Source of the DNA: a virus
Reading direction: 5' to 3' (one strand)
IMG/VR virus record: IMGVR_UViG_3300028833_000004
Length of the DNA stretch: 64,000 nucleotides
The notes beneath the pieces were generated by a model that worked only from the letters and a program-made list of their open reading frames with translations, had not been told where the DNA came from and did not search any database. This document shows, piece after piece, positions 1 through 64,000 of the stretch. Position numbers and translations under genes: made by a program. Every line of letters begins with the position of its first letter. Positions within the stretch are counted from its first letter, which is position 1.

Positions 1-1114
1 ATTTAATATCGGACTCAGTGTTTGTATAAGTCTATATATGTTCATTAACATTAACAGTGGCTGTGTCGCCAGGCTTTACTAAAATTGCTACTAATATATC
101 TCCAGAGTTCCTGGGTGTATTATCTGTAAACCAGCCTTGAGGAACTTCAATTGTATAGTGATGATACCAATAATATGTTCCGCTAATATCACTAGTATTA
201 ATCCAATCCTTTTTAGTGACGATTCCGGTCAGTTCATCTAGACCATAAGCCACACAATATTCATTATTCTAGTCAAGGTTGAGGGGAGCTGTTCGATTCA
301 CTGTTTTAGTAATTTCAAATGATTTAGATCCATTCAACATATTCCATACTAAATCATTATCTTCACTAAATATTACCCATTGATAGTTATCATTATCATC
401 ATGAACACAGATGTATGATTTAGACCCATCAATCATTTTGAACATAAATCCATCAGTTGCTGCTGATGCATCATAGGCTGTATAAACACCATCTTTTACA
501 CCTATAAGTCTGGTTTCCATATCGTCTAGGAAGCCAATTGTTTCACCTTTATAAACAAACCCAAGGTCATAATTATTTACATTATTAACAACCGTTCCTG
601 TGCCAGATCCTGAAACTTCAACCCAAATACCATACACCACTTTATAGGTTCCATCAATTGGAACATAGCCATCATCAAAACTAGTTCCATTAAATGTGTG
701 TGTAGTTAATGTTCCATCAACCCATTCTTCACCACTATTCGGAGTTTGTGCCTAAATTGAACTTGGCCGGAGAATATTTCCAGAATGAGCTTTATAATAA
801 TATTTCTTTTGGGAGTCTGCGTTAATAGCTGAAATAACAGAGTATAAAGCTTTCCTCTTCAACATGTATAGCTTATTTGTATCCTTTACAGCGACTACCA
901 TACCTTCATATAAGGGGATACTGACATCAACATAATTTCCAGTGAAACTCTAATCATATGGTTTCTATCCAACGTTATCTATTAAGAAAGTTCCATAGTT
1001 TTCGAATAAATCAGACTCATGATCAACTAAAACTCTATTATCTACAGGAACACCTGAAGTTGGATATATTATATTCGGAGTAGCAATTCCTGGATTTTTA
1101 TTATATTTAAACAT
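1..1114 (-). CDS. virion structural (tail-fibre-like) protein; C-terminus runs off the window; TAG-recoded
   Basis: ATG at 1114. One frame joins track ORFs 269..640 and 32..253 through 5 in-frame TAG, with no TAA/TGA down to position 1. Confidence 0.6.
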
Positions 1115-1125
1115 AATTATAAAAA

Positions 1126-2775
1126 TTAAAAGTTAAATTTTAAAACTCTTGGTCCGTCTTCAAATTTAAATGGGATTGTGTAAATATTATAATCTCCATC
1201 AGATGCTGAACTTATATCAGCACGTAATTGATCTGATGTTATATTTTTGTAAACCCTATTAAAATCATCATAATATTGAATATTACTCAAACCAAAAGAA
1301 ATACTATTATGTAATCTAATTTTTCTATCTGTTCCTGCAGTCATTCCACCAAAACCAACGTTAAACGATTTTAAATTGCCATTGGTGTGTGTTATATTTA
1401 ATGAAATTTCAGACAATGTGTTAGAGGTAACCCCACCATTATTAGTATCACCCTATCCAGGTTTACCGTTGGTTGATACAGGATAGCATCCATATACTGT
1501 AAATGTTTTAGTATCAGAATTGTGCGAATTTCCAACAATTTCAACCTATCCAATCTATGAATTAATACCTATTATAGTTTCGTCGCCATGTGCTTTAGTA
1601 GTGTCATTTTCTGGAAAATATGCAAATTTCAAAGAGTCATCCCCACCAGTATCAGAATCTTGAGAGAGACTCCATTGAAGTGTTCCATTTTTATATACAA
1701 CATAAACTGGTACTGGATTGGGGTCATCTAATTGTATATAACGTCCCGTTAGTGTAAAACTAGCACTATTTATACCAGGTGTTATCTCTAAACCATTATA
1801 ACTCTTGGTATAGGTTGTTGCTGGATCAAAAGTATAACTATTGTATCCACTAATATTCTTTCCGATAATCTTATAATCTGTTATCTGGCTTTGTTTAGAA
1901 ACCTGGATTTTCGATAGTGAATAATTTATAGAATTTGGGTTGATCTGCTCAGTCCCTAAAATATCTTCCCAATGAGGACCACCTACCAAATAATTCAGTT
2001 CATGAACTGAACCACTATCAACACTTGCTGTTTGATTTCCATTAGAATCAGCAACTGTAATTGATATAACTGTTCCAACAGGAACCTAAGCTCCATCATA
2101 AACTGTTGAAGAAACACTCAAATTAACCTATGGATTTGATATGCTAATAGGGGTAATATTAGGAGTGCCTAAAGATGGAACTGGGATTGCTTGATTCATA
2201 TATCGTCTAGTGAAGATATCATAGAAGACTTCATCGACACTCTTACCAGCTGATTTATATACACCACCATCCAACTGATCTTCTGTCCATCCACCTTTAT
2301 CCCACGCTGCTGCTACAGTATTAGTGTTAAGTTTAAAATTAACATCAAAATAAGTGTTTGCAGTACTATGTTTTAGAGTTACCCAGTTATTATTATGATA
2401 AACATAAACTACGGTGAGTGCGTTTAGGTTTCTTAAATGATCGTTTGTAGGATATTCAGAAACAACCTTGGATGAGTTTGTTGTGTCAAAATTTGAAGTT
2501 TCATAATTTTCATGTACAGCATTTAAAACTTCTATATAAATATCCCCCTCCTATAATCCTGGAATATTACTCTTATCTGGATGCTCATCAGACCAATAAA
2601 TATTTGCGCCGCCTGAGCCAAGTGTATACTCCATTCCATTGGCCCAAATTCTCTTATCATTTCCATTTGCATAGAAAATCAAATAACCATGAGAAGTATC
2701 TGTAGTATTTTGCGCTTTTAAGGCCTCATAGTCCTAACTATTATCGGCCTAATAAAATTTTACTTTTTCTGCCAT
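1126..2775 (-). CDS. virion structural/tail-fibre-like protein (549 aa), TAG-recoded
   Basis: ATG at 2775, TAA at 1126-1128, length 1650 nt. 8 in-frame TAG and no TAA/TGA. Joins track ORFs 1126..1416 and 1555..1989. Confidence 0.7.
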
Positions 2776-2779
2776 ATTA

Positions 2780-3421
2780 TTACTTTGTTTTATATTTATT
2801 CCAACTTAAACTATTATCAATATATCTTTTTATACTTCCAGTACTAGCGAAAGTTTTTTGCTCACCTGGCTAACCTTTTGCTCCAACATCCCGTTCAATG
2901 TCTCCGGTCCTGTCTATAACAGGCACATCTGGTAAATCTTCATTCGGGAATGTTAATTGAAGCCAGGTTCCATATTTAATATCTGTTATCTAATTAATAA
3001 GCCTCCGTTCGCCGTACTGACTACCATCAGAATTATATACAACTTTGTAAATCTGGTAATTATCCGATTCATCTAGTTCATATATAAACGAAACAAATCG
3101 GTTATTAAATTCATAGCAGTATTTAATTCTTCCACTTTTTAATTTATTTGTTGGGTAGCCTAACATATCTAAGACTCCATAAGCGCATTTAACTGGATAT
3201 GTTATAATTTCTTCCCCGCCATCTGCAAAAATCAATTTAGCTGATAGGTCTGTAGAAAGTTGAGCAAAAAGTTTAGGATCAGAGTCTTTTACTAGAACGA
3301 CCATTCCAGAGTATCCAGAAAATGCCCCATCAATATAAAAAGTTTGGGGATTTTCTAAATCTTCCACATTAGCAACTACAACTCGGTTATCTAATGGAAA
3401 AGACCCGCTTGGAATCAACAT
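2780..3421 (-). CDS. hypothetical virion protein (213 aa), TAG-recoded
   Basis: Track ORF 2990..3421 ends at TAG. The frame continues through 2 TAG to TAA at 2780-2782. Confidence 0.65.
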
Positions 3422-3458
3422 CTAAGCCTATTTTGACCAAATTGATGAATTATCGGTA

Positions 3459-6400
3459 TTATATATTAACATCTTTTGTAAGTTTATATTTTATTACTTG
3501 TGGAGAAGCACTTCCAGACACCTCAAGTGTAAATATTGATGAGTTCTAATCAACTGAATCATCGGTTTGAAGAGCTGTGGTCCATTCATCTTGAAATTTC
3601 TAAGGTTGACTTAAAAATATAACATACTGTAATGAATAACCCTTGGGGAATTTTAATTGATAATCCTAGGCCGCGTGCCTTACTATAAAAATTACTTCAC
3701 CATTACTATTAACTGGAAAATTGTGTATATACTATGGATCAGTAGTAGCATCAACGTCAAAATCTATATCTTTAATTATCCTATTTTCATTTAATATTGC
3801 CTAATAGTAGGATCCATCGGCATTAATACTATATGGGTTACTAGTATCTTCTTTTGGAGTAAACCATCCAGAAGCTGCAACTGTTACAGACTATGATACT
3901 TTAAGTTTAGTTGATACTGAACAGCCTTTAAGTTGAGTGATTCCCTAAACAGTAATTGGGAACTCAACTCCATTGTCCTCATCTATTAAATCCCAACTAT
4001 CTACAGGATAGGCTATATAACGTTCCTCCCCATTAAATCTATCACTAAAATTAATTTTACCTTCTTTAAGTAATTGTAAATTTTTATCAGTAATTATTGA
4101 ACCATTATATTCCTACCCATAGATACTACATTTACAGGTTATAGTTACATCTTCAGTAAGTTGATATTGTTCTGAATTAGATATCTATTCACCATTAGCA
4201 AAATAAGTATATTCTGGAAGTAAGACCTTTATATCACTACACTATTCCCATCCATTATTAGTAACTTCGGCTTTATCACTATCAATATAATCCCAGTCAT
4301 CCATAGGTTCCCACGTACTAAGATCAGTTAACTTAAAAGTTTCTCCCCCAATTCTATAATTCTTCTAAGTGCCTTCTATCAGATTGATCTTTTGATATAT
4401 TATATCTGTTTGTGGAAAATCTTTATTATTAAATAAATTCTACAAATTCACAATTCCTGAATTCATATTATATTCAGATTCGCAATATACATTTTCTGAA
4501 TAAGATTCATCTGAAAATTCAACGGAAACATTTGGTAATTCTTCAATTGATATATTATAAGTAATTTTAGGAGAATATTGAGAGAATATGCATGTTATAC
4601 TTGTATCCTATCTTAAATTATTAATTGTGTATCCAGTTCTATAGAATATCTCATCAATAAATTCCTATCTCTACCAATCAGACGGGCAATAAAGTAAAGC
4701 CTCCTCAGGTTCCAATGTTGTAATTGCGACAGGATGATATTCTCCCCACTAATTAAGTGTTATTGTATAAGTTCCGCCATAAGGAAGTGAGAAATATTGT
4801 TTATTAAGATCATTATTAATATCCCACTTTAAATCTGGATAATCTGAATCTACAACTTTAATTGCATCTGCTGGTATACCTTTATTGCTTTCTTCTGCAT
4901 CTTTAATTAAGTAAAAAGTTATTTTAATTAACTTCTTATTAAAAATAAGATATATTGTTGGATTCTTATCATATATTGTGACAGAAGCACCATCACGTAT
5001 TAAGCCAGTCTAACTTCCATAATTTTCAAACACCCATCCATCACGTCTTGAAATTTTATAAGATGTTAAATCTATAGGTACTCCATATGGTATATCTGGT
5101 ACAGATATTGAAACTTGATCTGAGCCATATTGTTGATATATAGTTAATGCATATTTTATAGTTTCAAAATATATATTAACAGTAGTGTCTCCAAGCAATT
5201 CCACTGAGTCTAAAACGGATTTATCAGTAGACCTTGGACCATCATTAATCTATACGGAATCGAATCTTAATTTTAAACCACCTGCGTGATCATCCCAAGT
5301 AATGCTACCAATGCCACCCTAAACCATACGTCCATTATAGGTAGCACTAACATCATTATTTGAGTCTTCTTTGTTATCAATATAGCATTTTATAGTAAGT
5401 GTTACGGAGTTTTGGTCAGATTCTACTACAATTGTATGATCTTCTTCAATTTTAAAGGTGTATAAATAAGTAGAGCTATCAACCATAGTATAATTATTTT
5501 CATTTACAGAATCCTAATTATCCACAAAACTAGAAATGCCGTATCCAGAGCGTGGTCTAAAGTAACATTTAACTTCCTCTAAGTACTAATAAGTAGACCC
5601 TAAAGCTAGATCTGTGATTATAAAATCCTCACCAGAAAATGACAGCTCAGTATTTATTCCAGAGAATGTTACCTAATATTCCTCAGGTGTTACAATGGCA
5701 TATACAGTTATATCAGAATTTATATTAGAAATTGTAAAAGAATCATATGTACTTCCTCCATATCCCCACTTTTTAAAATTAAAATGAGGATCTATATTTA
5801 AATTCTATATAAAAGATGAATCTATAGTAATTTCATTCTTTGATATACCTGTAGTATAAGGTTCGCCATAGAGAACCGCGCCTTTATATTTAGATTCATA
5901 ATCTTCACCAACAACTTCTACTGTAAGAGTGTATGTTTTTGGTTTTTCTTCTTGTGGTATTCTTACAACCAACCGCCCATCTTTAGTAATCTCTACTCCA
6001 TAATATTCACCAGAAGCAGATTTGATATAAGATTTATCTGTCTCCCCACAAACTTTTGCAAGCCCAAGATTATTAGAATTGGCTTTTGGAACTGTAACAC
6101 TATCTACGGTACTACTTTTATTGGATTGCAGATTTATTTTAAATCCATCATTTAAAGACTCTTCTGATAAATCATATGTTGGGGCTTCTTTCTACTCGGG
6201 AATTGTTATAAATGCACCTTTTCGAATACCGCCCAGAGATAAGTAATACTATCTAGTATCTTTTTTTTGTTCTATGGTATAATCCTAATCCGAACCTGAA
6301 TTACCTATATAAAATGATTTTGAATATTTGTCTTTAGTAATGGTTAATCTTTTAAGTGTACTTCCATCCTCTAAAGATTCGGCATCAACATCTAAAGGCC

Positions 6401-7097
6401 AAGCAATTGCATCTACTACTGTATCACCTCTTTTAAGAACTATCCCATTTTTAATACCAACACTCTTATCAAGGTCTGCTGTATAATTACCGTCCGCATC
6501 AACTGAAAAAGGTTGCTCTTTTAAATGATACTCTGGTATATAAAACTCCCCAACATTAACTTCATCTTTGAGTAATGTTACATGGGTGTTATTTTCATCT
6601 GATGTTACGTCTAAAGTGTAATTTGGAATATTCTATACCTCAGGTAATGGGATTTCAACTTGGTGGGCAAAATCATCGGTTGTAAAAATAGTTAAGATTC
6701 CCTGGTCAAATTCCAGACGTTTGATCTTAGTATCTTTAAAAAATGCCTCACCAGCTGGGGACTCGTTTCCATCTAAATCTCTTCTGACTAATCTAACCCC
6801 ATTATCACCGGATTTTATAGCTGGTTCTAATTTATACTAACTGCTATTTATAACGAGGGTTGTTTCTCCAGTAGCTGCGCATATTACTTTTCTAAGTGCT
6901 TCAATAAGGACCCTGAAATCTTCTTTCTAATAATATTTAGGATCAGAATCGAATCTAATAAGAAGTTCTTCAAGTAATTCGCCCAACTCCTATTGTGAAG
7001 GATTGATAAGATGCTCATTTCTCGGTTCACATATGTCTAATCCCCTAACAACCGAGCAATCATTTATAGCAACCGATTTGTCTATATTAGTATTCAT
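3459..7097 (-). CDS. giant tail-fibre/receptor-binding-like virion protein (1212 aa), TAG-recoded
   Basis: ATG at 7097, TAA at 3459-3461, 3639 nt. About 30 in-frame TAG and zero TAA/TGA. In frame with track ORF 5010..5204. Frame spot-checked at 3 places. Confidence 0.75.
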
Positions 7098-7107
7098 TTT
7101 AAAAATC

Positions 7108-7773
7108 TTAAACGTTTTTATAATCAAGTATTGTTGAAATCTTTTGAGTCTTTCTAATCAACTCCTTAAGTATCTTTCGCTCAGGAAGATCAACCGACCC
7201 CTTAAAAGCAAGCATTAAAAATCCGATCTAATCATTAACCCCTTCCAGACTACAAAAAACAACCTAAGTCATTCCATCTCCAGCCAATTCTCTATATAAT
7301 CCCGGGAAAGTTGTCTATAATTCAGATATATCTTTTATTATATATATGACTTGTTTATCCAACTCATTTATAAAATCTGGAATAGATGAAACCATAATAT
7401 TATCCAAATCCTTACTAAGTTCATCAACTCCTAATTTATTTCTCTATATAACCAGTGAAATATGTAAGAATGGGAGTCCAGTTAAATTATAACCTCCATT
7501 ATGATATTCAAAGATGGCTATACGATCCCCATCGAATTTATTCATAATCTCAGTAAGAAGTCTATTTATTTTAAATATTGAATCTTTTCTAAGTTTGCGA
7601 GCTCCTCGCTTATGTGTCTCAAACTTACCATCTAAAAGAGTTTGAGTTAGAGATTCTACTAGTTTATCTCCAAATTTAAATAATAATAATAAAAAAATAA
7701 TTAGAATAGCCCCAGCTATTCCAAATTGTTCTAAAGCCTAAATAATAAAACCACCTATCTAACTTATATCCAT
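7108..7773 (-). CDS. hypothetical protein with N-terminal transmembrane segment (221 aa), TAG-recoded
   Basis: ATG at 7773, TAA at 7108-7110, 6 in-frame TAG. Hydrophobic stretch GIAGAILIIFLLLF near the N-terminus. Confidence 0.6.
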
Positions 7774-7827
7774 ATCTAAAAATTAATAGTTAAATTACTA
7801 AACCATTAATCCATATTAATCATGGTA

Positions 7828-7835
7828 CAAATATA
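7828..7835 (-). promoter_or_regulatory. Bacteroidota-type -7 box (TAtaTTTG)
   Basis: Reverse complement reads TATATTTG, matching TAnnTTTG, about 55 nt upstream of ATG 7773. No clean -33 TTTG at canonical spacing. Confidence 0.3.
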
Positions 7836-7850
7836 ATAGATTTTCGATAT

Positions 7851-7895
7851 ATAAAAAACAAACAGACGAAATTCAGTAATTCTGAATATCATCTG
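7851..7895 (-). terminator. rho-independent terminator
   Basis: 14-bp imperfect stem 7863-7876/7882-7895, followed on the minus strand by a T-rich run. Lies 20 nt after the stop at 7915. Confidence 0.55.
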
Positions 7896-7914
7896 CTTGC
7901 CATTGTTTAAACCA

Positions 7915-8061
7915 TTAAATTTCAACCGAAAGTAAGTTAATTTCATCAATTAAGTCGAGTATGTTCGTGTTAATTAATGTTTGATTAGATTTAAGTTGAT
8001 TTATTACACACTCAAAATTGTTTTTTATTAACTCTAATTTTCCAATAATATTGTCAGACAT
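7915..8061 (-). CDS. small hypothetical protein (48 aa)
   Basis: ATG at 8061 overlaps the TGA of the upstream gene (ATGTCTGA). TAA at 7915-7917. Confidence 0.4.
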   Translation of the reverse strand: MSDNIIGKLELIKNNFECVINQLKSNQTLINTNILDLIDEINLLSVEI

Positions 8062-8536
8062 TTCCAGTAATTTTTAGAATAATTTGTTCACCTCTATTTT
8101 TTGCCGGTATTAAGTAATTATCCATTAAATCATAAAATGTTTTAACACTTTCCAAAACCTTTCCAACTGCTGTATTTTTCCCAACTATAATACAACCTAA
8201 AGAATCCGATGCAGAATTTCCAGTATGTATTAAAACACCTTCAAAACCAGGAACTCCTAAAAGTCTTGGGATTTTAGAATCATATTTCTTTGCCCATTTA
8301 TATTTAAATGGATTACTATACTTTTTACTAACAGTGTTCATATCTAATACATAAGTTCCATATGGAATAGCTGTCTCTCCATAAACCTTTCTCTTTTTTA
8401 CTTCCTATAAAGGCATAGACTAGACCAATCCTCTATCTGTATCTTCAACCGTATCACAAACGTATTTTCCATTAATAAATAATTTACCAATAGTATAGGT
8501 CGGTTTCTTAAACAGTCTTTTTAACTCCGCTATCAT
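8054..8536 (-). CDS. DUF5675-like protein (160 aa), TAG-recoded
   Basis: ATG at 8536, TGA at 8054, 2 in-frame TAG. Motifs GKLFINGKYVCDTVED, GETAIPYGTY and VPGFEGVLIHTGNSASDSLGCIIVG recalled as typical of this family. Confidence 0.6.
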
Positions 8537-8807
8537 CTTTTTTAGTTTTTCTTCCAACTTTTTTTAAAGGCTTTGGGGAAAGTTGTTTAGCTGCTGCAAT
8601 AACCTCTTCTAGGCTAGTATAAACATATGGAGATGCCTGTGTAGTATCATGCAATACAACGACCCCATTTTTTACTGTGTATACTTTATTTAATGTCTCC
8701 TTAAAAAATCTAATTGGAGATTCTTTAATATTATCCGAAACTGCGGATCTAAAAGTTGGACTTTCCCAACATTTTCTAACAATAAAATCAATAAATTTCT
8801 TTTTCAT
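8508..8807 (-). CDS. hypothetical protein (99 aa)
   Basis: Intact track ORF with ATG start, TAA stop and no TAG. Confidence 0.6.
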   Translation of the reverse strand: MKKKFIDFIVRKCWESPTFRSAVSDNIKESPIRFFKETLNKVYTVKNGVVVLHDTTQASPYVYTSLEEVIAAAKQLSPKPLKKVGRKTKKDDSGVKKTV

Positions 8808-9097
8808 TTTTCCTTATTTACATTATAAAATTTTTTTAATTTTTCTAAATCTTCTTGATTATATGCACATAATACAGTATTAACATTAAGCCTATATGTG
8901 TGTGTATATGGCATCTAATCATAATAATTTGGTTTCTCCTTAATAGGAATTCCTAAGTATTTATTTAATTCCAAATCCAAATTACTTATATCCTCAACTT
9001 CTTTAATTATTTTTGCATCAGGATATTTATTTTTAAGATTTTTAATATTTGGATAAGCTCTAACACAGCCATTTAATTCATATAAACATCCAACCAT
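8804..9097 (-). CDS. hypothetical protein (97 aa), TAG-recoded
   Basis: Track ORF 8915..9097 ends at TAG. The frame continues to a TGA overlapping ATG 8807. Confidence 0.55.
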
Positions 9098-9116
9098 CTG
9101 ATAATCAATTAATTAG

Positions 9117-9189
9117 TTGCCCTGAATGGATTCGAACCATTTCCCCAGCTTTTAGAGAGCCATCAACTAACCATTATTATGACAGGGCA
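9117..9189 (-). tRNA. suppressor tRNA, anticodon CUA (reads UAG)
   Basis: 73 nt. Acceptor TGCCCTG/CAGGGCA. Anticodon stem TGGCT/AGCTG with loop CT-CTA-AA. T-arm AATGG-TTCGAAT-CCATT. GG in D-loop. D-stem weak. Confidence 0.75.
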
Positions 9190-9212
9190 ATAAACCGCCT
9201 AAGCGGTTTATA

Positions 9213-9800
9213 TTAAAATTTAGCTTTCAAGATATTATCATGAAGTTCAAACTCAACATTGTGCATTTTAAGCAGTTCTAGTATAACTGCTGAGAGAAGC
9301 TCAGAATCAGAGATTTCTACTGGTTTATTGAGTTCCAACTCCTTTAAAACATCTTCCACTGAACGCCCCTCCTTAGGAGATTCCTTCTGAGGACAGTATT
9401 CTTTTGGGCATTCTTTAACCTCTTCAGTATCTAGAGCATCAAGAAATGCGTATATAAGTTTCTCAATATCTTTTGCTTCCTTATCTACCTTATTAGGATA
9501 TTCTTCCGTCTGGTGTTCTGTACAAGTAATTTCTTTAAGAGTTTTTGTTAAAAACTCCTTTGCCGGTTCGACATCATTCCAAATAGGATCAACCTTATCA
9601 TCTAAAAAATAACAGGTTAATAACTGCACTGCAGCTTTAAAGTTTTCCAAATCTTTCTCAGTTTTTCCGATAGCTTGTAAGAAGGCCCCAACACCATGAT
9701 TGAAAATAAATTCCTTCTCCTCATCTGAGAACTCGCACATTAGTTCATTTTCAAGAGTTTCAATTTGATTTAATTTAGCAACTGCTTCACAAAATTCCAT
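9213..9800 (-). CDS. acidic hypothetical protein (195 aa)
   Basis: Intact track ORF with no TAG. A hairpin AACCGC-ctaa-GCGGTT at 9193-9208 follows the stop. Confidence 0.65.
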   Translation of the reverse strand: MEFCEAVAKLNQIETLENELMCEFSDEEKEFIFNHGVGAFLQAIGKTEKDLENFKAAVQLLTCYFLDDKVDPIWNDVEPAKEFLTKTLKEITCTEHQTEEYPNKVDKEAKDIEKLIYAFLDALDTEEVKECPKEYCPQKESPKEGRSVEDVLKELELNKPVEISDSELLSAVILELLKMHNVEFELHDNILKAKF

Positions 9801-10012
9801 AAATTTTTAAAATTTTTAATTATTGATTCTTTTAAAACATTAACATTTAACACTAACCACATCCATATGGCAATTATACATTTTTTCATATCACTTCATC
9901 TTTTGTAATACAAAGTTACTACTTTTTTTATAAAATAAATTATCTTTTTTAAAATTTTTCCACTAAAATATATAACAACAGGAGAGAATTATATAATCCC
10001 CTCCTGTAACAA

Positions 10013-10474
10013 TTAATCTTTAAATTTCATCTTCATCTTACTGTAGTTATTAAAATTAATAATAAGATTAGCCCTACAATGTTCGCACATAAACTATTTA
10101 GCAACTGAAAACATTTCTTTGCCTATCTCTCCCTATAAATATTGAAAATCTTCACTATACGGATCAATTTTATAATACTCTGCAATATGTATTGCAGCAT
10201 GTCCTTTTTCATGATCATAAGTATTGACAAACTCCTAGGTAGAATCTGTTAATCCAATCACTATAAATGTAACATGCTTTTCTGCATCTGTATAAGTAAA
10301 TCCAGTATTTAACTCGTAATTTCTAAGCATACTCTCTACCCGATTAAATGTTTTTTCCGGGCAATCGATACTACTTAATTCATCTAATATCTCATCTGTA
10401 TAATAAGTAGTTACAGCATAGAAAATTTTAATAAGCCAATCATATTCTTCTAAATATATAACCTAAACTATCAT
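10013..10474 (-). CDS. hypothetical protein with HExxH motif (153 aa), TAG-recoded
   Basis: ATG at 10474 overlaps the upstream TGA. TAA at 10013. 4 in-frame TAG. Contains the sequence YDHEKGHAAIHI. Confidence 0.6.
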
Positions 10475-10878
10475 AACATATCTGACCATATTATTGGAGT
10501 TCCAGACGCTATACAATCAGCATAATACCTTGTAAAAGGCATCCCATCAGGAGCATCTGGATCATCACAATAATCTTTTATAAATTTTGCTAAATGGACA
10601 TCATCAGAGATAGATGATCCAAGAAAATCTGCTTTAGCCATATTTGCTACATAGATATAATCATAACCCTGTGAATTAGTTAACTTTATATTATACCTCT
10701 CCAGAAGCTAATCTACATCTTCTTTTGTATATGGCTTAATAAATTCCTTCCTACCATTTATATCTTTATACATTTTGGAGCAGGCCCATTCGCACATCTT
10801 TTTACTAAAATGCCACCCATAGAATTCCAGATACTGCTCCATATCCTATGGGAAGGCATTTCTTATATCTAACCTCAT
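10471..10878 (-). CDS. hypothetical protein (135 aa), TAG-recoded
   Basis: ATG at 10878 overlaps the upstream TGA. TGA at 10471. 2 in-frame TAG. Confidence 0.6.
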
Positions 10879-11054
10879 AATCTACTACCCATTCTACGAG
10901 ACATTCGACTACGCTCTCCATAATCAAATTCTTTCATAGCATCTTCATAGCCGTCTTCATAACCACACTCATAGGCCTCAGAATCTTGTTTATAATTCAT
11001 TCTACGGCCATAACGCTGTCCATCAAGCTCTCTAAATTCCCATATTTTATTCAT
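10875..11054 (-). CDS. small hypothetical protein (59 aa)
   Basis: ATG at 11054, TGA at 10875. Translationally coupled on both sides. Confidence 0.5.
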   Translation of the reverse strand: MNKIWEFRELDGQRYGRRMNYKQDSEAYECGYEDGYEDAMKEFDYGERSRMSRRMGSRL

Positions 11055-11586
11055 TATTTTGTCCCTTTCTATTTAATTGTTCCATCAACTATCGATTCAT
11101 TTCCATTAGATCTGATACATTTTTAGTAACATTAGAAAGCTAAGACTTCAATTCATCCATTTCAAGTTGATGTTGCTGTTTATCTGCATACTCAGGATTT
11201 AGGTTCTTAAGAACATTATCACACCCCGCAATAATATTCTTATGCATATCAACGCTATTTATTGCATCTATACTTATCTATTTATAAGCATAAACTTCAG
11301 CGTTCATTGCATCTCTATTATCAGATATTACAACATTTTCACCATTGCAGAATGTGTCCGCAGTGTCCAGGTTTACTGGGATGCTGTTAAAATTTAATAT
11401 CCGATCATTTACTTTGACAACTAAATCAATTACCATTTCCTAAGGCTGCAGATATGGAGGCATCTACTAATTATATGGTTTTGGTTTAGCTATAGGTGCA
11501 TTTGTAACTATACCACGTTCTAATGTTGGGTTTGCACCCTTTTTAAATATATAAATCTAACTATTTTGTCTAAGTGATTGAAACAT
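11047..11586 (-). CDS. hypothetical protein (179 aa), TAG-recoded
   Basis: ATG at 11586, TAA at 11047, 7 in-frame TAG. Confidence 0.6.
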
Positions 11587-11597
11587 AATTAATAAAT

Positions 11598-11933
11598 TTA
11601 AACTGTTCCTGTTAATACTTGAAGTATATTATTTAAACGGTTATAATATAATAGATATATTCCGCTACCTGCCACATCGGCAACCGTCCAATTAGATCCA
11701 CCATAAGTTGTAACATTCTATTCATATCCATTCATAGAAAATACAATTGGTAAGGTAGTTGTGGTGCCCTCAGGTATAGTTTCATTTAAACGAACTAAAA
11801 TCAATCCTCTATATGGAACATTTGGATTAAACGAAGTTCTTAAATTAACTACAACTGAAGAAGCACCAACACTTATACCTGTGGAGTCTAATGTAGCGAT
11901 ACCATTCCTATTTACAGAATTATCAAACCACAT
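11598..11933 (-). CDS. small beta-rich virion protein (111 aa), TAG-recoded
   Basis: Track ORF 11718..11933 ends at TAG. The frame continues to TAA at 11598. AAAGGAG lies 7 nt upstream of the ATG. Confidence 0.6.
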
Positions 11934-11948
11934 AATCCCACTCCTTTC

Positions 11949-12809
11949 TTAATACCAATAACCGTTGCCGAAGTATGGATTATATCCATTCCCATAAACT
12001 GAAGATGCGGGCATAGCCACAAGGTTTGGATATTGTACCGTTACTGTAGCGGGCTGAGCTGCTTTAATAGAATTAACCTCTGAAGCAATTGGATTAACCA
12101 AATTAGATACAAACGCTTCAATCTGTGCAGTTTGACTTGCATTATCTATCTAACTACGAAGAGATGTGTTTGCAGCTGTAAGAGCATCAATCTTATTCTA
12201 CAACTCACGTTCCTTCAAATCACAGAACTCTTTGGTAATTAAGGTAGTCTATGCGGCTATTGCATCAGTAATACTTCTGGTGTTTCTATCTGCCTGTGAG
12301 CCCAATTGATTGGTTTGTTCTATTGTAGCTATTCTAGACTCATAACCCTATTGAGTAGTTAAAAGTCTATTTTCGCAGCAACATTCACACAACTGACGCT
12401 CCAGTGAAGCATTACCAGACTGTATTGAATTAATTACCTATAAACCACTCATACCAACCTAAGAACCAACAGTAGCTAAGCCTGTACTCAAAGTACTCAA
12501 AGCCGATTGGATTGAGTTAATATCAGTATGTAAAGTAGATGAAAGGGTTGATATGGCTTTATCATTTCCATTAATACCCTAAATTATCAAATCTCTAGTG
12601 GCATCTCCATTAGCCCAAGTAGCAGCACCATTACCGCCACCAAAACCTCCGAAGCCATTACCTCCCCAGAGTCCACCAAATAAAATACCTGCAAGGAAAC
12701 CAAGTATACCGCCTCCCCAGCCATTACCACCAAATCCATTATTTGCAAATGCATACGGTAACATAGAGTTGGCGTCTTGTCCAAATACATAAGTTTTTTC
12801 TTCTGCCAT
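11949..12809 (-). CDS. Gly-rich membrane-like N-terminus plus coiled-coil protein (286 aa), TAG-recoded
   Basis: Track ORF 12579..12809 is extended through 7 TAG to TAA at 11949. The N-terminus reads GFGGNGWGGGILGFLAGILFGGLWGGNGFGG. Confidence 0.65.
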
Positions 12810-12839
12810 TGTAATAAAATAAAAAAAAGTTAAACATAT

Positions 12840-12873
12840 GAGACGTCTCGATTGTAATTACAATGCAAAAGTA
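12840..12873 (-). promoter_or_regulatory. two adjacent perfect palindromes plus -7 box upstream of gene 12809
   Basis: GAGACGTCTC at 12840-12849. ATTGTAATTACAAT at 12851-12864. Reverse-complement TACTTTTG (TAnnTTTG) at 12866-12873. Confidence 0.35.
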
Positions 12874-12918
12874 CTATATATTCCATCAATTTAAGAACTG
12901 TTCTAAAGATATTAATAT

Positions 12919-12959
12919 ATAAAAAAATAAGAGAACCACCTTACGATGATTCTCTTATT
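12919..12959 (-). terminator. rho-independent terminator
   Basis: 10-bp stem AATAAGAGAA/TTCTCTTATT at 12926-12935/12950-12959, followed by a T-run on the minus strand. Lies 30 nt after the stop at 12989. Confidence 0.65.
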
Positions 12960-12988
12960 TCGGAAAAATTCAACACGTTATGCTTCTA

Positions 12989-13336
12989 TTATATTGGTCT
13001 AAGATCCTAATAGGTCAGTTCCCAGGCATCTTTACCATTAAGTATCTGCCAATCAAATACTTGCTGCGGTAAATTTACATTGGTATATAAATCAGACTCT
13101 TTATGTTTTTCAACATAGAATTCACAATTATCTAAAATATAATTTTCTGCTAATTGTTTTAATGTTGATAGAGTATCTTCATCTTTCTATAAATACTAGG
13201 CCCAATCAAGCATATCTTTTATAATAGCTAAATATAAAGCCTTTTTAAAGATCGATTTATCACCCTAAGCAAATAAACACATCTGCTGCATATTTGCCTA
13301 TACCGTTTTATATATTGATTTATTAATGTTTATCAT
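12989..13336 (-). CDS. hypothetical protein (115 aa), TAG-recoded
   Basis: ATG at 13336 overlaps the upstream TGA. TAA at 12989. 5 in-frame TAG. Confidence 0.55.
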
Positions 13337-13980
13337 TTGTTACAACCACATAAATTAGGTTTTGGTTTTGGTTCTTCCGGCTATTTACAACCACAATTAT
13401 CGGGCGGAGTTCCTTTGGCGCATGAACATCTAGACGGTTTTTGACAACAATTTGCAAATTGTTTAGCTATATATTTAAAAAAGTATTTAGCAGAATCAAT
13501 ATCACGCTCATACATAGCCGCAGTGTGCCCATATAAAAGCATATAATTTCTTATAGCATCATCAGATATGGGATCACATTTTCCTGGTTTTGTTATTGCA
13601 TCAAATAATAAATCATAAACTCCATTTATATCTGAAACTAATGCAGTATCCTCAATATCTGGAGAATATCCTTCATCTGGACTATCTGAGTGCGCATATA
13701 AGGTTATTGTGTACATAGCTGGAATATGGTTGCCTAAACACTCAACTGGAATCTTTAAAGTCCATTCAGACTATTCCTATCCATCAAATTTAGTAAACTC
13801 ATATCTATCATCTCTATTTTTGAAATTTTTACAATCCTCAAGATATGAGACATTTATTTGAATTGAAGTCATGTGATAGCCGTTAGGAACATCAAAAATC
13901 AATTCGATATATTTACTATCATTAGAAACTCTTAAAAGTTCTATGTCTATATGTTTATTTTTAATACAAGGATCAGTCAT
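13333..13980 (-). CDS. hypothetical protein with Cys-rich C-terminus (215 aa), TAG-recoded
   Basis: Joins track ORFs 13777..13986 and 13381..13716 through 3 TAG. Ends at TGA 13333. Confidence 0.6.
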
Positions 13981-14248
13981 TGTCAAACTCCTCCGGATGT
14001 TTTACAGTTATTTTACTAGCAAGACCCAAACCAAAACAAAATACTATAATATATCCACATACTGTAAATAACGCCGGACTTACAGAATAAGTATTTTGAA
14101 GGTCGAACATTTTATCAGCACCAATTACTGCTACTGCTGAAGTTCCCACCCATACACATAAGTGTAAAAGTTGACTCCAAAACTTAGACAGAGGCTCTTT
14201 CCACCTCTATCTAAGTTCTTTCCAAAATGAATATTTTTTCTTTTTCAT
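13973..14248 (-). CDS. small membrane protein (91 aa), TAG-recoded
   Basis: ATG at 14248, TGA at 13973, 1 in-frame TAG. Two hydrophobic segments. Confidence 0.5.
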
Positions 14249-14249
14249 A

Positions 14250-16469
14250 TTAGTATTTTTTATCGAGAACTTCATCATTCTATTTACCATCATCTAAATA
14301 AACCTAAGCAAGTTCTATTTTATTCCGGTTTTTGATTAGTTCCAACTCCTATTCCTTTAACTCTTTCTTAGCTTTGACCTCGTACCATTTGATATTCTGG
14401 TTCATCTAATTATCTTGCTATTCAATATTCAACTTACGCTCATTTAGCTGTGCAAGTTTCTTTGTAGATTGCTCTAATCTTGATTGCATCTACTACATAT
14501 TTTGTTGTGCCTCCTATAATTGTTGAGCAAGTTGTTGTATCTAATCGTGTTCAAGTTTTTTCTCTTTTATAGATTTTCTAAGAGCATCGTACATTTCCGT
14601 AAGAGATTTAGATTGCATTACTAAAGCTACTATTTCAACATCTACCTAATCACTCTATGCTAATTGAATAGCCAATTGCCTGATTGACTCCTATTCTTTT
14701 ATTAAATCAGCACTACCAGAAACATGAACATCATAATCAGTTTGGGAGTAATGTTCCGGTAAAAGTGTAAAAATCTGTTTTCTATTACCTAGAATAATCT
14801 AACCTGAAAGTCCATTTTTAAAAACTCTTCTGGCAACGTCTAAACTATCTGTTAACATTTCGGATACTAATGTATCCATAGCTTGATAATACTATTTGGT
14901 TATAATAAAAGATTGCTACATACCAACCTCAACATTAGCTACAGCATCTCTAGCTTGAATACCTCCTAATCGCTCTCTAAATACTCCGGTAATAGAACTA
15001 GCAATCTCTTCAGTCATCTATATAGCCAATTGAATGGCCTATAGACTACCTAACTAAACAGTATCATCGTATCCATTAAAATAAGTATTTGCCATCTAGC
15101 CTTCCTAAGAAGAATCGAATATAGATAATCCAGATTTTCTATAGGCCAAATATTTAGCAAGTCTCTCCTCAACATCGTCACCTAAAACTGTCGGTAAAAA
15201 TGATAGATCAACATGAGCTCCACGAGGTCCGGATAGTGCAATAGTGTTATCTTTATAGAAAAGAAGTAAATCGTAAGAATCTTGTAAATAAGCGGTTGCA
15301 AGCATTAAGGAGTATGGGGACCCATGCCCATCAGTATAATATATACCATTTATATTTAATCTAACCTCATTTGGTGCATCCATATCTCTGACGACATGTT
15401 TATCCTCTCCCCGTAATATATACATATCAGAGCCTATTCTTACAACCTCATATCTATTACCTTTAATTTTGCCGGACTTATCTTTAACCCAATCAATCCA
15501 CTCCACTTCATATACTGGAATTAAATCCCACTTCTAATTATAATCACCACCTTCAGGATGCACCCCAACACCATCAACTACACCAGGATTATGATAATCA
15601 CCACATCTAGCACCTAAAGATTTAACCAAAATAAAGTTGCTATGATAGTCTCCTCTATCAATGTATTGATCATCAATTCTATCTATATCGTCCTGGGACA
15701 TTTCCTCACCATATTTAATAAGGATCTCTTCTTTAGTCATCCATTTACGAACAACGGCACGATATCCATTTTTTATATATTTACTTTTTGGATCTTTATC
15801 AACAAAAACATTAATTGGATCCTCAATTTCTATTTTAAAATTGGTTCCTGCAGAAGTTGGAATAACTTTATAATAGGCCTCCCCAGAAATGAACAAATCT
15901 AATAAAATTTGTTGAAGTTTATTTTTAAAATCTATCTTTCTGGACTACATTATGTATTGAACAATATCCTATCCAGCTATTTCATAATTAGATATAAAGT
16001 TTAAATCCACAGATTCCTTTATATCATCTAATTGCTGTTGAATAGTTTGATCAACTATTTTCTGATCCTGCTGTTTGGGTCCAGATAATGCCTAATATAT
16101 AGAATTTTCTAAAAATTTAGAAAGCCAGTCATGAATCTCTTTAGATAACATTAACTATTTCTCTCTAAAAATTTTAGACAAAGTCCCCTAATCTTTACAA
16201 GATATTTTAGGTCTAATTTCTGTTGTCAAGTATTCACCTACAAGTGCATCTATATGTTTTCTAATTAGCGGAGTGAATGACATTGAAGTAGGATTTCCAA
16301 CTCCCTCATTTTTTTCGAGGTTTTCGTATTGGTAATGATCTCGTTTTCCCTAATAATAATTATAAGCTTTATATAGATGTTCTTTCTCCTTAACAAGATC
16401 CCCAATACAATAATCGGCCCACTCTATTAAATAATCATCAGATCCTTTCTTAAACTAAGACTTCCACAT
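14250..16469 (-). CDS. portal protein (putative, 739 aa), TAG-recoded
   Basis: ATG at 16469, TAA at 14250, 2220 nt, more than 20 in-frame TAG and no other stops. Joins track ORFs 15534..15896 and 15105..15506. Sits next to TerL. The size and the coiled C-terminus are portal-like. Confidence 0.6.
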
Positions 16470-16471
16470 AA

Positions 16472-16801
16472 TTATAAATTACTATCATTTGCATGTAGAA
16501 TAATCTACATATGTTGAGTTAAGTCTAATCGACTTTTTTTTAGTTGTTTTCTTATAAACTGCAAAAACTCTTCTTCGGTTTTACATTGTGTTGCATATAT
16601 AATCCCACCATATTGTGGTCCATGAACATACAAAGTAGCCTGATACCAATCACCATCATGAGTTGCTTTTATCGGAACTTCACTTATACAATTATAAACC
16701 TCTTCAATTATGTCAGTTATTTTTTTCTCAAGTCCATCCATTTTTTCTAACATTTTGCTCTTGTGTTGAAATAACTCCAAACACCTTCTAACCATATTCA
16801 T
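16472..16801 (-). CDS. hypothetical protein (109 aa)
   Basis: Track ORF 16505..16816 trimmed to the first ATG. It ends at TAG and continues to TAA at 16472. Overlaps the TerL 3' end; start uncertain. Confidence 0.5.
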
Positions 16802-18983
16802 TCTTATAATACCCAATAGTTCTGAGAATTTTTTGAGTAACTTCCTATTTAGGCCTCTTACCTAACATATCTTCATCGGCTAATAAAGCCATAGCAAATG
16901 CAGCGGTAAGGTCAAATTTACCTTTATTTTCTGGGGTATATCTAATTAATTCATCTATAACTTCTAGAAAATCTATCTAGTCACAATAATCATAAACATA
17001 TTGTTGGATTAACTCTATTTGGTGTTCAATAATTCCAGCTGTAGCTGGACATCCATATTGATTTGCATTCTATGTTTTAGAAGTAAGGGTTGCTCTAGGT
17101 CTTTTTAAGAAATATCCAGTCTATCCATACCTTCTAAAGTGTGTGAATATACTCATACGGGTTGCCTCAAATAATACTTTAGCATTATAAAACTCAGCTA
17201 ATTTTAAAGCTGTATCATGGGCCATACTTGGATCATCAGGTCGTTCTTTATATATAGCAACAATTTTTGGTGGTTTAAGTCCATACTATCGCCTGAAAAC
17301 AATTAAGCCATATTTTGATAAGTCAGTTTGACCTGTACTAGTTTCTTTACCACTATCAAAGCAGTCTGCCCCTATTACATATAAATTAATAGGAACTGAA
17401 CCGTCTTCTAATTTTATTGGTGGCTCAATCATATATATTGGCCCGTTATTAGACAATTCCATTTTAGGAACTGCACTTCTATCAACTCCGCCCAACTCTT
17501 TACTATATGGCCAAATAAGTTTAATGCCTTTTGGTTTTTCAACCATACCCTATTCAATATAGGTTTTCTATTCTGCCAGCTTTTCAGTATTGAAAATATT
17601 AGAACCCTCTAATATAAAGGCATCTTCTGGAGTAAAACAATACTCTGCCTTATCTTTTAATAAAGCCTCAGGATCTTCGATAGTACTCCACTGCTATTCA
17701 TAATATCTTTTAGCCGCCTCCTCGTCAACAACTCCTCGGTCATCAAATTTACCAAACCATAAAGTATAAGCAGGGATAAAAAATCCTGTGAATGCTTCCT
17801 AACCGTCTCTTGAATAGAAATGTCTGTAAGGCAATACTTGGTAAGCTTCTGGATTATAAAAAATACTTTTTAATCCTGAAAGGGCAGGGCCCGAATCACC
17901 ACCAGTTCCACCGGTACTTCTCTAACCAACTCTGTATCCTAAAATATCGACAAGAGGCCTTGATTGAATATAAGTATCTAAAAGCATGGGATCGGATCCA
18001 CACTCCTCAAAAATTAAATTATATACACGAGCTCCACGAAGTTTTCTTGGCTTATCGTGTACACGTCCCTCAATTACGGACATCCAACCAGTCTCATTCT
18101 TATCTTTATCTACTTTAGATGCTCGTTTATAAAACTAAGTATCAGCCTTCATTCTAACCCTTTTAAAAGCACCTTCTGTGCAGGTGTTTAAAAAGTCTAA
18201 TTCCTGCCAAACCTTATCTAAGGTATTTGTTACATAATCGACATTAAAAGCAGTAACCATATTATGGGAAGCCCTATGAAAGGAATAACCACAACATACA
18301 TCTGATGCAGACATCTAAGAAAATCCAACACCACGAGATTTAAAGACATTTACATCCTTTCCCAATTTTCTGGCCAATGCTTTATAGTGAAAATACTCAT
18401 ACTATTTAGCAAAGAATCTTGGAAAATCCTCTTCCTGAGATTCTTGTTTATTTTCGGCCAATACTGACGGCAGTCTGAAATAATTTATAAAGAAATAATT
18501 TTCACCTGTTAAAGTATATCTACCTATAGTAATCCCATCTTTACATCTATTAAATTCTTCTATCCAATGTTCTCTGTGGGCAAAAGTTCCGGGGATTAAT
18601 TGTGTATATCTACCAGTTCTCCTATAAGTATCGGCAGCAACTGTAAATAGTTTTGGATCAAAATCTAAACCTCTATTTGCAGTAATTGGTCTATATCCAG
18701 TTAATTCGTATGATAATTCAGGATCGAAATATTCAATCGGATCTCCAATTTTAACATCCCACCCATCCTCATCATAAGATTTCTCTTCAACAACTGGTTT
18801 TGGTTCAGGTTCCTTATAATTAAGCATAGCTTGATACTCCTAATCATTTTTCTCTTTTTTAGTTGGAGTTTTTCTTTTCTTACTATACTTTTCATCAAGT
18901 TCCTATGCTTTAGCTATTAATTCCTCTCGTTTTTTCTCTCTCCAATATTTTTTTGATAGTTTTTCTAATTCCTTTTCATCCAT
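16728..18983 (-). CDS. terL: terminase large subunit, TAG-recoded
   Basis: Single frame from 18983 (alternative ATG at 18827) to TGA at 16728, with more than 10 in-frame TAG. Motifs KSRGVGFS, RGARVYNLIFEECG (Walker-B-like) and ENYFFINYF. Confidence 0.7.
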
Positions 18984-18985
18984 AA

Positions 18986-19564
18986 TCAATCAAATAATCC
19001 TGGAGTTGTATCACCACGCAAACCAGTAGCTTCGTCAAGTTCTTCTTTATATTGGACCTCTAAATCTTTTAAGGCAGCTAATGCTTTAGAAAGATTTTGC
19101 ATTTCTGTGAGAGTATCTTTAATTTTATATAAAGGCCTACCTTCACTATCAGTTAAAGAATAATCAATATTATCTATGAAGACCTTCATCTTATGAATAT
19201 TATTATTATAAGATTCAATCATTTGTCCTATAATAGATGAACTATTTTGAAGTTCTTGATACTTTCTACAAGCGGCTCTAAATACTTCATCATTATATTC
19301 GTCTTCAGTTAATCCAGAAGCTTCCATAGCATATTTATGGCGGTTTGCCGGGGTGTCCTTACTTCCAGGAGCACCCCAGTCTATTGCCATATAAATATAT
19401 ACTAATTCTCTAAAACCTCTCAGTTTCTTTTCGCCTGTAGGGTCTTCCTCACAGATATTTCTTTCATTAGTCCATAAATCAGCAAATTCCTTAACAAGGA
19501 ATATTTCTGGTTCGTTTACGATGATTTTATTTTTAGTATTATCGTAAGCAAAAAATTTTATCAT
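18986..19564 (-). CDS. hypothetical protein in the small-terminase position (192 aa)
   Basis: Intact track ORF with no TAG. Its TGA is coupled to the next ATG (TGATTATG). Confidence 0.6.
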   Translation of the reverse strand: MIKFFAYDNTKNKIIVNEPEIFLVKEFADLWTNERNICEEDPTGEKKLRGFRELVYIYMAIDWGAPGSKDTPANRHKYAMEASGLTEDEYNDEVFRAACRKYQELQNSSSIIGQMIESYNNNIHKMKVFIDNIDYSLTDSEGRPLYKIKDTLTEMQNLSKALAALKDLEVQYKEELDEATGLRGDTTPGLFD

Positions 19565-19688
19565 GACAAATTTTATCCAAGTCTAATATTATATTTACGT
19601 TTAACCTAAACGTCAGGACATAGATTATTCACCTACTACCCATGGGGTCAGTCGTAAATTAATGTCTTTATAGTCGTGGATGACTTTT

Positions 19689-20096
19689 TTACCGTTCTGG
19701 AGAGATTACATTACTCCCCCCGTTTCTATACACAGGTTTACCAGTACAATCAACTTCAATCAATTTTCCACCGATCTTATGTAGTGTACAACTACAAGGT
19801 TTTTCGCCTTTAGATTTTTTTTCTACTTTATCTCCCAACCAATTACGTTTTACTTTAGTTCCACATTTGGCCATTTGGGTCTGGCCCCGCATTTGTTCAA
19901 GCAACTTTCCTATCTAGGGATCAGCCTAAGCTAACTCTTCAACAGCCTAACCTAGGCCCTGTTGAATTGCGGAAGCTAATACTTGGGCAGCCTACTATGG
20001 ATTTTTCTAAATAACCTATAAAATCTCCTACGCTTCAGGAGATAAAGTCACACCTCCCTATTGGAATTTTCTGTAATACTTTTGTGTGTTAATCAT
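19689..20096 (-). CDS. hypothetical protein with TAG-dense N-terminus (135 aa)
   Basis: ATG at 20096, TAA at 19689. 9 TAG in the first 62 codons. The motif KFQ-TAG-GG parallels FKQGG in gene 30165..30929. Confidence 0.6.
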
Positions 20097-20107
20097 AATT
20101 ATAATAT

Positions 20108-20329
20108 TTAAATTTTTTCAAGATCTTTAGTAGAGAATGTTTCTTCTCTAAATATACCCTATTTGTCCAAATATCTACAAACTATTCCCTATAAGGTTTT
20201 GACAGAATCATTTCCATCTTTTATTGTAAGCTCCTTCTTTCTAACAACATACATAATCGGAGGATTTTCCAATTTATTACAAACAACTCTATCTCCAGGA
20301 ATGTAAAACTTCTTTAATGTATCTTCCAT
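20108..20329 (-). CDS. small hypothetical protein (73 aa), TAG-recoded
   Basis: ATG at 20329, TAA at 20108, 2 in-frame TAG. Confidence 0.5.
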
Positions 20330-20330
20330 A

Positions 20331-20675
20331 TTAATCTTTTTTAAATCTTTCTGATAGGCCTTCTGCAATTATCGCTTTAACAGAAACCTCATTTAATACC
20401 CATAGGTCATGCCCAAAGAACGGTGCTGGGAATACAGCTCGATGATCAAATAAAACATCATCTCCAGCTTTTACAAACTCACATTCAGGACCTGCCTCAA
20501 TAACTTTACCAAAAAATGCAGTATTTTCTAATTTTTCAACTAAACCTGAATCGGGATTAACAAAATCCTCTGTCATTTCTACCTCATTTTCTTTTACAAT
20601 CTTTTTATAAGGATTGTCAAAATAAATCTCAATCAAGAGATTATTCATAATTGGATAAATTTCTTTCTCTTCCAT
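20331..20675 (-). CDS. groES: GroES-like co-chaperonin
   Basis: Track ORF. FGKVIEAGPECEFVKAGDDVLF resembles the GroES core. The start overlaps the GroEL stop. No TAG. Confidence 0.6.
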   Translation of the reverse strand: MEEKEIYPIMNNLLIEIYFDNPYKKIVKENEVEMTEDFVNPDSGLVEKLENTAFFGKVIEAGPECEFVKAGDDVLFDHRAVFPAPFFGHDLWVLNEVSVKAIIAEGLSERFKKD

Positions 20676-22135
20676 TATTCATTAACAATTAAACAATTTG
20701 CACTAATTATATTAGTTGCAGCACTAACTGCATTTTCTAAAGTTTCTTTTACTACTAAGTATGGCTCAATAATCCCATTCTCAAAAGCATCTCCAGAAAC
20801 TCCAGTCCTAATATTTAAAACATCCCAATAATCTTCTACACTTCCACTTGAACTCGTTGCCTGATCCAATAGGATTTGTGTTGGGGCATATAAAGCCTTC
20901 TTTAAAAGTGGAACATTTAAATTCTTAGCAGCTTCTCTTAAAGCTTTACCACATCCAGGAAGTACCCCTCCTTTTAAAGCACAAGCTGTAGCTGAAATTG
21001 CATCTTCATATAAGTCACATCTAGTCTTAGCTTCTGTCTCACTATATCCACCTACGAATATTTTAGCAAGCCCACCAGAAAACATTGCAAGACGTCTTCT
21101 ATGAAATTCATACTCAATCTCAGGGAGTGGATTCTCAAGGATCTGTTTTACCATATACTTACGTTCCTCAACGGCCTCTGTATTAGAATTATAGCCTATA
21201 AAGGTTGTATCATCTTTTGTAATGATAACTTTATCACAACACATTGAATCACCTAAAACTGCTTTAATATCTTCTAAAATAGTTTCTCTCATGACTCCAA
21301 ATTCAGGACTTTGGATTAATCCTGCCTGCATTCGCCCACCTTTGTTTGGATCAAACATATTGTGATATATCAACATTGTAATAGAAGAATCGAAATCTGG
21401 GGCAATTAATAAAAGTGATTTTCCTTGATCAATCGCCTTTTGCCAGATCTCTTTAACTTTTCTAGTTTCTTCCATTTTAGTTTGGGAGATATATACCTGA
21501 ACATTATTCAATTCTATATTTCCTTCACTAGTATTGATAAGATATGGGGAAAAGAATCCTGAATTAATTCGAAAGCCTCTGCTGTACTCTATCCTATCAG
21601 TCACGCTCTCACCCTTCTCATATAATACAAGTCCATCTTTTCCAACCTTATCATAAGCTTCGGCAATTGTTTCACCAATCAACTCATCCCCATTGGCTGA
21701 CAATGTTGCAACTTTTTTAATATCTTCTTTATTAGAGATCTGCTTTGTATGTGATTTCAAATCTTCTAAAACCAAATCCCTCTCTTTAAATAATTTTCTA
21801 GAAATTTCTATTGGATTGCCAAAGTTTATATAATCATTTACAATAGCCCTTGTAAGTATTGCGACGGTACTAGAACCATCTCCGACTTCTTTTGCAGTTT
21901 TTACTGAAACTTCTTTAATAAGATCTACACCAGCTTGTATATATGGATCTAGTACTCTAACTGCTTCAGAGACGGTCTTTCCATCTTTTGTTATTTTTAT
22001 CCCAGCAGGATTTTTAATAGCTACTGTTGCTGCATTTGGACCATAAGTACACTGAATTGCATCTGTAATTAAATTAACACCCTCTAATAGTTTTTCTCTG
22101 GCAATCTCACCAATTAATACACAATCATTATTCAT
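20675..22135 (-). CDS. groEL: GroEL-like chaperonin (Cpn60 family, 486 aa)
   Basis: Track ORF. Contains GPNAATVAI..KITKDGKTVSEAV and VGDGSSTVAILTRAIV, compared with GroEL GPKGRNV..TKDGVSVA and AGDGTTTATVLA. No TAG. Confidence 0.8.
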   Translation of the reverse strand: MNNDCVLIGEIAREKLLEGVNLITDAIQCTYGPNAATVAIKNPAGIKITKDGKTVSEAVRVLDPYIQAGVDLIKEVSVKTAKEVGDGSSTVAILTRAIVNDYINFGNPIEISRKLFKERDLVLEDLKSHTKQISNKEDIKKVATLSANGDELIGETIAEAYDKVGKDGLVLYEKGESVTDRIEYSRGFRINSGFFSPYLINTSEGNIELNNVQVYISQTKMEETRKVKEIWQKAIDQGKSLLLIAPDFDSSITMLIYHNMFDPNKGGRMQAGLIQSPEFGVMRETILEDIKAVLGDSMCCDKVIITKDDTTFIGYNSNTEAVEERKYMVKQILENPLPEIEYEFHRRRLAMFSGGLAKIFVGGYSETEAKTRCDLYEDAISATACALKGGVLPGCGKALREAAKNLNVPLLKKALYAPTQILLDQATSSSGSVEDYWDVLNIRTGVSGDAFENGIIEPYLVVKETLENAVSAATNIISANCLIVNE

Positions 22136-22159
22136 AATACATATTTTTCATTAAACATA

Positions 22160-22167
22160 CAAAAATA
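22160..22167 (-). promoter_or_regulatory. Bacteroidota-type -7 box (TAttTTTG) upstream of groEL
   Basis: Reverse complement reads TATTTTTG, about 25 nt upstream of ATG 22135. Confidence 0.35.
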
Positions 22168-22182
22168 ATATTTTTTATATAT

Positions 22183-22228
22183 AAAAAAAATAATCATCTA
22201 TTGATTATCGGTAAAATGAATCAATAGA
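22183..22228 (-). terminator. rho-independent terminator
   Basis: Inverted repeat CTATTGATT...AATCAATAG at 22198-22227, followed by T8 on the minus strand. Confidence 0.6.
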
Positions 22229-22249
22229 AGATTATTTTATTCTTTAATA

Positions 22250-22540
22250 TTAAACTGGCCATTTATTTAAAACACATCTAGCAGATGGGACTCGACTCTT
22301 TTTCTCCATAAAACAATTACATCCGCATATAAATCCTTTTCCTGGGACCTGGCTGATTTCCTCAGTTTCTGGATTATAACATTTCTTTGCATCACATCGT
22401 TTAGAATTTGGATCATAAAGAACACACTCTTTACAAACCGCCATCCTAAGATCATGAAGTTCTTGTTCACGGCCTAATAAATCATTAGTCCAACCTTTAG
22501 CTATATCACCAACTTGTTTAAATGAGTTTATTCCAAACAT
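22250..22540 (-). CDS. Cys-rich small protein (96 aa)
   Basis: Track ORF 22250..22546 trimmed to the ATG. Multiple CxxC-like pairs. Last gene of the lysis cluster. Confidence 0.6.
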   Translation of the reverse strand: MFGINSFKQVGDIAKGWTNDLLGREQELHDLRMAVCKECVLYDPNSKRCDAKKCYNPETEEISQVPGKGFICGCNCFMEKKSRVPSARCVLNKWPV

Positions 22541-22542
22541 AA

Positions 22543-22944
22543 TCAATCTTCTTTAGATTTTAAATAAGCATATGCGCCACCAAAAAGAATCAAACAAGTT
22601 CCAGCTCCTATAGGTACAGCTTGATATGGAACAGCATCTTTACTATTTGGGCCACCATTAAACCAATCAACTCTATTGTTATACCAACCATCGCTGGGAG
22701 GAATAAATGGAAATATATCTCCCTTATAATGCCATTGATACCAAATCCCATTCTTCTAGTACCACCAAGTCTATGTTTTTTCATTATATCTATATTCAAC
22801 ATTAGGATCATCATTATCTCCTCCCGGAGTTTCTCTAGATTCCCCATATTCATTATATACAGTAATTCTTCTAGGTTCCTAAGTAACTCCTCTGTATACT
22901 GGTGGTTGATATAATAATATAAATAGTATTAGTAATGTTATCAT
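22543..22944 (-). CDS. membrane protein with N- and C-terminal hydrophobic segments (133 aa), TAG-recoded
   Basis: ATG at 22944 overlaps the lysozyme TGA. TGA at 22543. 3 in-frame TAG. Confidence 0.55.
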
Positions 22945-23744
22945 TTATTAAATTTTAATTCTACAATTTGTTCTCTATTACGAGCTAACATTCCACCTCC
23001 CCTAAACTAATAGGGATTTTTATCTCTAACTCTTTTATCCATATCAGACTAAGGCTAATGTAAATGCTAAACATCAACCAAGCGATTATTCCATGTAGAG
23101 CCTTTTGTGAACACACTATCAGAAAAATTCATATAAGGTGATTCATGTGTTGTAGCATAATTAATTGAGTTATTATGATTCCAATTATATAATTCACCAA
23201 TCATCGCCGCAACTCTAGACCGTCTATCGTATAAATTATTTCTATGATTTTCAGAAGGTTTAAATTCCATTTCATTTATAATCTATTGATATTCATCGGT
23301 ATCCATCTACCCATCTTCCATAGCTTTATTTATAGCAGCTGTAAATTTTGGACTTTTCAATTTAAAATTATCTGGCCCACCTCTATAGGCATTATTTAAG
23401 ATAGCATACTTCAATTGTGGATAAAAATTATCCCAATTTGGAAAATAAGATTTAATAGTTTCTTCATGCTAATCCAGATATGCACCAATAGCTTTTTCAG
23501 CATCCTCTTTTGAAATCTTATCCCCCTCTTTGACAGGAGTTCCATCTGCATATACAGTAGTTCCATAACCAATTGTCCATTTCTTACCAACCGAATCCCA
23601 ATATGCCTCTGGCCTGAAGGTTTCGTATCTCTTTAAAAAATCTATAAATCTGCTATCGTATTTTTGTCTTTTAACTTGAAAATTTTCCCAAAATTTCTAG
23701 AAGGGATTCTGAGTTGTGAGTAAATACTATTATATTTCTCCCAT
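22941..23744 (-). CDS. GH24 (T4/P22-type) lysozyme, endolysin; 5' end unresolved
   Basis: Contains FLKRYETFRPEAYWDSVGKKWTIGYGTT (the E..D..T triad), KISKEDAEKAIGAYLD and DRRSRVAAMI. 9 in-frame TAG. The only in-frame ATG (23744) is followed 4 codons later by TAA-TAG. Confidence 0.75.
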
Positions 23745-23747
23745 AAT

Positions 23748-23945
23748 TTAAAAATTCTATTTATTTTGGCTATAATTATAAAATCCATTTATATAAGGGT
23801 GGTCGCCAATCCCATAAACACCAATAGACATATTCTAACTCTATCCCAAGGTATTCTTATTAAGATTAATATCAAAACCCCCAATAGGTTTATGTCTGCG
23901 TAGTTCAATATTTAACCTCGGATTTATATTTATAAATCCATCCAT
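23748..23945 (-). CDS. small hypothetical protein (65 aa), same frame as the lysozyme
   Basis: ATG at 23945, TAA at 23748, 3 in-frame TAG. Confidence 0.35.
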
Positions 23946-24099
23946 TCAACCGAGCTAAGTTTTCAAGGTTTCTTGGTGTTATACCAGAGCTTCCCCAACC
24001 ATAATTGGGTATAGTATCTCCATCGGCCTTATAAATACCATTATTCAGTTCATACACCATTATATGCCTTGTATCTTTGGGGCTTGCATAAAACTCCAC
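23905..24099 (-). CDS. small hypothetical protein (64 aa)
   Basis: Track ORF with GTG start and TGA stop. Confidence 0.4.
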   Translation of the reverse strand: MEFYASPKDTRHIMVYELNNGIYKADGDTIPNYGWGSSGITPRNLENLARLNGWIYKYKSEVKY

Positions 24100-24127
24100 T
24101 CTATTTCCTAAATTTTGTGTTGGTATA

Positions 24128-24667
24128 TTATTTTATATTAATCATTCTTCCAATTCCAACCTAAACACCTACACCAAATTCAGGACCGTATCCAAAAGTT
24201 CCCTATTGAATATTTCCATGTACCCCGAATCCTCCATAAAATCCGAATGAGACAACCATGCCCCATTTCTTAGGCTATTGGATTATTGTTTGTATTTCTT
24301 TATTATATTTATAATTTAATTTAATAGAATCTATATCAGAAGCAAATCCATGATAGTAAACATCTAATTTTGTTTCTGAAGAATCGGACGTTATAGTATC
24401 AGAATATACTTTATAATCTATTGGTAAATCATATAGATATACCGTATCATTATTAGTAACATAAAAAGTATCTGTAGTATTTACATATTGAACTTTTGTA
24501 TGTTCTACTATCCTTTCTTCTACTAATGTTATTGTATCATGTTTCTCTACGTACTCTGTAGTAATCTATGGTTTCTAAGAACAATTACTCATTAAACAGA
24601 TACATAGAATAATATTTATAACTATAGAAGTTATAAGATAAGTGTGTTTTTTTAAAAAATTTATCAT
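24128..24667 (-). CDS. secreted/lipoprotein-like protein (179 aa), TAG-recoded
   Basis: ATG at 24667, TAA at 24128, 5 in-frame TAG. The N-terminus ITSIVINIILCICLMSNCS looks like a signal peptide with a Cys. Confidence 0.55.
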
Positions 24668-24674
24668 AGTAATT

Positions 24675-24710
24675 AAAAAAAACTACTCCGACTTTCCCAA
24701 GCAGGAGTAG
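24675..24710 (-). terminator. rho-independent terminator
   Basis: Stem CTACTCC/GGAGTAG at 24684-24690/24704-24710, followed by T8-9 on the minus strand. Confidence 0.6.
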
Positions 24711-24779
24711 CAAAAATAATTCTACAAAAATAATTCTAAAATTATGAAAACTTTTTCATTGTTATTTCTAAAACCAATG

Positions 24780-24811
24780 CAAAGATAATACTTTTTTCTG
24801 AAACTACCAAA
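24780..24811 (-). promoter_or_regulatory. canonical Bacteroidota sigma-AB-type promoter (TTTG-N20-TAtcTTTG)
   Basis: Reverse complement has TTTG at 24811-24808 and TATCTTTG at 24787-24780, with 20-nt spacing. Confidence 0.5.
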
Positions 24812-24910
24812 TTTTAAATCACAATTTTCAACTTTATAAAATCTGATAATTTCTCTTCAGTTTACTACCAAATAAATCAAAAGTTCTATTCTTCATGTTC
24901 ATTAATCAAA

Positions 24911-25651
24911 TTATTTTTCTGGGGTAAGAACCCCAGCTCCCAATGATACCGGAGGGACAGCCATAAAGTACTTCATATACTTCTTTAATGATTCAGGAGT
25001 AAATATTTCCTATAATTGGCGCATATTTAAGTTCCAAAGTTCTGGCGAATTTAAATATTTTTCCATAGGTACTCTCTTCTTTGCTGCATCTATTTCTGCC
25101 GTAAGAGCACGTTGTCTAATCTCCTAATCAGAAGCAACGTTTCTATAATGTTTTTCCGCCTCAACATCATTTAGGATTTCATCCAGAGCGTCTTCTCGTT
25201 CAATTGGGCGAATTTCATGATTATAATCCATGGCCTTTTTAACTTCAGGATTCTCCTTACCAATTTTCAAAAAATAAGTATCATATTCTGGAGAAGCCTC
25301 TCTAAATATTGAACCCTCGGGTTCATAATTCATTGTTCCGGCATGTCCAAACTCATGTACAGCAACCTCGTGTGCAGATTGTTTATTTGTGAAGAATCTT
25401 GGATCAAAAGTCATACGGGTTCCATGTGGAACTAGCTCTCCGTTTCTAAGATAGCCCACGGTAACAGCTACATTATCTCCCTCTAAATTTCCTAACATAA
25501 TCTGGGAGTTCTAGAGGTTTAATAACTATTCATCAGCTAGAGAACGAACCTATGATTCCGGAATGCCATTAGCCAGCTATCTCTTATACCAAACTCCTCC
25601 TGGAGATAGGGCTCGGTGATAGTCCTGGTATCCTGATGCGAGACCCTTCAT
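24911..25651 (-). CDS. HExxH zinc-metallopeptidase-like protein (246 aa), TAG-recoded
   Basis: ATG at 25651, TAA at 24911, 6 in-frame TAG. Contains AVHEFGHAGT. Includes track ORF 25124..25498. Confidence 0.6.
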
Positions 25652-25726
25652 AACATCTTCCTATGAAGCATCACCAGTTAAAACAGATTTTGCTGTGGTA
25701 AAATTATTCGTTGGGGTCGTGCCTTT

Positions 25727-26875
25727 TTACAAACTAAATGTCTTACCACTTTTATCAAATCTAAAGGGTCTCTATCCAAAATATGGGCCCCTTCTATATA
25801 AACTTCCAAAGGGAACTGTTTTTGTTAAGGATTGCCGTTCTAAAAATGGAGACACCTCACTATATAAAGCACCCACATCTATCGGATTTGGGTATAATTT
25901 AGAGGCTATTACATCGGCCCCAAACTCCATACCAGTTCTAGGACTCGTAAAATCAAAACTTCCATATTTATACCCCTAGACTGGGGCACGTCTAATAAAA
26001 TTAGGTCTATTACTGTCCAGAATCCCCTAGGAATCTTCAAACAAATGCCCATATTCATGAGCTGCGTCCCACATCTTAACTGTTGTTCCATTCTTAGAGT
26101 TTCCACCAAGTCCATGTATACTTGGGATAGCTCCCTCACCTCCGAAGTATTCTGGACCACCATTAACTTCTCTATTATAATATCTAACTCTCTTAGCAAA
26201 TGGGGAGAAATTATTTAGCATCACATTAGCCTCTTCAGGACTGTAATTATTTCTTATAGCCCGCTATAAATTTCTATTTATAGTGGCAAACCTCATAGTT
26301 TCTATCGGATGTGCTAATCTATTACCGACGGTCACCCATGAAGTAGTTGGGGCTAAATATTGATAACCACCTAAAGCAGTTAAACCTCCAACGAGTGCCG
26401 TTTTACCATACTCCTTCAAAGCCTAATCAGATCTCCATCCATATTTCTTACCGGTGTCATAGGCATTTTTTGCATTAATACCAGTATAAATAGTACCTTC
26501 CGCCGTAAGTAATGGAAGTGTGATTTCCGGAGCAGCTATAAGTCCTAAAGTGCCAACTCCAAATTTAACTGGAAAACTTACAACTTCCTCAATAGGTTTA
26601 CTTTGTTCTATTAATTTATGTTCATTATATATTTTTACATTTTTATTAGTATCCTATTGTTTCTTTTGCTTCTATTCCGTAGTTAATTTTTCCCCCTAAG
26701 ATATGACTTGCTATGGTGTAGAGTTCTACTCCAACCACAAGAGATAATCCTAATATGTTGGTGTCTTATGAGCATTTTTTGAAGCTTCTAGAAATTCATC
26801 GGGAAATGTAAACTTTATTGGCTGAATAGGTTCTAGAAAAGAAACCATAGTTGCATCGTTTGAAAATGTTGGCAT
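25727..26875 (-). CDS. HExxH zinc-metallopeptidase-like protein (382 aa), TAG-recoded
   Basis: ATG at 26875, TAA at 25727, 11 in-frame TAG. Contains AAHEYGHLF. Includes track ORF 26027..26224. Confidence 0.6.
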
Positions 26876-26933
26876 AATTTCATTTATTTAATTTTCCACA
26901 CTTTTCTATAAAAGTTTAATTATATATTTTTAG

Positions 26934-27004
26934 CAGGTCTACTTCGAATCGAACAAAGGATCTCAGTTTTGGAGACTGATGTTTTACCACTAAACTATAG
27001 ACCT
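26934..27004 (-). tRNA. tRNA-Trp (CCA)
   Basis: Full cloverleaf. Acceptor AGGTCTA/TAGACCT. D-stem GTTT/AAAC. Anticodon loop CT-CCA-AA. T-loop TTCGATT. Confidence 0.85.
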
Positions 27005-27027
27005 ATCAGTAGAGTATAAGAGTTTGG

Positions 27028-27098
27028 ACACCATAGTAAGAATCGAACTTACGATAACAGTTTTGCAGACTGTTGCCTTTCCACTTGGCTATATGGTG
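27028..27098 (-). tRNA. tRNA-Cys (GCA)
   Basis: Acceptor CACCATA/TATGGTG. Anticodon stem ACAGT/ACTGT with loop CT-GCA-AA. T-arm GTAAG-TTCGATT-CTTAC. Confidence 0.8.
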
Positions 27099-27255
27099 TT
27101 GAAACAGCGTTTTAAGGATTTACGGTACGCTGTTAAGAGAAACCTCTGCCACATGGGCAGGGTGTTATAATGGAACCTCTCTCACCGATCCCACCAAGGC
27201 TCATGCACTACCTGTGGGCTGATACTCTTCTATTGCATTATTCAAGTATCCAGTG
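27099..27255 (-). ncRNA. structured spacer inside the tRNA cluster (possible small RNA)
   Basis: GC-richer 157 nt with an 8-bp hairpin AACAGCGT/ACGCTGTT, a CTGCC/GGCAG hairpin and an enclosing AGAGA/TCTCT helix. No tRNA fold found. Confidence 0.3.
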
Positions 27256-27329
27256 CGGATTCAGTAGGACTTGAACCTACGACCCTCTGATTAACAGTCA
27301 GATGCTCTAACCAACTGAGCTATGAATCC
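27256..27329 (-). tRNA. tRNA-Asn (GTT)
   Basis: Acceptor GGATTCA/TGAATCC. D-stem GCTC/GAGC. Anticodon loop CT-GTT-AA. T-arm GTAGG-TTCAAGT-CCTAC. Confidence 0.85.
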
Positions 27330-27347
27330 AAATCCCAGAATCTGGGA

Positions 27348-29057
27348 TTATTTATTATTTAATTCACCTCCTGATTTAAATGTAATGGTTGGGCCAAGCT
27401 AGAGTTCATCCATAGTTGCCCCGGCTGTAGTTATTCCAGTTTGATTAGGACCTGGATAAGAATACTAATCAGATATAAAGGGCTAATTTAACACACTTCT
27501 AGCAGAGCCTTGTCCATAAGGATAATATCCTGGAGCGTACTTTCCTCCAACAATATTTTTTACATTACCATCACCTAACGTAAGTTTAATTTTTCCCCAG
27601 GGTCCTGTGGCGACACCTCCAGGATTTTTATGATATTCTTCTTTAAACCACGACTGAAATTCTGGAGACCCCCAATTTTTAACAGTCTACCAAGTTGATA
27701 ATTTGGGAATTGTAACTATAGTAGATGTTGATGGGATAGTTGAAGTAGTCGGATTATCATACCTAGGAAAATATGTTGGATAGAAAAACTTATTTGGAAG
27801 ATTAAAACTATAAGAATATACTCCATAATCAACCGGACTTGGGGTCATTTCTACAGCAAAAGTCTACTACCCCCTACCATCTACAGCAAAAGTCTACTAC
27901 CCCCTACCATGAGGTTGCGCATCTCCATGTCCAAATTTATATCTTGAGGTATTATTCCATCTAAATAAGCCACTGCTTGGTTTTCCAGTATTAAATCCTG
28001 GAGTAGAAGTACCTTTTACTACCTGAGGATTTGCCAACACAACTCTCTAGGTGTCTCCAAATTCTCCAGCAAGACCTTCTAAAGCATTTCCCCCAACCTA
28101 TAAAGTTACATCCGGAGTACTTACATTTTTTAAATGCACTGATCCATCTTTATAACGAACCCACTAATATTGATCCGATATGGGAGTATACGAAAGTTCT
28201 GCAGTTGGAAAGACTTTTGCAGCACCAAAACCAACTCCAAGAGCTGCAGGATGTACAACATTCCAAAAATGGGAATCATTTTCAGCTGGATCTATAAAAA
28301 GATCACTTATAGGTCTTCCAACCTTCTTTTCCATAACATCGGAAAATCCAGAATACTTTCCATCAGACGCTTGTCGTATTGTATAATCTGTTGCAGATGC
28401 AGCTCCAGCACCAGCTATGGCTGCCAATGGATTTGTAAAACCAATTATTGCTGGGGCAATAATAGAGGCAGCTTTATCGGTACTCTATCTTATTCCTCTA
28501 TTAAAAAGCGCTGATTGCACCTACTCTGGTATATATTTAGAAGTCTCTTTATTCCACCAATTTGGATGAGCTTCAATGATTTTAACCCAATCAGGTATAG
28601 GTAAGATCTATCTATACTTTGTATAATTTGGGTTGAATAGAACAGATGGATCATTAGCCGCTTCATTTCTCCAAGCAGTTAATCCCTCAGAACTGGCTTT
28701 TTTATCAGCTTTTCCTGTAACTGTAACTTCTGGAAGCTATCCTGCATATGCGTATGCAGTATTAGAAGTTGTTAAATCTGCATCCTTCACCTACTTTGGT
28801 GTAATGCGAGTAGTATTTCCTTTTGTTTCTACTACATCCTCAAATTGAAATTGATTTCTATATTTAGGGTTAATTACTATTTCTTTATTTCTTTTATCTC
28901 CACCACCCATAGTCTATAATGCCTTAGCTAATCTAATATTAGCTTCAGCCTAACCAACTTCAGAAGGATTAATTCCTAATTCCGGATGATCCTAAACAAA
29001 CTATTTTCGAGATTCTATACTCGATAAATTATACTTCTAAAAAATCTAATACGGTAA
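27348..29057 (-). CDS. large virion-associated hypothetical protein (about 570 aa), TAG-recoded; start uncertain
   Basis: The frame is open from 29135 to TAA at 27348 with about 20 TAG. Includes track ORF 28164..28427. The nearest ATG (29059) is out of frame by one base in an A5/T5 run. Confidence 0.6.
27851..27910 (-). repeat. perfect 30-bp tandem duplication inside CDS
   Basis: ctacagcaaaagtctactaccccctaccat occurs twice, encoding GRGQQTFAV(D/E) twice. Each copy contains two TAG codons. Confidence 0.9.
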
Positions 29058-29083
29058 CATTAGTATATAATATATTTACAATT

Positions 29084-29860
29084 ATTAATTTCTTTCTACA
29101 TCTTTAACTACCTAACCTCCCAATTTATAAGGGTATCAATATCATCCTTTATATAATCTACAGTATATTTTCCCCTAACTTTTAAATCAGCTATATGCCA
29201 GATTTCTAAGGAATCAATAATAAAATCAGGATTAAGCTTTTGTAATATCCAAGCATATATAGAAACCTATATTTGATATCTTGTGAGATCTGAATCCATA
29301 TATTTAGACATAGGATATCTTAAGGTTTTCTTCTTATGTTTAGACATGTCATATTGAGAATTCTTTTTAATTTTATCACCGGTTTTAAAGTCTATAATAG
29401 TAATATGATTCCCATCTCTAATAAGACAATCAATCACCCCAACCAATAATATATTTTCATCTAAAGGATATTCAACTCTTAATTCATTAAATACTCCCTT
29501 TTCAGTCTTCATAAAATTCTCCTATGCAGATATGGAGTATACTGAAGTGTCTATGCCTAATGTTGATATAGCATTAGAATTGAATAGATTTCGGATCTAT
29601 TCATGAACTTCAGTACCTTGCTTTTTAGCATCATCAGATTTATTCTTCCAATCTTCTTCAATCTCTTTATAAGTGTTTATATAATCGATTGGATCTAAAT
29701 CCTTTATATATTTCTCATCAATTCTCTTACTTTTTAAGAGTGATAATTTAATTTCTTCAAAATCTGGATGTAGTTTTTCAAGAGTCTTGTAATACAACCA
29801 AAACTCCTTTTCAAAGATCCTCAATTCCGATAATATTCTTGTAGGCGATAGTATTTCCAT
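29084..29860 (-). CDS. PD-(D/E)XK nuclease (RecB/Cas4/lambda-exo-like), TAG-recoded
   Basis: ATG at 29860, TAA at 29084, 4 in-frame TAG. Motifs GTEVHE, GVIDCL, IIDFKTG and RYQIQVSIY (QxxxY). Confidence 0.65.
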
Positions 29861-30135
29861 AACGTGCAAAGTTAATTATTATTCAAATAATATAAAATAT
29901 GGATCGATATTTTTTATAAAAATAAAATTAATAAGAATTCTTTATTATATTATACATAATATATAATATATAAGGTATTGATTTGAATTTTATTATGGAC
30001 TCAGTTAAATATTACTAATAATATCCCAGCTCTGTTTTTACTTTGCTAAATAAGTAGTACTTTTGTGCATTATAGGTAATGAATAGAAGTTTTACTTAAA
30101 GTCCTTCGAGCTTGTCGAAAAATATCCTATAATAG

Positions 30136-30165
30136 AAAACCCGGTTTATGCCGGGTTTTTCTTTT
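30136..30165. terminator. bidirectional terminator hairpin
   Basis: 9-bp stem AAAACCCGG/CCGGGTTTT at 30136-30144/30151-30159, with A/T runs on both sides. Abuts the stop at 30165. Confidence 0.65.
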
Positions 30166-30929
30166 TATACTTTATTACGACGATGCACGTGGAAGTGCGG
30201 ACCAGTAGTAATTCCAGGAATGGGATTATCTTTCTCATTTTTAATATAAATGCCCTTATCTCTCATATATTGTTGTATCTCTGGATCATTATCAATAATC
30301 TATTGAGCGAGTTCATAATCATTATCGATAGGGGTAAAATCAACGGCATTACCTTGATAGTGTGTTGAATTTTTTACATGCCCAGACTAAGCAAATCCCT
30401 CAGTAACTCTAACTCCAATCCCCTTACTAGTTAATAACTTTAAGAAATCGATAACATCATTGTGTACATTATCTAATGTTATTCCTTTTTTAAATATTAA
30501 CTCCCCTGGTTCTATATCCCTGGATTTAATATTTGTAGTCCTAATATAATCTCTTAATTTTAAATCAGGATTAAATTTAGACTTATTATCAAGATTTTTA
30601 TCAAGATTGGCTGAAATCTCTTTATATCTTTCAAAAGCTTGAAATCTCTAATTGAACCGATCTGGAAAGAGATCAGAGTAATCCTTGTATTCTGGCTGAG
30701 ATGTATTTGGCAAATATGTAGAGTTATAAAACTCTAAACCTTCTGCTCCTTTTTTAACCCATTTACGTGCGTTCTAAGCAAATGTAGCCTTCTTTCTTAT
30801 AGAGGCTAGTGGAGAATTTTTTCCCTTTCTAATACATTCTTCTGTAACTTTCCCACCACAGTAATCTGTGAAGGAACCTCGTTTTGAGGGTTTTATATGA
30901 ATCCCACCTTGTTTAAATATATTGATCAT
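30165..30929 (-). CDS. LAS-family zinc peptidase (peptidase M15-like cell-wall hydrolase), TAG-recoded
   Basis: ATG at 30929, TAA at 30165, 4 in-frame TAG. Contains STHYQGNAVDF (H-x6-D) and PHFHV (HxH). Confidence 0.65.
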
Positions 30930-30999
30930 AACTAAAAATTTTTTACAAAATTAAAAATTTTTTTAAAAAAATAAAAGTCAAAAATAGGCCCCCCGGGGT

Positions 31000-31600
31000 T
31001 TTTAAATGAGGGGGTGTTTAGGTGCAGAAGTTGGGTGTAGATTGGAAGTTTTTGTGAGTTGTGGGAGCGGGAGGACACCTAGGCAGCATGGCCCCCCGCA
31101 AAGCGTATGGGAAAACAATACCCAGCAGGCCTCAGGCCCTGCCGGGTATAATTTTCCCATAGACACAATTTCGCGGAGGAGCGTGATCGCCTTTCCTGGA
31201 AATGGCTGTGTTGCACCAATAGCAGCATGGCTCCGCGGCCTCACGAAATTGTGTCGACATCCCGACAGGTGACCTGGCGTGCTAACCGACTGGGATGTAA
31301 AACAGCACTGCATCTTCGGATGTACCAGGACGGGGCGGTTGGAGACAACCAGACGAAACCGTGACGGAAGTAGTCTAGTAGAATCATGCAATCGGAGATG
31401 GTATCAAAGATTAAGCACTAATTCACAATAGATGTGGAAAGTCTGAATCCCTCTTTAAAGTGTAAGGAGATGACCGTTGATAAAATGCTTTCAACAAGGT
31501 AAGACAAGTACTGCTATAATGAATTCAAACGGGCAATCTTAACTGCCCCAAAGCTCTCTGAGTTCTGGAATCTTAGTAGGAGAGTTATAATTAATAAAGA
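31000..31600 (+). ncRNA. large structured non-coding RNA candidate
   Basis: Nested helices 31106-31115/31152-31161 and 31162-31178/31231-31255. UUCG hairpin at 31310-31323. GAGA-loop hairpin at 31337-31350. Only overlapping low-quality ORFs on both strands. Confidence 0.4.
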
Positions 31601-31608
31601 TACTTGGT

Positions 31609-32019
31609 ATGAAGACATATCAAGAAAATGTTAAAGCATTAATTAGTAAACTTAATGCCTCATTTGGCTTTAAGTTTTACTTAGAAGAGATGGCCAATTT
31701 TGGCCGTCCCTTCACAATTCTCCGTGAGGGGACTGGATACTGTTTAGATATACAGTATTCAGAATCTGGGTTTGGAACAACCGACCTGGGCCTTTTTGGG
31801 CCCTCGCCAAAGGTTCCAAAACCAACAGACCAATTGCCGGCCATTGCGATAGTGACCGAAACGTGGGACGATTGGTACCCACAAATTAAAGACACCAATG
31901 TGGAATTCTGTCAAAGAATTCCAATACCGTTTCCGCAATCCCACACCAAAGAGGTGTGGCATACGTGCGGCTGTGCGCATACAATACACACCCACACCAG
32001 GGTAATTGTGGAGTGCTAG
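31609..32019 (+). CDS. hypothetical protein (136 aa; C-terminal third doubtful)
   Basis: Track ORF. The N-terminal 100 aa look protein-like. Ends at TAG, then TAA two codons later. Confidence 0.45.
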   Translation: MKTYQENVKALISKLNASFGFKFYLEEMANFGRPFTILREGTGYCLDIQYSESGFGTTDLGLFGPSPKVPKPTDQLPAIAIVTETWDDWYPQIKDTNVEFCQRIPIPFPQSHTKEVWHTCGCAHTIHTHTRVIVEC

Positions 32020-32063
32020 CCCTAAGGCCCATCTATGGAGCAGGACACAGTTCGATTCTGTGT

Positions 32064-32351
32064 ATGGGCCCTATGCCTATGAAACAAGATGGAGTCCCTG
32101 CTGGATGCATGCGATTTAACGTCGCCTTGTATCAAGCAAGACTCGAATCCTTGGAGAGTTTCTTAGGCTCTAATCCGTATGCCGGGGAATACGAACTGGC
32201 CTTATGCTGGGGAGTATCTCTGTCCGCGGCAATAGCCACCATGCATAAAATAATGGTTGGGATTAGAGCCGGGATACTTCAATCAAAATTCCCAATAAAT
32301 GGGAAGAAGATTGGAGTAAAAGGAAACTATTATGTCGTATATAAGGCATAA
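32064..32351 (+). CDS. small hypothetical protein, possible HTH (about 95 aa)
   Basis: In-frame ATGs at 32064 and 32079 within track ORF 31956..32351. LESLES motif shared with ORF 32471. Confidence 0.45.
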   Translation: MGPMPMKQDGVPAGCMRFNVALYQARLESLESFLGSNPYAGEYELALCWGVSLSAAIATMHKIMVGIRAGILQSKFPINGKKIGVKGNYYVVYKA

Positions 32352-32407
32352 CTCCTGCAGAGGGATGCGTATTCTGCATTACTCATAACGCATAACGATA
32401 GATCTTA

Positions 32408-32453
32408 GCTATTACAAAACACCTCCTTGTAATAGCCGGACAAGTATAGGAGG
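32408..32453 (+). promoter_or_regulatory. leader hairpin whose loop (CCTCC) is complementary to the downstream AGGAGG
   Basis: Perfect 10-bp stem 32408-32417/32427-32436. Loop aacaCCTCC. AGGAGG at 32448-32453, 17 nt before ATG 32471. Confidence 0.35.
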
Positions 32454-32470
32454 TATAAATTCGACAGACT

Positions 32471-32731
32471 ATGAATATGTATGTCGACATGGCTGTAGAG
32501 CCTCACGGCCCTACGTCTGAGAATGACATCGGGATTGCCATTCTACAGGCGTTAGAATCAAGATTGGAGAGTCCTAATGCTTTCTAGGCATCTCCAATCA
32601 AGTACTGTCTGTACGCAAATTCTGATGAGGACATAGCCTATTTGAGATCTTGGATTTGTAGTAATCTTAGATCTACAAATGGCAAATCTGTCCTATCAGA
32701 ATTTGACTACGGTCAGTAGTAGGGCTCCTGA
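32471..32731 (+). CDS. small hypothetical protein (86 aa if 3 TAG are read; 38 aa in the standard code)
   Basis: ATG at 32471. TAG at 32585, 32717 and 32720. TGA at 32729. ALESRLES motif paralogous to ORF 32064. Confidence 0.35.
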
Positions 32732-33180
32732 GTAAGACTCCGAGTGTAATGAGCTCGGGAACAGAAATCATCCCTGTATTGATATTGGTTTATCATACAG
32801 GCCTAAAGTTGGCCGTACATGGACACCACTATGTGTAGGGCCTAAATTAAAGAGCATCATCTCTCTAAACTGTCTAGCGGCTTGACCACATCCTTTCGGT
32901 ACTGGCGGTGAAAATCCAAACCGGGCTAGCAAGCAGCTCATCTTGTAAAACCGAGCCACCTAAGCATTCATATATGTGAGCTTTCGGCAGCAGCATGTAT
33001 GAAAGACGGGCATCCTCAATATGATGTAAAACTATTGACATCAGATAAGATGTAAAAATCCCCACTACCGGGGTGACATGGTACTCGGATTGTTAATTGT
33101 CTGGCCGAGCGGACTAGAGCAGTTCTTGACCCACGGGCTGTCGACGATCCACATTTTATGTGGATATTTTGGGTATTCAT

Positions 33181-33849
33181 ATGGCAACAAAGAATATTAT
33201 TGCCGAAGTAATTAATGCGAGCAAAGATGCTCGCCAATTTAGTGAGGAAGAGCTTCAAAAGAAGCTTGCCTCTCTAAATGGGCGAGATGGCTCGCCCCTC
33301 AAAGCCGAAGAGGAGCTTTGGCTCCTCCCGGTGCTCCTTCCAAGCTGGAAGTGGAAGGGCATTGAGGGTGAATACCCTGCACTTCCAGCCATCAACCAGA
33401 ACGGACACCTGGTCGTAATAGGTCTTGGAAGCCTCGCTGGAGGTTCTGGGTACCTAGAGGATCCAGGCGAAGGAACCTGGGAAATTTCGGAGACCGGATG
33501 GTGGTATCTAAAACCGTCTGAGGTCCCCGAAGGTGGTAGCAGGGCCACCAAAGTCTGGGGGTTGTCGAGGAGTCTTAAAGACTCATTCAACGACAACCTC
33601 GAGCTCAGAGGGGTCGTATCCCTCAAAGTAGAGGAGGACGGCTATTGTTACGGGCCGAGGCTCGTAAAGGCCGGGAGTCCCGACGAGGGACGAGAGAGGG
33701 CAAGCCTGCGCTTTAAGCGCAACACCCATTTCTGGGAAGGCAAGGCCCAGCCAATAACCGCCATTCCGAGCAAACTTAAAAAGTTTGCAGAGAAGCTGGG
33801 TTTACCGATGGAATGGCTAAAACCATTCCCAGCTGACTTCTACTGCTGA
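33181..33849 (+). CDS. hypothetical protein (222 aa), starts MATKN
   Basis: Track ORF 33160..33849 trimmed to the ATG. Followed by a strong terminator. Confidence 0.65.
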   Translation: MATKNIIAEVINASKDARQFSEEELQKKLASLNGRDGSPLKAEEELWLLPVLLPSWKWKGIEGEYPALPAINQNGHLVVIGLGSLAGGSGYLEDPGEGTWEISETGWWYLKPSEVPEGGSRATKVWGLSRSLKDSFNDNLELRGVVSLKVEEDGYCYGPRLVKAGSPDEGRERASLRFKRNTHFWEGKAQPITAIPSKLKKFAEKLGLPMEWLKPFPADFYC

Positions 33850-33850
33850 A

Positions 33851-33892
33851 ATAAAGGATCCTAGAGAAATCTAGGATCCTTTATTTTTTTTG
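33851..33892 (+). terminator. rho-independent terminator
   Basis: 14-bp perfect stem 33851-33864/33871-33884, then T8. Confidence 0.85.
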
Positions 33893-33970
33893 GCGACTCA
33901 TCATGGCCCCAGGTACTTTATAGCGCATAAAGCGTATTATTATTTTTTTTTAATTTAATATTTTTATTGT

Positions 33971-34639
33971 ATGGCAACGAAAAATTCGTATCTGGGTGAA
34001 AAATTCAACCCAGCAGATGAGAGCGATCGTGCTCTCAAAGACATGAAGGCACTCGAATCAGTTAATTTTGAGCGCCAAGCTCCATTAACTGAAGGTGCAA
34101 CTTATATCCTCCTACCGCAGGAAAATACAGCGGCTGTATATACTATCCCAGGAGTTGGTGATAGAGTTTCTCGCCGATTCTGGGCAGTTGAGCTTAACCG
34201 AAAGAATGAGCCTGTATCTATACGTAGTATAGGCTATTCATCGATAGCCAAAATGGGATATCAAGAAAAGACTTCAGCTCAACCTGCTGCACCAGAGGTT
34301 CCTGCATATCAGGATAAAGAAGGAAAATGGCACCCGAAACGTGGGTTAAGTTATGTGTTCTCATGCGAGGACCACAACTTCATTAAGGCAAACCCAGAGA
34401 CAATGCTTATGGAGATAAAGACTCCTACGGCATTGAAAGTGATGCGTAGAGCCGAAGTGTGGGTTGCATCCTTTAAGGATCAAGCATTAGTAGTAAAGGA
34501 CGGGATGATTGTTCCTGAAGTAGATGACCGATTCGTGTTCTTCAAAACCCTCGTAGCCCCAACTGAAGATATAGTTGAGGCTTGCAAAAAGGTCCTTGAA
34601 AATGAAGACTCAATTCAAGACTGCCTTTACCTGTTGTAA
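33971..34639 (+). CDS. hypothetical protein (222 aa), starts MATKN
   Basis: Track ORF. Same length and same first 5 residues as ORF 33181. Confidence 0.65.
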   Translation: MATKNSYLGEKFNPADESDRALKDMKALESVNFERQAPLTEGATYILLPQENTAAVYTIPGVGDRVSRRFWAVELNRKNEPVSIRSIGYSSIAKMGYQEKTSAQPAAPEVPAYQDKEGKWHPKRGLSYVFSCEDHNFIKANPETMLMEIKTPTALKVMRRAEVWVASFKDQALVVKDGMIVPEVDDRFVFFKTLVAPTEDIVEACKKVLENEDSIQDCLYLL

Positions 34640-34649
34640 GGGTAGTCTT

Positions 34650-35330
34650 GAAGGTAACACTTTTAAAACCGAAAATATTTCATATAAGTGTTATTTTATA
34701 AAGGGCCGACCGAAACCAGCAGACGGTGAAATAGTTTATGCCATGTTTCGCCGTCTGTCTGATGATTCGGTATTATTATTAATGTATCTCCCTGAATGGT
34801 CAGGAGTATAAATATTGTTGACCAGGAATTTGTCAGTAGTATTGAAACTGTCAATATGTAGTTATATAACATCCGCAGTATTATACATTGAAATATGTAT
34901 AATTGTCTAACAAGTTATGTATAATAAGTTGAAGGTGAAATCTAAATCCTAATCCTGTATAGTTAGACTACAGGTAGCATGTGCAATACCTATAGGTCAT
35001 GCTGTGTGTATATACCCTAAGAGTATCTAGTTCCTATGCTTATAAATGGAAATGGTAGGGGTATTATACACACAAAAAATTGTATTTTGTTAATCAAAAG
35101 TAGTTCAGTATTAAAATGAAGCATAGCGGCTGGTAACCGATTAGAGAGTACCAGACATAGAGTGAAGTCTGTGTCGAAACACATTGCTATAGGAAGACCT
35201 CTATAGATAAAAGGACAATGTGTATGCAATTTCCTTACTGCATAAATCCGAGACTGTTGGTAACAGTTGAACTTCACAGACAGCTATATAGGTGGACTAA
35301 CCATCCGCATCTAGACTATATAGCTTTTTT
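34650..35330 (+). ncRNA. hairpin-dense non-coding tract (one or more small RNAs?)
   Basis: Hairpins at 34954-34974 and 35004-35073 (14+ bp). Two ATGTATAAT boxes at about 34894 and 34917. Ends at terminator 35282-35330. Confidence 0.3.
35282..35330 (+). terminator. rho-independent terminator
   Basis: 9-bp stem AGCTATATA/TATATAGCT at 35282-35290/35317-35325, then T6. Confidence 0.6.
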
Positions 35331-35581
35331 ACTCATACCACTGTGATAGGTGGTATGGGTCCTATCTTGCTTTCTGATATACAATCAGTGGACAACTGCT
35401 TACTTTGAAGAATAAAGGTATGGCAAGAGCTGCACTCTTACTAGGTTCTTGAGTGATAACTTCAAAGCGCTGCGTTTATTAGAGCGTGGAAACAGAAATC
35501 TAATACTCTATTTCTTATTCAGAGTATAACTGAATATATCCCATCCGATGGTAGTGAAAACGATGTAAAACTAAACCTACC

Positions 35582-35607
35582 AATTTTTATTAACAATCTA
35601 AAAATTA
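35582..35607 (+). promoter_or_regulatory. conserved 26-nt early leader/promoter motif, copy 1
   Basis: aatttttattaacaatctaaaaatta lies 8 nt before ATG 35616. A near-identical copy sits at 35993-36018. Confidence 0.4.
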
Positions 35608-35615
35608 TTAGTAAT

Positions 35616-35984
35616 ATGCAAACAATTATGTATCAAGATGAAAAAGGATATAGATATATCCCAGTTTTCCAACCAGAGTTATCAAACTTGTTTGAATATA
35701 CTCGAAAAAAAGTATATCACATCTATACAGATAATCCTAAATGGTGTGGAAAAATATTACCAGAAGTAGTAAATGACACATCTATAGACGTAGGTACAAG
35801 AACTTATTGGCTGGAGAGAACTAATAACTCCATAGAGTGGGGACTAAAACCTTATCACAAGATATCATTTAAAGACATTGAAGAATTAGATGAAGATATA
35901 TGTGAAATATATAATTTTGAGTCAATTGGAATTGATTCAAGTGGAGTTTATGAATATGAAATTATCTATCCCTATGATGATTAG
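35616..35984 (+). CDS. hypothetical protein (122 aa)
   Basis: Track ORF. Terminates at TAG (35982-35984). Confidence 0.65.
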   Translation: MQTIMYQDEKGYRYIPVFQPELSNLFEYTRKKVYHIYTDNPKWCGKILPEVVNDTSIDVGTRTYWLERTNNSIEWGLKPYHKISFKDIEELDEDICEIYNFESIGIDSSGVYEYEIIYPYDD

Positions 35985-35992
35985 GGATAGAT

Positions 35993-36018
35993 AATTTTTA
36001 TTAACAATTTAAAAATTA
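35993..36018 (+). promoter_or_regulatory. conserved 26-nt early leader/promoter motif, copy 2
   Basis: aatttttattaacaatttaaaaatta lies 6 nt before ATG 36025. Confidence 0.4.
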
Positions 36019-36024
36019 AAAAAT

Positions 36025-36324
36025 ATGAAAAAAGTATATAACGTTGTTCATCACTATGATGTTGATGGCGGAATTGGATATGCCATCAGTCAAAAAGAAG
36101 TTCTATTTATAACTTCTGTCAAAAAAGTGGCAGAAGAATTTATAGATAAATATTCCCATGATCATGTCTATGATGTTCCATATTCAGAACTTCATATGGG
36201 ATTATTAAAAGTGGAAGAATTCAATGTAATAGAATCTTGGGAGGATATCCCCAAAAATATAATTGAATGGGGAGATGAAAACAAAAGTGAGACAGACAAC
36301 TATAATCCGGATGACTATCATTAA
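36025..36324 (+). CDS. hypothetical protein (99 aa)
   Basis: Track ORF. Confidence 0.65.
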   Translation: MKKVYNVVHHYDVDGGIGYAISQKEVLFITSVKKVAEEFIDKYSHDHVYDVPYSELHMGLLKVEEFNVIESWEDIPKNIIEWGDENKSETDNYNPDDYH

Positions 36325-36382
36325 GATTATGAGTTTTCTATCTCAGACTGGTTAGATTGGTAATTATTAAAATATATAAATT

Positions 36383-36601
36383 ATGAAGAAGATATTGAAT
36401 TATATACTGTTGTACGGCACAATAGTGTACAGCTTGCTATTTTTAATGGCGGCAGAGTCATTAATCGAAAGCCTTCCCGCAATAGCCTGTATTATGATTT
36501 TAATACAGGCAACATTAATATTCTTATGTATAGGAATATTTGGAGATGGAAAGTGGCGTGAATATGTACCTAAATGGATAAGTAGGATGGATGAAGATTA
36601 A
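36383..36601 (+). CDS. small membrane protein (72 aa)
   Basis: Track ORF with two hydrophobic helices. Confidence 0.6.
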   Translation: MKKILNYILLYGTIVYSLLFLMAAESLIESLPAIACIMILIQATLIFLCIGIFGDGKWREYVPKWISRMDED

Positions 36602-36804
36602 TTAAATCATGATATATCCTTATATAATGAAACCCTTTTTGACTAACCATTTATGGAGGAATAAATGGAAGCAGGTAAGAAGACATAATAGAAATTGACC
36701 AATTTTCATTATCCTGAGGATCTGGGTACACACAGTATCCTGAAAGTCTTCAATTTGTTCCTAAGAGAGTGATATCTGTTAGGGGCACTAACCCTGCAAA
36801 GGGA

Positions 36805-36878
36805 TTTGTCGTATTAATTTGTGTTTTTCCTGTCGAGAGAGTCTTAATCCTTATTTGGTTGGAAGATGGTTTAGAAGA
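36805..36878 (+). repeat. 74-bp border repeat, order A(36 nt)-B(38 nt)
   Basis: A is tttgtcgtattaatttgtgtttttcctgtcgagaga. B is gtcttaatccttatttggttggaagatggtttagaaga. Both recur at 38350-38423 in swapped order. Confidence 0.9.
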
Positions 36879-37101
36879 CATGCGCGTGCGGTTATATAAG
36901 TAGTGTGTCTTCCGAGTAGTGTGTCTTGCGAACGACTCGGATGAACGACTACAAATTAACGTTTTTTTAGTAACTTGTTTGGGCATGTTAAGTCTTGGTG
37001 TTGATTTCATGTTCTCGAAGTGTCCGTTTGAGGTATATTCGGACGATTTTTATATTACTATTTCAAAAGTGGAGGCACCACGATAAAAACTGTTTATTGT
37101 T

Positions 37102-37383
37102 ATGTATTTATTGAACGCATTTAGTTTGCAGATGGTGGAAACACCTGTATCTGTGAAATTTTCTGAAATAGAAGTGAACGAATTGCCCAAAGAATTAACA
37201 TCAGCCATCGGGCATGCGGATACTGCTGCTGTTCTTGGTGTTGAATGCAATCGCATAAATGTTAAATTAGCAAAAGGCGATACCGCATACGTTGCCCAAC
37301 TGATGGGCGGACGACTCCCCGAAGGGAGCACAACTCTCCCCGAAGGATTCCACTTCAAGTTTATTAAGGTGGACGTTGAATAA
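37102..37383 (+). CDS. acrIII-1: DUF1874 / AcrIII-1-like viral ring nuclease (anti-type III CRISPR), 93 aa
   Basis: LLNAFSLQM, SAIGHADTA, CNRINVKLAKGDTAYVAQ and GGRLPEGSTTLPEG match recalled hallmarks of SIRV1 gp29 / STIV B116 (NAFSINM, IGHxSTA, NR..GD, RLEEG). Confidence 0.7.
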   Translation: MYLLNAFSLQMVETPVSVKFSEIEVNELPKELTSAIGHADTAAVLGVECNRINVKLAKGDTAYVAQLMGGRLPEGSTTLPEGFHFKFIKVDVE

Positions 37384-37499
37384 ATCCCTTATTCAAAATA
37401 ATCAATACGTCAAAGAGCTAATAAATAGGATTTTTGACTAAAATGACAAATCATAAATCCTTAATTAAAAATTACTTATATTTATAAACCTACAATCAA

Positions 37500-37925
37500 A
37501 TGCCATTTAATGAGATGTGGGAAAGTTTAGTGAATATGTATAAGAGTACTGTAATGTTTCTCCGCTCAAATCGGAGAAATCGTCAAACAAAAATGACGAG
37601 GGGCGAATATTGTCCAGGAGAGCTTAAAAGTTCTCAGGCAATTCGCCAAATACTTTTTGATTTGAGAGGTAAGTTAATTCACTTTCCCAAGGATTCTTGG
37701 GTGTACTACATCTTAAGAGACCTTAAGATGGAAGAGTTCCGAAGAGGTGAAATAACCTACTGGAGATGTTGCCCGTACTTTGAGAGGGTGTACATTAACT
37801 TCAATGATGAAGCTAATTGGAACGAACTCCAAAGTACAGGTAAACTCTCCTGGGCTCGGGATGAGTATATATCATGGCTAAAAGCTGTGATGCCGCTCCG
37901 TTCTGAGATTATCCAGGTAGAGTGA
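37500..37925 (+). CDS. hypothetical protein (141 aa)
   Basis: Track ORF downstream of the acr-like gene. No recognised motif. Confidence 0.5.
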   Translation: MPFNEMWESLVNMYKSTVMFLRSNRRNRQTKMTRGEYCPGELKSSQAIRQILFDLRGKLIHFPKDSWVYYILRDLKMEEFRRGEITYWRCCPYFERVYINFNDEANWNELQSTGKLSWARDEYISWLKAVMPLRSEIIQVE

Positions 37926-38219
37926 TCTCCATCGGAGTTCCCACTACAGCAATGTGAATGGCAAGAGAGTGGGTGAAAGAGAGTTGCCCGCTGGTCACGT
38001 AAGACCACAGTCGAAGGTTACACGGAATCTTAAAGATGTAACCGAGTATTTAAAGTTGGGGACAAGTGATTGGTTTTGCTTGTACTTTCTAAATGGGTGT
38101 ACGCCATTCCGTCGGGAATAGTATTCTACTACCATTCCTTGTAAACGACCCGACGCTAAATAATAAACGTTCGACAACGGAAGGACTTGTGCTATCAGGC
38201 TGAACGGGCGGAAATATAG

Positions 38220-38260
38220 CAATCGCATGGGTTAGGTGCGTCCGTGCGGTTGCTTTTTTG
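38220..38260 (+). terminator. rho-independent terminator
   Basis: 9-bp stem GCAATCGCA/TGCGGTTGC (one G-U) at 38220-38228/38246-38254, then T6. Confidence 0.6.
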
Positions 38261-38349
38261 TTATGCACCAAAACGATTTGAACGGATGAAGAGTCTGAAA
38301 ATTTGGCTTGTCAATGTATCTAATTGGCAAGTTGTAGAACATTGCGGCG

Positions 38350-38423
38350 GTCTTAATCCTTATTTGGTTGGAAGATGGTTTAGAAGATTTGTCGTATTAA
38401 TTTGTGTTTTACCTGTCGAGAGA
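38350..38423 (+). repeat. 74-bp border repeat, order B(38 nt)-A(36 nt)
   Basis: B is identical to 36841-36878. A differs from 36805-36840 at one base. Confidence 0.9.
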
Positions 38424-38480
38424 CAGTAAGATCCTGTTGTGAAACAGTGTCTCTGGCATTTTAGATGTTAATAATATACG

Positions 38481-38603
38481 GGTATAGGAGTTTGAATACT
38501 CCCATACCTCCTAAAGTAATAAAGTTGTTAAAACTTTGCTGAGGCCGAATATACTCGCTTAGGCTTTGTTACTTGGGTATAGAGATTTGGTTATCTCTAT
38601 ACC
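38481..38603 (+). repeat. two related hairpins (GGTATAGrAG...CTCyATACC)
   Basis: Hairpins at 38481-38508 and 38576-38603 share stem sequence and the flanking TACCTyCTAA. No T-runs. Confidence 0.6.
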
Positions 38604-38697
38604 TTCTAATTTAATTGAAGAATTTATTTGTTGTTTATTGGGTTGTTTTGTTGAAGTTTGTCATGAGGATTACTTAATTGGGGTTAAGTAATCAGAA

Positions 38698-38727
38698 CTC
38701 TCCCCTGAAATATGGGGAGAGTTTTAT
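38698..38727. terminator. bidirectional terminator hairpin
   Basis: Stem CTCTCCCC/GGGGAGAG at 38698-38705/38714-38721. Abuts the stop of the minus-strand gene at 38724. Confidence 0.6.
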
Positions 38728-39476
38728 AAAACTATATCTTGAAAATTAACTTTATTTTCTTGTATATGTTTTACCAGTGCATTAATTGTTTTAGATTGAT
38801 GTTCTAACTTCTCTTGTAATTGTTTATATTTAAGAGATAAATCATCATGTTCTGATTGTAGAGATTCAATTTTAGAATCTGTTTCTAAGAATTTAAGAGC
38901 AATAGTATTGGCGAATTCATTAAAATTATATATTCGCTGGTAATTACATTCTAAATCAGTATGCCCATTATCTGGGATTTTTACCAATATATTTTTATCT
39001 TCTAAGGATTTCTCATATTTTTGTAAAGTTCTGGGATCTATATTGAGATAATTTGCTAATTGTTTATTACTATATGTAATAATTCCATTTTGTGCAACTG
39101 GATCTTTAAACATAAATTGTTGACTCATTACAATCATCGACTTATCTCTAGAGGATAAATTAGAATCATTTAGAAAATCAAAAGAAAATATTTCAAATTT
39201 ATTATAATCATTAAAGGTATATATAGAAGATGTGCCAGGTCTCTTAGTTATATTAATATATCCTGCATTTTCTAACCTTTTAAGTCCATTTAAAATAGTT
39301 TTTCTATCTAATTCGGAATCTTTTACAATAGTGGAAATTTGTGGATATGCCTGTTTTGTTTCTAAATTCATATATTTTTTAATACAGGCATAGATATAGG
39401 GATCATTTAGTGTTAATCCTTGCTTTTTTAAATCCATATTTGGGATTTGTACGTGCTGTTTTGATAATTCATTCAT
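38724..39476 (-). CDS. replication initiator-like protein with two winged-helix-type domains (250 aa)
   Basis: Track ORF. Contains YPQISTIVKDSELDRKTILNGLKRLENAGYI and NKQLANYLNIDPRTLQKYEKSLEDKNIL. Divergent from the adjacent iteron array. Confidence 0.55.
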   Translation of the reverse strand: MNELSKQHVQIPNMDLKKQGLTLNDPYIYACIKKYMNLETKQAYPQISTIVKDSELDRKTILNGLKRLENAGYINITKRPGTSSIYTFNDYNKFEIFSFDFLNDSNLSSRDKSMIVMSQQFMFKDPVAQNGIITYSNKQLANYLNIDPRTLQKYEKSLEDKNILVKIPDNGHTDLECNYQRIYNFNEFANTIALKFLETDSKIESLQSEHDDLSLKYKQLQEKLEHQSKTINALVKHIQENKVNFQDIVL

Positions 39477-39630
39477 AATAACTTTTATTTTTTACAAAAT
39501 TACTAAAATATAAATATATAAAAAAGATAATGTTATTATTTTTAAAATAATCTAAAGAAGTTATTATTATTGCATAAATGTAATTAGGTAGTGTAATTTT
39601 TGTAATTATATTGGGAATTAAATAAACTTA

Positions 39631-39724
39631 TTGGTATTGGTATACAAATTCGATACTACCCTATGCAAATTCGATACTACCCCCCTATGCAAAATTGGTA
39701 CTACCCTATGCAAAATTGGTACTC
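39631..39724 (+). repeat. iteron array (4 x about 21-24 bp), origin-like
   Basis: TAT(A/G)CAAA(A)TT(C/G)G(A/T)TACTACCC starts at 39641, 39662, 39686 and 39707. Followed by AT-rich direct repeats at 39725-39760. Confidence 0.7.
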
Positions 39725-39789
39725 TAACTATACTTATATATACTTATATAACTATACTTAACCGGCTAAGCCGGAACCTAGCCTCGAAA

Positions 39790-39806
39790 TGTACAATAAT
39801 TGTACA
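39790..39806. promoter_or_regulatory. perfect 8-1-8 palindrome TGTACAAT-A-ATTGTACA
   Basis: Seen directly, between the iterons and tRNA-Arg. Confidence 0.4.
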
Positions 39807-39846
39807 AAAGAGGGCTACCATATGGTAAAAATAGAGCTGGGTCAAT

Positions 39847-39919
39847 GCCGCAATAGCTCAATGGATAGAGCAACTGACTTCTAATCAGTAGGTTGTAAGT
39901 TCGATTCTTACTTGCGGTA
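39847..39919 (+). tRNA. tRNA-Arg (TCT)
   Basis: Acceptor GCCGCAA/TTGCGGT. D-stem GCTC/GAGC. Anticodon loop CT-TCT-AA. T-arm GTAAG-TTCGATT-CTTAC. Confidence 0.85.
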
Positions 39920-39990
39920 CTAGGGAGAGAGGAGTATCTCCACCCTCAAACACTCCCAACTGCTTACTAATCAGTTAAATATATTTTTTT

Positions 39991-40067
39991 ATGAGGTGAA
40001 CATTAGTATAACGTGTGTGCTTTTTTTGTTTTCATGTTTTTAGCTATCTATACTAATGTCACCTCAT
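39991..40067. repeat. about 20-bp inverted repeat with 38-nt spacer
   Basis: atgaggtgaacattagtata (39991-40010) pairs with tatactaatgtcacctcat (40049-40067), with a 1-nt indel. T-runs flank it. Confidence 0.7.
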
Positions 40068-40107
40068 TTCTTTTTTATGAACAGACTTAATATTAATATA
40101 TAAAATC

Positions 40108-40263
40108 ATGAAACCTATAATGATTCTTTTGCTTGTTTTATTTATTTTAACAAGTACATTTGGATTAGTTAATTTCAACTTTAATCCTAAACAAGAATTT
40201 CTTATACTCTTAATTATAGGATTATTTGGAACATTATTATCAATATTTTATTTTATGTTATGA
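40108..40263 (+). CDS. small membrane protein (51 aa)
   Basis: ATG at 40108. The TGA overlaps ATG 40260. Two hydrophobic segments. Confidence 0.45.
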   Translation: MKPIMILLLVLFILTSTFGLVNFNFNPKQEFLILLIIGLFGTLLSIFYFML

Positions 40264-40592
40264 CAAACCAACAACTAGCCCGGAGAGAGAAACTTCGTAA
40301 AGTTATGAATTGTTACATTCTAACTGAAAACCAAACTCTGAGTACTCTTACTCAGTTTGTAGATTATGCTTTTATCTATAAATTAAAGCAATTAGGCTAT
40401 TTAATGAATAATGGCCGACTTCTTCGTTGGGTTAATAGAGAATTTTTATCAAATGTTGAGAGAAATTCTGAATTTATTATCCTACGTGGATGGGATGGAA
40501 TCAGCAAATTGCCAAAACTCGGAGAACCTAAATTACTCCAAGAATTTACTAATCAAGAATTAATGAATGAACTTTTAAGAAGATTATGCTAA
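40260..40592 (+). CDS. hypothetical protein (110 aa)
   Basis: Track ORF. Confidence 0.6.
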   Translation: MTNQQLARREKLRKVMNCYILTENQTLSTLTQFVDYAFIYKLKQLGYLMNNGRLLRWVNREFLSNVERNSEFIILRGWDGISKLPKLGEPKLLQEFTNQELMNELLRRLC

Positions 40593-40879
40593 ACACCTAC
40601 ATTAACGAGGGAAAACGCACTATAGTTGTAGTCCTCACAGAAGGTAATTTATCATTTGTTGGAAAAGCAAAATGCTCTCCAAATGATATTTTTGACGAAT
40701 CCAAAGGTAAGAAGATTGCTCTTAAAAGAGCACAAATCAAATTCTACAAGCACTTGAAGCAAATGAATTCTATTCGAATATCTATGCTTAATGGAGCAAT
40801 TAATCAATTACAAGTCGAAAAAGAAAAGTTTGGCTCCAAAATCCAAAAACTGGAACAACAACTTAAAGAATTAAATTAA
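40586..40879 (+). CDS. hypothetical protein (97 aa)
   Basis: Track ORF with a coiled-coil C-terminus. Confidence 0.6.
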   Translation: MLNTYINEGKRTIVVVLTEGNLSFVGKAKCSPNDIFDESKGKKIALKRAQIKFYKHLKQMNSIRISMLNGAINQLQVEKEKFGSKIQKLEQQLKELN

Positions 40880-40899
40880 CTTTTTAAATATTTAAAAAC

Positions 40900-41136
40900 A
40901 TGGAACAAAACATTATTAATGTCTATGTAACCAAGAGAGGTATACGTAGAGTGTTGTCCTGCGATTACGACGGACAAAATGAAGTTGATATTATTTTCGA
41001 ACTATCGAAACCCGATCAACAAGTGTATAACTATATTAATCTTAATAGAAAAGAAGCACTGTGTCTTCTTTTCGAATTGTTAAGACAATTACTTCCTGGT
41101 AGTTTTCTTATTAAAAAGAAAAATCAAACTACTTAA
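40900..41136 (+). CDS. hypothetical protein (78 aa)
   Basis: Track ORF. Confidence 0.55.
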   Translation: MEQNIINVYVTKRGIRRVLSCDYDGQNEVDIIFELSKPDQQVYNYINLNRKEALCLLFELLRQLLPGSFLIKKKNQTT

Positions 41137-41199
41137 CTATCATAACACACCTGTTCGTGAGAATGGGTGTGTTTTTTTTAACTAGTAAAAAAATATAAA

Positions 41200-42174
41200 A
41201 TGAAAATATTAACAGAAAGAGATGTGAATAAGCATGGCTGGGGTATAGTATCGGTAATTACATCCGACATGCTAGAGAAATATGGGTATACACAAATTGG
41301 AGATTATGCTTTTTGGGGCGATGATCTTGAATCAATCATAATACCTAATAGTATAACAAAAATTGGAATTGGCGCGTTCAGAAATTGTCCTAAACTGACT
41401 TCAGTAACAATCCCCAATAGTGTAACAATTATTGACTCTAGGGCTTTTTTAAATTGTAGTAATTTAACCTCAATCAAGATTCCAAATAGTGTAACAGGTA
41501 TTGGTATACATGCTTTTAATGGTTGTTCTAATTTAACTTCAATAGTAGTAGAAGCAGATAATCCAAATTATGATAGTAGAAACAATTGCAATGCTATAAT
41601 AGAGACTGCTACAAACACTCTTATCGCTGGTTGTAAAAATACAATTATTCCCAATAGTGTAACAAATATTGGAAGTTTTGCCTTCTATAGCTGTGATGAT
41701 TTGACATCTATAATAATTCCCGATAATGTAATTAGCATTGGAGATGATGCTTTCTGCAAAACAGGTTTGAAATCCATATCTATTCCAAATAGTGTTACAA
41801 GCATTGGATATTGTGCTTTTAAGGATTGTAAAATTAACATACCTAAAAAATATGATAGTCTGGGTAGACTAATTGCATATAAAGGATTTGATTCTAAGAT
41901 GCAATGTTATGATCATTTTCAATACATTGAAGGACATACTTATAAAACTTCTGAAGCTATATTATGTGAATGCGGATTCCACGCTTGTACTAATCCCTTA
42001 GATATATTTTCTTATTATTTCGGAAGAATAAATAAAAATGTATATATACATGAGGTATATCTTGATGATGTAAGTACTGAAAAGGGTACGGATAGTAAGG
42101 TTGTATCTAAGAAAATAACTATTGGTCGAAGATTAACCATTGAAGACATAAACAATATAATACAAGAAAAATAA
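41200..42174 (+). CDS. BspA-type leucine-rich-repeat protein with conserved Cys/His C-terminal domain, paralogue 1
   Basis: Repeats IPNSVTxIGxxAFxxCxxLTSI. C-terminus [46 protein letters not shown]. Confidence 0.75.
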   Translation: MKILTERDVNKHGWGIVSVITSDMLEKYGYTQIGDYAFWGDDLESIIIPNSITKIGIGAFRNCPKLTSVTIPNSVTIIDSRAFLNCSNLTSIKIPNSVTGIGIHAFNGCSNLTSIVVEADNPNYDSRNNCNAIIETATNTLIAGCKNTIIPNSVTNIGSFAFYSCDDLTSIIIPDNVISIGDDAFCKTGLKSISIPNSVTSIGYCAFKDCKINIPKKYDSLGRLIAYKGFDSKMQCYDHFQYIEGHTYKTSEAILCECGFHACTNPLDIFSYYFGRINKNVYIHEVYLDDVSTEKGTDSKVVSKKITIGRRLTIEDINNIIQEK

Positions 42175-42221
42175 AAAAACATTTGTATAATTCAAAAACA
42201 AAGTAAAAAAAATAAACAAAC

Positions 42222-43070
42222 ATGAAAACATTAACACAAAATAGTGTAATTGAACACGGATGGGATAAATTATCAGTTATAACGGCTGATATGATAGAAA
42301 AATATAGGTATACACAAATTGGGAAAAATGCTTTTAATCATTGCCATAGCCTTACCTCAATTACTATACCTAATAGTGTAACAACCATTGGACTTTATGC
42401 TTTCTATGATTGCACTAATCTTACCTTAATAACCATTCCAAATAGTGTAACAAAAATTGGGGATTATGCTTTCTATAATTGCCGTAGTCTTACCTCAATA
42501 ACAATACCAAATAGTGTAATAGCCATTGGGTGTTGGACTTTTTATAGATGTAATAATCTTACCTCAATTACTATTCCAAATAGTGTAACATACATTGGAA
42601 ATGGTGCTTTCTATCATTGCAGTAATCTTACCTCTATAATCATACCTAATAGTGTAACAACCATTGAAGATGATGCTTTTGCTGATTGTGGAATAAACCT
42701 GCCTAAAAAATACGATAATCAAGGTAGGTTAATTGCATATAAGGGATTTGATAAACACATGCAATGTCGTGGTTTTCAATACATTGAGGGTGAAACCTAC
42801 GAAACAGATAAAGCTAAGTTATGTGTATGTGGTTTTCATGCTTGTACAAATCCTCTTGACATATTTAACTATTATGCTGGTGAAATAAATAATAAAATGT
42901 TTATTCACGAAGTGTATCTTGAAGATGTAAGTGGTGAGGAAAAAAATGATAGTAAAGTAGTTAGTAAGAAAATAACCATAGGTCGAAGATTAACAATTGA
43001 AGATATTAATAATATATTACAAGATGAAAGAGTTAACACGAGACAATGTAACCAAACATGGATGGAATGA
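42222..43070 (+). CDS. BspA-type LRR protein, paralogue 2
   Basis: Same repeat and C-terminal domain as paralogue 1. Confidence 0.75.
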
Positions 43071-43845
43071 ACTATCGGTTATTACAGCCGATATGATAAA
43101 GGAATATGGCTATACTTCTATTGGAGAATACGCTTTCTATAATTGTAAAAATCTAGTTTCAATAACCTTACCAAATAGTATAACGAATATTAGAAGAAGT
43201 GCTTTTTTTAATTGTTATAAATTAGCCTTTATAACAATTCCTAATAGTGTAATCAGTATTGGAAATTATGCTTTCACATTTTGTCACAGCTTGACTTCGG
43301 TTATTATTCCTAATAGCGTAATAAATATTGGAAATAATGCATTCACTGGTTGTAATAGTCTAACCTCAGTCACAATTGGTAATGGTACAACAGGCATTGG
43401 AGATTGTACTTTTGCTTTTTGCAATAATCTTATTTCTATTATCATTCCTAATAGTATAAAAATTATTGGATTTCGTGCTTTTGGAGGTTGTAAAATAAAG
43501 TTGCCTAAAAAATATGATGCCCAAGGTAGATTAATTGCTTACAAAGGATTTAATAAAAACATGCAGTGTCGTAATTTTCAATATGCGGAAGGACAAACTT
43601 ATGAGACATACAAGGCGGAATTGTGTAAATGTGGCTTCCATGCCTGTACTAATCCTCTTGATGTATTTACTTATTATGCAGGTGAAATAGGTAAAGATAT
43701 GTTTATCCATGAAGTATATCTTGAAGAAGTGAATGATGAAGAAGATAGTGATAGCAAGATAGTTGCTAATAAAATAACTATTGGTAAACGTTTAACAATC
43801 AAAGATATTAATAAAATTATACAAAATGAAAATATTAACAGATGA
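43024..43845 (+). CDS. BspA-type LRR protein, paralogue 3
   Basis: Track ORF 42997..43845 trimmed to the ATG giving [14 protein letters not shown], by homology with the paralogue N-termini. Confidence 0.75.
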
Positions 43846-44571
43846 TGAGGTAATTAAAAATGAATGGAATAAAAAGTCCATTATCACCTCCCATATGATA
43901 GAAAAATATGGATACACACAAATTGGAGATCATGCTTTTTTATTTGCCACAATCTTACCTCTATAACTCTTCCAGATAATATAACTAGTATTGAAGCTTA
44001 TGCTTTCTATGGTTGTAACAGGCTGACTTCGGTCACAATTGGCAATAGAGTAACAAGTATTGGAAAGTGTGCATTCGGAAATTGTAAAAAGCTTGCATCT
44101 ATAAATATACCAAATAGTATAATAAGTATTGGAGATTATGCTTTCCATGATTGCTATGGGCTTACTTCGATTGTTATATCAAATAATGTAACAAATATTG
44201 GATGTGGTGCGTTTAGAACAGGTAAATTAATAATTCCTTTAAAAAAATATGATAATCTAGGCAGGTTAATTGCTTATAAAGGTTTTCGTAGAGATATGAC
44301 TTGTCTTGGTTTTCAATACGAAGAGGGAAAGACCTTCGAAACAAATAGAGCAAAGTTATGCGAGTGTGGATTTCATGCTTGTATCAACCCATTGGATGTT
44401 TTCAATTACTATTATGGGAAAATAAATGAAGATATAGTTATTCATGAAGTATATCTTGAGGGCGTATCAGAAGATTTAAGCCCATTTTTATATGATAGTA
44501 AGGTCGTTGCAAAGAAAATCACTATTGGCAAAAGATTGTCTATAGAAGACATTAATAAAATTATACAATAA
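43826..44571 (+). pseudogene. BspA-type LRR protein, paralogue 4, interrupted by a -1 frame change at a T6 run
   Basis: ATG at 43826 ([14 protein letters not shown]). The frame breaks at GCT TTT TTA (43934-43942). The -1 frame from 43942 restores ICHNLTSITLPDN and joins track ORF 44296..44571. Confidence 0.65.
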
Positions 44572-44581
44572 AATAAAAATT

Positions 44582-44980
44582 ATGTGTTTACTAGATACTA
44601 AAAGAATAAGATTTACAATCTTCCCAAAAAAAGTATATAAGATCGTATATGTTGAGGATGGGTGTTATTATTCTCCTTACAGATGTATCGATGTTAAACT
44701 AATGCAGGTGCAATATCCATACTTTAAAAATGTAGAACCATCTGTATTACACGGTGAAACAGAACTTTATGAATTCGGAGATGGATTTGTATTTGGATAT
44801 ACTGATTTAATAGAAGCTATATATGCGAAACACAATCTTGAAAGACAACATCCAAGATTTGAATATGTAATAATAAAAGGTATAATACCTCCATTTACAA
44901 GATATGCTCGTGAAGACCGTTATCCTCTATCCGAAGTATGTGCTAGAAAAATGTTTTGGTATAAAGTGTTAGGAAGATAA
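44582..44980 (+). CDS. hypothetical protein (132 aa)
   Basis: Track ORF. Confidence 0.6.
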   Translation: MCLLDTKRIRFTIFPKKVYKIVYVEDGCYYSPYRCIDVKLMQVQYPYFKNVEPSVLHGETELYEFGDGFVFGYTDLIEAIYAKHNLERQHPRFEYVIIKGIIPPFTRYAREDRYPLSEVCARKMFWYKVLGR

Positions 44981-45018
44981 ATAACATTTGAAAACTAAAT
45001 AATAAAAGTAGTACTATA

Positions 45019-45270
45019 ATGAACAGATATATTGAACATAACAGAATAACTGAAAAGTGTCGAGGTTTTACATTTACATTTTTACAACCACGCCGATCAA
45101 TTTCTTATGGAGAAAATTATCTGATTAGAAAAGAAAGATTCAGAACAGATAGATCTGCTCTTATTGAGGTTTGGAGTGTATATAAAAATAATATATCTCT
45201 TGAAATATTCAAGACAAAGAAAGCAGCTGAAGAATATGTAAAAAGTAAAAATGAGTATGGAAATCAATAA
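45019..45270 (+). CDS. hypothetical protein (83 aa)
   Basis: Track ORF. Confidence 0.55.
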   Translation: MNRYIEHNRITEKCRGFTFTFLQPRRSISYGENYLIRKERFRTDRSALIEVWSVYKNNISLEIFKTKKAAEEYVKSKNEYGNQ

Positions 45271-45970
45271 ACAATTATTTGAAGATGTTCTTTCAGGCAA
45301 ATTTAAAGGTACATTTGTGTTAAGAAATGAAGCAGTATACTCTTCCAATGATTTGCATAGAAATTATGGAACACTTAAACTCATGTATCCTTATAAGATA
45401 GGTTCTGTATCTTTTACACAAAGAGGATTATTTCTTTTAGGTGGTACATCTGCCTGTGATATTATTGATTTTAAACCAGATAAAAATATGAAAGAAAATG
45501 AATTGACAATCGAAATCCCAGACAACAAGGCTGTAGACTGGGAGGAATCCAAGAAACAAAACAAGATTATTTTAAAAGATAAGCAATTGACTTATGAGGA
45601 TGTTTGTAAGAAATATTTAAAAAACGACTTTTATTTTATAAGACCTAACGGTAGTATAGGTTATCTTTCAGATGCTCGTATTACACCCAATTGTTCAAAG
45701 ACTCAACATCAACTTGAATGCATTCTTGCAAAAAACAAACTTGCTAATATTGCATTATTCCTTAATGATGGTTGGAAACCATTATTTGATAGTAACATTT
45801 TTTTATTGAGACAAACATCAACAGGGGTTTCGGTATTTGAAGCTATGAATGGTAGCTGTGCATCTGATTGTGGTAGTATTTGGTTCAAATCTGAAGAACT
45901 TGCTAAACAAGCAATAGAAATTCTTGGAGAGAAAACTGTTAAACTTGCATTAAAACCTTTAGGAATATGA
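45251..45970 (+). CDS. hypothetical protein (239 aa); C-terminal half related to 46221 and 51493
   Basis: Track ORF. Shares the ELTIEIP..W.E and FKSEELAKQAIEIL pattern with the METKELKIEIP family. Confidence 0.65.
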   Translation: MSMEINKQLFEDVLSGKFKGTFVLRNEAVYSSNDLHRNYGTLKLMYPYKIGSVSFTQRGLFLLGGTSACDIIDFKPDKNMKENELTIEIPDNKAVDWEESKKQNKIILKDKQLTYEDVCKKYLKNDFYFIRPNGSIGYLSDARITPNCSKTQHQLECILAKNKLANIALFLNDGWKPLFDSNIFLLRQTSTGVSVFEAMNGSCASDCGSIWFKSEELAKQAIEILGEKTVKLALKPLGI

Positions 45971-46239
45971 TATTAGTATTAGTAATTGTCTTTATGCTAT
46001 GGTCTTTTGGATTGTCTTTAATATGGATCTATCTTTTATCTGATGAATTTGAAGACAGCTTAGGTATATTTGGCGTCTTACTTATAGTAATAAGTGTAAT
46101 TATAGCTTTTTATCAGTTCTCAACAACACTAAATGAAAAAGATATTCTTACAGGTGAGGCAATTTACCAAGAAGATTTACATATTATTGATAATGATACA
46201 ATAAAAACTTATGAAATTATATGGAAACAAAAGAATTAA
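45967..46239 (+). CDS. small membrane protein (90 aa)
   Basis: Track ORF. Paralogue of 51227..51511. Confidence 0.6.
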   Translation: MILVLVIVFMLWSFGLSLIWIYLLSDEFEDSLGIFGVLLIVISVIIAFYQFSTTLNEKDILTGEAIYQEDLHIIDNDTIKTYEIIWKQKN

Positions 46240-46733
46240 AAATTGAAATTCCCACTGGATATGTTATTGACGAAAGCAAGTCAACTTTCGAAAAAATAGT
46301 CTTTAAAAAGAAAGATACTAAACCAAGAAGTTGGGAGGATTATTGTAAACAAGAACATCATGATAAACATGATGGTTATTATATAAATAATGGTTCTCGC
46401 ATATTCTCAGTAAATTGGGGAAACGTACAAGTAAACCGCACAGACTATTTAAATTATTCTAGAAATATTTTACCTTCTAAAGAATTAGCAGCAGTATTTT
46501 TAGCTATGATGCAACTCATGGCATTGAGACAATCGTGGATAGGAGATTGGAAAGCTGATTTTAGTAATTCTAATCAATGTAAATGGTGTATAGTAATAGA
46601 TAATAATCGAATAATTGATAGAGAGTCATTTTATGGGCGCTCTCATCCGTTATCTTTTCCAACAGAAGAAATGGCTATTGATTTTATTGACACATTTAAA
46701 GATTTAATAGAAATCGCTAAACCCCTGATATAA
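46221..46733 (+). CDS. hypothetical protein, METKELKIEIP family (170 aa)
   Basis: Track ORF. Paralogue of 51493..51984. Confidence 0.65.
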   Translation: METKELKIEIPTGYVIDESKSTFEKIVFKKKDTKPRSWEDYCKQEHHDKHDGYYINNGSRIFSVNWGNVQVNRTDYLNYSRNILPSKELAAVFLAMMQLMALRQSWIGDWKADFSNSNQCKWCIVIDNNRIIDRESFYGRSHPLSFPTEEMAIDFIDTFKDLIEIAKPLI

Positions 46734-46965
46734 TGAAGTATAAAAAGCAAATACAAAACAAAGAATCAAGAATAAAAAATTGGGAAGTCAATCTTGCCAA
46801 AGATTCAGGTTATAGAAAACCAGGTAGTAATAAGAAATAATTCTATTTTTTACAAAAGCTAATATGCATATCCATAATTTTTATGGTATGTTAAAACGCC
46901 CTTAGGATATTGATTTATCCTAAGGGTTCTAATTAAATATAAATTTTTATAAAAATTTTTAAATT

Positions 46966-47457
46966 ATGGCAGCAATAGACAAGATTTACATTAAAGATTA
47001 TTACACCTTTGATAGATTTCGTTTATGGTGTATAGCTCATAAACCAACTCTTTTATATCATTTTTATAAATGGAATATGACTGAAAAAGAGTGGGATGAG
47101 TTAAAAGAACACTATTATGAAAATAGTAAGAAGAATAGTGATCATGCCTATGATCGTTGTAGTTGTTTCGAATCATTAAGAAAATACTATGACTCTTTTT
47201 TGTTAGAATGTCCAGATAGTAGTAAAGTTTCTGATGAACAGGTTAAAAGAGAAGTATCATATTATCTTAGGGATAGAGTACAACTCCAAGATAAAGAAAC
47301 TTGGACTGAGAATTACCCCATTCCTATAACTAATTTTTCTTGTGAAGAAGATAAATATCTTTTATGGCATTGTCCTATTAAAGAAATTCGAGAATATTTA
47401 CATGAACAATGTGGATATAAAGAAAAATGGTATTATAAGTTATTTTTTAAATACTAA
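46966..47457 (+). CDS. hypothetical protein (163 aa)
   Basis: Track ORF. Confidence 0.6.
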   Translation: MAAIDKIYIKDYYTFDRFRLWCIAHKPTLLYHFYKWNMTEKEWDELKEHYYENSKKNSDHAYDRCSCFESLRKYYDSFLLECPDSSKVSDEQVKREVSYYLRDRVQLQDKETWTENYPIPITNFSCEEDKYLLWHCPIKEIREYLHEQCGYKEKWYYKLFFKY

Positions 47458-47461
47458 TAAT

Positions 47462-48076
47462 ATGGAAGAAAATTACTTACCTAACACTCACAAAACACGT
47501 TATGTAAAAGCAACTATTTATCTTGAAGTTCCTGAAGACTTAGATGATGAAGACAAGATAGAACGTGAGATTGAACGTCTACTTAATTATGGTTCTTTGT
47601 ATTTTACAGGGCCGGCAGACGTAATGGTTAGTGAATGCGGCGGTGATGAACCAGAAAAATTCGATAGTCCAGTCGGTTATATTGCTCCTGACGGTAAGTT
47701 TTATCTCATGGAATCATCTGAGAATGGCCTTGCACATTTCGAATTAGCTCCTCTTATGCTCAAGATATATGGAGATAAATTAGATAGGACACTTCTATAT
47801 GGAGATGGGATGAGTATAGATTATGGTTTAGAAAAAGCAGGATTTGTAAAGGTACATGATTATGATATACGTTATCTGGCTCATTTTCAAGTCGGATTTG
47901 GCGATAATGAACGATACACACCAGATATTACAGATGCACAATTAGAATCTATAATTCATTATTGTGAGTTATGGAAGCATGATGGATATATTAATGTAAA
48001 CGATAAACTAGTAGAAGTATCTAAAATTAAACAAGCTGATAAGTATGCATTAAGAAAAATATTTAGTTTGATTTAA
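47462..48076 (+). CDS. hypothetical protein (204 aa)
   Basis: Track ORF 47342..48076 trimmed to the first ATG after the upstream stop (MEENYLPNTHK). Confidence 0.6.
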   Translation: MEENYLPNTHKTRYVKATIYLEVPEDLDDEDKIEREIERLLNYGSLYFTGPADVMVSECGGDEPEKFDSPVGYIAPDGKFYLMESSENGLAHFELAPLMLKIYGDKLDRTLLYGDGMSIDYGLEKAGFVKVHDYDIRYLAHFQVGFGDNERYTPDITDAQLESIIHYCELWKHDGYINVNDKLVEVSKIKQADKYALRKIFSLI

Positions 48077-48079
48077 TAT

Positions 48080-48463
48080 ATGAGGGCAAATGAATTAATG
48101 ATGGAAGATTGGGTTCGATATAAATCATCTAAAAATCCTGTAATTATTAAGGATTACAGACAATTAGATGGTATAGAAACAGATTATTATGAACCTATTC
48201 CTCTTACAAATGAAATATTAGAGAATAATGAATTTGAATATGTTGAAGATGATACTTATATATATAAATATACTGATCAACAAAAATTAATTCGTATATA
48301 TTTAGATGATTGGAAAAATAACACATGGGCTATTACTATTAGTGTAATGGACAGAATTACAAAACAAGAATTTAAATATATGGCAGGAAATATTTCCATA
48401 AATGTTCATGAATTACAACATATTCTTAAAATTTGTAAAATAGAAAAAGAAATTGTATTATGA
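48080..48463 (+). CDS. hypothetical protein, family X (ends VHELQHxLKxCKIxKEIVL)
   Basis: Track ORF. Paralogues at 52627 and 61348. Confidence 0.65.
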   Translation: MRANELMMEDWVRYKSSKNPVIIKDYRQLDGIETDYYEPIPLTNEILENNEFEYVEDDTYIYKYTDQQKLIRIYLDDWKNNTWAITISVMDRITKQEFKYMAGNISINVHELQHILKICKIEKEIVL

Positions 48464-48864
48464 CAACAATAAATCATGAATATTACGTATCACTTGAAGT
48501 GGCAAAATTGTTAAGAGAATCTGGATTTAATTGGGAATGCCGTAAGGTATATAAGACTGTTATGACAGAGGATTTAACCCTATTCACGTGTACGAAGGAG
48601 GAAGGATACAGAAACACATCTGAATTTATTTGTTCTGCTCCAACTCTAGATGTAGCACAAAGATGGTTAAGAGAAGTGAAAAATGCCCATATTGAAATCT
48701 CTTATGATAAAGAGAGAATGTGGAATGTTACATGTATATTTGATATTGATAAAACCGTAACTATTGATAATTATTATTATGAAAAGTATTTTGATTCTTA
48801 TGAAGACGCTCAAGAGAAGGGTATAAAGAAAGCACTTGAAATGATTTTAGAGGAAGGAGAATAA
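48460..48864 (+). CDS. hypothetical protein, family Y (SAPT..QRWLRE.KN.HI)
   Basis: Track ORF. Paralogue at 53019. Confidence 0.65.
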   Translation: MTTINHEYYVSLEVAKLLRESGFNWECRKVYKTVMTEDLTLFTCTKEEGYRNTSEFICSAPTLDVAQRWLREVKNAHIEISYDKERMWNVTCIFDIDKTVTIDNYYYEKYFDSYEDAQEKGIKKALEMILEEGE

Positions 48865-48865
48865 T

Positions 48866-49000
48866 ATGGAAATTTTTATTATTTTTATTACTTCAGTAAT
48901 AGCAGGACTTTTGCTTTTTATTGCATTAACTATAAACTCTATCAGTCATGACTTATTTAGTATTAAACGATTTTTAAAAAAGAGAGAAGAAGAATTATGA
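48866..49000 (+). CDS. small membrane protein (44 aa)
   Basis: ATG at 48866. The TGA overlaps ATG 48997. One hydrophobic helix. Confidence 0.4.
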   Translation: MEIFIIFITSVIAGLLLFIALTINSISHDLFSIKRFLKKREEEL

Positions 49001-49185
49001 CTAAAGAAGAAATTAAACAATTGTTTGAGAATACACTTAATAAAGAAATGCTTAATGAAATATATAAGCATGATTATCAAGACAGTTCTCATCTAATTAA
49101 TCCGTATTTGATTGATACTCAAAAACTGATAAAATTAATTAATAACATAAGAAAAAGTAAAAATTATGACAAGTTTATATTATAA
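48997..49185 (+). CDS. hypothetical protein (62 aa)
   Basis: Track ORF. Confidence 0.5.
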   Translation: MTKEEIKQLFENTLNKEMLNEIYKHDYQDSSHLINPYLIDTQKLIKLINNIRKSKNYDKFIL

Positions 49186-49375
49186 TAATAATAGGACTAA
49201 TGTTACAATTACTATTGTTTTTAATGTTGCTGATGATTATCATTATCCATACATTACAAAAATAGTTGTTGGGGGCACTACTCTTAAAGAGAATAAGTTT
49301 GAAACACAAGAAGAAGCATTGCGTGACTTTATGTGGTTAGTATCAAGTAATATTCTGAAGGAAGAAAATGTGTAA
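49166..49375 (+). CDS. hypothetical protein (69 aa)
   Basis: Track ORF. Confidence 0.5.
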   Translation: MTSLYYNNNRTNVTITIVFNVADDYHYPYITKIVVGGTTLKENKFETQEEALRDFMWLVSSNILKEENV

Positions 49376-49464
49376 TTATGACCGCGAAAGTAAAAGAAAT
49401 AGATACTGCCATAGATGTTGGTTAATTAGGCATCATTGTCTGCAAAAAGAAGGAGAATAAGATT

Positions 49465-49683
49465 ATGAATAAACAAAAAATTATCGCTTGGATAGCAAGA
49501 AATGAAGATACTAGTTTGTACATCTATATAGGAGAATGTCCATATAAAACAGATTGTAATTGGGATGTCATTTATCGAGATGGAGTAAACATACAGGAAC
49601 TAAATAGCGATTTGTATCCTCAAGTTAAATGGGAAGACCACGAACCCACTAAAGTTGAATTAACAATTAATATTTGTGAGTAA
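49465..49683 (+). CDS. hypothetical protein (72 aa)
   Basis: Track ORF. Confidence 0.55.
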   Translation: MNKQKIIAWIARNEDTSLYIYIGECPYKTDCNWDVIYRDGVNIQELNSDLYPQVKWEDHEPTKVELTINICE

Positions 49684-49685
49684 AT

Positions 49686-49859
49686 ATGAATTTATTACAG
49701 GCTTTGACTCTTATTAAAGAGCCTAATTATACTACATTAGAACAATCAAAGCGCCTTACGGACTTAGGTTTGCCTAAAGAAAGTGCAGATATGTACTACA
49801 AACTACAATATAAAGATGTTTGTGCAGGGGAATCCTTGAAGATATTGACAAACTTGTAA
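49686..49859 (+). pseudogene. truncated family Z member (N-terminal 57 aa only)
   Basis: MNLLQALTLIKEPNYTTLEQSKRLTDLGLPKESADMYY matches the N-termini of 52200, 59649 and 60011. It stops where a GC-rich insert begins. Confidence 0.5.
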
Positions 49860-50055
49860 GCAATTTGTTCAATAAAGATGTGCACCCACAACACACGGGA
49901 GATATTTTTCATTATGGCTGGCGTAAAATTGAAATTGCGCAACATAAAGAGAAAGGAAACGAGAAATGAAAAAGATAATGTATAATGAACAGTTTGGCTT
50001 GCAGCAAGCCACGTTTGAACGAAATAACATTATTAACAATTAAAACACAAACATT

Positions 50056-50358
50056 ATGACAGATTACACAGGAAAGAAAGTAATTGTCCGCTCGCACGGA
50101 GCGGGAGTGTTCTTCGGAACGTTGAAAGAATTTGATGCCGCCAACGGTATCGTAGAGTTAACAAACTGCCGCCGTGTGTGGTACTGGAGCGGTGCAACCT
50201 CGCTGTCCCAACTCGCTTGCGAGGGCGTTAAGAATGCCGGAGGCAGCAAGATAACGCAAGAGGTTGCGTCTATATGCGTTACACAAGTTTTGGAAATTAT
50301 TCCATGCACGGAAGAGGCTATTGAAAATCTAAATCGTGTGCCGGTATGGAAGATGTAA
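50056..50358 (+). CDS. hypothetical protein (100 aa) in a GC-richer insert
   Basis: Track ORF. Confidence 0.65.
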   Translation: MTDYTGKKVIVRSHGAGVFFGTLKEFDAANGIVELTNCRRVWYWSGATSLSQLACEGVKNAGGSKITQEVASICVTQVLEIIPCTEEAIENLNRVPVWKM

Positions 50359-51065
50359 TTAAACGCTTTTTAGCAGTAGAATATGGCTATGGTTATGGTT
50401 ATGGCTTTGGCTATGGCTATGGCTATGGCGATGGCGATGGCTCTGGCGATGGCTCTGGCTCTGGCTATAGCGATGGCGATGGCGATGGCTCTGGCGATGG
50501 CTCTGGCTTTGGCTATAGCGATGGCTATGGCTATGGTTATGGCTCTGGCTTTGGCTATGGCTCTGGCGATGGCGATGGCTCTGGCGATGGCGATGGCTCT
50601 GGCATAAAATCTTTTTGTGGGCAAAAAGTCTATATCATAGATAGCGTGCAAACTCTTATCGATAGTATACATGGCAATTATGCAAGAGGTGCGATACTCA
50701 AATCTGATTTGACTACCGAGTCTTGCTACATAGCTAAGGTAGGCAATTTCTTTGCTCACGGCACTACGCTCAAGCAGGCGTTTGCAGACGCACAAGAAAA
50801 GTACGACAGGAACAGATCTATAAAAGAACGCATTGCAGATTTCGTGCAGCAATACCCGACACTTGACACAAAGTGCAAGGGCGCAGACCTCTTCCGGTGG
50901 CACAATGTCCTAACGGGCTCGTGCCAATTAGGCAGAGAGCAGTTTTGCAACGAGCGTGGCATTAACCCCGATACCGTTACGATGACTGTAAGAGAGTTTA
51001 TAGAACTGACAAAAAACGCCTACGGCAGTAAGGCAATCCTACTACTGCGTGAAGCGTATAACTAA
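50346..51065 (+). CDS. protein with N-terminal (Gly-X)n repeat, X = Y/F/D/S, and a globular C-terminal domain (239 aa)
   Basis: Track ORF. About 75 residues of GYGYGYGFGYGYGYGDGDGSGDGSGSG... followed by non-repetitive sequence. Confidence 0.7.
   Translation: MEDVIKRFLAVEYGYGYGYGFGYGYGYGDGDGSGDGSGSGYSDGDGDGSGDGSGFGYSDGYGYGYGSGFGYGSGDGDGSGDGDGSGIKSFCGQKVYIIDSVQTLIDSIHGNYARGAILKSDLTTESCYIAKVGNFFAHGTTLKQAFADAQEKYDRNRSIKERIADFVQQYPTLDTKCKGADLFRWHNVLTGSCQLGREQFCNERGINPDTVTMTVREFIELTKNAYGSKAILLLREAYN
50383..50607 (+). repeat. hexanucleotide-periodic tandem repeat (ggc-tat / ggc-gat / ggc-tct / ggc-ttt units)
   Basis: Seen directly. It generates open frames in several phases on both strands. Confidence 0.9.
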
Positions 51066-51103
51066 CATTAACGGCTGTGCTATCGGCTTGACGGGCATTG
51101 ATT

Positions 51104-51214
51104 ATGAAGACAAAAATTGTGCCGTTCGACTTGGAGACGGCAAAGGCACATGGGAAAGTAACCCGCTTGTCTTTGCTTACGAATACAAGCGAATTGACTA
51201 AATTCAGGTACTAA
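51104..51214 (+). pseudogene. short gene remnant (36 aa)
   Basis: MKTKIVPFDLETAKAHGKV... then an early stop, at the right edge of the GC-rich insert. Confidence 0.3.
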
Positions 51215-51226
51215 AACGATAAGACA

Positions 51227-51511
51227 ATGATAACATTAGGAATTATTTTATTAGTAGTAGCATTTTTATGCGCGAGTACCTATTTTGTATCAATTTTTAT
51301 TGATTGTTATAATGAATCGGTTTTGAAAATTATTATGATATTGGGGGGCGTAACAGCTTTGTTAGGTGCAATTATAATAATAGTTTCTATAGCCTAAAAA
51401 CCGACCGATAAAGATGTATTGGATGGCAAAGCCGAGTATCGAGAAACACAAATAATAACAGGTACTGATACTGTTAAAACTTATCATATTATATGGAAAC
51501 AAGAGAATTAA
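51227..51511 (+). pseudogene. paralogue of 45967..46239 interrupted by an in-frame TAA
   Basis: TAA at 51395-51397. The downstream frame still matches the paralogue (DTVKTYHIIWKQEN vs DTIKTYEIIWKQKN) and keeps the same overlap with the next gene. Confidence 0.6.
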
Positions 51512-51984
51512 AGATTGATGTGCCGGAAGGGTATGAGATAGACAAAGAAAAGTCTACTTTTGAACACATTGTGCTTAGAAAAATTTCTAATTCATTACCA
51601 AGGAGTTGGGATGAATATTGTAGGCAACAAAAAGATATGGGTCTTACTGGGTATTATCTTAATAATACTAAAATAAATGAATGTTCATGGAGAGATATGA
51701 GCATTCCTTCTAACTGGAGTAGTGTTTTACCTTCCAGAGAATTAGCAGAAGCAGTTTGTGCTTTGATGCAATTAATGTCCCTTAGACAAGCATGGATTGG
51801 TGACTGGGAACCTAATTGGGATGGATATACGTGCCATCATTGTATTGTTACTATTGAAAACAAATATTGTGTCCAACAATATTATGACTCTTATCGAGCT
51901 TTATCTTTTCCAACATCAGAAAAGGCAGAAGATTTTATGAATACCTTTAAAGATTTATTGGAAATTGCCAAGTCTTTAATATGA
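51493..51984 (+). CDS. hypothetical protein, METKELKIEIP family (163 aa)
   Basis: Track ORF. Paralogue of 46221..46733. Confidence 0.65.
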   Translation: METRELKIDVPEGYEIDKEKSTFEHIVLRKISNSLPRSWDEYCRQQKDMGLTGYYLNNTKINECSWRDMSIPSNWSSVLPSRELAEAVCALMQLMSLRQAWIGDWEPNWDGYTCHHCIVTIENKYCVQQYYDSYRALSFPTSEKAEDFMNTFKDLLEIAKSLI

Positions 51985-52053
51985 TGAAGTCTTAATTTAT
52001 CTTTAGGATATTGATTTATTCTAAAGATACTAATTTTAAAATTTATTTTATTT

Positions 52054-52203
52054 ATGAATCCAAAATGGTGCAATTACCCGGACAATGAATTAGGAGATGC
52101 CACTACTCCAGGCTTAGGTTGTTGGGGATTATTAAATAAATTTGTAAAATCTGAAGAAGATTGTAAAGATTGTGAATTATATAAAAAATTAAAACAAGTA
52201 TGA
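52054..52203 (+). CDS. small Cys-containing protein (49 aa)
   Basis: ATG at 52054. The TGA overlaps ATG 52200. Confidence 0.4.
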   Translation: MNPKWCNYPDNELGDATTPGLGCWGLLNKFVKSEEDCKDCELYKKLKQV

Positions 52204-52625
52204 AACAGTTACAAAGCGATTTTACAACCCCTGAGCAGTCAAAGAGACTGTTAGAATTAGGGCTTCCCGCTGATAGCGCGAATATGCATTATAAACAATA
52301 TTCTGAAGCGGTTGTTTATGTAGGTGAAGTCGGAGATGTTCCACAACCGAAAACATATTACATTCATGAGCCTGAATTAAGGCACATTAATCCAGAAGGA
52401 ACATGGACTTACAAAGATGGAGAAAAGATGAATTTAAGTGGAAAGTATGATGAATTAAGAAAAACAGACATTCCTTGTTGGTCAGTCGGTAGGCTGATTA
52501 AGATATACTTTATTTGCAGTTATCAGTCCGAAATTTTAATAGATTACACAATGGAAGATTTAGTTGATTATCTTGTATCACTCTTTGAGAGCGTAGCAAT
52601 GAACTTTTCAAAATTGGAGGAATAA
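52200..52625 (+). CDS. hypothetical protein, family Z (FTTPEQSKRLLELGLPADSA ... PCWSVGRLI ... FSKLEE)
   Basis: Track ORF. Paralogues at 59649 and 60011. Confidence 0.65.
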   Translation: MKQLQSDFTTPEQSKRLLELGLPADSANMHYKQYSEAVVYVGEVGDVPQPKTYYIHEPELRHINPEGTWTYKDGEKMNLSGKYDELRKTDIPCWSVGRLIKIYFICSYQSEILIDYTMEDLVDYLVSLFESVAMNFSKLEE

Positions 52626-52626
52626 T

Positions 52627-53022
52627 ATGGAAACAACAGATTTAATGATTGGAGATTGGGTTTTTTATAAAAATTTCAAAGGTAATTTAGTACCTCATAA
52701 AATTATATGTATTAGTGAAACCTTTGCGGAATTTGAAGACCCTCCTTATAATTTGTATAAATATGAAAGAATGTATCCAATTCCTCTCACACCCGAGATA
52801 TTGGAGAAGAATGGGTTTGTAATATCAAGTGAACATGCAAATCTTTATTTTTCAGAAGGTGATGAAAAAATGAGTTTTTGCTTAAGAAAAATGTATGATA
52901 AATTAAACAACTTTGTGTTTTATGGGTCAATATGTTATAATATAGTGAGTCCAATTAAATATGTTCACGAACTCCAACACGCACTTAAACTTTGTAAAAT
53001 TGATAAGGAGATTGTATTATGA
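52627..53022 (+). CDS. hypothetical protein, family X
   Basis: Track ORF. GGAGGA lies upstream of the ATG. Confidence 0.65.
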   Translation: METTDLMIGDWVFYKNFKGNLVPHKIICISETFAEFEDPPYNLYKYERMYPIPLTPEILEKNGFVISSEHANLYFSEGDEKMSFCLRKMYDKLNNFVFYGSICYNIVSPIKYVHELQHALKLCKIDKEIVL

Positions 53023-53459
53023 CTCACGAACAATTTATAGAACTTGAAACAGCCAAATTCGCTAAACAAGCAGGGTTTGATTGGGAAATAAATAGTTATC
53101 TATCGTATTATGGTAATTGCCCAGACAATCCACATTGGGCTGTATCTATTCAGCAAGAATATAAAGATTGGAATAATTACAAATTTAAACATATTCATGA
53201 GGCTTATTCCGCGCCCACTCAATCCGTCTTGCAAAGGTGGTTGAGAGAGATTAAGAATATACATATACAAATAATGTTTGATAGTAGTATAACTGTTAAT
53301 AAATACTATGTTATAATAAAAATAAAAGATGTAACAAAAACAAAAAATATTTATTATAATTTCTTAATGAGAGATAATCATATTTCTTATTTCGATACTT
53401 TCGAAGATGCTCTTGAAGCAGGCTTGAAACAATGTTTAACACTTTTAATTGAGAAATAA
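53019..53459 (+). CDS. hypothetical protein, family Y
   Basis: Track ORF. Confidence 0.65.
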   Translation: MTHEQFIELETAKFAKQAGFDWEINSYLSYYGNCPDNPHWAVSIQQEYKDWNNYKFKHIHEAYSAPTQSVLQRWLREIKNIHIQIMFDSSITVNKYYVIIKIKDVTKTKNIYYNFLMRDNHISYFDTFEDALEAGLKQCLTLLIEK

Positions 53460-53677
53460 TGTTAGTTAGATTTGCAATAATATGGGCATTGCTAAACATA
53501 GGTTGCCTGATTCGTGAAATAATGGAATATAGGAAGTCCAGTCGTTGGGGATGGAAATGGTGGTTAAAATACCACATAAGCGAACTGACAAGATTTGTAA
53601 TCTCTATAAACAAGGTGCTTATACTCGCTGCTATTGTGTATTGGGTATTAACTGGCTTCAAATTAAAGATATTATGA
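53459..53677 (+). CDS. small membrane protein (72 aa)
   Basis: Track ORF. Confidence 0.5.
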   Translation: MLVRFAIIWALLNIGCLIREIMEYRKSSRWGWKWWLKYHISELTRFVISINKVLILAAIVYWVLTGFKLKIL

Positions 53678-54108
53678 CCGAAGAACAAATCAAACAAAAC
53701 GCAGATATATATGCCGATAAATTGTATAAAGACGGCAGATGTATAGAAAGTACTGCCCCAACAATACAGGAAATATACATCGCAGGTGCTTATAGTCGTG
53801 ATGAGGAGATTGAACATTACCGCAGAATCGCCACTGCATATAAGATAGATGCACAAGATACGGCAGCTGAATGCGAAAGGCTACACGACATTATTGACAA
53901 ACTCCACAATCCGTGGATTAGCGTGGAGGATAGGTTGCCGGAAAAGATAAACACGTTTATGTCAGAGCCTGTCTTATGCCGTTATACAAGAGGCAACAAA
54001 GAATACTATCACGTTTGTCAATACGACTACGAGTTTGACGAGTGGCAAATAAGCAAAGTCACCCACTGGATGCCTATCCCAGAACTGCCGAAAGGAGGTG
54101 AGAAATGA
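53674..54108 (+). CDS. DUF551-like domain protein (144 aa)
   Basis: Track ORF 53545..54108 trimmed to the ATG overlapping the upstream TGA. The C-terminus WISVEDRLPE...VTHWMPIPELP matches the recalled DUF551 pattern. Confidence 0.6.
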   Translation: MTEEQIKQNADIYADKLYKDGRCIESTAPTIQEIYIAGAYSRDEEIEHYRRIATAYKIDAQDTAAECERLHDIIDKLHNPWISVEDRLPEKINTFMSEPVLCRYTRGNKEYYHVCQYDYEFDEWQISKVTHWMPIPELPKGGEK

Positions 54109-54341
54109 AACGTAAAAAGTTTTATATAGTATGTAGAGAATATTTAGATGGAAAGTTTTATTTAGGAGTGGATGATGAATTTGATAATTATCATGCTGGG
54201 GCTTTTGATAGTCAGAATTGGATATTAAAATTATTTCCAACTAAAGAATCAGCAAAATACTATTTACCTCCTTATGTTAAATTAGATGATTGTGATATAT
54301 ATTTAGAAGAGGTTTATATAGAATATTCTAAAAATTTATAA
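54105..54341 (+). CDS. hypothetical protein (78 aa)
   Basis: Track ORF. Ends with A-AAT-TTA-TAA. Confidence 0.55.
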   Translation: MKRKKFYIVCREYLDGKFYLGVDDEFDNYHAGAFDSQNWILKLFPTKESAKYYLPPYVKLDDCDIYLEEVYIEYSKNL

Positions 54342-54565
54342 GACGATCAAGATATAAAATAGGTGATGTTGTTTTACTTAAAAGTATTCATGGTTATAAG
54401 CATGTCCTTAAAATAGAGGATATGAAATATAATTTTAATGAAGGAGAATATGTTTATTATGACAGTGTTTCATTTGTTTATGAATCTAATATATTAGGTC
54501 TATTATCAGACTCTGAGGTAAAAGAATATGAACTATATTTAAAATTAAAAGAGAAATATGGATAA
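54332..54565 (+). CDS. ORF without a start codon in the -1 frame of 54105..54341 (77 codons)
   Basis: The frame opens right after TAA 54329-54331. Protein-like sequence KIGDVVLLKSIHGYKHVLKIEDM.... First ATG is only at codon 27. Confidence 0.4.
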   Translation, partial: KFIRRSRYKIGDVVLLKSIHGYKHVLKIEDMKYNFNEGEYVYYDSVSFVYESNILGLLSDSEVKEYELYLKLKEKYG

Positions 54566-54710
54566 ATATATCAGATTACCATGGCCTGAATATCAATCAT
54601 ATATGGAATATGAGGGTTATGAAGAAAATGCAGTATATGATGTATATAATAATACTGTATTTATGAGAGAAGATTGGTTTACTAAAATGAATGAAAAATA
54701 TGGGAACTAA
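54558..54710 (+). CDS. small hypothetical protein (50 aa)
   Basis: ATG at 54558, TAA at 54708. Confidence 0.4.
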   Translation: MDKYIRLPWPEYQSYMEYEGYEENAVYDVYNNTVFMREDWFTKMNEKYGN

Positions 54711-55125
54711 TTTTTATTGTGCTTACAGAATAACTCCTGAGAAGCATAAAACTCTACAAGAGTTATTAGATAAGAACATGTATAAAGAGTTAATTGATAC
54801 TCTTATGAATTTTACTAAAGAAATTCATATTGGTAAAAGAAGTTGTGGTTGGCAATTTCTTTTTGAATCAGGTCCTTGGGAATGTAATTTACAATCTATT
54901 AAAGATTTCTTGAGTCAACCTGATATAGAAATTTATGATGAATATGGTATTTATTTCACCTCTGAAGAATTTTGGAAAGAGATTGAAGATTGTTTATATA
55001 GAGATGAAAATCATGGTAATGCTAAAGACTATGACAAGAAATATCCATCAGGTTACTGTGTAGCTCCTTATGAATTTACTTCTGAAGACGGTTTAAGATT
55101 TTCTAAAAATATAGATTTTTTCTAA
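54691..55125 (+). CDS. hypothetical protein (144 aa)
   Basis: Track ORF. Confidence 0.6.
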   Translation: MKNMGTNFYCAYRITPEKHKTLQELLDKNMYKELIDTLMNFTKEIHIGKRSCGWQFLFESGPWECNLQSIKDFLSQPDIEIYDEYGIYFTSEEFWKEIEDCLYRDENHGNAKDYDKKYPSGYCVAPYEFTSEDGLRFSKNIDFF

Positions 55126-55200
55126 TGAATAAAGTATTTTTCTTTTTAGGTATAATTTGTATAGTACTAGGTGTAGTATTATATTTTAAATTTTTTAATA

Positions 55201-55422
55201 ATGATTTATTTTGTTAATATAGAAAATAGTGAGCTTATTGCTCAAAGTTTTGAAAATAATAGTCCAATTATTCCTTAAAAAGGTGATGAAATTTTTTTAA
55301 AAAATGATAATTAGCTAGTTGAAGAACGTAATTTTACATATGAAGATACTGAAGGAGCTGACGCTCATGTATCTTATAAAACTTTATATGTTTGTTTAAA
55401 AAAGATAAAAGAAAATGAATGA
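55201..55422 (+). pseudogene. 73-codon reading frame interrupted by TAA (55276) and TAG (55312)
   Basis: All three segments look protein-like and share one frame. Confidence 0.35.
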
Positions 55423-55570
55423 AGAATTATTAGCTCAGTCTTATTGTAATAAGATGGGATATTATCCAGAAGATGACTGGAGTAATCAATTAATTTCATT
55501 AATTAAACTCGCTTTTATAGCAGGTTATAAACTTAAAAGAGATGAAAACATTAGTTCAAGCAATGAATGA
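55415..55570 (+). CDS. small hypothetical protein (51 aa)
   Basis: ATG at 55415, TGA at 55568. Confidence 0.4.
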   Translation: MNEELLAQSYCNKMGYYPEDDWSNQLISLIKLAFIAGYKLKRDENISSSNE

Positions 55571-57629
55571 GCATTTTAAACAAATGCTTACAAAATCAGA
55601 TACCTTATATAAGGTACAAGTTTCTGGTGAAGACCTTTGGGAAACTTATTTAAATGGATTTAATAAGAAACCAATTTTTAGAGATCCTGCATCTTCTGAA
55701 TATAATTGTAATAATTGTAAACATTTCATTACGCATTATGGAAATATTGTTATTATAAATAATGACAATTCCATTACATCTATCTTTGATTTTAAAGTTC
55801 CTGATGAATGTAAAGATGAATATGAAAAAACTATCAAAGATTTAAGTAATCTTATTCATTCATCTGTTGTAGGTAATGTTTTTAGTATAACTAAACATAC
55901 TATTGAAAGATCTAATTATAGTAAATGTTATACTCCTAAATACCGACATATAGGAATTTCTGAGAATCATAAAATTTATACTCAAGAAGAGGCTGATAAA
56001 TTTGGAGTAGTTAAGCCAAATCAATTATATACATTTTATCATTTCTATTTAGAAATTCCTGAACGATATATACTTGATACAGAAGAGTCTTTAGAATCAA
56101 TAAATGCCAAACATTTATCTGATTTTGAAGCACTTTATAAAGCCTTGAATGAATTTTCTTCAGATACTATAGAATTGGCTATAGAGTTAATTAAGAATCA
56201 AGCACTTTTAAATGCTGAGAAAGATGTTTATAAATTAACTGCTTTATTAAACTTAAAAAAGGAGTTTGATCTAGTACCTAAATCTCAACGACATAATTGG
56301 GTATGGAAACAATGTGTTTCTTTTAAGTATTGTCATATTTATGGGGAACTTATTGGTACACTATTAAAAGATTTATCTTCAAAAGATTTGGAAGATGCTT
56401 GCAGAGATTGGAATTACAGAGTTGATCCAATAAATTATATGCGGGCTCAGAAACCAATTACTAAAAATCAAATAAAATTAGCTCAGCAGTTTGTTGAAGA
56501 AAATGGATATTTGGAATCCTTTGATAGAAGATGTGCAACTATCGATGATATTTCAGTATCCGAGATAATTCATATTAATAATAAATCTAAATCAATATCA
56601 ATTTTTGATACATTAATATCAAAAACCACTACTAAACCTATTGATTTTGAGAATATTCCAGAAATTCCAATTCAAGAATTTATGGATAATATTCTGCCAA
56701 AATGTACTTCATTAGAAGCTTATTTTGACAATAAACATGTTAATAATTTAGTAACTCTTATTACCGCAAAAAATAAAGAGTCTAAACCAATGTTTAAATG
56801 GAAAAACAACTTCTCATGGACTTATATAGGAGATTTATCTGGAAAATCTTTGATTACTCAAGCAGTAAAAAATGCTGGAGGCTTTGTTGATGCACCATTT
56901 AGATTTTCTATAATGTGGAATGAAGATGGGCGAAGTATTTGTGATTTAGATGCACATTGTGTCACACCTCTTTTCAGAGAAATCTTTTTTGCAAATAAAT
57001 TTGATTCTACAAGTGGTGGTACCTTAGATGTTGATATGATTAGACCTGCTGGAGTGGGTGTAGAAAATATTTTCTGGAAAGATACTTCTAAAATACCTGA
57101 TGGTAATTATGAGTTTTTCATAGTTAATTACGATTGTGGAAGAAATTCTGGATGTAAGGCTGAACTATGTTTCTTAGATCAAGTTTGGACATATCAAATT
57201 GATAAAATGATTACCGATAGAATTTATATAGCAACACTTTCTATTAAGGGTGGAAAACTTATAGATATTAAACATTCTATAGAACCTATAGAGGTTAATA
57301 AGACTGTTTATAATATTTCTACAAACCAATTTTATCCAGTAAAATTAATGTGTTTGTCTCCAAATTATTGGGGAGATAATGTAGGGAATAAACATTATTT
57401 CTTCTTCTTAGAAGGATGTAGAACAGATGAAAAACTAAGGGGATTCCATAATGAATTTCTATGTGATGAATTAAAAAATCATCGCAAGGTTTTAGATGTT
57501 CTAGCATACTCTATGAAAGTTGAACCTGATAAGAATCAATTATCTGGTTTGGGATTTAATTCAACGGTTAAAGATGAATTAATTGTTAAAGCACATGGTA
57601 TTAATAAATTATTTAAAATTATTTTTTAA
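55542..57629 (+). CDS. large orphan protein (695 aa)
   Basis: Track ORF. Longest early-arm gene. No motif recognised. Confidence 0.75.
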   Translation: MKTLVQAMNEHFKQMLTKSDTLYKVQVSGEDLWETYLNGFNKKPIFRDPASSEYNCNNCKHFITHYGNIVIINNDNSITSIFDFKVPDECKDEYEKTIKDLSNLIHSSVVGNVFSITKHTIERSNYSKCYTPKYRHIGISENHKIYTQEEADKFGVVKPNQLYTFYHFYLEIPERYILDTEESLESINAKHLSDFEALYKALNEFSSDTIELAIELIKNQALLNAEKDVYKLTALLNLKKEFDLVPKSQRHNWVWKQCVSFKYCHIYGELIGTLLKDLSSKDLEDACRDWNYRVDPINYMRAQKPITKNQIKLAQQFVEENGYLESFDRRCATIDDISVSEIIHINNKSKSISIFDTLISKTTTKPIDFENIPEIPIQEFMDNILPKCTSLEAYFDNKHVNNLVTLITAKNKESKPMFKWKNNFSWTYIGDLSGKSLITQAVKNAGGFVDAPFRFSIMWNEDGRSICDLDAHCVTPLFREIFFANKFDSTSGGTLDVDMIRPAGVGVENIFWKDTSKIPDGNYEFFIVNYDCGRNSGCKAELCFLDQVWTYQIDKMITDRIYIATLSIKGGKLIDIKHSIEPIEVNKTVYNISTNQFYPVKLMCLSPNYWGDNVGNKHYFFFLEGCRTDEKLRGFHNEFLCDELKNHRKVLDVLAYSMKVEPDKNQLSGLGFNSTVKDELIVKAHGINKLFKIIF

Positions 57630-57631
57630 TT

Positions 57632-58006
57632 ATGTATAAAGAAGCTTCTAAAATGAAATTAAGATTTTCATCTAAAAAGGGAAATCTTACAGTTGAACAA
57701 TTATGGGATTTAACTATGTCCGATTTAAAGGATATTATTATAAATCTATATAATTCAAAACAAAAACCTAATCTTTCTGAGTTAGATTTCTTGCAAGTAG
57801 TATCTGAAGAAGATGAAATATCTAATTTAGCATACAATATTGCTGTTGACGTTTATAAGACACGACAAAAAGAATCTGAAGAGTATAAAAATAAACTTGA
57901 GAAAAAGGCTTATAATCAACACCTTGCTGATATTATTGCTGAAAAAGAAGATGCTGAATTGAGAAACAAATCAATTGAAGAATTAAAGGCAATGCTTAAA
58001 GATTAA
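57632..58006 (+). CDS. hypothetical protein (124 aa)
   Basis: Track ORF. Confidence 0.6.
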   Translation: MYKEASKMKLRFSSKKGNLTVEQLWDLTMSDLKDIIINLYNSKQKPNLSELDFLQVVSEEDEISNLAYNIAVDVYKTRQKESEEYKNKLEKKAYNQHLADIIAEKEDAELRNKSIEELKAMLKD

Positions 58007-58044
58007 TCTTATTAAGGGAGTGGGAAACCACTCCCTTTTACATT

Positions 58045-58443
58045 ATGAAAAATAAATTACATAAAATTCCAATTGATGTATATAATCTTGATTTATTAAT
58101 ATTTTTTGGACATATGTCAGAGTGTTGTAAACTTTTGTCTAAAAGATTAGATCAGAGATATATAGACAAGTTAATGGAAATGGGATCTGATAATAAGGGT
58201 TTGTTTTTTCATGTTCAAGATGTATATTTAATTTGGCTTCCAGATATTCCAAATACTTTTAGAAAATACGCGATATTAGTTCATGAGCTTGAGCATGCTA
58301 CCTATAGAATACTCACTTATAAAGACTTAATACATACTGCAGAAAGTGATGAAGGATATGCATATTTATTAGAGTATTTATATTATAAATCATTAGTACT
58401 TATAAATAATTTAAAAAAGAATAGAGATGAAAAAGAAATATAA
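58045..58443 (+). CDS. HExxH motif protein (132 aa), putative small zinc metallopeptidase
   Basis: Track ORF. Contains ILVHELEHATYRIL. Confidence 0.55.
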   Translation: MKNKLHKIPIDVYNLDLLIFFGHMSECCKLLSKRLDQRYIDKLMEMGSDNKGLFFHVQDVYLIWLPDIPNTFRKYAILVHELEHATYRILTYKDLIHTAESDEGYAYLLEYLYYKSLVLINNLKKNRDEKEI

Positions 58444-59656
58444 TATTATTGGGGATATTCATGGAAGATCCTGGTGGAAGAAGTTACTAATTGATGATGG
58501 GATAAATGTATTTGTAGGAGATTATTTTTCACCATATGAAGAAATTTCTTGGGAAAATCAAAAACAGAATTTTCTAAATATTTTGGATCTGAAGAAAGAA
58601 AATCCCAATATGTATGTACTATTAATAGGTAATCATGATGAAGATCATTGGCATTGGGGTGAGGAGTGCTCCAGACATGATTCGGAACATGAACAAGAAA
58701 TTAGGCAATTATTTGAGGAAAATAAAGAATATTTTCAAATGGCCTATAATATTGAAGAATTTGGTATTGTAACACATGCTGGAGTATCAGCTTATTGGTA
58801 TGTCAATAACCTTTATGATAAAAACATAATTCATGCACATTCAGATTTAAAAAGTTGCGTAGATGGAGATTTAGTTTATTCAAAAGGATTTTTTTATAAA
58901 AATGGTGATGAATTAATAAAGTTATCTGAAATTAAACCTTCTGAATTATCTAAAACAATTAACGATTTATGGAAACAAAATCCTCAAATCTTTAGTTTTT
59001 TTAATTGTGATGTAAATTATTTAGATACTTATGGTGATTTAATAACACAGTCACCTTGTTGGATACGTCCTAATTCATTATATAAATCTAATATCTATAG
59101 AAATTCTGAATTATTTCAAATCGTTGGGCATACTCAATTTTATGAAATTGTTCCATTACAAAAATTGACAGATTCAAATGATAAACTGTATTTTATTGAT
59201 TGTCTAGGATTTCAACCTCAATCTTTGGTTATTACTACCGATTCTGAAACTTATGAGGTTAGTACCAATAAAATACTTATAGCAAATCGATGGAAAACTC
59301 CTGATGGAACAATTCTTCATTCTAAGCATGTGCATGATTATGTAAGTCACACTGATAAGAATGGTGAACATTATTTTATCGACGGAGGAACTGATTATAT
59401 CAGAAGGTCGGTAAATAATGAACTTATGGAAAATATGTGCATTTATTCTGATTCTCCATTTGATGTTATTCGTACTGTATTGTATAGATTTCCAGCTAAT
59501 AAACCTATTTGTGAATTATCTAATGAACATTTACAAAATATTATTACTTATGAGTTAGATCATGGTAAAGATAATTCTCTATATGTCAATTATATTAGAA
59601 AAGAAATTGAATATAGAGCAAAGCACCATATTAAAATAGAGGATAATTATGATTAA
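58427..59656 (+). CDS. calcineurin-like metallophosphoesterase (409 aa)
   Basis: Track ORF. Contains IIGDIHGR, VFVGDYF, LLIGNHDEDHW and VTHAG, in the canonical order of phosphoesterase motifs. Confidence 0.7.
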   Translation: MKKKYNIIGDIHGRSWWKKLLIDDGINVFVGDYFSPYEEISWENQKQNFLNILDLKKENPNMYVLLIGNHDEDHWHWGEECSRHDSEHEQEIRQLFEENKEYFQMAYNIEEFGIVTHAGVSAYWYVNNLYDKNIIHAHSDLKSCVDGDLVYSKGFFYKNGDELIKLSEIKPSELSKTINDLWKQNPQIFSFFNCDVNYLDTYGDLITQSPCWIRPNSLYKSNIYRNSELFQIVGHTQFYEIVPLQKLTDSNDKLYFIDCLGFQPQSLVITTDSETYEVSTNKILIANRWKTPDGTILHSKHVHDYVSHTDKNGEHYFIDGGTDYIRRSVNNELMENMCIYSDSPFDVIRTVLYRFPANKPICELSNEHLQNIITYELDHGKDNSLYVNYIRKEIEYRAKHHIKIEDNYD

Positions 59657-60008
59657 TATGAGAAAACTGCAAAATAATTTTACTACCTCTGAACAATCAG
59701 AACAACTTCTTAAATTAGGAGTGCCTGCTGATAGTGCTGATATGTATTATAAGCGTACGATGCTTGATCCTTACATATTTACTCTTGGTGTTCGTTTTTC
59801 TGTATATGCAGAAGTAGAAGATATAGTTCCTTGTTGGTCTGTAGGCCGACTGATAGAAATATTAAGGATTTGTGTAACTGATGAAGAAGAAATAGTTGAA
59901 ATAATGGAAAATCTTATATATTGGACACTATTAGACCTTACAGATTTTTTATTACAAACATATCAAGAGTATAAAGAGGTTATTGATTTTTCAAAACTGG
60001 AGGATTGA
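59649..60008 (+). CDS. hypothetical protein, family Z
   Basis: Track ORF. Confidence 0.6.
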   Translation: MINMRKLQNNFTTSEQSEQLLKLGVPADSADMYYKRTMLDPYIFTLGVRFSVYAEVEDIVPCWSVGRLIEILRICVTDEEEIVEIMENLIYWTLLDLTDFLLQTYQEYKEVIDFSKLED

Positions 60009-60010
60009 GT

Positions 60011-60370
60011 ATGAAACAATTATCAAATAATTTCACGACCCCTGAACAGTCAAAAAGATTGCTTGAGTTGGGACTGCCTGCTGATAGTTCTGATTGTTAC
60101 TATGATTGGTATGGTATGAAGTCTGAATCATATCCATATAAAGTTATATCAGTATTTAATGGAGATGATACTTTTTCTATTTTAAAAGATAGATTTAAAA
60201 GAGAACTTCTTCCCTGCTGGTCTGTTGGAAGGTTGATTGAGATACTATGTATTTGTAAAAAAGGCGAAGAAGTATCATTTTATACTTGGTCAGATAAAGT
60301 TGATTTAGTAGAATGGATAATTTATAAAATAGAAGTAGCAGAACCCGACTTTTCAAAACTGGAGGAATGA
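60011..60370 (+). CDS. hypothetical protein, family Z
   Basis: Track ORF 60005..60370 trimmed to the ATG. GGAGG lies upstream. Confidence 0.6.
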   Translation: MKQLSNNFTTPEQSKRLLELGLPADSSDCYYDWYGMKSESYPYKVISVFNGDDTFSILKDRFKRELLPCWSVGRLIEILCICKKGEEVSFYTWSDKVDLVEWIIYKIEVAEPDFSKLEE

Positions 60371-60750
60371 TTATGAAACAAATTTATAATTATACACAGC
60401 AGTCTATTTCGTATGATGGTGGATGGGATGATTATCGATACTACCAATGTGAAACAGAGGAAGAGTATAGGCAGTGTGTCGCTAAGGCACTGAGTGATGT
60501 TGAGGACTATACTCGGCGAGGTTATGCTGCTTTCATTAATATTGACCAAGATACCAAGATAGTTACTCGTCAGTATCATTCGCCCGGTTGCGGATGGATT
60601 GGTAGAATCTTCGATGCCGAAGGTTTGGCTGTACATAAGCGCTTTGAGCGAAGTAATGAACATTGTTATTATATTCGTCCCGACACGTTTGTCGAGCAAC
60701 CACAACCTAAGCGAGAAGTATCATTCATGGACGCATTAACAGACTCATAA
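60367..60750 (+). CDS. hypothetical protein (127 aa), GC-richer
   Basis: Track ORF. Confidence 0.6.
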   Translation: MIMKQIYNYTQQSISYDGGWDDYRYYQCETEEEYRQCVAKALSDVEDYTRRGYAAFINIDQDTKIVTRQYHSPGCGWIGRIFDAEGLAVHKRFERSNEHCYYIRPDTFVEQPQPKREVSFMDALTDS

Positions 60751-60763
60751 AAGAAGCATAATT

Positions 60764-61336
60764 ATGACTTATACATTTGTAAAAATCAAGTCCAAGATGG
60801 ATGGAAAAACCTACTGGTACTTTCGTCCCAAAGATGAACTACAAGTAATTGAACATTGGTACAAATACCCAGCCTCAGTCATTAAGGAGGGCACACATAT
60901 TATGGTACGAAAGGGATTAAAAACTGCTATTGGACATTTTCAAAATAATTTCGAAATAGGCGTAGAAGCATTTATGGCAGCTACCGGTTCTGACTTAAGA
61001 ACAGCCCTAGTTACAGTAGAAAATGAAGCCTTCAACTCACGTCTTAAAGACTTTGGAAAACGTGAGATATACCTTAATCATGATATGCAAGTCTTATTGC
61101 TTGATGAACGTATTGCTGAAATTGTAGAGACCATAGAAAAAGACACACTCACATTTCCTGATGAAGAAAAGCCAGAAATGAAGAATGTGAGGTTTCTTGT
61201 ATGGCCTGGGGGTTCTCATTACTATGCTAAGATAGGAAGTCTTGACGTTACTGATGAACAGGGTAATCAGAAATGGAACACAAAAGCCGAAGCGATGAAA
61301 GCTGCTGAATGGTATATCAAAAATAATTGGAAATAG
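60764..61336 (+). CDS. hypothetical protein (190 aa)
   Basis: Track ORF. Confidence 0.65.
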   Translation: MTYTFVKIKSKMDGKTYWYFRPKDELQVIEHWYKYPASVIKEGTHIMVRKGLKTAIGHFQNNFEIGVEAFMAATGSDLRTALVTVENEAFNSRLKDFGKREIYLNHDMQVLLLDERIAEIVETIEKDTLTFPDEEKPEMKNVRFLVWPGGSHYYAKIGSLDVTDEQGNQKWNTKAEAMKAAEWYIKNNWK

Positions 61337-61347
61337 GAGGATTAAAT

Positions 61348-61746
61348 ATGAAACCAGAAGAATTAATGATTAATGACTGGGTTATGGCTGATGGAACTCC
61401 TACACAAATCTTATCGTTAGGAAGTAAAGGTGCAATAATCACTGGTGGTTTTGACAAGGTATGTTATTATGATAATATGCAGGGAATTCTACTTACTCCA
61501 GAGATACTAGAGAAGAATGATTTTACTTTCTTTAATAATCTCGAAAATAATGTTGTATATAAGTATTTAATTGATGATATTTATCTAAATTTTATATGCA
61601 TCACTATTATAAATACTACAGAATTTTATTATTCTTATTATTCTGATGACGATAATAAAGTAATTTCACTTTTACCAATTCATTATATTCATGAACTTCA
61701 ACATGCTTTCAAACTTTGTGGGATCGATAAAGAAATAGTATTATGA
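61348..61746 (+). CDS. hypothetical protein, family X
   Basis: Track ORF 61327..61746 trimmed to the ATG, which is preceded by TAGGAGG. Confidence 0.6.
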   Translation: MKPEELMINDWVMADGTPTQILSLGSKGAIITGGFDKVCYYDNMQGILLTPEILEKNDFTFFNNLENNVVYKYLIDDIYLNFICITIINTTEFYYSYYSDDDNKVISLLPIHYIHELQHAFKLCGIDKEIVL

Positions 61747-61780
61747 ATTATTAGAAGGTTTTCATAAAATTTTTTAAAAT

Positions 61781-62092
61781 ATGTATTCAAATAAATTTAT
61801 ATTAGACAACATTGTAGAATACCTTAATGAAAATTTTAGTCAGGACTCTGAACACTATGAATGGTTGGAAGATCCAAACTCCCCAATTATACCATACGGC
61901 AGTTCTTTAATTTCTCTATGGGCTTGTGGTGCCGTTGTTTGTATAGGACATCTTTTGTATTTTATTACAGAAGATGATGGAAGTTGGTTTATTGATGAAA
62001 CTGAAAATGATTGTGGTGTTCAGAATAGTTTTAGTATTGCTTGGGCAGATAGTTTTACTACTGCAATACAAAAATTAAGAGAACTTAGATAA
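61781..62092 (+). CDS. hypothetical protein (103 aa)
   Basis: Track ORF. Confidence 0.6.
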   Translation: MYSNKFILDNIVEYLNENFSQDSEHYEWLEDPNSPIIPYGSSLISLWACGAVVCIGHLLYFITEDDGSWFIDETENDCGVQNSFSIAWADSFTTAIQKLRELR

Positions 62093-62120
62093 TATAAAAC
62101 ATTTTAAAATTTAAAAAAAA

Positions 62121-62450
62121 ATGAACAAATTTCAAAAACTTATTGCTGATTCATCCAGCAATACACTTAAAAGACGTGCTAAAAGTATTAGCACACAAGC
62201 AGAAATTGCTCAACAAACTGTTGTTAATACTTTAAAAAGTAAAGTATCAGAATTAGAACTTAAGGTTGAAAATCTTACAGATTTTGCCCCAAGTAGTACT
62301 TATTCCCTGCGTCCCGGAACAGATAACTGGAATCCTTCTGAATGGGCTACTGAATTACAAAGAACTAAATGGGAAGTATTCTTAGCAAAACAACAACTTG
62401 AAATAGCTGAAAATACTTATAAAGAATTTTTTGAAGAAGATAAACAATGA
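62121..62450 (+). CDS. hypothetical protein (109 aa)
   Basis: Track ORF. Confidence 0.6.
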   Translation: MNKFQKLIADSSSNTLKRRAKSISTQAEIAQQTVVNTLKSKVSELELKVENLTDFAPSSTYSLRPGTDNWNPSEWATELQRTKWEVFLAKQQLEIAENTYKEFFEEDKQ

Positions 62451-62776
62451 AAAAGATGTATTTATTTATAAATGGTTATTCAGATATAATATTATCTGAG
62501 AATCCTCCTGTATATAATGAGGAAGACGATTCATATTGGACAGATTCCAAAAACCCTGGTGCACACATTGTATTAGACACTGATGATTCCGGATTTGATT
62601 TTTTTAATAAGAATTCTTATGGAAATGATGGAGATGGACCTCAATATTATTTTGAACTTGTTCCCCATAAATGTGGAGAAGAAGTGAGTTCAAGTATAAT
62701 ACAAACTGATTCTAAAAATTCACCTCAAAAATTATCAGGAGATCTTTTAAATTTTGATATCAAATCAATAATTTAA
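62447..62776 (+). CDS. hypothetical protein (109 aa)
   Basis: Track ORF. Confidence 0.6.
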   Translation: MKKMYLFINGYSDIILSENPPVYNEEDDSYWTDSKNPGAHIVLDTDDSGFDFFNKNSYGNDGDGPQYYFELVPHKCGEEVSSSIIQTDSKNSPQKLSGDLLNFDIKSII

Positions 62777-62778
62777 CA

Positions 62779-62895
62779 ATGTATTACGTTAAATCTAAGG
62801 ATGAAATAAAAGAATTTGATTCTTATAATGAAGCATTTGATTATGCTTTAGAAAAAAATGGGTATATTGTAAGTAAAGAATATGAAAAAATTTAA
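62779..62895 (+). CDS. small hypothetical protein (38 aa)
   Basis: ATG at 62779, TAA at 62893. Confidence 0.35.
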   Translation: MYYVKSKDEIKEFDSYNEAFDYALEKNGYIVSKEYEKI

Positions 62896-63544
62896 ATTTA
62901 TTTGGAAACGATTATGTAAATTTGTTCCAGAGGTATATTTAATTAAAGAAGACTCCTCTGGATTATATTTTAAATTTAGATTAAGTGAAGGAATTCTTAA
63001 AGTGGTTGAATGTTTTGTAACGACAGATGGACAAACTATTGATCTTCCAAATTCGATTTTTTTATATGATTTTAAGGATGATTTAAAGGGAGTTTTAGAT
63101 GATGATGAGTTTAATCCTTATAAAGAAAAAATTGAATCAAAATTAAAAAAATATATTATTAAAGAATCAATTAGAAGATGGTTTAGTCAAAAATTTTTTA
63201 AAGTTCAAGATTATTATCTCGATTTAAGAAATTTCATTAAACATTCAATATATTTAAGAAAAGAACTTTCTTTGGATTGTGATTCCTCAGATTTTAGTCT
63301 TGAATTATTTATGAAATCTTTACAGTTATTAAAAAATAATATGTTAAAGAATGGTTATAATTTAGAGGATGATAAGATTGAAGAAATTGATAGATTAATT
63401 AAACTTTTAAAAGATTTTGATTCTTTTGATTCAGATCCAGTAATTAGAATGGAGAATCGTCATAATCGATATAAAGAAGTATTTACATTACTGGAGGGAT
63501 CTAAAAATTGTATAAATTCAGGAATTGAAACATGGTATTATTAA
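62882..63544 (+). CDS. hypothetical protein (220 aa)
   Basis: Track ORF. Confidence 0.65.
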   Translation: MKKFKFIWKRLCKFVPEVYLIKEDSSGLYFKFRLSEGILKVVECFVTTDGQTIDLPNSIFLYDFKDDLKGVLDDDEFNPYKEKIESKLKKYIIKESIRRWFSQKFFKVQDYYLDLRNFIKHSIYLRKELSLDCDSSDFSLELFMKSLQLLKNNMLKNGYNLEDDKIEEIDRLIKLLKDFDSFDSDPVIRMENRHNRYKEVFTLLEGSKNCINSGIETWYY

Positions 63545-63545
63545 T

Positions 63546-64000
63546 ATGAATATGGATTATAGTAAATTTGCAATGTCTCGTGATGATATTTTAAGCGAGA
63601 TTATTTTAAAATGTAAGCGCGAATTATATGAGCGTGCTCAACCATCTGCTAATTATGATGAATTACTTGAAAATTGGCGTAAAAGTGAGAATAGAGATAA
63701 GGAAAAGTATTTTGACAAATATTATCTATCTCAGAGCGAATTTAAGTATGTAGTAGAAAAATATGCAGAAAATTATGGTATAAAAAGTAAATTTAAGGAT
63801 CATCTAGAATTATTAATTGCTAATATGAAAGATGGCACCATTAAAGATAAATGGATACCTGAACGTACTGATGAACATGGAACTCATCCTGGATATAGAG
63901 GATATGAAGATGTAGCTCCAATAAAGAAAATGATTGGTGAGGAAAATGCTCAATATGTAATTAATTATATTAACGATCGAATTAAGTTTTATAGTAGAGA
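63546..64000 (+). CDS. hypothetical protein; 3' end beyond the window
   Basis: ATG at 63546. Open frame to the window end (MNMDYSKFAMSRDDILSEII...). Confidence 0.55.
   Translation, partial: MNMDYSKFAMSRDDILSEIILKCKRELYERAQPSANYDELLENWRKSENRDKEKYFDKYYLSQSEFKYVVEKYAENYGIKSKFKDHLELLIANMKDGTIKDKWIPERTDEHGTHPGYRGYEDVAPIKKMIGEENAQYVINYINDRIKFYSR

Follow-up and report, generated by a model that had tools for sequence, protein, structure and literature searches.

Block-wise use of TAG as a sense codon, most likely for glutamine, in the late genes of a putative Zeta-type crAss-like phage

Genes and features of the locus

The window, that is, the whole stretch of 64,000 nucleotides analysed here, belongs to a 158.6-kb genome (contigs of 158,647 and 158,651 bp); the sequence is 100% identical across assemblies (ENA; Logan SRR9006729 and SRR9006730; JGI 3300031992 and 3300024342). 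The minus strand carries, at 1..30929, a block of about 31 genes that encode 90 aa or more, called late by gene content, and the plus strand carries an early/middle block at 34700..64000. The late block extends beyond the left edge of the window with a 400-aa gene, followed by an LRR_5 protein of 1483 aa; searching JGI metagenomes with 40-mers to extend the contig leftwards gave no match. To the right of the window lie Thy1, RNase H and PolA, in the standard code. The crAss signature genes for MCP, IHF and the giant multisubunit-like RNA polymerase (DxDxD motif) were not recognised within the window and are probably located elsewhere on the contig.

All features of the late block described below are on the minus strand. 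Its conserved genes are broken by in-frame TAG only and become full-length once TAG is read through. The terminase large subunit (TerL, 16728..18983; 751 aa, 16 TAG codons, no intein) matches phrog_6681 at 8e-70 over residues 118-718, and this match therefore spans its standard-code fragments. There are 1403 TerL homologues, and the best annotated matches are Crassvirales proteins that are 26-29% identical to it across about 80% of its length. The portal protein (14250..16469; 739 aa, 28 TAG codons; phrog_6547 at 1e-41) has homologues in 50 standard-code loci, and both merged ORFs match their profiles along their length. Reading TAG through also yields a 1212-aa protein with 30 TAG codons at 3459..7097, presumably a tail or fibre protein. 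These three genes had been put forward in a preliminary description of this DNA, together with an LIFEECG motif that is indeed present in TerL, and all of them hold. A fourth example, 27348..29057, is likewise a long ORF with TAG read through, but its true end lies one codon further, at 29060; its 570-aa product (22 TAG codons) had no family match in a PHROG profile search. The block also contains a PD-(D/E)XK nuclease (29060..29860; 5 TAG codons; PF12705 at 2e-6, phrog_298 at 1e-13) and a cluster of tRNAs for Asn(GUU), Cys(GCA) and Trp(CCA) at 26933..27329 (ARAGORN, Rfam).

The same preliminary description had proposed a lysozyme with an E-D-T core, which could not be upheld, as profile searches detected no lysozyme family. 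There are two wall-hydrolase candidates instead, namely, a DUF5675/Tlde1-like candidate cell-wall enzyme downstream of the suppressor tRNA described below (8054..8536; 2 TAG codons; PF18925 at 9e-25) and the first gene of the recoded block (30165..30929; 254 aa, 4 TAG codons), a candidate zinc peptidase with a weak LAS/Hedgehog-N-like match (PF01085 at 0.002, which does not reach the cutoff).

The late block is headed by a GC-rich structured region (31000-33150). The GC-rich island at 31000-34700 showed no Rfam family, no Pfam or PHROG match and no IMG/VR relatives; a mobile element was considered for it and set aside, as no flanking repeats were found. Introns were absent from the Rfam scans, which covered the whole window at the gathering threshold and 30500-64000 at an E-value threshold.

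TAG as a sense codon in the late block

The claim that the minus-strand late module is unreadable in the standard code and that TAG behaves there as a sense codon is confirmed by an ORF recovery that is specific to TAG. Stop-to-stop ORFs of at least 150 codons occupy 11.9% of positions 1-31000 in the standard code versus 82.5% with TAG as sense. The same share reaches 15% with TGA as sense and 40% with TAA as sense, the latter being a trivial effect, because the commonest stop of an AT-rich genome is then removed. The preliminary description had proposed a comparison of gene calls, which was made here on ATG-started genes of 50 aa or more without overlap. In 1-31000, coding density is 0.398 with code 11 (median gene 79 aa, longest 486 aa), 0.44 with code 4 and 0.891 with code 15 (median gene 146 aa, longest gene 1212 aa), whereas in 34700-64000 it is nearly the same either way (0.831 with code 11 and 0.837 with code 15).

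The late genes contain 196 in-frame TAG codons next to 161 CAA and 51 CAG codons, TAG thus making up 48% of the glutamine-type codons, and they terminate at TAA (23) or TGA (10) and never at TAG. Neither TAA nor TGA occurs in frame within them, and they are free of frameshifts. TAG occurs 22.1 times per 1000 codons in late genes versus 0.6 times in early genes; the 40 early genes hold about 4 TAG codons against about 209 CAA/CAG codons (about 2%). Among the 42 ORF stops of the early/middle block, 27 are TAA, 13 are TGA and two are TAG, and the genes at 35616..35984 and 60764..61336 appear to stop at TAG. Recoding is therefore limited to the late structural/lysis block, the early/middle block being readable in either code.

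A special read-through context was also considered. The base 3' of TAG is purine-rich when compared with CAA/CAG (p = 5e-5), but it resembles that of other NAG/NNG codons (p = 0.09-0.29), and a context signal was therefore rejected; as to the following base, TAG acts as an ordinary G-ending sense codon.

It should be noted that the late block is not recoded uniformly, since several small genes and the gene for a GroEL-type chaperonin lack TAG. The latter (20675..22135; 486 aa; phrog_5725 at 2e-87, PF00118, PDB 9rwr at 5e-64) has no TAG among its 12 glutamine codons (P = 2.8e-4) and is TAG-free in six of seven TAG-type relatives; it is a standard-code island within the recoded block. An adjoining 114-aa gene without TAG (20331..20675), possibly a co-chaperonin by its weak GroES match (E = 0.41), has counterparts in TAG-type relatives with 1 TAG versus 55 glutamine codons.

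The residue encoded by TAG

Neither a DNA comparison with INPHARED nor a single-protein scan of IMG/VR found close relatives; therefore, a TerL alignment was used. The TerL clade brings together TAG-type, TGA-type and standard-code genomes of 90-187 kb. Inteins are present in TerL of some of these relatives, and in TGA-type relatives TGA aligns with W (49%).

From homologue sequences, glutamine is the best-supported and most likely meaning of TAG in the late block, as the preliminary description had suggested. Across 102 full-length TerL homologues, the 16 TAG columns hold Q in 30% of cells versus a background of 4.2%; for the CAA/CAG columns of the query itself, the same comparison gives 36%. 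In a subset restricted to the 43 homologues whose DNA has no in-frame stop, columns 194 and 472 hold Q in 43/43 and 42/43 proteins. TAG positions are not limited to alignment gaps or termini, and in TAG-type relatives TAG is interchanged with CAA/CAG at homologous positions. A Codetta-like likelihood test on 49 TAG columns drawn from four genes points the same way, Q ranking first by 14.3 ln units over E and 15.8 over K.

That TAG is a sense codon for another residue (Glu, Lys, Tyr, Leu, Ser, Trp or pyrrolysine) is very improbable. Some homologous TAG columns do hold E or K instead of Q, TerL columns 223 and 713 are uniformly E in distant standard-code homologues, and E and K come next in the likelihood test; nonetheless, the lead of Q over all 49 columns, the two nearly invariant Q columns and the exchange with CAA/CAG in close relatives argue against such a reading. 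ARAGORN labels the tRNA described below 'Pyl', but this label comes from the anticodon alone and the molecule is unlike tRNA-Pyl; its short variable loop and its normal GG and T-loop features exclude the bacterial Leu, Ser and Tyr architecture.

An internal paralogue had been cited earlier in favour of glutamine. The codons are exactly as given (FK-CAA-GG in 30165..30929 and KFQ-TAG-GG in 19689..20096), but the paralogy was not confirmed: the two genes share only a 10-residue N-terminal motif, with a pairwise E of 0.067.

The suppressor tRNA and its surroundings

A suppressor tRNA with anticodon CUA, overlooked by the preliminary description, sits within the recoded block at 9116..9189 (ARAGORN; Rfam tRNA model, 43.8 bits versus a gathering score of 29). 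It folds as a class I cloverleaf with U1-A72, A73 and a short variable loop; the D stem is weak, and 3 nt separate the acceptor and D stems. Two identity elements for GlnRS, U35 and a weak U1-A72 pair, are both present in this tRNA. It is atypical in having A73 and C3-G70, versus G73 and G3-C70 in E. coli tRNA-Gln. A tRNA(CUA) was found near TerL in 2 of 14 scanned TAG-type relatives (L005 and L067) and in none of 26 scanned standard-code or TGA-type loci.

Directly upstream of the tRNA lies a TAG-free ORFan (9213..9800) encoding an acidic protein of 195 aa, with no TAG among its 5 glutamine codons (P = 0.036). The protein had no homologue but itself among 5.8 billion proteins and no Pfam or PHROG match. 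It was considered as a conserved partner of the suppressor and rejected as such, given the lack of homologues and of any match in 80 related loci. A hairpin of 13 pairs followed by a T-rich tail (9978..10007) comes after gene 10013..10489 and would act as a terminator, judging from its consensus match; an AT-rich spacer of about 170 nt separates it from the ORFan and the tRNA. Matches in a scan for sigma-70-type promoters around the tRNA were not above shuffled expectation. No release factor (including release factor 2) and no synthetase such as GlnRS was found among the larger ORFs of both window blocks and the called genes of the 10 kb to the right.

Two dialects in one genome

Four points are directly established: the ORF structure, the difference in codon usage between the blocks, the glutamine meaning by alignment and the presence of the tRNA. 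With high confidence, they can be read as one genome with two dialects, in which the early genes use the standard code and TAG means glutamine in the late block by way of the phage tRNA(CUA), which is the mechanistic core of the recoding. On the plus strand, the genes for early functions and replication avoid TAG and would thus be translatable by the standard machinery of the host. On the minus strand, the genes for packaging, the virion and lysis-related functions, which extend from beyond the left edge of the window to 30929, use TAG for about half of their glutamine codons, which would be decoded by the tRNA at 9116-9189 after charging by the glutaminyl-tRNA synthetase of the host. Full-length late proteins would then appear only once the suppressor, the expression of which is presumably timed, has become abundant enough to outcompete release factor 1. 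The regulatory purpose might be the timing of late and lysis genes, as the literature proposes.

Since one ORF (3459..7097) contains 30 TAG codons, near-complete read-through is needed: by calculation, each of these codons would have to be read through with an efficiency above about 93% if the yield of this protein is to reach 10%. The suppressor alone may be insufficient to reach about 93% against release factor 1. Because reassignment is near complete, the tRNA looks poor and the examined part holds no release factor or synthetase, one might propose that an unrecognised phage factor, hidden among the ORFans, neutralises the release factor 1 of the host or boosts charging of the suppressor, and that the chaperonin island marks genes translated before the switch; we consider this extension rather unlikely. 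Candidates for such a factor would be the ORFan at 9213..9800, on the same strand and just upstream of the tRNA, or the region 31000-33150.

The two-dialect reading has to be weighed against the view that the whole genome, or its host, uses code 15 and that the early genes lack TAG by chance, with no dual coding. No more than two early ORFs have TAG as their stop, and reading through would extend them by just 2 and 18 codons, which is compatible with this view. However, the gap in TAG usage between late and early genes is no chance difference, and the chaperonin gene stays TAG-free within the late block, here and in most of the recoded relatives. Sibling phages with the standard code or TGA recoding also argue against a code-15 host lineage, and the predicted hosts of recoded phages use the standard code (Borges et al. 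2021, bioRxiv 10.1101/2021.08.26.457843). A single code throughout is thus highly doubtful. That the TAG codons are assembly or sequencing artefacts, or that the block consists of decaying pseudogenes, can practically be dismissed, since its fragmented look in the standard code is the sole point in favour, whereas 196 stops of a single type, each of them in frame, are gathered in one block of one strand with no in-frame TAA, TGA or frameshift among them, the sequence is identical from three pipelines and several samples, and the pattern recurs in dozens of related contigs.

Comparison with known systems

The E. coli suppressor supE is a tRNA-Gln with anticodon CUA that partially suppresses rare nonsense codons. 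Like supE, the tRNA described here would insert glutamine at UAG in competition with release factor 1; unlike the rare codons read by supE, TAG makes up about half of the glutamine codons in 31 genes, so near-complete reassignment is required.

Stop-codon recoding is known in some gut phages, as the preliminary description rightly stated, and block-wise code 15 in such phages is said to have been reported by Ivanova and co-workers in 2014. It has been described as a timing device for late genes and lysis (Borges et al. 2021/2022, bioRxiv 10.1101/2021.08.26.457843; Mgcod, bioRxiv 10.1101/2022.06.29.495998). The present phage resembles these phages in its standard-code-compatible early genes, in structural and lysis genes that form one recoded unit, in the suppressor tRNA and in the rarity of TAG as a stop in a low-GC genome; a phage aminoacyl-tRNA synthetase would likewise be unneeded if the host GlnRS accepts CUA. 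It differs in that the suppressor lies within the recoded block and not in an early 'code change module', in that the window and the 10 kb to its right hold no release factor 2 or synthetase (both optional in the literature), and in that the chaperonin island is exempt from recoding.

Judged from its sequence, the phage appears to be crAss-like and of Zeta type. It agrees with the Zeta group as published (Yutin et al. 2021, Nat Commun, PMC7886860), the genomes of which measure 145-192 kb and recode, for the most part in their late genes, either TAG as Gln or TGA as Trp; suppressor tRNAs and inteins also occur in that group, and its structural block includes a PDDEXK nuclease. The likeness, drawn from that published description, includes the genome size of about 159 kb, TerL and portal proteins that appear distantly related to those of Crassvirales, neighbouring branches with TAG, TGA or the standard code, recoding confined to late genes with a phage-encoded suppressor tRNA, inteins in TerL of relatives, the nuclease in the structural block and a family A DNA polymerase in the replication block; TerL of the present phage differs in having no intein, the window yielded no intron, and the samples may be of non-human origin. 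For crAss-like phages, code 15 with TAG read as glutamine in structural proteins has metaproteomic support (Peters et al. 2022, Nat Commun, PMC9523058), and one of two proteomically supported code-15 phages belongs to the Zeta group (review PMC10136315). The same reassignment is read here from sequence, the proteomics coming from other genomes.

The consequences for annotation had also been anticipated: late genes would be mis-annotated unless the recoding was recognised. Indeed, the public JGI record of the same DNA, annotated in the standard code, shows fragments of 26-144 aa, whereas proteins of 751, 739 and 1212 aa result once the genes are called with the code taken into account; any annotation of the late proteome therefore depends on recognising the code. 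This fragmentation and the TAG-free chaperonin across recoded relatives, itself a small hint on translation order during infection, are minor additions to the known picture. A clade that unites TAG-type, TGA-type and standard-code relatives is useful material on the origin of code switches. Overall, the recoding of late genes from TAG to glutamine is of an already described kind, and the phage adds one more genome, and one more well-resolved case of dual coding, rather than a new principle, leaving existing knowledge unchanged.

TAG as a sense codon of the late genes

The window (32.8% G+C) is divided at ~31-34 kb into a left block on the minus strand and a right block on the plus strand, and the GC skew changes sign at the same place. 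Within 1-31000, open reading frames of 150 codons or more take up 11.9% of the sequence in the standard code vs. 82.5% when TAG is read as sense; the corresponding values are 15% with TGA as sense and 40% with TAA as sense, the latter being trivial because the commonest stop codon of an AT-rich genome has been removed. For non-overlapping genes that start with ATG and encode 50 aa or more, the coding density of this region is 0.398 in the standard code, with a median length of 79 aa, and 0.891 with TAG as sense, where the median is 146 aa and the longest gene has 1212 aa; that of 34700-64000 is unchanged by the TAG reading (0.83-0.84). Late genes of 90 aa or more with an end before 31000 number 31, and together they contain 196 in-frame TAG codons. 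With two doubtful ORFs at 31.0-31.6 kb added, 33 genes were called; TAA terminates 23 of them, TGA 10 and TAG none. By ORF coverage, coding density and stop usage, TAG is thus a sense codon in the late block, far beyond chance. The preliminary description, which had proposed this and suggested glutamine, was right in both observation and interpretation, and the four genes that it gave as examples (3459..7097, 14250..16469, 16728..18983 and 27348..29057) are all present.

The in-frame codons do not depend on a single assembly. The window corresponds to positions 34628-98627 (reversed) of the ENA contig ERZ27257202 k141_6601460 (158,647 bp), and stretches of 3.7-20.6 kb are 100% identical in Logan SRR9006729 and SRR9006730 and in JGI 3300031992 and 3300024342, i.e., three assembly pipelines give the same sequence, from samples that are possibly non-independent. 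Public annotations of this DNA disagree: the JGI record 3300031992 Ga0310694_10000118 (L086), which covers ~1-19800 of the window, was gene-called in the standard code, so that the terminase large subunit TerL, the portal and the 1212-aa protein appear in it as pieces of 26-144 aa, whereas TAG is read through in the gene calls of ENA and Logan.

Read in this way, the minus-strand late genes include TerL (16728..18983; phrog_6681, 8e-70, over residues 118-718, spanning many TAG positions), the portal (14250..16469; profile phrog_6547, 1e-41), a PD-(D/E)XK nuclease (29060..29860), a DUF5675/Tlde1-like protein (8054..8536), a weak match to LAS-type peptidases (30165..30929) and a GroEL chaperonin (20675..22135). 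A lysozyme, which had also been recognised from its sequence motif, was not found by a family search of the late proteins. TerL has 1403 database homologues, mostly full-length (~770 aa) and on contigs of 90-187 kb. Many others reach 900-1190 aa and contain domains of inteins or homing endonucleases (PF14528, PF14890, PF05203/PF05204; e.g., proteins P0013, P0015, P0034, P0049, P0059 and P0062); no such domains were found in the window's TerL. A 1483-aa LRR_5 protein extends the late block just past the left edge of the window (locus L087, 19886-20588).

TAG is most likely read as glutamine

When TerL is aligned with 102 full-length homologues, 30% of the cells in its 16 TAG columns are Q, compared with a Q background of 4.2% and with 36% in the columns of the query's own CAA/CAG codons. 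As database proteins may carry TAG already translated as Q, the DNA of 80 related loci was fetched, and the loci were classed by the in-frame stops of TerL, which after removal of duplicates left 43 standard-code, 14 TAG-type and 6 TGA-type sequences. Among the standard-code homologues, column 194 is Q in 43/43 and column 472 in 42/43, and the remaining TAG columns are variable. In a Codetta-like likelihood calculation over 49 TAG columns (portal 28, TerL 15, nuclease 5, peptidase 1), Q ranks first, by 14.3 ln units over E and 15.8 over K. TAG codons of the window lie opposite Q in 28% and opposite TAG in 9% of cases in the TAG-type relatives, and TAG codons of these relatives lie opposite Q in 19% and opposite TAG in 16% of cases in the window. 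Relatives of the same TerL clade with in-frame TGA rather than TAG were also observed (loci L008-L014, L068, L072, L077 and L080); their TGA stands opposite W of the window's proteins in 49% of cases, and therefore TGA-to-Trp recoding occurs in sister lineages.

The argument from paralogues in the preliminary description holds in part: FK-CAA-GG and KFQ-TAG-GG are literally present, but the two proteins have only this short motif in common. The motif, F-(K/Q)-(Q/S)-G-G, stands near the N terminus of both (MINIFKQGG in 30165-30929, ...RKFQQGG in 19689-20096), and a third late protein has it close to the C terminus (ITFKSGGELNNK; 27348-29060). It might serve as a signal for processing or targeting.

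A suppressor tRNA within the recoded block

A tRNA with anticodon CUA lies within the recoded block (9116-9189, minus strand). It scores 43.8 bits with the Rfam tRNA model (gathering score 29), and the window's four other tRNAs score much higher (64-77 bits). It folds as a class I cloverleaf with U33, A37, a GG in the D loop, a TTCGAAT T loop, a short variable loop, U1-A72 and A73; the D stem is weak, with two G-U pairs, and the gap between acceptor and D stems is 3 nt, one nucleotide more than usual. Such an architecture, class I with a short variable loop, rules out a bacterial tRNA of the Leu, Ser or Tyr type. It is also unlike that of tRNA-Pyl, a label that ARAGORN assigns because of the anticodon alone. 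Of the GlnRS identity elements of E. coli, U35 and the weak 1-72 pair fit, and A73 and C3-G70 do not. A tRNA(CUA) is found near TerL in two TAG-type relatives as well, and in 0/26 of the standard-code or TGA-type loci scanned.

Upstream of the tRNA, a terminator-like hairpin (9978-10007) is followed by an AT-rich spacer and then by the ORFan 9213..9800, which is TAG-free and has no homologue in any protein database searched; downstream are two small ORFs together with the genes of the DUF5675 protein and of a membrane protein. This arrangement would be in keeping with a transcription unit of its own, placed before lysis-type genes. For an ORF with 30 TAG codons to be produced at 10% yield, read-through per codon must by calculation exceed ~93%, and thus suppression must be nearly complete. 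At the base after TAG, no difference from other NAG or NNG codons was seen, and thus nothing suggests that a context favouring read-through has been selected.

Two codes in one genome and an exempt chaperonin island

TAG makes up 48% of the Gln codons of the late genes (196/408) and ~2% of those of the early genes (~4/213; 40 genes). The early ORFs 35616..35984 and 60764..61336 stop at TAG in the standard code, and to the right of the window Thy1, RNase H and a family A DNA polymerase are all readable in it. Within the late block, GroEL has TAG at none of its 12 Gln codons (P = 2.8e-4), and its homologues lack TAG in 6/7 TAG-type relatives. In these seven relatives pooled, TAG accounts for 7% of GroEL Gln codons vs. 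23-28% in portal and TerL (Fisher p = 2e-4, on non-independent sequences). The 114-aa neighbour of GroEL (20331..20675), whose similarity to GroES is weak (E = 0.41), shows the same avoidance. Both genes (20331-22135) sit inside the virion block. A limited search of the crAss-like phage literature found no mention of a chaperonin.

The early block also holds a minus-strand gene for an HTH_36/DnaD_N-like DNA-binding protein (38724-39476), a plus-strand tRNA-Arg(UCU) (39847-39920) and, at 41200-43845, three tandem paralogues that combine BspA-type leucine-rich repeats (LRR_5) with DUF7666. Exactly at the late/early junction lies a GC-rich island (31000-34700; 45-57% G+C vs. ~31% around it) without an Rfam match. 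Its first part (31000-33150) has no convincing ORF and several long hairpins (31106-31161, 32603-32718), and the fold of 30985-31420 has a z score of -4.3 for the minus strand and of -2.6 for the plus strand. For two ORFans of 222 aa each (33181-33849 and 33971-34639), no relatives are present in Pfam, PHROG or IMG/VR. The island may represent a structured RNA of a kind not yet described, or else inserted foreign DNA. A second GC-rich patch (50000-51100) is explained by the GYGYG and DGDGSG low-complexity repeats in the N-terminal half of ORF 50346-51065.

Comparison with known crAss-like phages

The TAG-to-Gln recoding of the late genes of this phage is an already known phenomenon. Metaproteomic data have confirmed the reading of TAG as Gln in crAss-like phages (PMC9523058), and the model of Borges et al. 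(bioRxiv 10.1101/2021.08.26.457843) treats the recoding of late genes as a means of timing. The main value of the finding is correct annotation; three points are of smaller interest: the exemption of the chaperonin island from recoding, the location of the suppressor tRNA inside the recoded block and the unexplained GC-rich structured region that heads it.

The best annotated relatives of TerL are Crassvirales (26-29% identity). No MCP, IHF or RNA polymerase was recognised within the window. On genomic features the phage probably belongs to the Zeta group of crAss-like phages, an assignment that falls short of proof. It resembles this group (Yutin et al. 2021, PMC7886860; review PMC10136315) in genome size, in the mixture of TAG, TGA and standard-code relatives, in the inteins in TerL of its relatives, though not in its own, in the PD-(D/E)XK nuclease of the structural block and in the family A polymerase.

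Follow-up and report, generated by a model that had tools for sequence, protein, structure and literature searches.

How does a phage translate late genes that are filled with in-frame TAG codons, and which amino acid is placed at these codons? This question is raised by a stretch of 64,000 nucleotides from the virus record IMGVR_UViG_3300028833_000004, the whole of which we refer to as the window. A sequence-only reading of the window had described a tRNA with a CUA anticodon at 9117–9189 within a recoded module. We propose that this tRNA is a functional UAG-to-glutamine decoder of the late module, a reading that we hold, from sequence comparison, with a probability of about 85%.

A near-identity search with 15 kb of DNA surrounding the tRNA found nothing among 50,697 phage records. 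As the phage collection contained no relative at the DNA level, we used relatives identified at the protein level. The large terminase (TerL) and the portal protein match crAss-type PHROGs. In tblastn searches with TerL, the best annotated matches were cr-phages and crAss001 (26–28% identity), and two unannotated human-gut contigs matched at 40–43% identity. Relatives in IMG/VR showed 55–65% identity, and their contigs reach 172 kb. Through identical proteins, the window could be assigned to an ENA contig of 158,647 bp (ERZ27257202, k141_6601460) and to a JGI contig of 117 kb; the source samples are JGI 3300031992, SRR9006730 and DRR855036. On these matches, the source is a putative large-genome crAss-like phage (~159 kb) of the gut or rumen, presumably with a Bacteroidota host range, the host probably being a member of the Prevotellaceae/Bacteroidales. 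In its large genome, its restriction of recoding to late genes and its several tRNAs, the phage matches the “Zeta” group (Yutin et al. 2021, PMC7886860), which the relatives also resemble in genome size (113–188 kb). The contigs extend the window on both sides. The right extension (9.5 kb) encodes Thy1, RNase H and PolA and carries no tRNA, and the left extension (7 kb) is still TAG-recoded and carries no further tRNA. No synthetase or release factor was found among the scanned proteins of the window or the Pfam matches of the extensions (~81 kb). In the standard-code relative MT835470.1, 78 kb were examined and contained no tRNA of any kind.

The window is divided into two modules that treat TAG differently. 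Reading TAG as a sense codon raised the coverage of the minus strand by long ORFs from 0.00–0.37 to 0.57–1.00 in the first eight 4-kb bins, and reading TGA as sense left the coverage of these bins unchanged. The resulting late module (1126–30929, minus strand), defined by ORF restoration under TAG-sense, the gene map, PHROGs and per-gene counts, comprises 33 minus-strand genes. These hold 200 in-frame TAG codons against 219 CAA/CAG codons, such that TAG amounts to 47.7% of the glutamine codons, and their own stop codons are TAA or TGA without exception. The minus-strand genes for the portal (14250–16469), TerL (16728–18983) and a 1212-aa structural protein (3459–7097) contain 28, 16 and 30 TAG codons, respectively. 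PHROGs identified the portal, the large terminase, GroEL, an exonuclease and, weakly, an endolysin, the last being an endolysin-like gene at 30165–30929 on the minus strand. The module was also listed as including GroEL/ES. Not every late gene uses TAG. GroEL clearly avoids it (0 of 12 glutamine codons, P = 4e-4), and avoidance is marginal in the ORF at 18986–19564 (0 of 5, P = 0.039).

The plus-strand module (33181–63544) is written in the standard code, and its 37 genes contain no in-frame TAG. Plus-strand genes stop at TAA (33), TGA (14) or TAG (2), and both TAG stops are backed up by a second stop, 2 or 18 codons on. The GC-rich region at 30.9–32.3 kb matched no Rfam family, showed no similarity to phages and had no homologue in the compared loci. 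The distribution of in-frame TAG codons, 200 in the late genes and 0 in the plus-strand genes, supports the earlier claim that the phage supplies the decoder for its own TAG codons. The tRNA also lies where it had been placed, inside the recoded module and between late genes on the same strand, since its two neighbours (9800→9213 and 9097→8804) are both on the minus strand.

ARAGORN found five tRNAs in the window, among them one with the anticodon cta at 9116–9189 on the minus strand. The Rfam tRNA model RF00005 matched 9117–9189 on this strand over its full length (model positions 1–71 of 71) at 43.8 bits, for a gathering threshold of 29 bits, with an E-value of 5e-06 in the whole window and 1.6e-08 locally. 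The other four tRNAs of the window score 64–77 bits on the same model, making the CUA tRNA the lowest. In the Rfam alignment, the acceptor stem is a perfect 7 bp (UGCCCUG/CAGGGCA) that opens with U1-A72. The discriminator is A73, at 9117, and no CCA is encoded, the bases 3′ of A73 being CUAAUU. The connector carries U8 and one inserted nucleotide after position 9 (before 10). The D-stem is weak (UAAU/GUUG, pairing as U·G, A-U, A-U and U·G), with pair 10-25 being U·G in place of G10-C25, and the D-loop AAUGGUUA contains G18G19. The anticodon stem has 5 bp (UGGCU/AGCUG) and carries a 7-nt loop with U33, C-U-CUA-A-A, in which the anticodon runs from 9155 to 9153. This is followed by a 4-nt variable loop (GGGA) and the T-arm AAUGG-UUCGAAU-CCAUU. 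The universal nucleotides U8, A14, G18G19, U33, G53-U54-U55-C56 and A58 are all present. Thus the two programs agree with the sequence-only reading on the location of the CUA tRNA and add its strand, minus, which had gone unnamed. The Rfam alignment likewise reproduces the described 73-nt cloverleaf with its 7-bp acceptor stem, U1-A72, weak D-stem, canonical T-arm and anticodon loop. A run of a tRNA predictor had been suggested as a check, and ARAGORN accepted the fold and left the anticodon assignment unshifted.

The RF00005 score is low, and the minimum free energy (MFE) structure of the lone sequence is not a cloverleaf (z −1.86). We therefore tested the fold by comparison. A search pattern made of the D-loop, the CUCUAAA anticodon loop and the T-loop matched CUA tRNAs on 19 viral contigs (113–188 kb) and 65 metagenome contigs. 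In an alignment of 12 distinct CUA tRNAs (alignment A1), 98.0% of the cells of the canonical cloverleaf are paired, and both partners vary in 18 of the 21 pairs. Covariation scored 0.809, compared with at most 0.21 for slid registers. The window tRNA falls in a 73-nt subfamily with those of L026, L207, L160 and L002, all of which have the extra connector nucleotide. The cloverleaf of this subfamily is 97.1% paired. The D-stem register chosen by both Rfam and MAFFT is 90% paired in the subfamily, versus 80% for the alternative. The two central D-stem pairs of the window tRNA, both A-U, are double-compensated, the relatives having U-A or G-C at the one and G-C at the other. Judged by this comparison, the CUA tRNA is real and its fold is under selection. 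The MFE structure was set aside as counter-evidence, being uninformative and outweighed by the covariation; a non-cloverleaf MFE is common for unmodified AT-rich tRNAs. Independent assemblies were 100% identical across the CUA tRNA and gave no polymorphism signal, and scans of IMG/VR and of metagenomes returned no close homologues of the window-type tRNA.

A real fold could still belong to a decaying or poorly functional copy, with TAG being read by another suppressor that is encoded in the remaining ~78 kb or comes from the host. Decay would account for the lowest RF00005 score in the window, the weak D-stem without G10 and the extra nucleotide in the connector. However, all four stems are fully paired, the changes in the D-stem are compensatory on both sides instead of random, and the CUCUAAA loop is preserved, as are the universal tRNA nucleotides. 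The tRNAs of L207 and L160 have the same architecture, score similarly on RF00005 (49.1 and 48.1 bits) and have conserved neighbours. The modest 43.8 bits is therefore a trait of the subfamily rather than decay of the window copy, the features of which were inherited under selection. As to another suppressor, ~81 kb of the ~159-kb genome were inspected, and detected suppressors and recoding match imperfectly (Yutin et al., PMC7886860). Within these ~81 kb, though, this is the sole CUA tRNA, and an efficient amber suppressor would be unexpected in a standard-code Bacteroidota host. We consider a decayed copy, with TAG read by another tRNA, to be improbable.

The sequence-only reading held that the charged amino acid cannot be read from the sequence. 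This stands for the tRNA alone, which gives no decisive isotype, but not for the genes that it would serve, from which glutamine can be deduced. We translated TAG as X in the late proteins, aligned these by tblastn with relatives' DNA and recorded which residue faced each X. Counts were pooled over nine relatives, disregarding sites at which the relative had a stop codon of its own, and likelihoods were derived from substitution spectra measured on the same tblastn alignments. Glutamine was found opposite TAG in 132 of 363 cases, a fraction of 0.36, compared with 0.39 for the self-conservation of genuine glutamine. The log-likelihood of the pooled residues was −836.9 for glutamine, −1112.0 for lysine and −1112.4 for glutamate. 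Glutamine also ranked first with the standard-code relative MT835470.1 alone (−126.6 vs −133.1). At the level of codons, the relatives have CAA (105), CAG (27) or TAG (42) opposite the TAG codons of the window, and TAA or TGA in 0 of 405 cases, and their own TAG codons pair with CAA/CAG in the window 30 times. This interchange and the glutamine-like substitution spectrum indicate that TAG acts as a synonymous glutamine codon across the lineage. In the late genes, TAG almost certainly means glutamine and would be read by the phage tRNA. We also considered CAG as the favoured ancestor of TAG and found no support for it, the share of CAG being 0.20 opposite TAG and 0.24 opposite CAA/CAG (P = 0.51). 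For annotation of the contig, TAG is to be translated as glutamine on the late strand only; otherwise the portal, terminase and tail genes are fragmented.

We compared the CUA tRNAs to tRNA-Gln. Those of the relatives resemble tRNA-Gln(UUG) genes on the same contigs, with which they have in common U1-A72, A73, the D-arm GGUGUAAUGGU(U)AGCAC, the variable loop and the lack of an encoded CCA. We scanned prokaryotes, with one genome for each species, for the D-arm motif of the relatives' CUA tRNAs and allowed any anticodon; tRNA-Gln made up 117 of 123 among the matches listed, mostly from Bacteroidales. A73 had been taken as a sign against tRNA-Gln. It is present in 73 of the 75 Bacteroidota tRNA-Gln genes sampled, and this objection therefore does not apply to the host phylum. 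The combination of U1:A72, A73 and no CCA occurs in 66 of these 75 genes, and the window tRNA has all three features. Across alignment A1, position 1:72 is always weak or mismatched (U-A in six sequences, U·G in three, a mismatch in three), which fits the role of that pair in glutamine identity (PMC9976931). The anticodon loop was remodelled more extensively. All 21 of the CUA tRNAs first collected have CUCUAAA, where Bacteroidota tRNA-Gln has UUUUGGU or UUCUGGN, and thus positions 32, 37 and 38 are altered besides position 36.

Direct isotype tests were less telling for the window copy. A Gln-specific covariance model (R1), built from 59 Bacteroidota tRNA-Gln genes, gave 78–93 bits for phage tRNA-Gln(UUG), 49–71 bits for the CUA tRNAs of relatives and at most 47 bits for other isotypes at the same loci. 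Within the window, the CUA tRNA scored 34.2 bits and the Trp, Arg, Asn and Cys tRNAs 46.8, 39.6, 33.3 and 30.4 bits, respectively. The model does not single out the CUA tRNA of the window, which is therefore not filed as tRNA-Gln by direct test. G10 and C24 (= position 25) are invariant in the 59 genes, an invariance that is partly built in because the genes were retrieved with the same D-arm motif. The G10-C25 pair, a GlnRS contact in E. coli (PMC9976931), and the D-arm GGUGUAAUGGUAGCAC are present in the relatives' CUA tRNAs and absent from the window tRNA, which has CUA in place of the YUG anticodon of tRNA-Gln. Nearest-neighbour assignment with the loop masked was rejected as a test: the identity of the window tRNA was 0.71 to tRNA-Glu and 0.70 to tRNA-Gln, the two being inseparable in a comparator set that was biased because it was chosen by D-arm. 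A chain of intermediates leads from the window tRNA to that of L026 (identity 0.80) and from L026 to a Prevotellaceae tRNA-Gln (0.83). Comparison of identity elements with tRNA-Gln, as the sequence-only reading had suggested, was therefore divided, with U1-A72, A73 and the missing CCA in agreement and G10-C25 and the Gln-model score in disagreement. Since the direct isotype tests are weak, the link to glutamine rests on the features of the acceptor end, the intermediates and the meaning of TAG. We infer that the window copy belongs, as a divergent member, to a family derived from tRNA-Gln, having descended through intermediates.

The same weak tests could be taken to mean that a functional tRNA carries an amino acid that is not glutamine (e.g., Glu, Lys, Trp or Tyr), and that TAG means something else. 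The near-equal identities to tRNA-Glu and tRNA-Gln, the score on the Gln model and the loss of G10 would allow this, and CUA-anticodon tRNAs are mischarged by several synthetases (PMC9976931). Against glutamate in particular, U1-A72 acts as an antideterminant in the Glu system, the tRNA of which has G1-C72 (PMC9976931). Only TAG-to-Gln recoding has been seen in phages of standard-code hosts (PMC9523058; 10.1101/2021.08.26.457843). Glutamine is ahead of lysine or glutamate by ~275 log-likelihood units opposite TAG, and TAG interchanges specifically with CAA/CAG across the relatives. Another amino acid at TAG is thus very unlikely. We dismiss the proposal that the element is a tRNA-Pyl, or a chance cloverleaf rather than a tRNA gene: the “tRNA-Pyl” printed by ARAGORN derives solely from the anticodon, tRNA-Pyl has a 6-bp anticodon stem, a 3-nt variable loop, accompanying pyl genes and no G18G19 or T-loop consensus, whereas the window tRNA has canonical G18G19, the T-loop UUCGAAU, a 5-bp anticodon stem and a 4-nt variable loop, with nothing resembling pyl genes among the annotated proteins, and chance, despite the non-cloverleaf MFE, is excluded by the strong covariation and the RF00005 E-value.

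We also examined the surroundings of the tRNA. Directly upstream lies an acidic ORFan of 195 aa (9213–9800, minus strand), which is free of TAG (0 of 5 glutamine codons, P = 0.039). It matched no PHROG, and a search among 5.8 billion proteins found only the ORFan itself. A Bacteroidota-type −7 box, TAACTTTG, is located 111 nt upstream of the ORFan start (9911–9918, minus strand). Beyond this, a terminator scan identified a terminator-like 13-bp hairpin followed by a T-rich tail (9978–10007, minus strand), one of 7 found in the window against 1.1 expected. The hairpin is predicted to close the upstream transcription unit ahead of the candidate promoter, and the ORFan is possibly co-transcribed with the tRNA. 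The full Bacteroidota −33/−7 pattern was not enriched in the window (5 found, 4.5 expected), and neither were sigma-70 promoters (16 found, 21 expected). As the octamer is AT-rich and the −33/−7 pattern occurs at chance level, the promoter evidence is thin, and an autonomous unit of ORFan and tRNA is put forward as a hypothesis only.

A second hairpin of 9 bp with a tetraloop, UAAACCGC-UUAG-GCGGUUUA, fills the space between the ORFan and the tRNA (9190–9211, minus strand, ΔG −12 kcal/mol, z −3.66). It starts 2 nt past the ORFan stop codon, ends 1 nt before position 1 of the tRNA and has no U-tract. This hairpin is probably a processing or mRNA 3′-end-stabilising element, or a weak terminator. 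On the other side, a late ORF of 97 aa with one TAG (8804–9097, minus strand) starts 19 nt downstream of the tRNA. This adjacency is kept in L207, where 18 nt separate the CUA tRNA from a homologue of the ORF (58% identity) on its downstream side. The layout of L207 is that of the window, with the stop codon of a TAG-free ORF, a hairpin, the tRNA and then the late ORF. The L207 hairpin has the same position and a different sequence (ΔG −13.5, z −3.78), and the TAG-free ORF upstream is unrelated to the ORFan of the window. In L160, an AT-rich spacer of 160 nt, which includes a −7 box, precedes the tRNA. The CUA tRNAs of more distant relatives are found upstream of an exonuclease–TerL block, and conservation of the locus is therefore limited to the subfamily. 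L010 and L001 have a homologue of the downstream ORF without the tRNA. We rejected the upstream ORF as a conserved partner of suppressor tRNAs, since it is an ORFan with no homologue near other CUA tRNAs and is unrelated in L207.

We propose that a tRNA descended from Bacteroidota-type tRNA-Gln would allow the TAG-rich late genes to be translated in a standard-code host. Its transcription would be from the late strand, where a Bacteroidota-type promoter would possibly drive it together with the ORFan as one small unit. To judge by the structure of the gene, RNase P and 3′ trimming would free the tRNA, the conserved hairpin would cap the upstream RNA, and the CCA-adding enzyme of the host would add the CCA, as on host tRNAs, which have no encoded CCA either. 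The GlnRS of the host would then charge glutamine through U1-A72, G2-C71, A73 and C34/U35, despite A36 and the lost G10; amber-anticodon tRNAs are glutaminylated by E. coli GlnRS (PMC9976931). The supF-like CUCUAAA loop (A36-A37-A38), which is plain in the anatomy, would make the tRNA an efficient reader of UAG, able to compete with RF1 at ~200 TAG codons. As in the published code-switch model, standard-code genes would be translatable before the suppressor accumulates, so that virion and lysis proteins could be delayed. We also entertain, as unlikely, a more specific scheme in which the subfamily dispensed with G10-C25 and gained the connector nucleotide while keeping TAG as glutamine, and in which the cassette is transcribed alone, before the late genes. 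If so, the cassette would be a minimal, self-contained “code switch”, and its charging would imply that Bacteroidota GlnRS follows rules unlike those of E. coli, or that there is a phage helper. Such a helper would possibly be the ORFan or a gene in the other half of the genome.

Classical amber suppressors provide a point of comparison. E. coli supE (glnV44) is a point mutant of tRNA-Gln with a CUA anticodon, G73 and G10, and is a modest suppressor. The phage tRNA resembles supE in its tRNA-Gln-type body, its CUA anticodon, its weak U1-A72 pair and, as predicted for the phage, the insertion of glutamine at UAG by way of GlnRS. It differs in that the phage family has A73 and altered positions 32, 37 and 38 (CUCUAAA), and the window copy is also without G10. 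Efficient amber suppressors of the supF type and engineered ones have the loop CUCUAAA (“extended anticodon”), supF inserting tyrosine, and A36-A37-A38 is the context for modification of the i6A37 type. The 7-nt loop of the phage tRNA, C-U-C-U-A-A-A, is identical to theirs, whereas the tRNA body and the amino-acid identity are different.

Among phages, suppressor tRNAs and TAG-to-Gln recoding of late genes have been described for crAss-like phages (Yutin et al. 2021, PMC7886860), and proteomics has proved TAG to be glutamine in two other crAss-like phages (Peters et al. 2022, PMC9523058). A survey of gut phages put forward the code-switch and lysis-timing model and proposed that host GlnRS charges the suppressor (Borges et al., 10.1101/2021.08.26.457843). 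The window is similar to the genetic code 15 phages of the Crassvirales in its reassignment of TAG in late genes only, its phage-encoded CUA tRNA, the meaning of TAG as glutamine, its crAss-like TerL and portal, and its genome size (~159 kb, compared with 113–188 kb in relatives). It is distinguished by a tRNA of the divergent 73-nt subfamily, with U10·G25 and the extra connector nucleotide, that is located not in a tRNA cluster but well inside the structural module, where it follows a TAG-free ORFan. In the TGA-recoded Jade phages, the lysis cassette is preceded by a suppressor tRNA, TrpRS and RF1 (Borges et al., 10.1101/2021.08.26.457843). As in this “code-change module”, a standard-code gene, here a TAG-free one, adjoins the suppressor tRNA in or near the recoded late region. 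However, no synthetase or release factor was found in the ~81 kb examined here, and the neighbour is an ORFan in which avoidance of TAG is marginal.

Suppressor tRNAs with TAG-to-Gln recoding have thus been published, surveyed and verified by proteomics, and nothing here is new in kind. This case is set apart by its divergent 73-nt subfamily and by the small conserved cassette in which the tRNA lies. We did not find tRNA-Gln ancestry and the uniform CUCUAAA loop spelled out in the papers cited here on crAss-like suppressors. The locus is a further well-documented example of a phage that changes the meaning of one codon in its late genes and encodes the decoder itself. The suppressor family of large crAss-like phages would have arisen from a host-type tRNA-Gln, keeping the Bacteroidota acceptor end and uniformly gaining a supF-like loop. 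In the lineage of the window, the body of the tRNA appears to have drifted far, with the loss of G10, while TAG has stayed glutamine. The window tRNA may therefore be a convenient natural substrate for studying recognition by Bacteroidota GlnRS and the timing of the code switch.

Among the related CUA tRNAs fetched for comparison, one branch comprising those of the loci L013, L017 and several metagenome loci (e.g. L164, L168 and L186) differs from the rest of the family in its mismatched 1:72 pair (U.U or C.U), its G discriminator and an encoded CCA. Some environmental CUA tRNAs (L161, L166, L175 and L220) carry a G1-C72 pair together with CCA and seem to be of different origin. A related 153-kb phage contig (L018, IMGVR_UViG_3300045988_066369) also encodes a UUA-anticodon tRNA of the ochre type at 1470-1540, which lies 2.3 kb from its CUA tRNA.

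Besides its CUA tRNA, the window encodes four more phage tRNAs. A cluster of Trp-CCA, Cys-GCA and Asn-GUU tRNAs is found inside the late module (26933-27329, minus strand), and an Arg-UCU tRNA is located in the plus-strand module (39847-39920, plus strand). Each of the four scores 64–77 bits against RF00005, the Rfam tRNA model.

The boundary of the two divergent modules, which is also where the GC skew turns, is occupied by a GC-rich stretch (30950-32250, GC of 0.39–0.46 versus ~0.31). Long GC-rich helices are present within it, including one with 24-nt arms at 31106-31161, the sequence GCAGCATGGCCCCCCG recurs at 31083 and 31222, the MFE z is -3.8, and a T-arm-like motif, CACAG-TTCGATT-CTGTG, lies near 32,050. 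The stretch contains no convincing ORF under either code, matched no Rfam family, showed no similarity to the phage collection and is without a homologue among the fetched loci. Its possible identities are an undescribed structured RNA, the remnant of an intron or an origin region.

On the plus strand, two neighbouring ORFs (33181-33849 and 33971-34639), each exactly 222 aa long, both begin with MATKN and lie within DNA of unusually high GC content; a perfect 17-nt inverted repeat (33849-33886) stands between them. Comparison of the two revealed no significant similarity, and neither was matched in Pfam. Further along the same strand, each of three tandem paralogues (41200-43845) carries DUF7666 together with a BspA-type leucine-rich repeat region. 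Only two plus-strand genes end in TAG, at 35616-35984 and 60764-61336, and these are followed by backup in-frame stops 18 and 2 codons on, respectively. Thus, the proteins would gain no more than short tails if the suppressor read through either TAG.

A phage-encoded GroES-like/GroEL pair midway through the recoded module (20331-22135, minus strand) is wholly free of TAG. Within GroEL, TAG accounts for none of the 12 Gln codons (P = 4e-4). This absence of TAG from the coding sequence suggests that GroEL production must not depend on suppression.

Follow-up and report, generated by a model that had tools for sequence, protein, structure and literature searches.

The lysis genes of the virus IMGVR_UViG_3300028833_000004 raise the question of how a lysozyme can be produced from a gene that is interrupted by a stop at its fifth codon. 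The window, which is the whole 64,000-nucleotide stretch analysed here, carries a lysis cassette on its minus strand (Table 1). In the lysozyme frame, the codons ATG (23744-23742), GGA, GAA and ATA are followed by TAA (23732-23730) and TAG (23729-23727), after which the frame stays open for 261 more codons, up to the TGA at 22943-22941. A first-pass annotation of the window had reported this succession of codons, the nine in-frame TAG downstream of the TAA and the absence of ATG, GTG or TTG between the TAA and the catalytic Glu, all of which are exact to the base. ATG 23744 is the sole ATG, GTG or TTG among the first 60 codons, and the near-cognate codons preceding the catalytic Glu are limited to ATA 23645-23643, seven codons before the Glu, and AAG 23633-23631. 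The annotation deduced that the lysozyme has no usable start, and proposed a read-through of the TAA, an initiation at the ATA codon, a ribosomal bypassing or a sequence error. From the comparisons presented below, we estimate with a probability of about 0.85 that the TAA is a real, ordinary and strain-specific ochre nonsense mutation at codon 5 (TCA>TAA), and not the sign of a new mode of translation start.

Table 1. Features of the lysis region and suppressor tRNA gene, with positions in the window.
Feature	Position	Strand	Remarks
Suppressor tRNA	9116..9189	-	Anticodon CUA; reads TAG, not TAA; sole suppressor tRNA in the window
98-aa Cys-rich protein	22250..22546	-	No TAG; phrog_13558, E 1.7e-7
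133-aa protein	22543..22944	-	Hydrophobic N- and C-terminal segments; 3 TAG; a 143-aa protein at the same position in contig L001
GH24 lysozyme gene	22941..23744	-	267 codons and TGA; codon 5 is TAA; 9 in-frame TAG read as Gln
Catalytic Glu codon (GAA) of the GH24 fold	23622..23624	-	From alignment with homologues; Pfam match begins 3 residues upstream
Putative 51-codon ORF (frame A)	23633..23788	-	In another frame, overlapping the lysozyme 5' end; ATG 23788 to TAA 23635-23633; ends ATT TTT TAA on a T6 run
Near-cognate start candidate ATA	23643..23645	-	7 codons before the Glu; no sign of use
Ochre codon TAA (codon 5)	23730..23732	-	Derived, TCA>TAA; plus-strand 23731 is T in the window and G in relatives
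Normal start codon ATG of the lysozyme, from strain comparison	23742..23744	-	Frame open from here in eight related strains
ORF65	23748..23945	-	65 codons; ends at TAA 23750-23748; same frame as the lysozyme; in the insert
Inserted cassette, probably decayed	23753..24127	-	Between the 179-aa gene and the lysozyme; presence and size vary among strains
ORF64	23905..24099	-	In the insert
179-aa lipoprotein-like gene	24128..24667	-	5 TAG; N-terminal hydrophobic segment and Cys; Gly-rich hydrophobic C-terminus

The window originates from a crAss-like rumen phage in which TAG is recoded to Gln. Its late arm occupies the minus strand from 1 to 32 kb and its early arm is on the plus strand. The ORF 30168-30929 is homologous to the cargo protein gp45 of the crAss001 virion (PDB 7qog; E 3.6e-16), which indicates that the phage is crAss-like. 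This ORF displays a Hedgehog/LAS-type zinc peptidase motif; its LAS peptidase, borne by a virion cargo-type N-terminus, is the other peptidoglycan hydrolase found, more likely used for entry. In-frame TAG codons amount to 195 in the 27 long late ORFs versus 6 in the 30 long early ORFs. The two features of the genetic code 15 (TAG = Gln) are thus found, namely in-frame TAG in conserved late genes and a tRNA with the anticodon CUA. In the cassette, 9, 5 and 3 TAG are present in the lysozyme, lipoprotein-like and membrane protein genes, respectively, and TAG is at least as frequent as CAA/CAG for Gln in the lysozyme and in the spanin-like gene. In crAss-like phages, the genes for lysozymes and spanins have been reported to use TAG preferentially, which was proposed to time lysis (Borges et al., bioRxiv 10.1101/2021.08.26.457843). 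With its TAG-full late arm and its CUA tRNA, the present cassette is of the same kind as the TAG-recoded cassettes (genetic code 15) of that study. The TAG gating of the lysis genes, as described by the first-pass annotation, is correct and was already published for crAss-like phages.

The annotated gene order (179-aa lipoprotein-like gene, two small ORFs, GH24 lysozyme, 133-aa protein with hydrophobic ends and 98-aa Cys-rich protein) is confirmed. The Logan contig L001 shows the same order, with a 179-aa lipoprotein-like protein, the lysozyme, a 143-aa membrane protein, a 96-aa Cys-rich protein and Cpn60. The 179-aa proteins of the window and of L001 share 44% identity (E 4e-52), and the former is a candidate spanin-type lysis protein. 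The 133-aa protein, for which the Pfam and PHROG searches gave no family match, is a candidate holin or membrane protein. By eye, the 98-aa Cys-rich protein is homologous to the 96-aa protein of L001.

The lysozyme matches the Pfam family PF00959 (GH24 phage lysozyme) with 43.9 bits (cut-off 22.3; E 3.5e-11) and the endolysin family phrog_7 with an E-value of 4.4e-16. Like the T4/lambda-type GH24 enzymes, it displays the catalytic Glu-Asp-Thr spacing, represented in the alignment by E41 (23624-23622), D50 and T57; the columns of E41 and T57 are invariant among the homologues, but the column of D50 is not. Towards the C-terminus, a long stretch of some 130 residues matches no family. A word-based protein search detected two true homologues, P0001 (319 aa, 49% identity) and P0002 (446 aa, 44% identity). 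These closest relatives of the lysozyme are found on two Logan contigs (44-49% identity) and are translatable solely with TAG read as Gln. The motif Y-D/S-x-x-F-I-D is common to the three proteins, and about 75 residues of the C-terminal domain of P0001 and P0002 are missing from the window enzyme. Both homologues have an ordinary ATG start located 15 codons ahead of the catalytic Glu (MEDYSKDFIDYIKRFE and MEDFEQEFIDMLLKQEKFE). The counterpart of this region in the window (RQKYDSRFIDFLKRYE) contains no start codon, and therefore the start in the window lineage must be further upstream. With respect to P0001 and P0002, the window enzyme carries a 25-residue N-terminal extension.

With P0001 and P0002 as tblastn queries, the window gave no second GH24 copy. 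Scanning IMG/VR for exact peptides of the lysozyme and of the Cpn60 gene recovered no close relative, exact-pattern scans of IMG/VR and of the JGI metagenomes for the stretch ATG..TNA..TAG gave no match, and the DNA of positions 22200-24800 has no match among the GenBank phages. A profile scan of IMG/VR recovered only distant GH24 genes. As the matches begin mostly at residues 30-36 of the query, and never before residue 6, they start too late to be informative on the start codon.

The TAA is present in DNA and in RNA-derived contigs, and is real. In the DNA runs X1 and X2 (sheep gut), a 7,940-nt contig has the sequence of the window with zero differences. The metatranscriptome run X3, which derives from a separate sample and study of sheep, provides three contigs that are exact over 23341-24662; one of them, of 558 nt (23341-23898), is identical to the window and includes the TAA site. 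No splice joint was found across the region in the contigs of X1, X2 and X3, the RNA contigs being colinear with the DNA. The agreement of three independent assemblies, one of which comes from RNA, together with the absence of joints, excludes the sequence error envisaged by the first-pass annotation as well as splicing.

The codon found at this position in related strains was examined in the contigs assembled from eight other public runs (cattle, goat and other gut samples). In seven of them (X4, X5, X7, X13, X14, X15 and X17), position 23731 of the plus strand shows the change T>G, so that the coding TAA is replaced by TCA (Ser). The eighth (X12) corresponds to a more divergent goat-gut strain that, at a loose contig end at 23726, reads ...TTT TAA AT ATG GGA GAA AGA TCA TAT TTA..., with one codon fewer (a 3-nt difference) and a conserved frame. 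Because the frame is open from ATG 23744 in the eight strains, with TCA in the place of TAA, translation normally starts at this ATG and the TAA results from a C>A nonsense mutation; the presence of TCA also in the divergent X12 indicates that the TAA is derived. As judged from these sequences, the lysozyme begins MGEISQYLL... The ORF, whole in the eight related strains, is not translatable as an intact unit in the window, where codon 5 is TAA, and among the samples examined this allele is restricted to those from sheep. The comparison with homologous phages that the first-pass annotation had put forward thus finds a normal ATG at the same place, followed by a sense codon. Its statement that the lysozyme has no usable start holds for the window strain, in which there is no normal translation from any canonical start, but not for the site itself, since ATG 23744 is the normal start in eight relatives.

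The other nearby differences between strains are, as a complete list, 23625 (TAC>TAT, synonymous in the lysozyme frame), 23665 (CAA>CCA), 23668 (AGA>AAA) and 23696 (AAA>GAA). The changes in the N-terminal extension are mostly non-synonymous (23665, 23668 and 23696), and the coding status of this extension therefore rests on the conservation of the frame and on the position of the ATG rather than on purifying selection.

The region upstream of the ATG is variable. The insert that contains the two small ORFs is absent from X12, X14 and X17. In these strains, ATG 23744 is located 8 nt past the last shared codon (GAA/AAA) of the 179-aa gene, whose product ends ...GRMIEF or ...MIKF and abuts the lysozyme ATG; in X14 and X17, the 179-aa gene continues in frame A, the frame of the putative 51-codon ORF. 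In the Logan contig L002, the lysozyme ATG lies directly after the stop of the preceding gene, which encodes a different 179-aa protein. The insert is much larger in X4, X5 and X7, where the contigs depart from the window at 23943 and 23938 and contain about 850 extra bases at 24109/24118. The first-pass annotation had pointed out that the 65-aa ORF shares the frame of the lysozyme and ends in TAA, which is the case; in X4, X5 and X7, this frame extends upstream (...GADAQYGFYKDGFININ...), and ORF65 is thus the tail of a longer gene. In the window, ORF64 and ORF65 meet in an overlap of 6 nt (GGATGG, 23938-23943), which a deletion would be expected to leave. The loss of an A from the A5 run 23665-23661, by which the ORF starting at ATG 23788 would be fused to the lysozyme, was considered and rejected as an assembly error: the three assemblies of the window strain match the window, and the relatives show substitutions only and no indel.

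At the equivalent site of L001, between the 179-aa gene and the lysozyme, there is a gene for a 275-aa GIY-YIG/NUMOD homing endonuclease. Since an intact GIY-YIG gene occupies the same site in this contig, the 375 nt of the window are probably a decayed homing-endonuclease-type cassette, a reading suggested by their position and by a weak motif. This motif, GIY...YGWG...R, was noticed by eye in the window remnant. ORF64 has no significant family match, and its comparison by BLASTP with the L001 endonuclease gave an E-value of 1.4 (GWIYKY versus GYIWKY only). As for the free-standing endonuclease genes of the T4 seg/mob type, the junction is empty, decayed or filled with a larger insert depending on the strain, and is occupied by an intact GIY-YIG/NUMOD gene in L001. 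Unlike the seg/mob-type genes, the window remnant gives no significant match to an endonuclease family. Free-standing homing endonuclease genes are reported as the main difference between close genomes of Zeta crAss-like phages (PMC12386605). The locus would be a clean example of a site between two lysis genes at which a homing-endonuclease-type cassette is seen as empty, decayed or fuller.

That the TAA is decoded or skipped on purpose is very improbable. Such a reading would involve an ochre-suppressor phage tRNA encoded elsewhere, a programmed read-through, or a bypass like that of gene 60 from ATA 23735 to ATA 23645, and it can invoke the recoded TAG directly after the TAA, the matching ATA codons on either side of an 87-nt stretch, and the upstream ORF65, in the same frame and also terminated by TAA. 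However, the relatives, which have a sense codon, translate straight across this stretch, and in these strains ORF65 forms the end of a distinct, longer gene. Two thirds of the long ORFs of the window have TAA as their stop (38 of 57, with 19 of the 27 late ones and 19 of the 30 early ones). With its C34, the suppressor tRNA is restricted to TAG; among the five tRNAs of the window, none has the anticodon UUA or can read TAA, and a scan of the window for gene pairs that would represent conserved genes split by a single TAA gave nothing beyond chance. Within the window, we thus find neither a reassignment of TAA nor an ochre suppression, and the read-through proposed by the first-pass annotation, of which there is no signal, is unneeded in any relative. 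Concerning a bypass of the T4 gene 60 type, the succession ATA...TAA...ATA is present, but ATA is frequent among the codons of this AT-rich genome and the take-off site has no stable hairpin, the RNA fold of the 141 nt around the site being no better than that of shuffled sequences (z = -0.02). Moreover, the gap is not conserved as non-coding in the relatives, where a sense codon replaces the stop and the frame is kept over the 3-nt indel. The removal of the stop by a self-splicing intron, or a TAA due to a sequencing or assembly error, is scarcely credible. Introns and homing endonucleases are reportedly abundant in crAss-like phages of the Zeta type (PMC12386605), and the remnant of a homing endonuclease would lie immediately upstream. 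Against this, the three independent assemblies, including that from RNA, are identical with no joint spanning the site, the Rfam models of group I and group II introns have no match at the gathering score nor at E-values up to 10, and the relatives need no splicing. An 8-nt repeat, GATTTATA, at 23942 and 23650 was examined as the possible limits of an intron with an in-frame splice; it was discarded, as no Rfam model matches, the RNA contigs are unspliced and the relatives need none. In total, read-through, bypassing, an intron and a programmed initiation at ATA are without support.

A rescue of the ochre allele by unprogrammed or weakly programmed non-canonical translation is unlikely. It would occur by (re-)initiation at ATA 23645 (or AAG 23633), or through -1 slippage on the T6 run. 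An enzyme initiated at ATA 23645 would begin seven residues ahead of the catalytic Glu, much as short GH24 enzymes naturally do; in T4 lysozyme, the catalytic Glu is residue 11. In the slip route, the tRNA-Phe would move by -1 on the T6 at the stop of the 51-codon ORF (ATT TTT TAA, 23641-23633) and the ribosome would continue in the lysozyme frame from four codons ahead of the Glu. A rescue is consistent with a gene body that is open over 262 codons except for the TAA, with the persistence of the allele in DNA and RNA samples, and with the overlapping ORF, which has ATG 23788 as its start and a T-run directly ahead of its stop. On the other hand, the TAA is the sole difference that sets the window strain apart from its relatives, and neither a start codon nor a slippery site has been newly created. 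The T6 slip feature is common to the relatives and is thus not an adaptation to the TAA. Both routes lose or replace the Y-D/S-x-x-F-I-D motif common to P0001, P0002 and the window, and the region shows no unusual RNA structure, as indicated by the z value above. An ATA start is in general some 100- to 1000-fold less efficient than an ATG start. The ATA initiation suggested by the first-pass annotation is required in none of the relatives and no signal supports it.

The nonsense mutation remains the preferred reading. According to it, the lysozyme gene normally starts at ATG 23744, a few bases past the stop of the preceding gene, and its normal product is an enzyme of 267 residues, the N-terminus of which is extended by 25 residues compared to the more distant homologues. 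A single C>A change has converted the codon 5 TCA (Ser) into TAA and thereby introduced an early ochre stop, TAA being the stop codon mainly used by this genome. The production of full-length lysozyme by the window strain is most probably abolished or strongly reduced, with little or none of the enzyme made. As the remaining 262 codons are intact, the mutation would be recent, or the gene would still be somewhat useful and kept partly working by a low-level leakiness. The persistence of the strain could be explained if lysis does not strictly depend on this enzyme, if trace amounts suffice, or if co-infecting wild-type phages complement the defect.

Two samples are dominated by this strain, in which the sole endolysin that can be recognised has a stop at codon 5, and RNA of the strain was sequenced too. 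If the defect were lethal, this would not be expected, which leaves a place for a rescue of some kind. It is quite unlikely that the ochre allele of the endolysin is maintained in the wild crAss-like population because of a low and possibly advantageous output via ATA 23645 or the -1 slip on the T6 run. If true, the TAG gating would not be the only throttle on lysis at the level of translation, as this low-level rescue would be a second one.

Amber and ochre lysozyme mutants of T4 (gene e) and lambda (gene R) are known from laboratory genetics. The allele described here likewise consists of an early single-base nonsense change in an endolysin gene, the remainder of which is intact. Unlike these laboratory mutants, it occurs in nature, as the dominant allele of wild rumen samples, and its phage already possesses a suppressor for another stop, TAG. 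A 'startless' or oddly gated gene in stop-recoded metagenomic phages can be a plain strain-specific nonsense allele, and the comparison with public runs settles such cases quickly. The ochre strain is abundant enough in the sheep gut to be assembled from both DNA and RNA, and it raises the question of how strictly crAss-like phages need this enzyme for their release.

The junction between the 179-aa lipoprotein-like gene and the GH24 lysozyme gene is strain-variable in content. The window carries a 375-nt remnant at this position, and the junction insert is at least 2 kb longer in three of the runs with related strains (X4, X5 and X7). Nothing is inserted there in X12, X14 and X17, and in L001, a related contig with the same gene order, the junction is occupied by an intact GIY-YIG/NUMOD endonuclease gene. 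The remnant of the window looks like the product of a deletion across the 6-nt overlap GGATGG.

Where the insert is absent in X14 and X17, no stop codon closes the 179-aa gene ahead of the lysozyme ATG (GAA TTT AAA TTA TGG...); the 179-aa gene would extend by about 45 codons in an alternative frame and would overlap the 5' end of the lysozyme. The 179-aa gene of X12, the more divergent goat-gut strain, ends at a TAA. Near this end of the lysozyme, a 33-nt stretch is matched, with 3 differences, by other, deeper contigs in seven runs (X1, X2, X3, X5, X6, X11 and X13). These contigs run on into unrelated sequence; the stretch is a short common segment.

Within the lysozyme body, about 20 changes between the window and X4 are clustered in 58 nt, with flanks that are almost the same in both; this cluster suggests a recombination patch. 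The alignment with the homologues P0001 and P0002 reveals that the window lysozyme lacks about 75 residues of their C-terminal domain and that a short F-(K/R)-x-G-G motif is retained near its end.

Coordinates of the features in the window
Feature	Position	Strand
Junction remnant	23753-24127	
GGATGG overlap	23938-23943	
Alternative frame	23633-23788	minus
33-nt segment	23661-23693	
Window/X4 difference cluster	23454-23511	
Lysozyme, C-terminal region	22941-23100	minus
382-aa and 246-aa ORFs	24911-26875	minus
254-aa protein, gp45-like N-terminus and zinc-peptidase motifs	30168-30929	minus

The 382-aa and 246-aa ORFs share one frame, with a single TAA plus 25 open codons between them. No family match was detected for either, and their same-frame placement is probably a coincidence. 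Concerning the 254-aa protein, residues 1-60 match the crAss001 cargo protein gp45 (7qog, E 3.6e-16) and the C-terminal part contains the Hedgehog/LAS motifs H..D and HxH. This protein resembles an ejected cell-wall peptidase.

What the first reader, a model, noticed from the sequence alone, without database searches (positions are those of the whole stretch)
30986..35600. A 4.6-kb GC-richer island sits between the late and early arms
Composition changes abruptly at the CCCCGGGG palindrome (30991-30998) and returns to AT-rich at about 35600. The island carries its own strong terminators at 33851-33892 and 35282-35330, and perfect TATAAT boxes. It has long ORF-free structured tracts and ORFs I cannot place in any family. 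One small ORF (32471..32731) only reaches a plausible length if three TAG are read through, which suggests the island is adapted to the phage code rather than being freshly captured DNA. I found no integrase, transposase or flanking direct repeats.
Basis: seen in the sequence. Interest (0 to 1): 0.7.

Follow-up and report, generated by a model that had tools for sequence, protein, structure and literature searches.

The report
Conserved GC-rich structured-RNA phage module
The GC-rich island is real, but it is not captured foreign DNA: it is a conserved module of a little-known group of crAss-like gut and rumen phages, made of unusually strongly folding, mostly non-coding sequence plus two related orphan proteins, and relatives carry self-cleaving ribozymes at the same place.

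Summary
GC jumps from about 0.31 to 0.40-0.57 at the GGCCCCCCGGGG motif (30987-30998). It decays after about 34.7 kb, and strong predicted folding continues to about 34.9 kb (whole-tract fold to about 35.6 kb).

The "captured island" reading does not hold. The same module sits in eight other divergent lineages of AT-rich phage contigs, and it is GC-rich in seven of them. The order is always: start motif, conserved 5' RNA element, variable ORF-poor tract, protein A, terminator, motif gCGACTCAGCATGG, protein B. A and B share only 25-45% identity across lineages. They are distant paralogs of each other, with no match in Pfam, PHROGs, PDB or 50,697 GenBank phages.

The window's non-coding tracts fold far better than shuffles (z -2.9 to -8.1).

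Relatives carry Pistol and twister-like ribozymes and a DUF2693-FD RNA inside their islands. The window has no Rfam hit.

Best reading: a vertically inherited, probably early, transcription module that makes long, stable, processed structured RNAs plus two proteins. The nearest precedent is the abundant early lncRNAs of crAss-like phage phi14:2. Expression, promoter identity and function are inferred, not shown.

The parts
30987..31003 (+). Island-start motif GGCCCCCCGGGG plus a T-run. GC content jumps here.
   Evidence: Read directly from the sequence. RCCCCCCYGG(G) followed by a T-rich run precedes the 5' element in L012, L014, L015/L016, L020, L023 (two copies) and L024.
31075..31098 (+). 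Promoter-like motif, copy 1: CACCTAGGCAGCATGGCCCCCC. The family consensus is TACCTACTCAGCATGGCCCC.
   Evidence: The motif sits at the same place in 8 lineages. The promoter role is inferred.
31097..31161 (+). Short hairpin (31097-31105), then a 24-bp-arm hairpin (31106-31161) that contains the conserved GGGAAAA block.
   Evidence: Inverted repeat I1. The fold gives z = -4.9. A hairpin with different stem sequences occupies this position in L012, L014, L015, L020, L023 and L024.
31005..31440 (+). 5' structured domain. It includes a second CAGCATGG copy (31220-31234) and the conserved GUUGGAGACAAC hairpin (31338-31349).
   Evidence: z = -2.9. The motif copies were found. The GGAGACAAC block is shared with L014, L015, L020 and L023.
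31441..33180 (+). Strongly folding, ORF-poor tract. It holds the non-conserved ORFs 31609-32019, 31956-32351 and 32471-32731, and a conserved block at 32359-32394.
   Evidence: z = -6.9 and -5.8. The ORFs have no homologs in related islands and no family hits. The block is 86-90% identical to L015 6110-6146 and L020 7676-7704.
33181..33849 (+). Protein A: 222 aa, new family, GC3 0.565, no in-frame TAG.
   Evidence: An exhaustive HMMER search finds only 11 distant relatives. Syntenic homologs occur in all related loci. The AF2 model has pLDDT 77.6 and no fold match.
33849..33892 (+). Intrinsic terminator after gene A.
   Evidence: A perfect 17-nt inverted repeat plus T8. A terminator sits at the same position in relatives.
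33892..33910 (+). Promoter-like motif, copy 3: GGCGACTCATCATGGCCCC, placed directly after the terminator and upstream of gene B.
   Evidence: gCGACTCAKCATGG follows the T-run in the window, L012, L014, L015, L017, L019, L020 and L024.
33971..34639 (+). Protein B: 222 aa, a distant paralog of A, GC3 0.381, no in-frame TAG.
   Evidence: B has 24-36% identity (global) to its syntenic homologs. hhalign of the A family against the B family gives probability 94.7% and E = 5.6e-8. No Pfam, PHROGs or PDB hit.
34640..35615 (+). Structured 3' non-coding tract. It contains a terminator-like hairpin plus U6 (35285-35329) and a hairpin at 35331-35360.
   Evidence: z = -8.1. 35331-35360 is 30/30 identical to L015 10846-10875.

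Best explanation
WHAT IT IS. The island is a vertically inherited module of a clade of AT-rich crAss-like phages. It lies at the head of the rightward (early, standard-code) arm.

TRANSCRIPTION UNITS. It is most likely transcribed rightward as two units.
- Unit 1 starts near the conserved motif at about 31.09 kb. It runs through about 2.1 kb of strongly folding, largely non-coding RNA and gene A. It stops at the terminator at 33849-33892.
- Unit 2 starts at the same motif re-occurring at 33892-33910. It runs through gene B and a structured trailer of about 0.7 kb, to the terminator-like hairpin at 35285-35329.

WHY IT IS GC-RICH. The GC-richness, including at synonymous sites, is maintained by selection. 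That selection may favour stable RNA structure, translation that does not depend on the phage's own tRNAs and suppressor, or both. It is not a sign of recent foreign origin.

RNA PROCESSING. In relatives the long leader is cut by self-cleaving ribozymes. The primary product is therefore a set of defined, stable structured RNAs.

PROTEINS. A and B are two paralogous beta-rich orphan proteins. They probably act with these RNAs or in host takeover.

SHOWN: conservation of the architecture, the motifs, the terminators, the excess folding, the A/B paralogy, and the ribozymes in relatives.

INFERRED: transcription itself, early timing, the promoter role of the motif, RNA stability, and the function of A and B.
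For: THE COMPOSITIONAL UNIT IS REAL.

HOMOLOGOUS MODULES. Modules with identical order and orientation occur in L012/L017, L014, L015/L016, L019, L020-22, L023 and L024/25. They are GC-rich in L012, L014, L015/L016, L020-22, L023, L024 and more weakly L017. L019 shows no clear contrast. A and B identities are 25-45%.

CODON COMPOSITION. GC3 of A is 0.35-0.67 and of B 0.30-0.52. Other phage genes have about 0.17-0.26.

CONSERVED RNA-LEVEL FEATURES.
- The 5' element.
- A hairpin at a fixed position with different stem sequences in 7 lineages.
- The block GCAYACGC pairs with a downstream complement that changes in step with it. The number of shuffles reaching the observed score was 0/300 in L014, 0/300 in L023, 1/300 in L024 and 18/300 in L020.
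- The GUUGGAGACAAC hairpin.

EXCESS FOLDING. z runs from -2.9 to -8.1, against about -0.6 and -1.8 in control coding sequence.

STRAND. The terminators, positive GC skew and genes are all on the + strand.

MOTIF PLACEMENT. ACTCAGCATGG occurs only inside the islands, and always directly after the A terminator.

RIBOZYMES INSIDE RELATED ISLANDS.
- Pistol in L015: 59.1 bits against a gathering score of 34.5.
- Pistol in L019: 37.3 bits, also above 34.5.
- Twister-like in L014: 50.2 bits, E = 1e-9, below the gathering score of 67.2.
- Twister-like in L019: 48 bits, also below 67.2.
- DUF2693-FD RNA in L014: 48.3 bits against 44.5.

PRECEDENT. In crAss-like phage phi14:2, two long intergenic regions at the start of the early arm give abundant, persistent lncRNAs of unknown function (bioRxiv 10.1101/2020.03.07.982082).
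Against: - There are no expression data of any kind.
- The window's own island has no Rfam hit, even at E <= 10.
- The covariation evidence is hand-curated from about 7 lineages. An automatic RNAalifold run on a MAFFT alignment found little.
- The long-range helix is not seen in the window, L012 or L019.
- The promoter assignment rests only on position and conservation. It matches no known promoter class that I could test.
- Excess folding also covers the A and B coding regions. It could therefore reflect a DNA-level property.
- ORFs 31609-32019 and 31956-32351 cannot be excluded as lineage-specific genes.
- phi14:2 shows no sequence or protein homology to this module and is not GC-rich there.
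Confidence: 0.6

Rival explanations
1. The unit is a horizontally acquired or mobile island, such as a moron, satellite or selfish element, inserted between the two arms.
For: - There is a sharp compositional discontinuity.
- The unit has its own terminators and promoter-like motifs.
- Its internal content is highly variable between lineages, with 0.8-4 kb upstream of A.
- It is absent from 50,697 GenBank phages and from IMG/VR.
- MT835470, the best of the two GenBank phages with a PDDEXK homolog (33% identity), shows no such island in the 33 kb examined.
- Self-cleaving ribozymes are often linked to mobile RNAs.
Against: - There is no integrase, transposase, or flanking direct or inverted repeats.
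- Position, orientation and gene order are the same in 9 lineages, next to HTH_36 genes in 6 of the 8 relatives.
- Protein divergence is deep, yet the GC-rich state is kept in most of them. Foreign DNA would be expected to drift toward the AT-rich phage composition.
- No homolog was found in 185,579 prokaryotic genomes by pattern-limited scans.
- MT835470 is too distant and not syntenic, so its lack of the island says little.
Confidence: 0.13
2. The element works mainly at the DNA level, as a replication origin or entry region. Its hairpin-rich, GC-rich DNA would be recognised by initiator or polymerase proteins. One example would be structured single-stranded promoters for an injected virion RNA polymerase, as in phage N4.
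For: - The cumulative GC-skew minimum of the window lies at about 30-31 kb, at the island start.
- In relatives the island starts just after an HTH_36/DnaD_N-like gene and an AT-rich spacer with iteron-like repeats. A RepL-like gene lies nearby in L017.
- The - strand of 31005-31440 folds even better than the + strand, with z = -4.25.
- phi14:2 virion RNAP was assayed in vitro on denatured phi14:2 DNA, and M13 DNA in single- and double-stranded forms is listed among its templates.
Against: - The skew minimum also coincides with the switch in transcription direction, which explains it on its own.
- Strand-specific features all sit on the + strand: intrinsic terminators, ribozymes and two conserved genes.
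- The compensatory changes fit RNA helices.
- In the window the HTH_36 gene lies 3 kb downstream, not adjacent.
- The two roles could coexist.
Confidence: 0.15
3. The region is ordinary protein-coding sequence. The ORFs at 31609-32019, 31956-32351 and 32471-32731 would be fast-evolving orphan genes, and the apparent RNA structure would be incidental.
For: ORFs of 131-136 aa exist, and one has a plausible start context. Other islands also have lineage-specific small ORFs.
Against: - No homolog exists in any related island or library.
- GC is nearly flat across codon positions, unlike in A and B.
- z = -7.8 to -8.1 across exactly these ORFs.
- 31005-31608 and 32732-33180 have no credible ORF at all.
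Confidence: 0.08

Closest known systems
Early long non-coding RNAs of crAss-like phage phi14:2 (the g004-g005 and g005-g006 intergenic regions; Drobysheva et al., bioRxiv 10.1101/2020.03.07.982082)
   Same: Both are kilobase-scale ORF-free tracts at the start of the rightward early arm of a crAss-like phage, interleaved with genes for small proteins of unknown function. [quoted passage not shown]
   Different: There is no detectable sequence or protein homology. The phi14:2 region is not GC-rich, at 0.20-0.32. Expression is unproven for the window.
Ribozyme-rich phage-associated neighbourhoods of bacterial twister, hammerhead, pistol and hatchet ribozymes (Weinberg et al. 2015, as reviewed in PMC6765202 and PMC5737381)
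   Same: Different self-cleaving ribozyme classes (Pistol, and twister-like hits below the family threshold) occupy interchangeable positions in homologous islands, next to the same genes. The literature describes exactly this unexplained pattern.
   Different: The window itself has no recognisable ribozyme. I could not check the gene classes listed in that literature against A, B or HTH_36, because the paper is not held.
Large phage-associated structured ncRNAs (GOLLD, ROOL)
   Same: All are large, structured, phage-borne RNAs of unknown function.
   Different: There is no match to any Rfam model. The context differs: here the RNA is coupled to two conserved proteins, and no tRNA gene lies within about 3.6 kb of the window island.
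Genomic islands and morons in phage genomes
   Same: Both show atypical composition and autonomous transcription signals.
   Different: There is no mobility gene, no repeats and no evidence of recent transfer. The unit is conserved in place across deep divergence.

Membership tests
Horizontally acquired genomic island / mobile element | Atypical base composition relative to the host genome | tested here: met
   GC is 0.40-0.57 against about 0.31. GC3 is 0.38-0.57 against about 0.21.
Horizontally acquired genomic island / mobile element | Integrase, transposase or recombinase, and flanking direct or inverted repeats | tested here: not met
   No such ORF was found. No flanking repeats beyond chance AT-rich matches.
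Horizontally acquired genomic island / mobile element | Presence/absence polymorphism among close relatives, or different insertion sites | tested here: inconclusive
   All contigs of the same phage carry it identically. All 8 divergent lineages that encode A or B have the module in the same arrangement. No close relative without it was available. MT835470 lacks it but is not syntenic.
Known Rfam RNA family (GOLLD, ROOL, ribozymes, group I/II introns and others) | Covariance-model score at or above the family's gathering threshold | tested here: not met
   The whole window at gathering thresholds gives only tRNAs. At E <= 10, 30500-36000 and 31000-33200 give only chance-level hits.
Self-cleaving-ribozyme-containing phage locus | Pistol, twister or hammerhead ribozyme within the unit | tested here: not met
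   Not met in the window. Met in homologous islands: Pistol in L015/L016 at 59.1 bits and in L019 at 37.3 bits, against a gathering score of 34.5. Twister-P1-like hits in L014 (50.2 bits) and L019 (48 bits) fall below the gathering score of 67.2, with E about 1e-9 to 7e-8.
phi14:2-type early phage lncRNA | Kilobase-scale ORF-free tract at the head of the early arm of a crAss-like phage | tested here: met
   ORF maps; crAss-like affinity of the flanking gene; phi14:2 layout.
phi14:2-type early phage lncRNA | Abundant early, persistent, rifampicin-resistant transcription | not testable with these tools
   This needs RNA-seq of infected cells or metatranscriptomes.
phi14:2-type early phage lncRNA | Sequence homology to the phi14:2 region or its neighbouring proteins | tested here: not met
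   hhalign of the A and B profiles against phi14:2 g004 and g007 gives probability below 1%.
Conserved structured ncRNA (new family candidate) | Conserved sequence blocks in independent lineages | tested here: met
   The 5' element is found in 8 lineages. The GGAGACAAC block is in 5. The blocks at 32359-32394 and 35331-35360 are also shared.
Conserved structured ncRNA (new family candidate) | Compensatory base-pair covariation | tested here: inconclusive
   A hairpin at a fixed site has 7 different stems. The long-range helix has matched changes in 4-5 lineages. However, RNAalifold on a MAFFT alignment found only 2 covarying pairs. No statistical covariation test on a structural alignment was done.
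Conserved structured ncRNA (new family candidate) | Folding energy beyond composition-matched shuffles | tested here: met
   z runs from -2.9 to -8.1.
Rho-independent terminator | GC-containing hairpin followed by a U-run on the transcribed strand | tested here: met
   33849-33892. The element at 35285-35329 is weaker and AU-rich.

The most novel reading that the evidence does not exclude
The island encodes a previously unrecognised phage ribonucleoprotein system. An injected or phage-specific RNA polymerase would recognise the conserved ACTCAGCATGG motif. It would make kilobase-long, GC-rich RNAs that are processed by ribozymes. These RNAs would assemble with the two paralogous orphan proteins A and B to take over the host early in infection. 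If true, this would give the first sequence-defined early promoter for a crAss-like phage. It would also give a concrete biological setting for the long-unexplained clustering of different self-cleaving ribozyme classes near the same phage genes.
Probability: 0.15. Interest if true: 0.85.

Novelty: new variant of a known kind. Interest (0 to 1): 0.62.

Why it matters
Crassvirales are among the most abundant gut viruses. Their early transcription program and the role of the abundant early lncRNAs seen in phi14:2 are unknown.

This module offers three things:
- A conserved, alignable RNA-plus-protein unit.
- A candidate promoter motif.
- Ribozymes of different classes at interchangeable positions.

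Two open questions become testable on a defined locus. What do early crAss lncRNAs do? Why do different self-cleaving ribozyme classes cluster near the same phage genes?

The module also shows that a sharp GC island in a phage can be an anciently maintained functional feature rather than foreign DNA.

Tried and rejected
- RFAM. Searches of the window island at gathering thresholds and at E <= 10 gave nothing.
- FAMILY SCANS. Pfam, PHROGs and PDB-sequence scans of A, B and all small ORFs gave nothing.
- FOLD SEARCH. Foldseek of the A model (pLDDT 77.6) against PDB and BFVD gave no hit with E < 0.06. A few very weak hits (E > 0.5) were to OB-fold proteins such as SSB and Teb1.
- STRUCTURE OF B. 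Single-sequence AF2 of B is unusable at pLDDT 37.7.
- PROTEIN HOMOLOGS. The word-indexed search found A and B only as themselves. Only the exhaustive HMMER search found the A family.
- COLLECTION SCANS. IMG/VR, the GTDB genomes and GenBank phages gave no relatives. The metagenome scan gave one extra locus.
- ENDOLYSIN HOMOLOGS. Contigs found through the neighbouring endolysin-like gene (30165-30929) were not syntenic.
- ALTERNATIVE STOP-CODON READINGS. Reading TAG or TGA through did not yield longer genes in the ORF-poor tracts.
- AUTOMATIC CONSENSUS FOLDING. RNAalifold on the MAFFT alignment of the 5' element was uninformative, because the hairpin registers differ. I did not build a covariance model.
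- T7 RESEMBLANCE. A resemblance of GCGACTCAGCATGG to the T7-class promoter core was recalled from memory. I did not test it, and no RNA polymerase gene was looked for in the window.

Full report
1. OBSERVATION

The window is an AT-rich phage.
- The left arm is on the - strand. It encodes terminase-like, portal-like and other large late-type proteins (judged by eye, not tested) and is heavily TAG-recoded. One 570-aa ORF has 22 in-frame TAG codons. A tRNA with anticodon CUA lies at 9116-9189.
- The right arm is on the + strand and uses essentially the standard code.

The region between them is compositionally distinct.
- GC is 0.46, 0.44, 0.48 and 0.40 for the four 1-kb windows from 31001, against about 0.25-0.40 elsewhere.
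- The rise is abrupt: 0.32 to 0.54 across position 31000. It occurs exactly at GGCCCCCCGGGG plus a T-run (30987-31003).
- GC decays after about 34.7 kb.

- A perfect 17-bp-stem terminator with T8 lies at 33849-33892.
- A hairpin plus U6 lies at 35285-35329.
- TATAAT hexamers are present, though promoter-like sites are fewer than in shuffles (11 against 20.9).
- ORFs of 136, 131, 222 and 222 aa have no family.
- A TAG-interrupted ORF lies at 32471-32731.
- There are no mobility genes or flanking repeats.

2. THE STRUCTURED TRACTS ARE REAL AND EXTREME

MFE z-scores against dinucleotide-preserving shuffles, all on the + strand:

| Region | z-score |
|---|---|
| 31005-31440 | -2.9 |
| 31441-32351 | -6.9 |
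| 32352-33180 | -5.8 |
| 34640-35615 | -8.1 |

A sliding 300-nt scan gives z of -4 to -8 for most windows between 31001 and 34900. This includes the two protein genes. Late-arm and early-arm coding controls average about -0.6 and -1.8. The island is therefore a block of exceptional folding potential, not just of higher GC.

3. WHICH ORFs ARE GENES

Two ORFs have relatives: protein A (33181-33849) and protein B (33971-34639).
- A and B were singletons in the word-indexed 5.8-billion-protein search.
- An exhaustive HMMER scan found 11 distant relatives of A, at 28-41% identity over the matched stretches; nine are 209-251 aa long.
- Looking up where those relatives are encoded gave the key result, described in section 4.
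- A and B are themselves distant paralogs. hhalign gives probability 94.7% and E = 5.6e-8 over the N-terminal half.
- Neither family matches Pfam, PHROGs or PDB sequences.
- An AF2 model of A is fairly confident (pLDDT 77.6, pTM 0.72; mostly beta). It has no significant Foldseek match in PDB or BFVD.

The other ORFs are not supported as genes. This applies to 31609-32019, 31956-32351 and 32471-32731.
- They have no counterpart in any related island, even with TAG read through.
- Their GC is nearly flat over codon positions.
- They coincide with the most strongly folding windows, at z -7.5 to -8.1.

I therefore treat 31005-33180 as mostly non-coding. The TAG-readthrough ORF lies in a long nested hairpin (inverted repeats I3 and I16).

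4. THE ISLAND IS A CONSERVED MODULE

Homologs of A are always followed by a homolog of B. This holds in L012/L017, L014, L015/L016, L019, L020-L022, L023 and L024/L025. B identities to the window are 24-36% (global alignment); the matched stretch reaches 42% in L014.

In most of the loci where flanks are available, the module stands out as a GC-rich block (0.40-0.59) in a 0.25-0.35 background. L019 is the exception and shows no clear contrast.

The order is constant:
1. An RCCCCCCYGG motif plus a T-rich run.
2. A 5' element: GAGAGGGGGAG..TACCTACTCAGCATGRCCCC, a hairpin, then GGGAAAAACCCAAAGCAYACGC.
3. A variable, mostly ORF-free tract of 0.4-4 kb.
4. Gene A.
5. An intrinsic terminator.
6. gCGACTCAGCATGG.
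7. Gene B.
8. Often a small overlapping ORF.

These features were seen.

An HTH_36/DnaD_N-like gene on the opposite strand lies just upstream or downstream in L012, L014, L015, L017, L020/L021 and L023. In the window it lies at 38724-39476.

Synonymous-site GC is elevated in every lineage. GC3 is 0.35-0.67 for A and 0.30-0.52 for B. Neighbouring phage genes have 0.17-0.26.

Deep protein divergence with a maintained GC-rich state argues for long-term selection. It argues against recent capture.

The module was not found in the following collections:
- 50,697 GenBank phages.
- IMG/VR.
- 185,579 prokaryotic genomes, scanned with limited peptide patterns.

It appears restricted to a poorly sampled phage clade, seen so far only in metagenome assemblies (JGI, ENA, Logan).

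5. RNA-LEVEL CONSERVATION

- Immediately after CATGRCCCC, every lineage has a hairpin closed by the conserved C-run and G-run. The inner stems differ: AUC/GAU, UAC/GUA, GC/GC, UGUCU/AGACG, UGCC/GGCA and GGC/GCC.
- The conserved block GCAYACGC pairs with a downstream segment whose sequence changes in step. Examples are GCAUACGCAC with GUGUGUAUGC, CCACACGCGG with CCGUGUGUGG, and GCACACGCACUU with AAGUGCGUGUGU. Independent MFE folds predict this helix in L014, L015 and L023. A complementarity test against shuffles gave 0/300, 0/300, 1/300 and 18/300 for L014, L023, L024 and L020. The helix is not seen in the window, L012 or L019. In the window, the GGGAAAA block sits instead in a 24-bp-arm hairpin.
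- A GUUGGAGACAAC hairpin is shared by five lineages.
- Further short blocks are conserved. 32359-32394 matches L015 and L020. 35331-35360 is 30/30 identical to L015.
- Automatic RNAalifold on a MAFFT alignment was uninformative, because the hairpin registers differ. I therefore rate covariation as suggestive, not proven.

6. RIBOZYMES IN THE RELATIVES

Rfam scans of the related loci found these hits, all on the + strand.

| Locus and position | Family | Bits | Gathering score | Note |
|---|---|---|---|---|
| L015 4980-5038 (same in L016) | Pistol | 59.1 | 34.5 | inside the island |
| L019 886-952 | Pistol | 37.3 | 34.5 | inside the island |
| L014 7707-7767 | twister-P1-like | 50.2 | 67.2 | E = 1e-9; the conserved UAA.GC.GCC...CCAAGCC...GAGG nucleotides are present; follows the GGAGACAAC hairpin |
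| L019 6317-6366 | twister-P1-like | 48 | 67.2 | about 1 kb downstream of gene B, past the small ORF |
| L014 8834-8884 | DUF2693-FD RNA | 48.3 | 44.5 | in the A-B spacer |

The window's island has none.

Different ribozyme classes at interchangeable places near the same genes is the pattern reported for bacterial and phage twister, hammerhead and pistol ribozymes. The reason for that pattern is still unknown (PMC6765202, PMC5737381). This implies that the islands are transcribed as long + strand RNAs which, at least in those lineages, are cut into defined pieces.

7. THE PROMOTER-LIKE MOTIF

In the window, matches to the motif lie only in the island, with three copies on the + strand (31081, 31220 and 33896) and one weaker - strand match at 35007. 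In the relatives too, matches fall only within the island regions.

Its invariable placement 2-6 nt after the T-run of the A terminator, and 60-100 nt upstream of the B start codon, is what one expects of a promoter. So is its placement at the head of the 5' element.

It does not resemble the Bacteroidota -33/-7 consensus (from my own knowledge). No common motif was found for phi14:2 early promoters. The promoter role, and which polymerase would use it, are inference.

8. BEST EXPLANATION AND RIVALS

I conclude, with confidence about 0.6, that the island is a vertically inherited, probably early, two-unit transcription module. Its main products are long, stable, structured (and in relatives ribozyme-processed) RNAs, together with two paralogous orphan proteins.

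The positional and conceptual precedent is the pair of abundant, persistent early lncRNAs of phi14:2. However, there is no homology, and phi14:2's region is not GC-rich.

The rivals are:
- A mobile or acquired island (0.13).
- A DNA-level origin or entry function (0.15). This is suggested by the GC-skew minimum at the island start and by neighbouring initiator-like genes and iterons. It may coexist with the RNA role.
- Ordinary orphan coding sequence (0.08).

9. NOVELTY

The components are new: the 5' RNA domain, the A/B protein family and the motif. They are absent from curated libraries and from annotated phages. The kind of thing has precedents: an early phage lncRNA region, and a ribozyme-associated phage locus. 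I therefore rate it a new variant of a known kind, with interest about 0.6. Expression data would be decisive.

Noticed in passing
window 36803-36878 and 38350-38423; L017 25-47 and 773-796: A 76-nt repeat occurs twice with its two 38-nt halves in swapped order: A-B at 36.8 kb and B-A at 38.4 kb. The copies flank two genes with elevated GC3 (37102-37383, STIV_B116-like, and 37500-37925). The B half, GTCTTAATCCTTRTTTGGTTGGAA, also occurs 2-3 times inside the island of relative L017. It is unexplained.
   Followed up: partly
window ~30000-31000: The cumulative GC-skew minimum of the whole 64-kb window coincides with the island start. This could mark a replication origin, or merely the switch in transcription direction.
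   Followed up: no
L012 7340-7470; L014 6915-7035; L023 745-860: In relatives, the AT-rich spacer between the HTH_36/DnaD_N-like gene and the island start carries iteron-like direct repeats, for example TTTACCGAT. This is suggestive of an origin or operator.
   Followed up: no
window 9116-9189 and the - strand arm (<30929): A tRNA with anticodon CUA (called tRNA-Pyl by ARAGORN) lies in the late arm, and late-arm genes carry many in-frame TAG codons. Early-arm genes have almost none. This is a code split by expression class.
   Followed up: partly
window 30165-30929 (-): The gene next to the island has a roughly 55-aa N-terminal domain. That domain is conserved (50-85% identity) in many crAss-like phage proteins whose C-termini differ and sometimes carry lysozyme or peptidase Pfam domains (Phage_lysozyme2, Peptidase_M15_3, lysozyme). 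GenBank annotates it as 'putative transmembrane protein'. It looks like a modular endolysin.
   Followed up: partly
window 50336-50647: A second GC-rich spot (GC 0.48) consists of tandem 12/18-nt repeats inside ORF 50346-51065.
   Followed up: no
window 41200-44600: An array of 3-4 paralogous genes carrying LRR_5 and DUF7666 domains, with internal 69-nt repeats.
   Followed up: no
window 35331-35360 vs L015 10846-10875: There is 30/30 nucleotide identity (hairpin CATACCAC/GTGGTATG) between two phages whose A and B proteins are only about 27-34% identical. This implies a strongly constrained small element just after the island's last terminator.
   Followed up: partly
L012 11384-11557, L017 2988-3188, L023 ~3677-3961, L014 ~10195-10539, L015 9517-9699, L020 ~9471-9698, L019 5297-5485: A small ORF of about 55-85 aa, overlapping or following the end of gene B, is conserved among relatives. 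It is not detectably conserved in the window, where the equivalent ORF is 34602-34811.
   Followed up: partly
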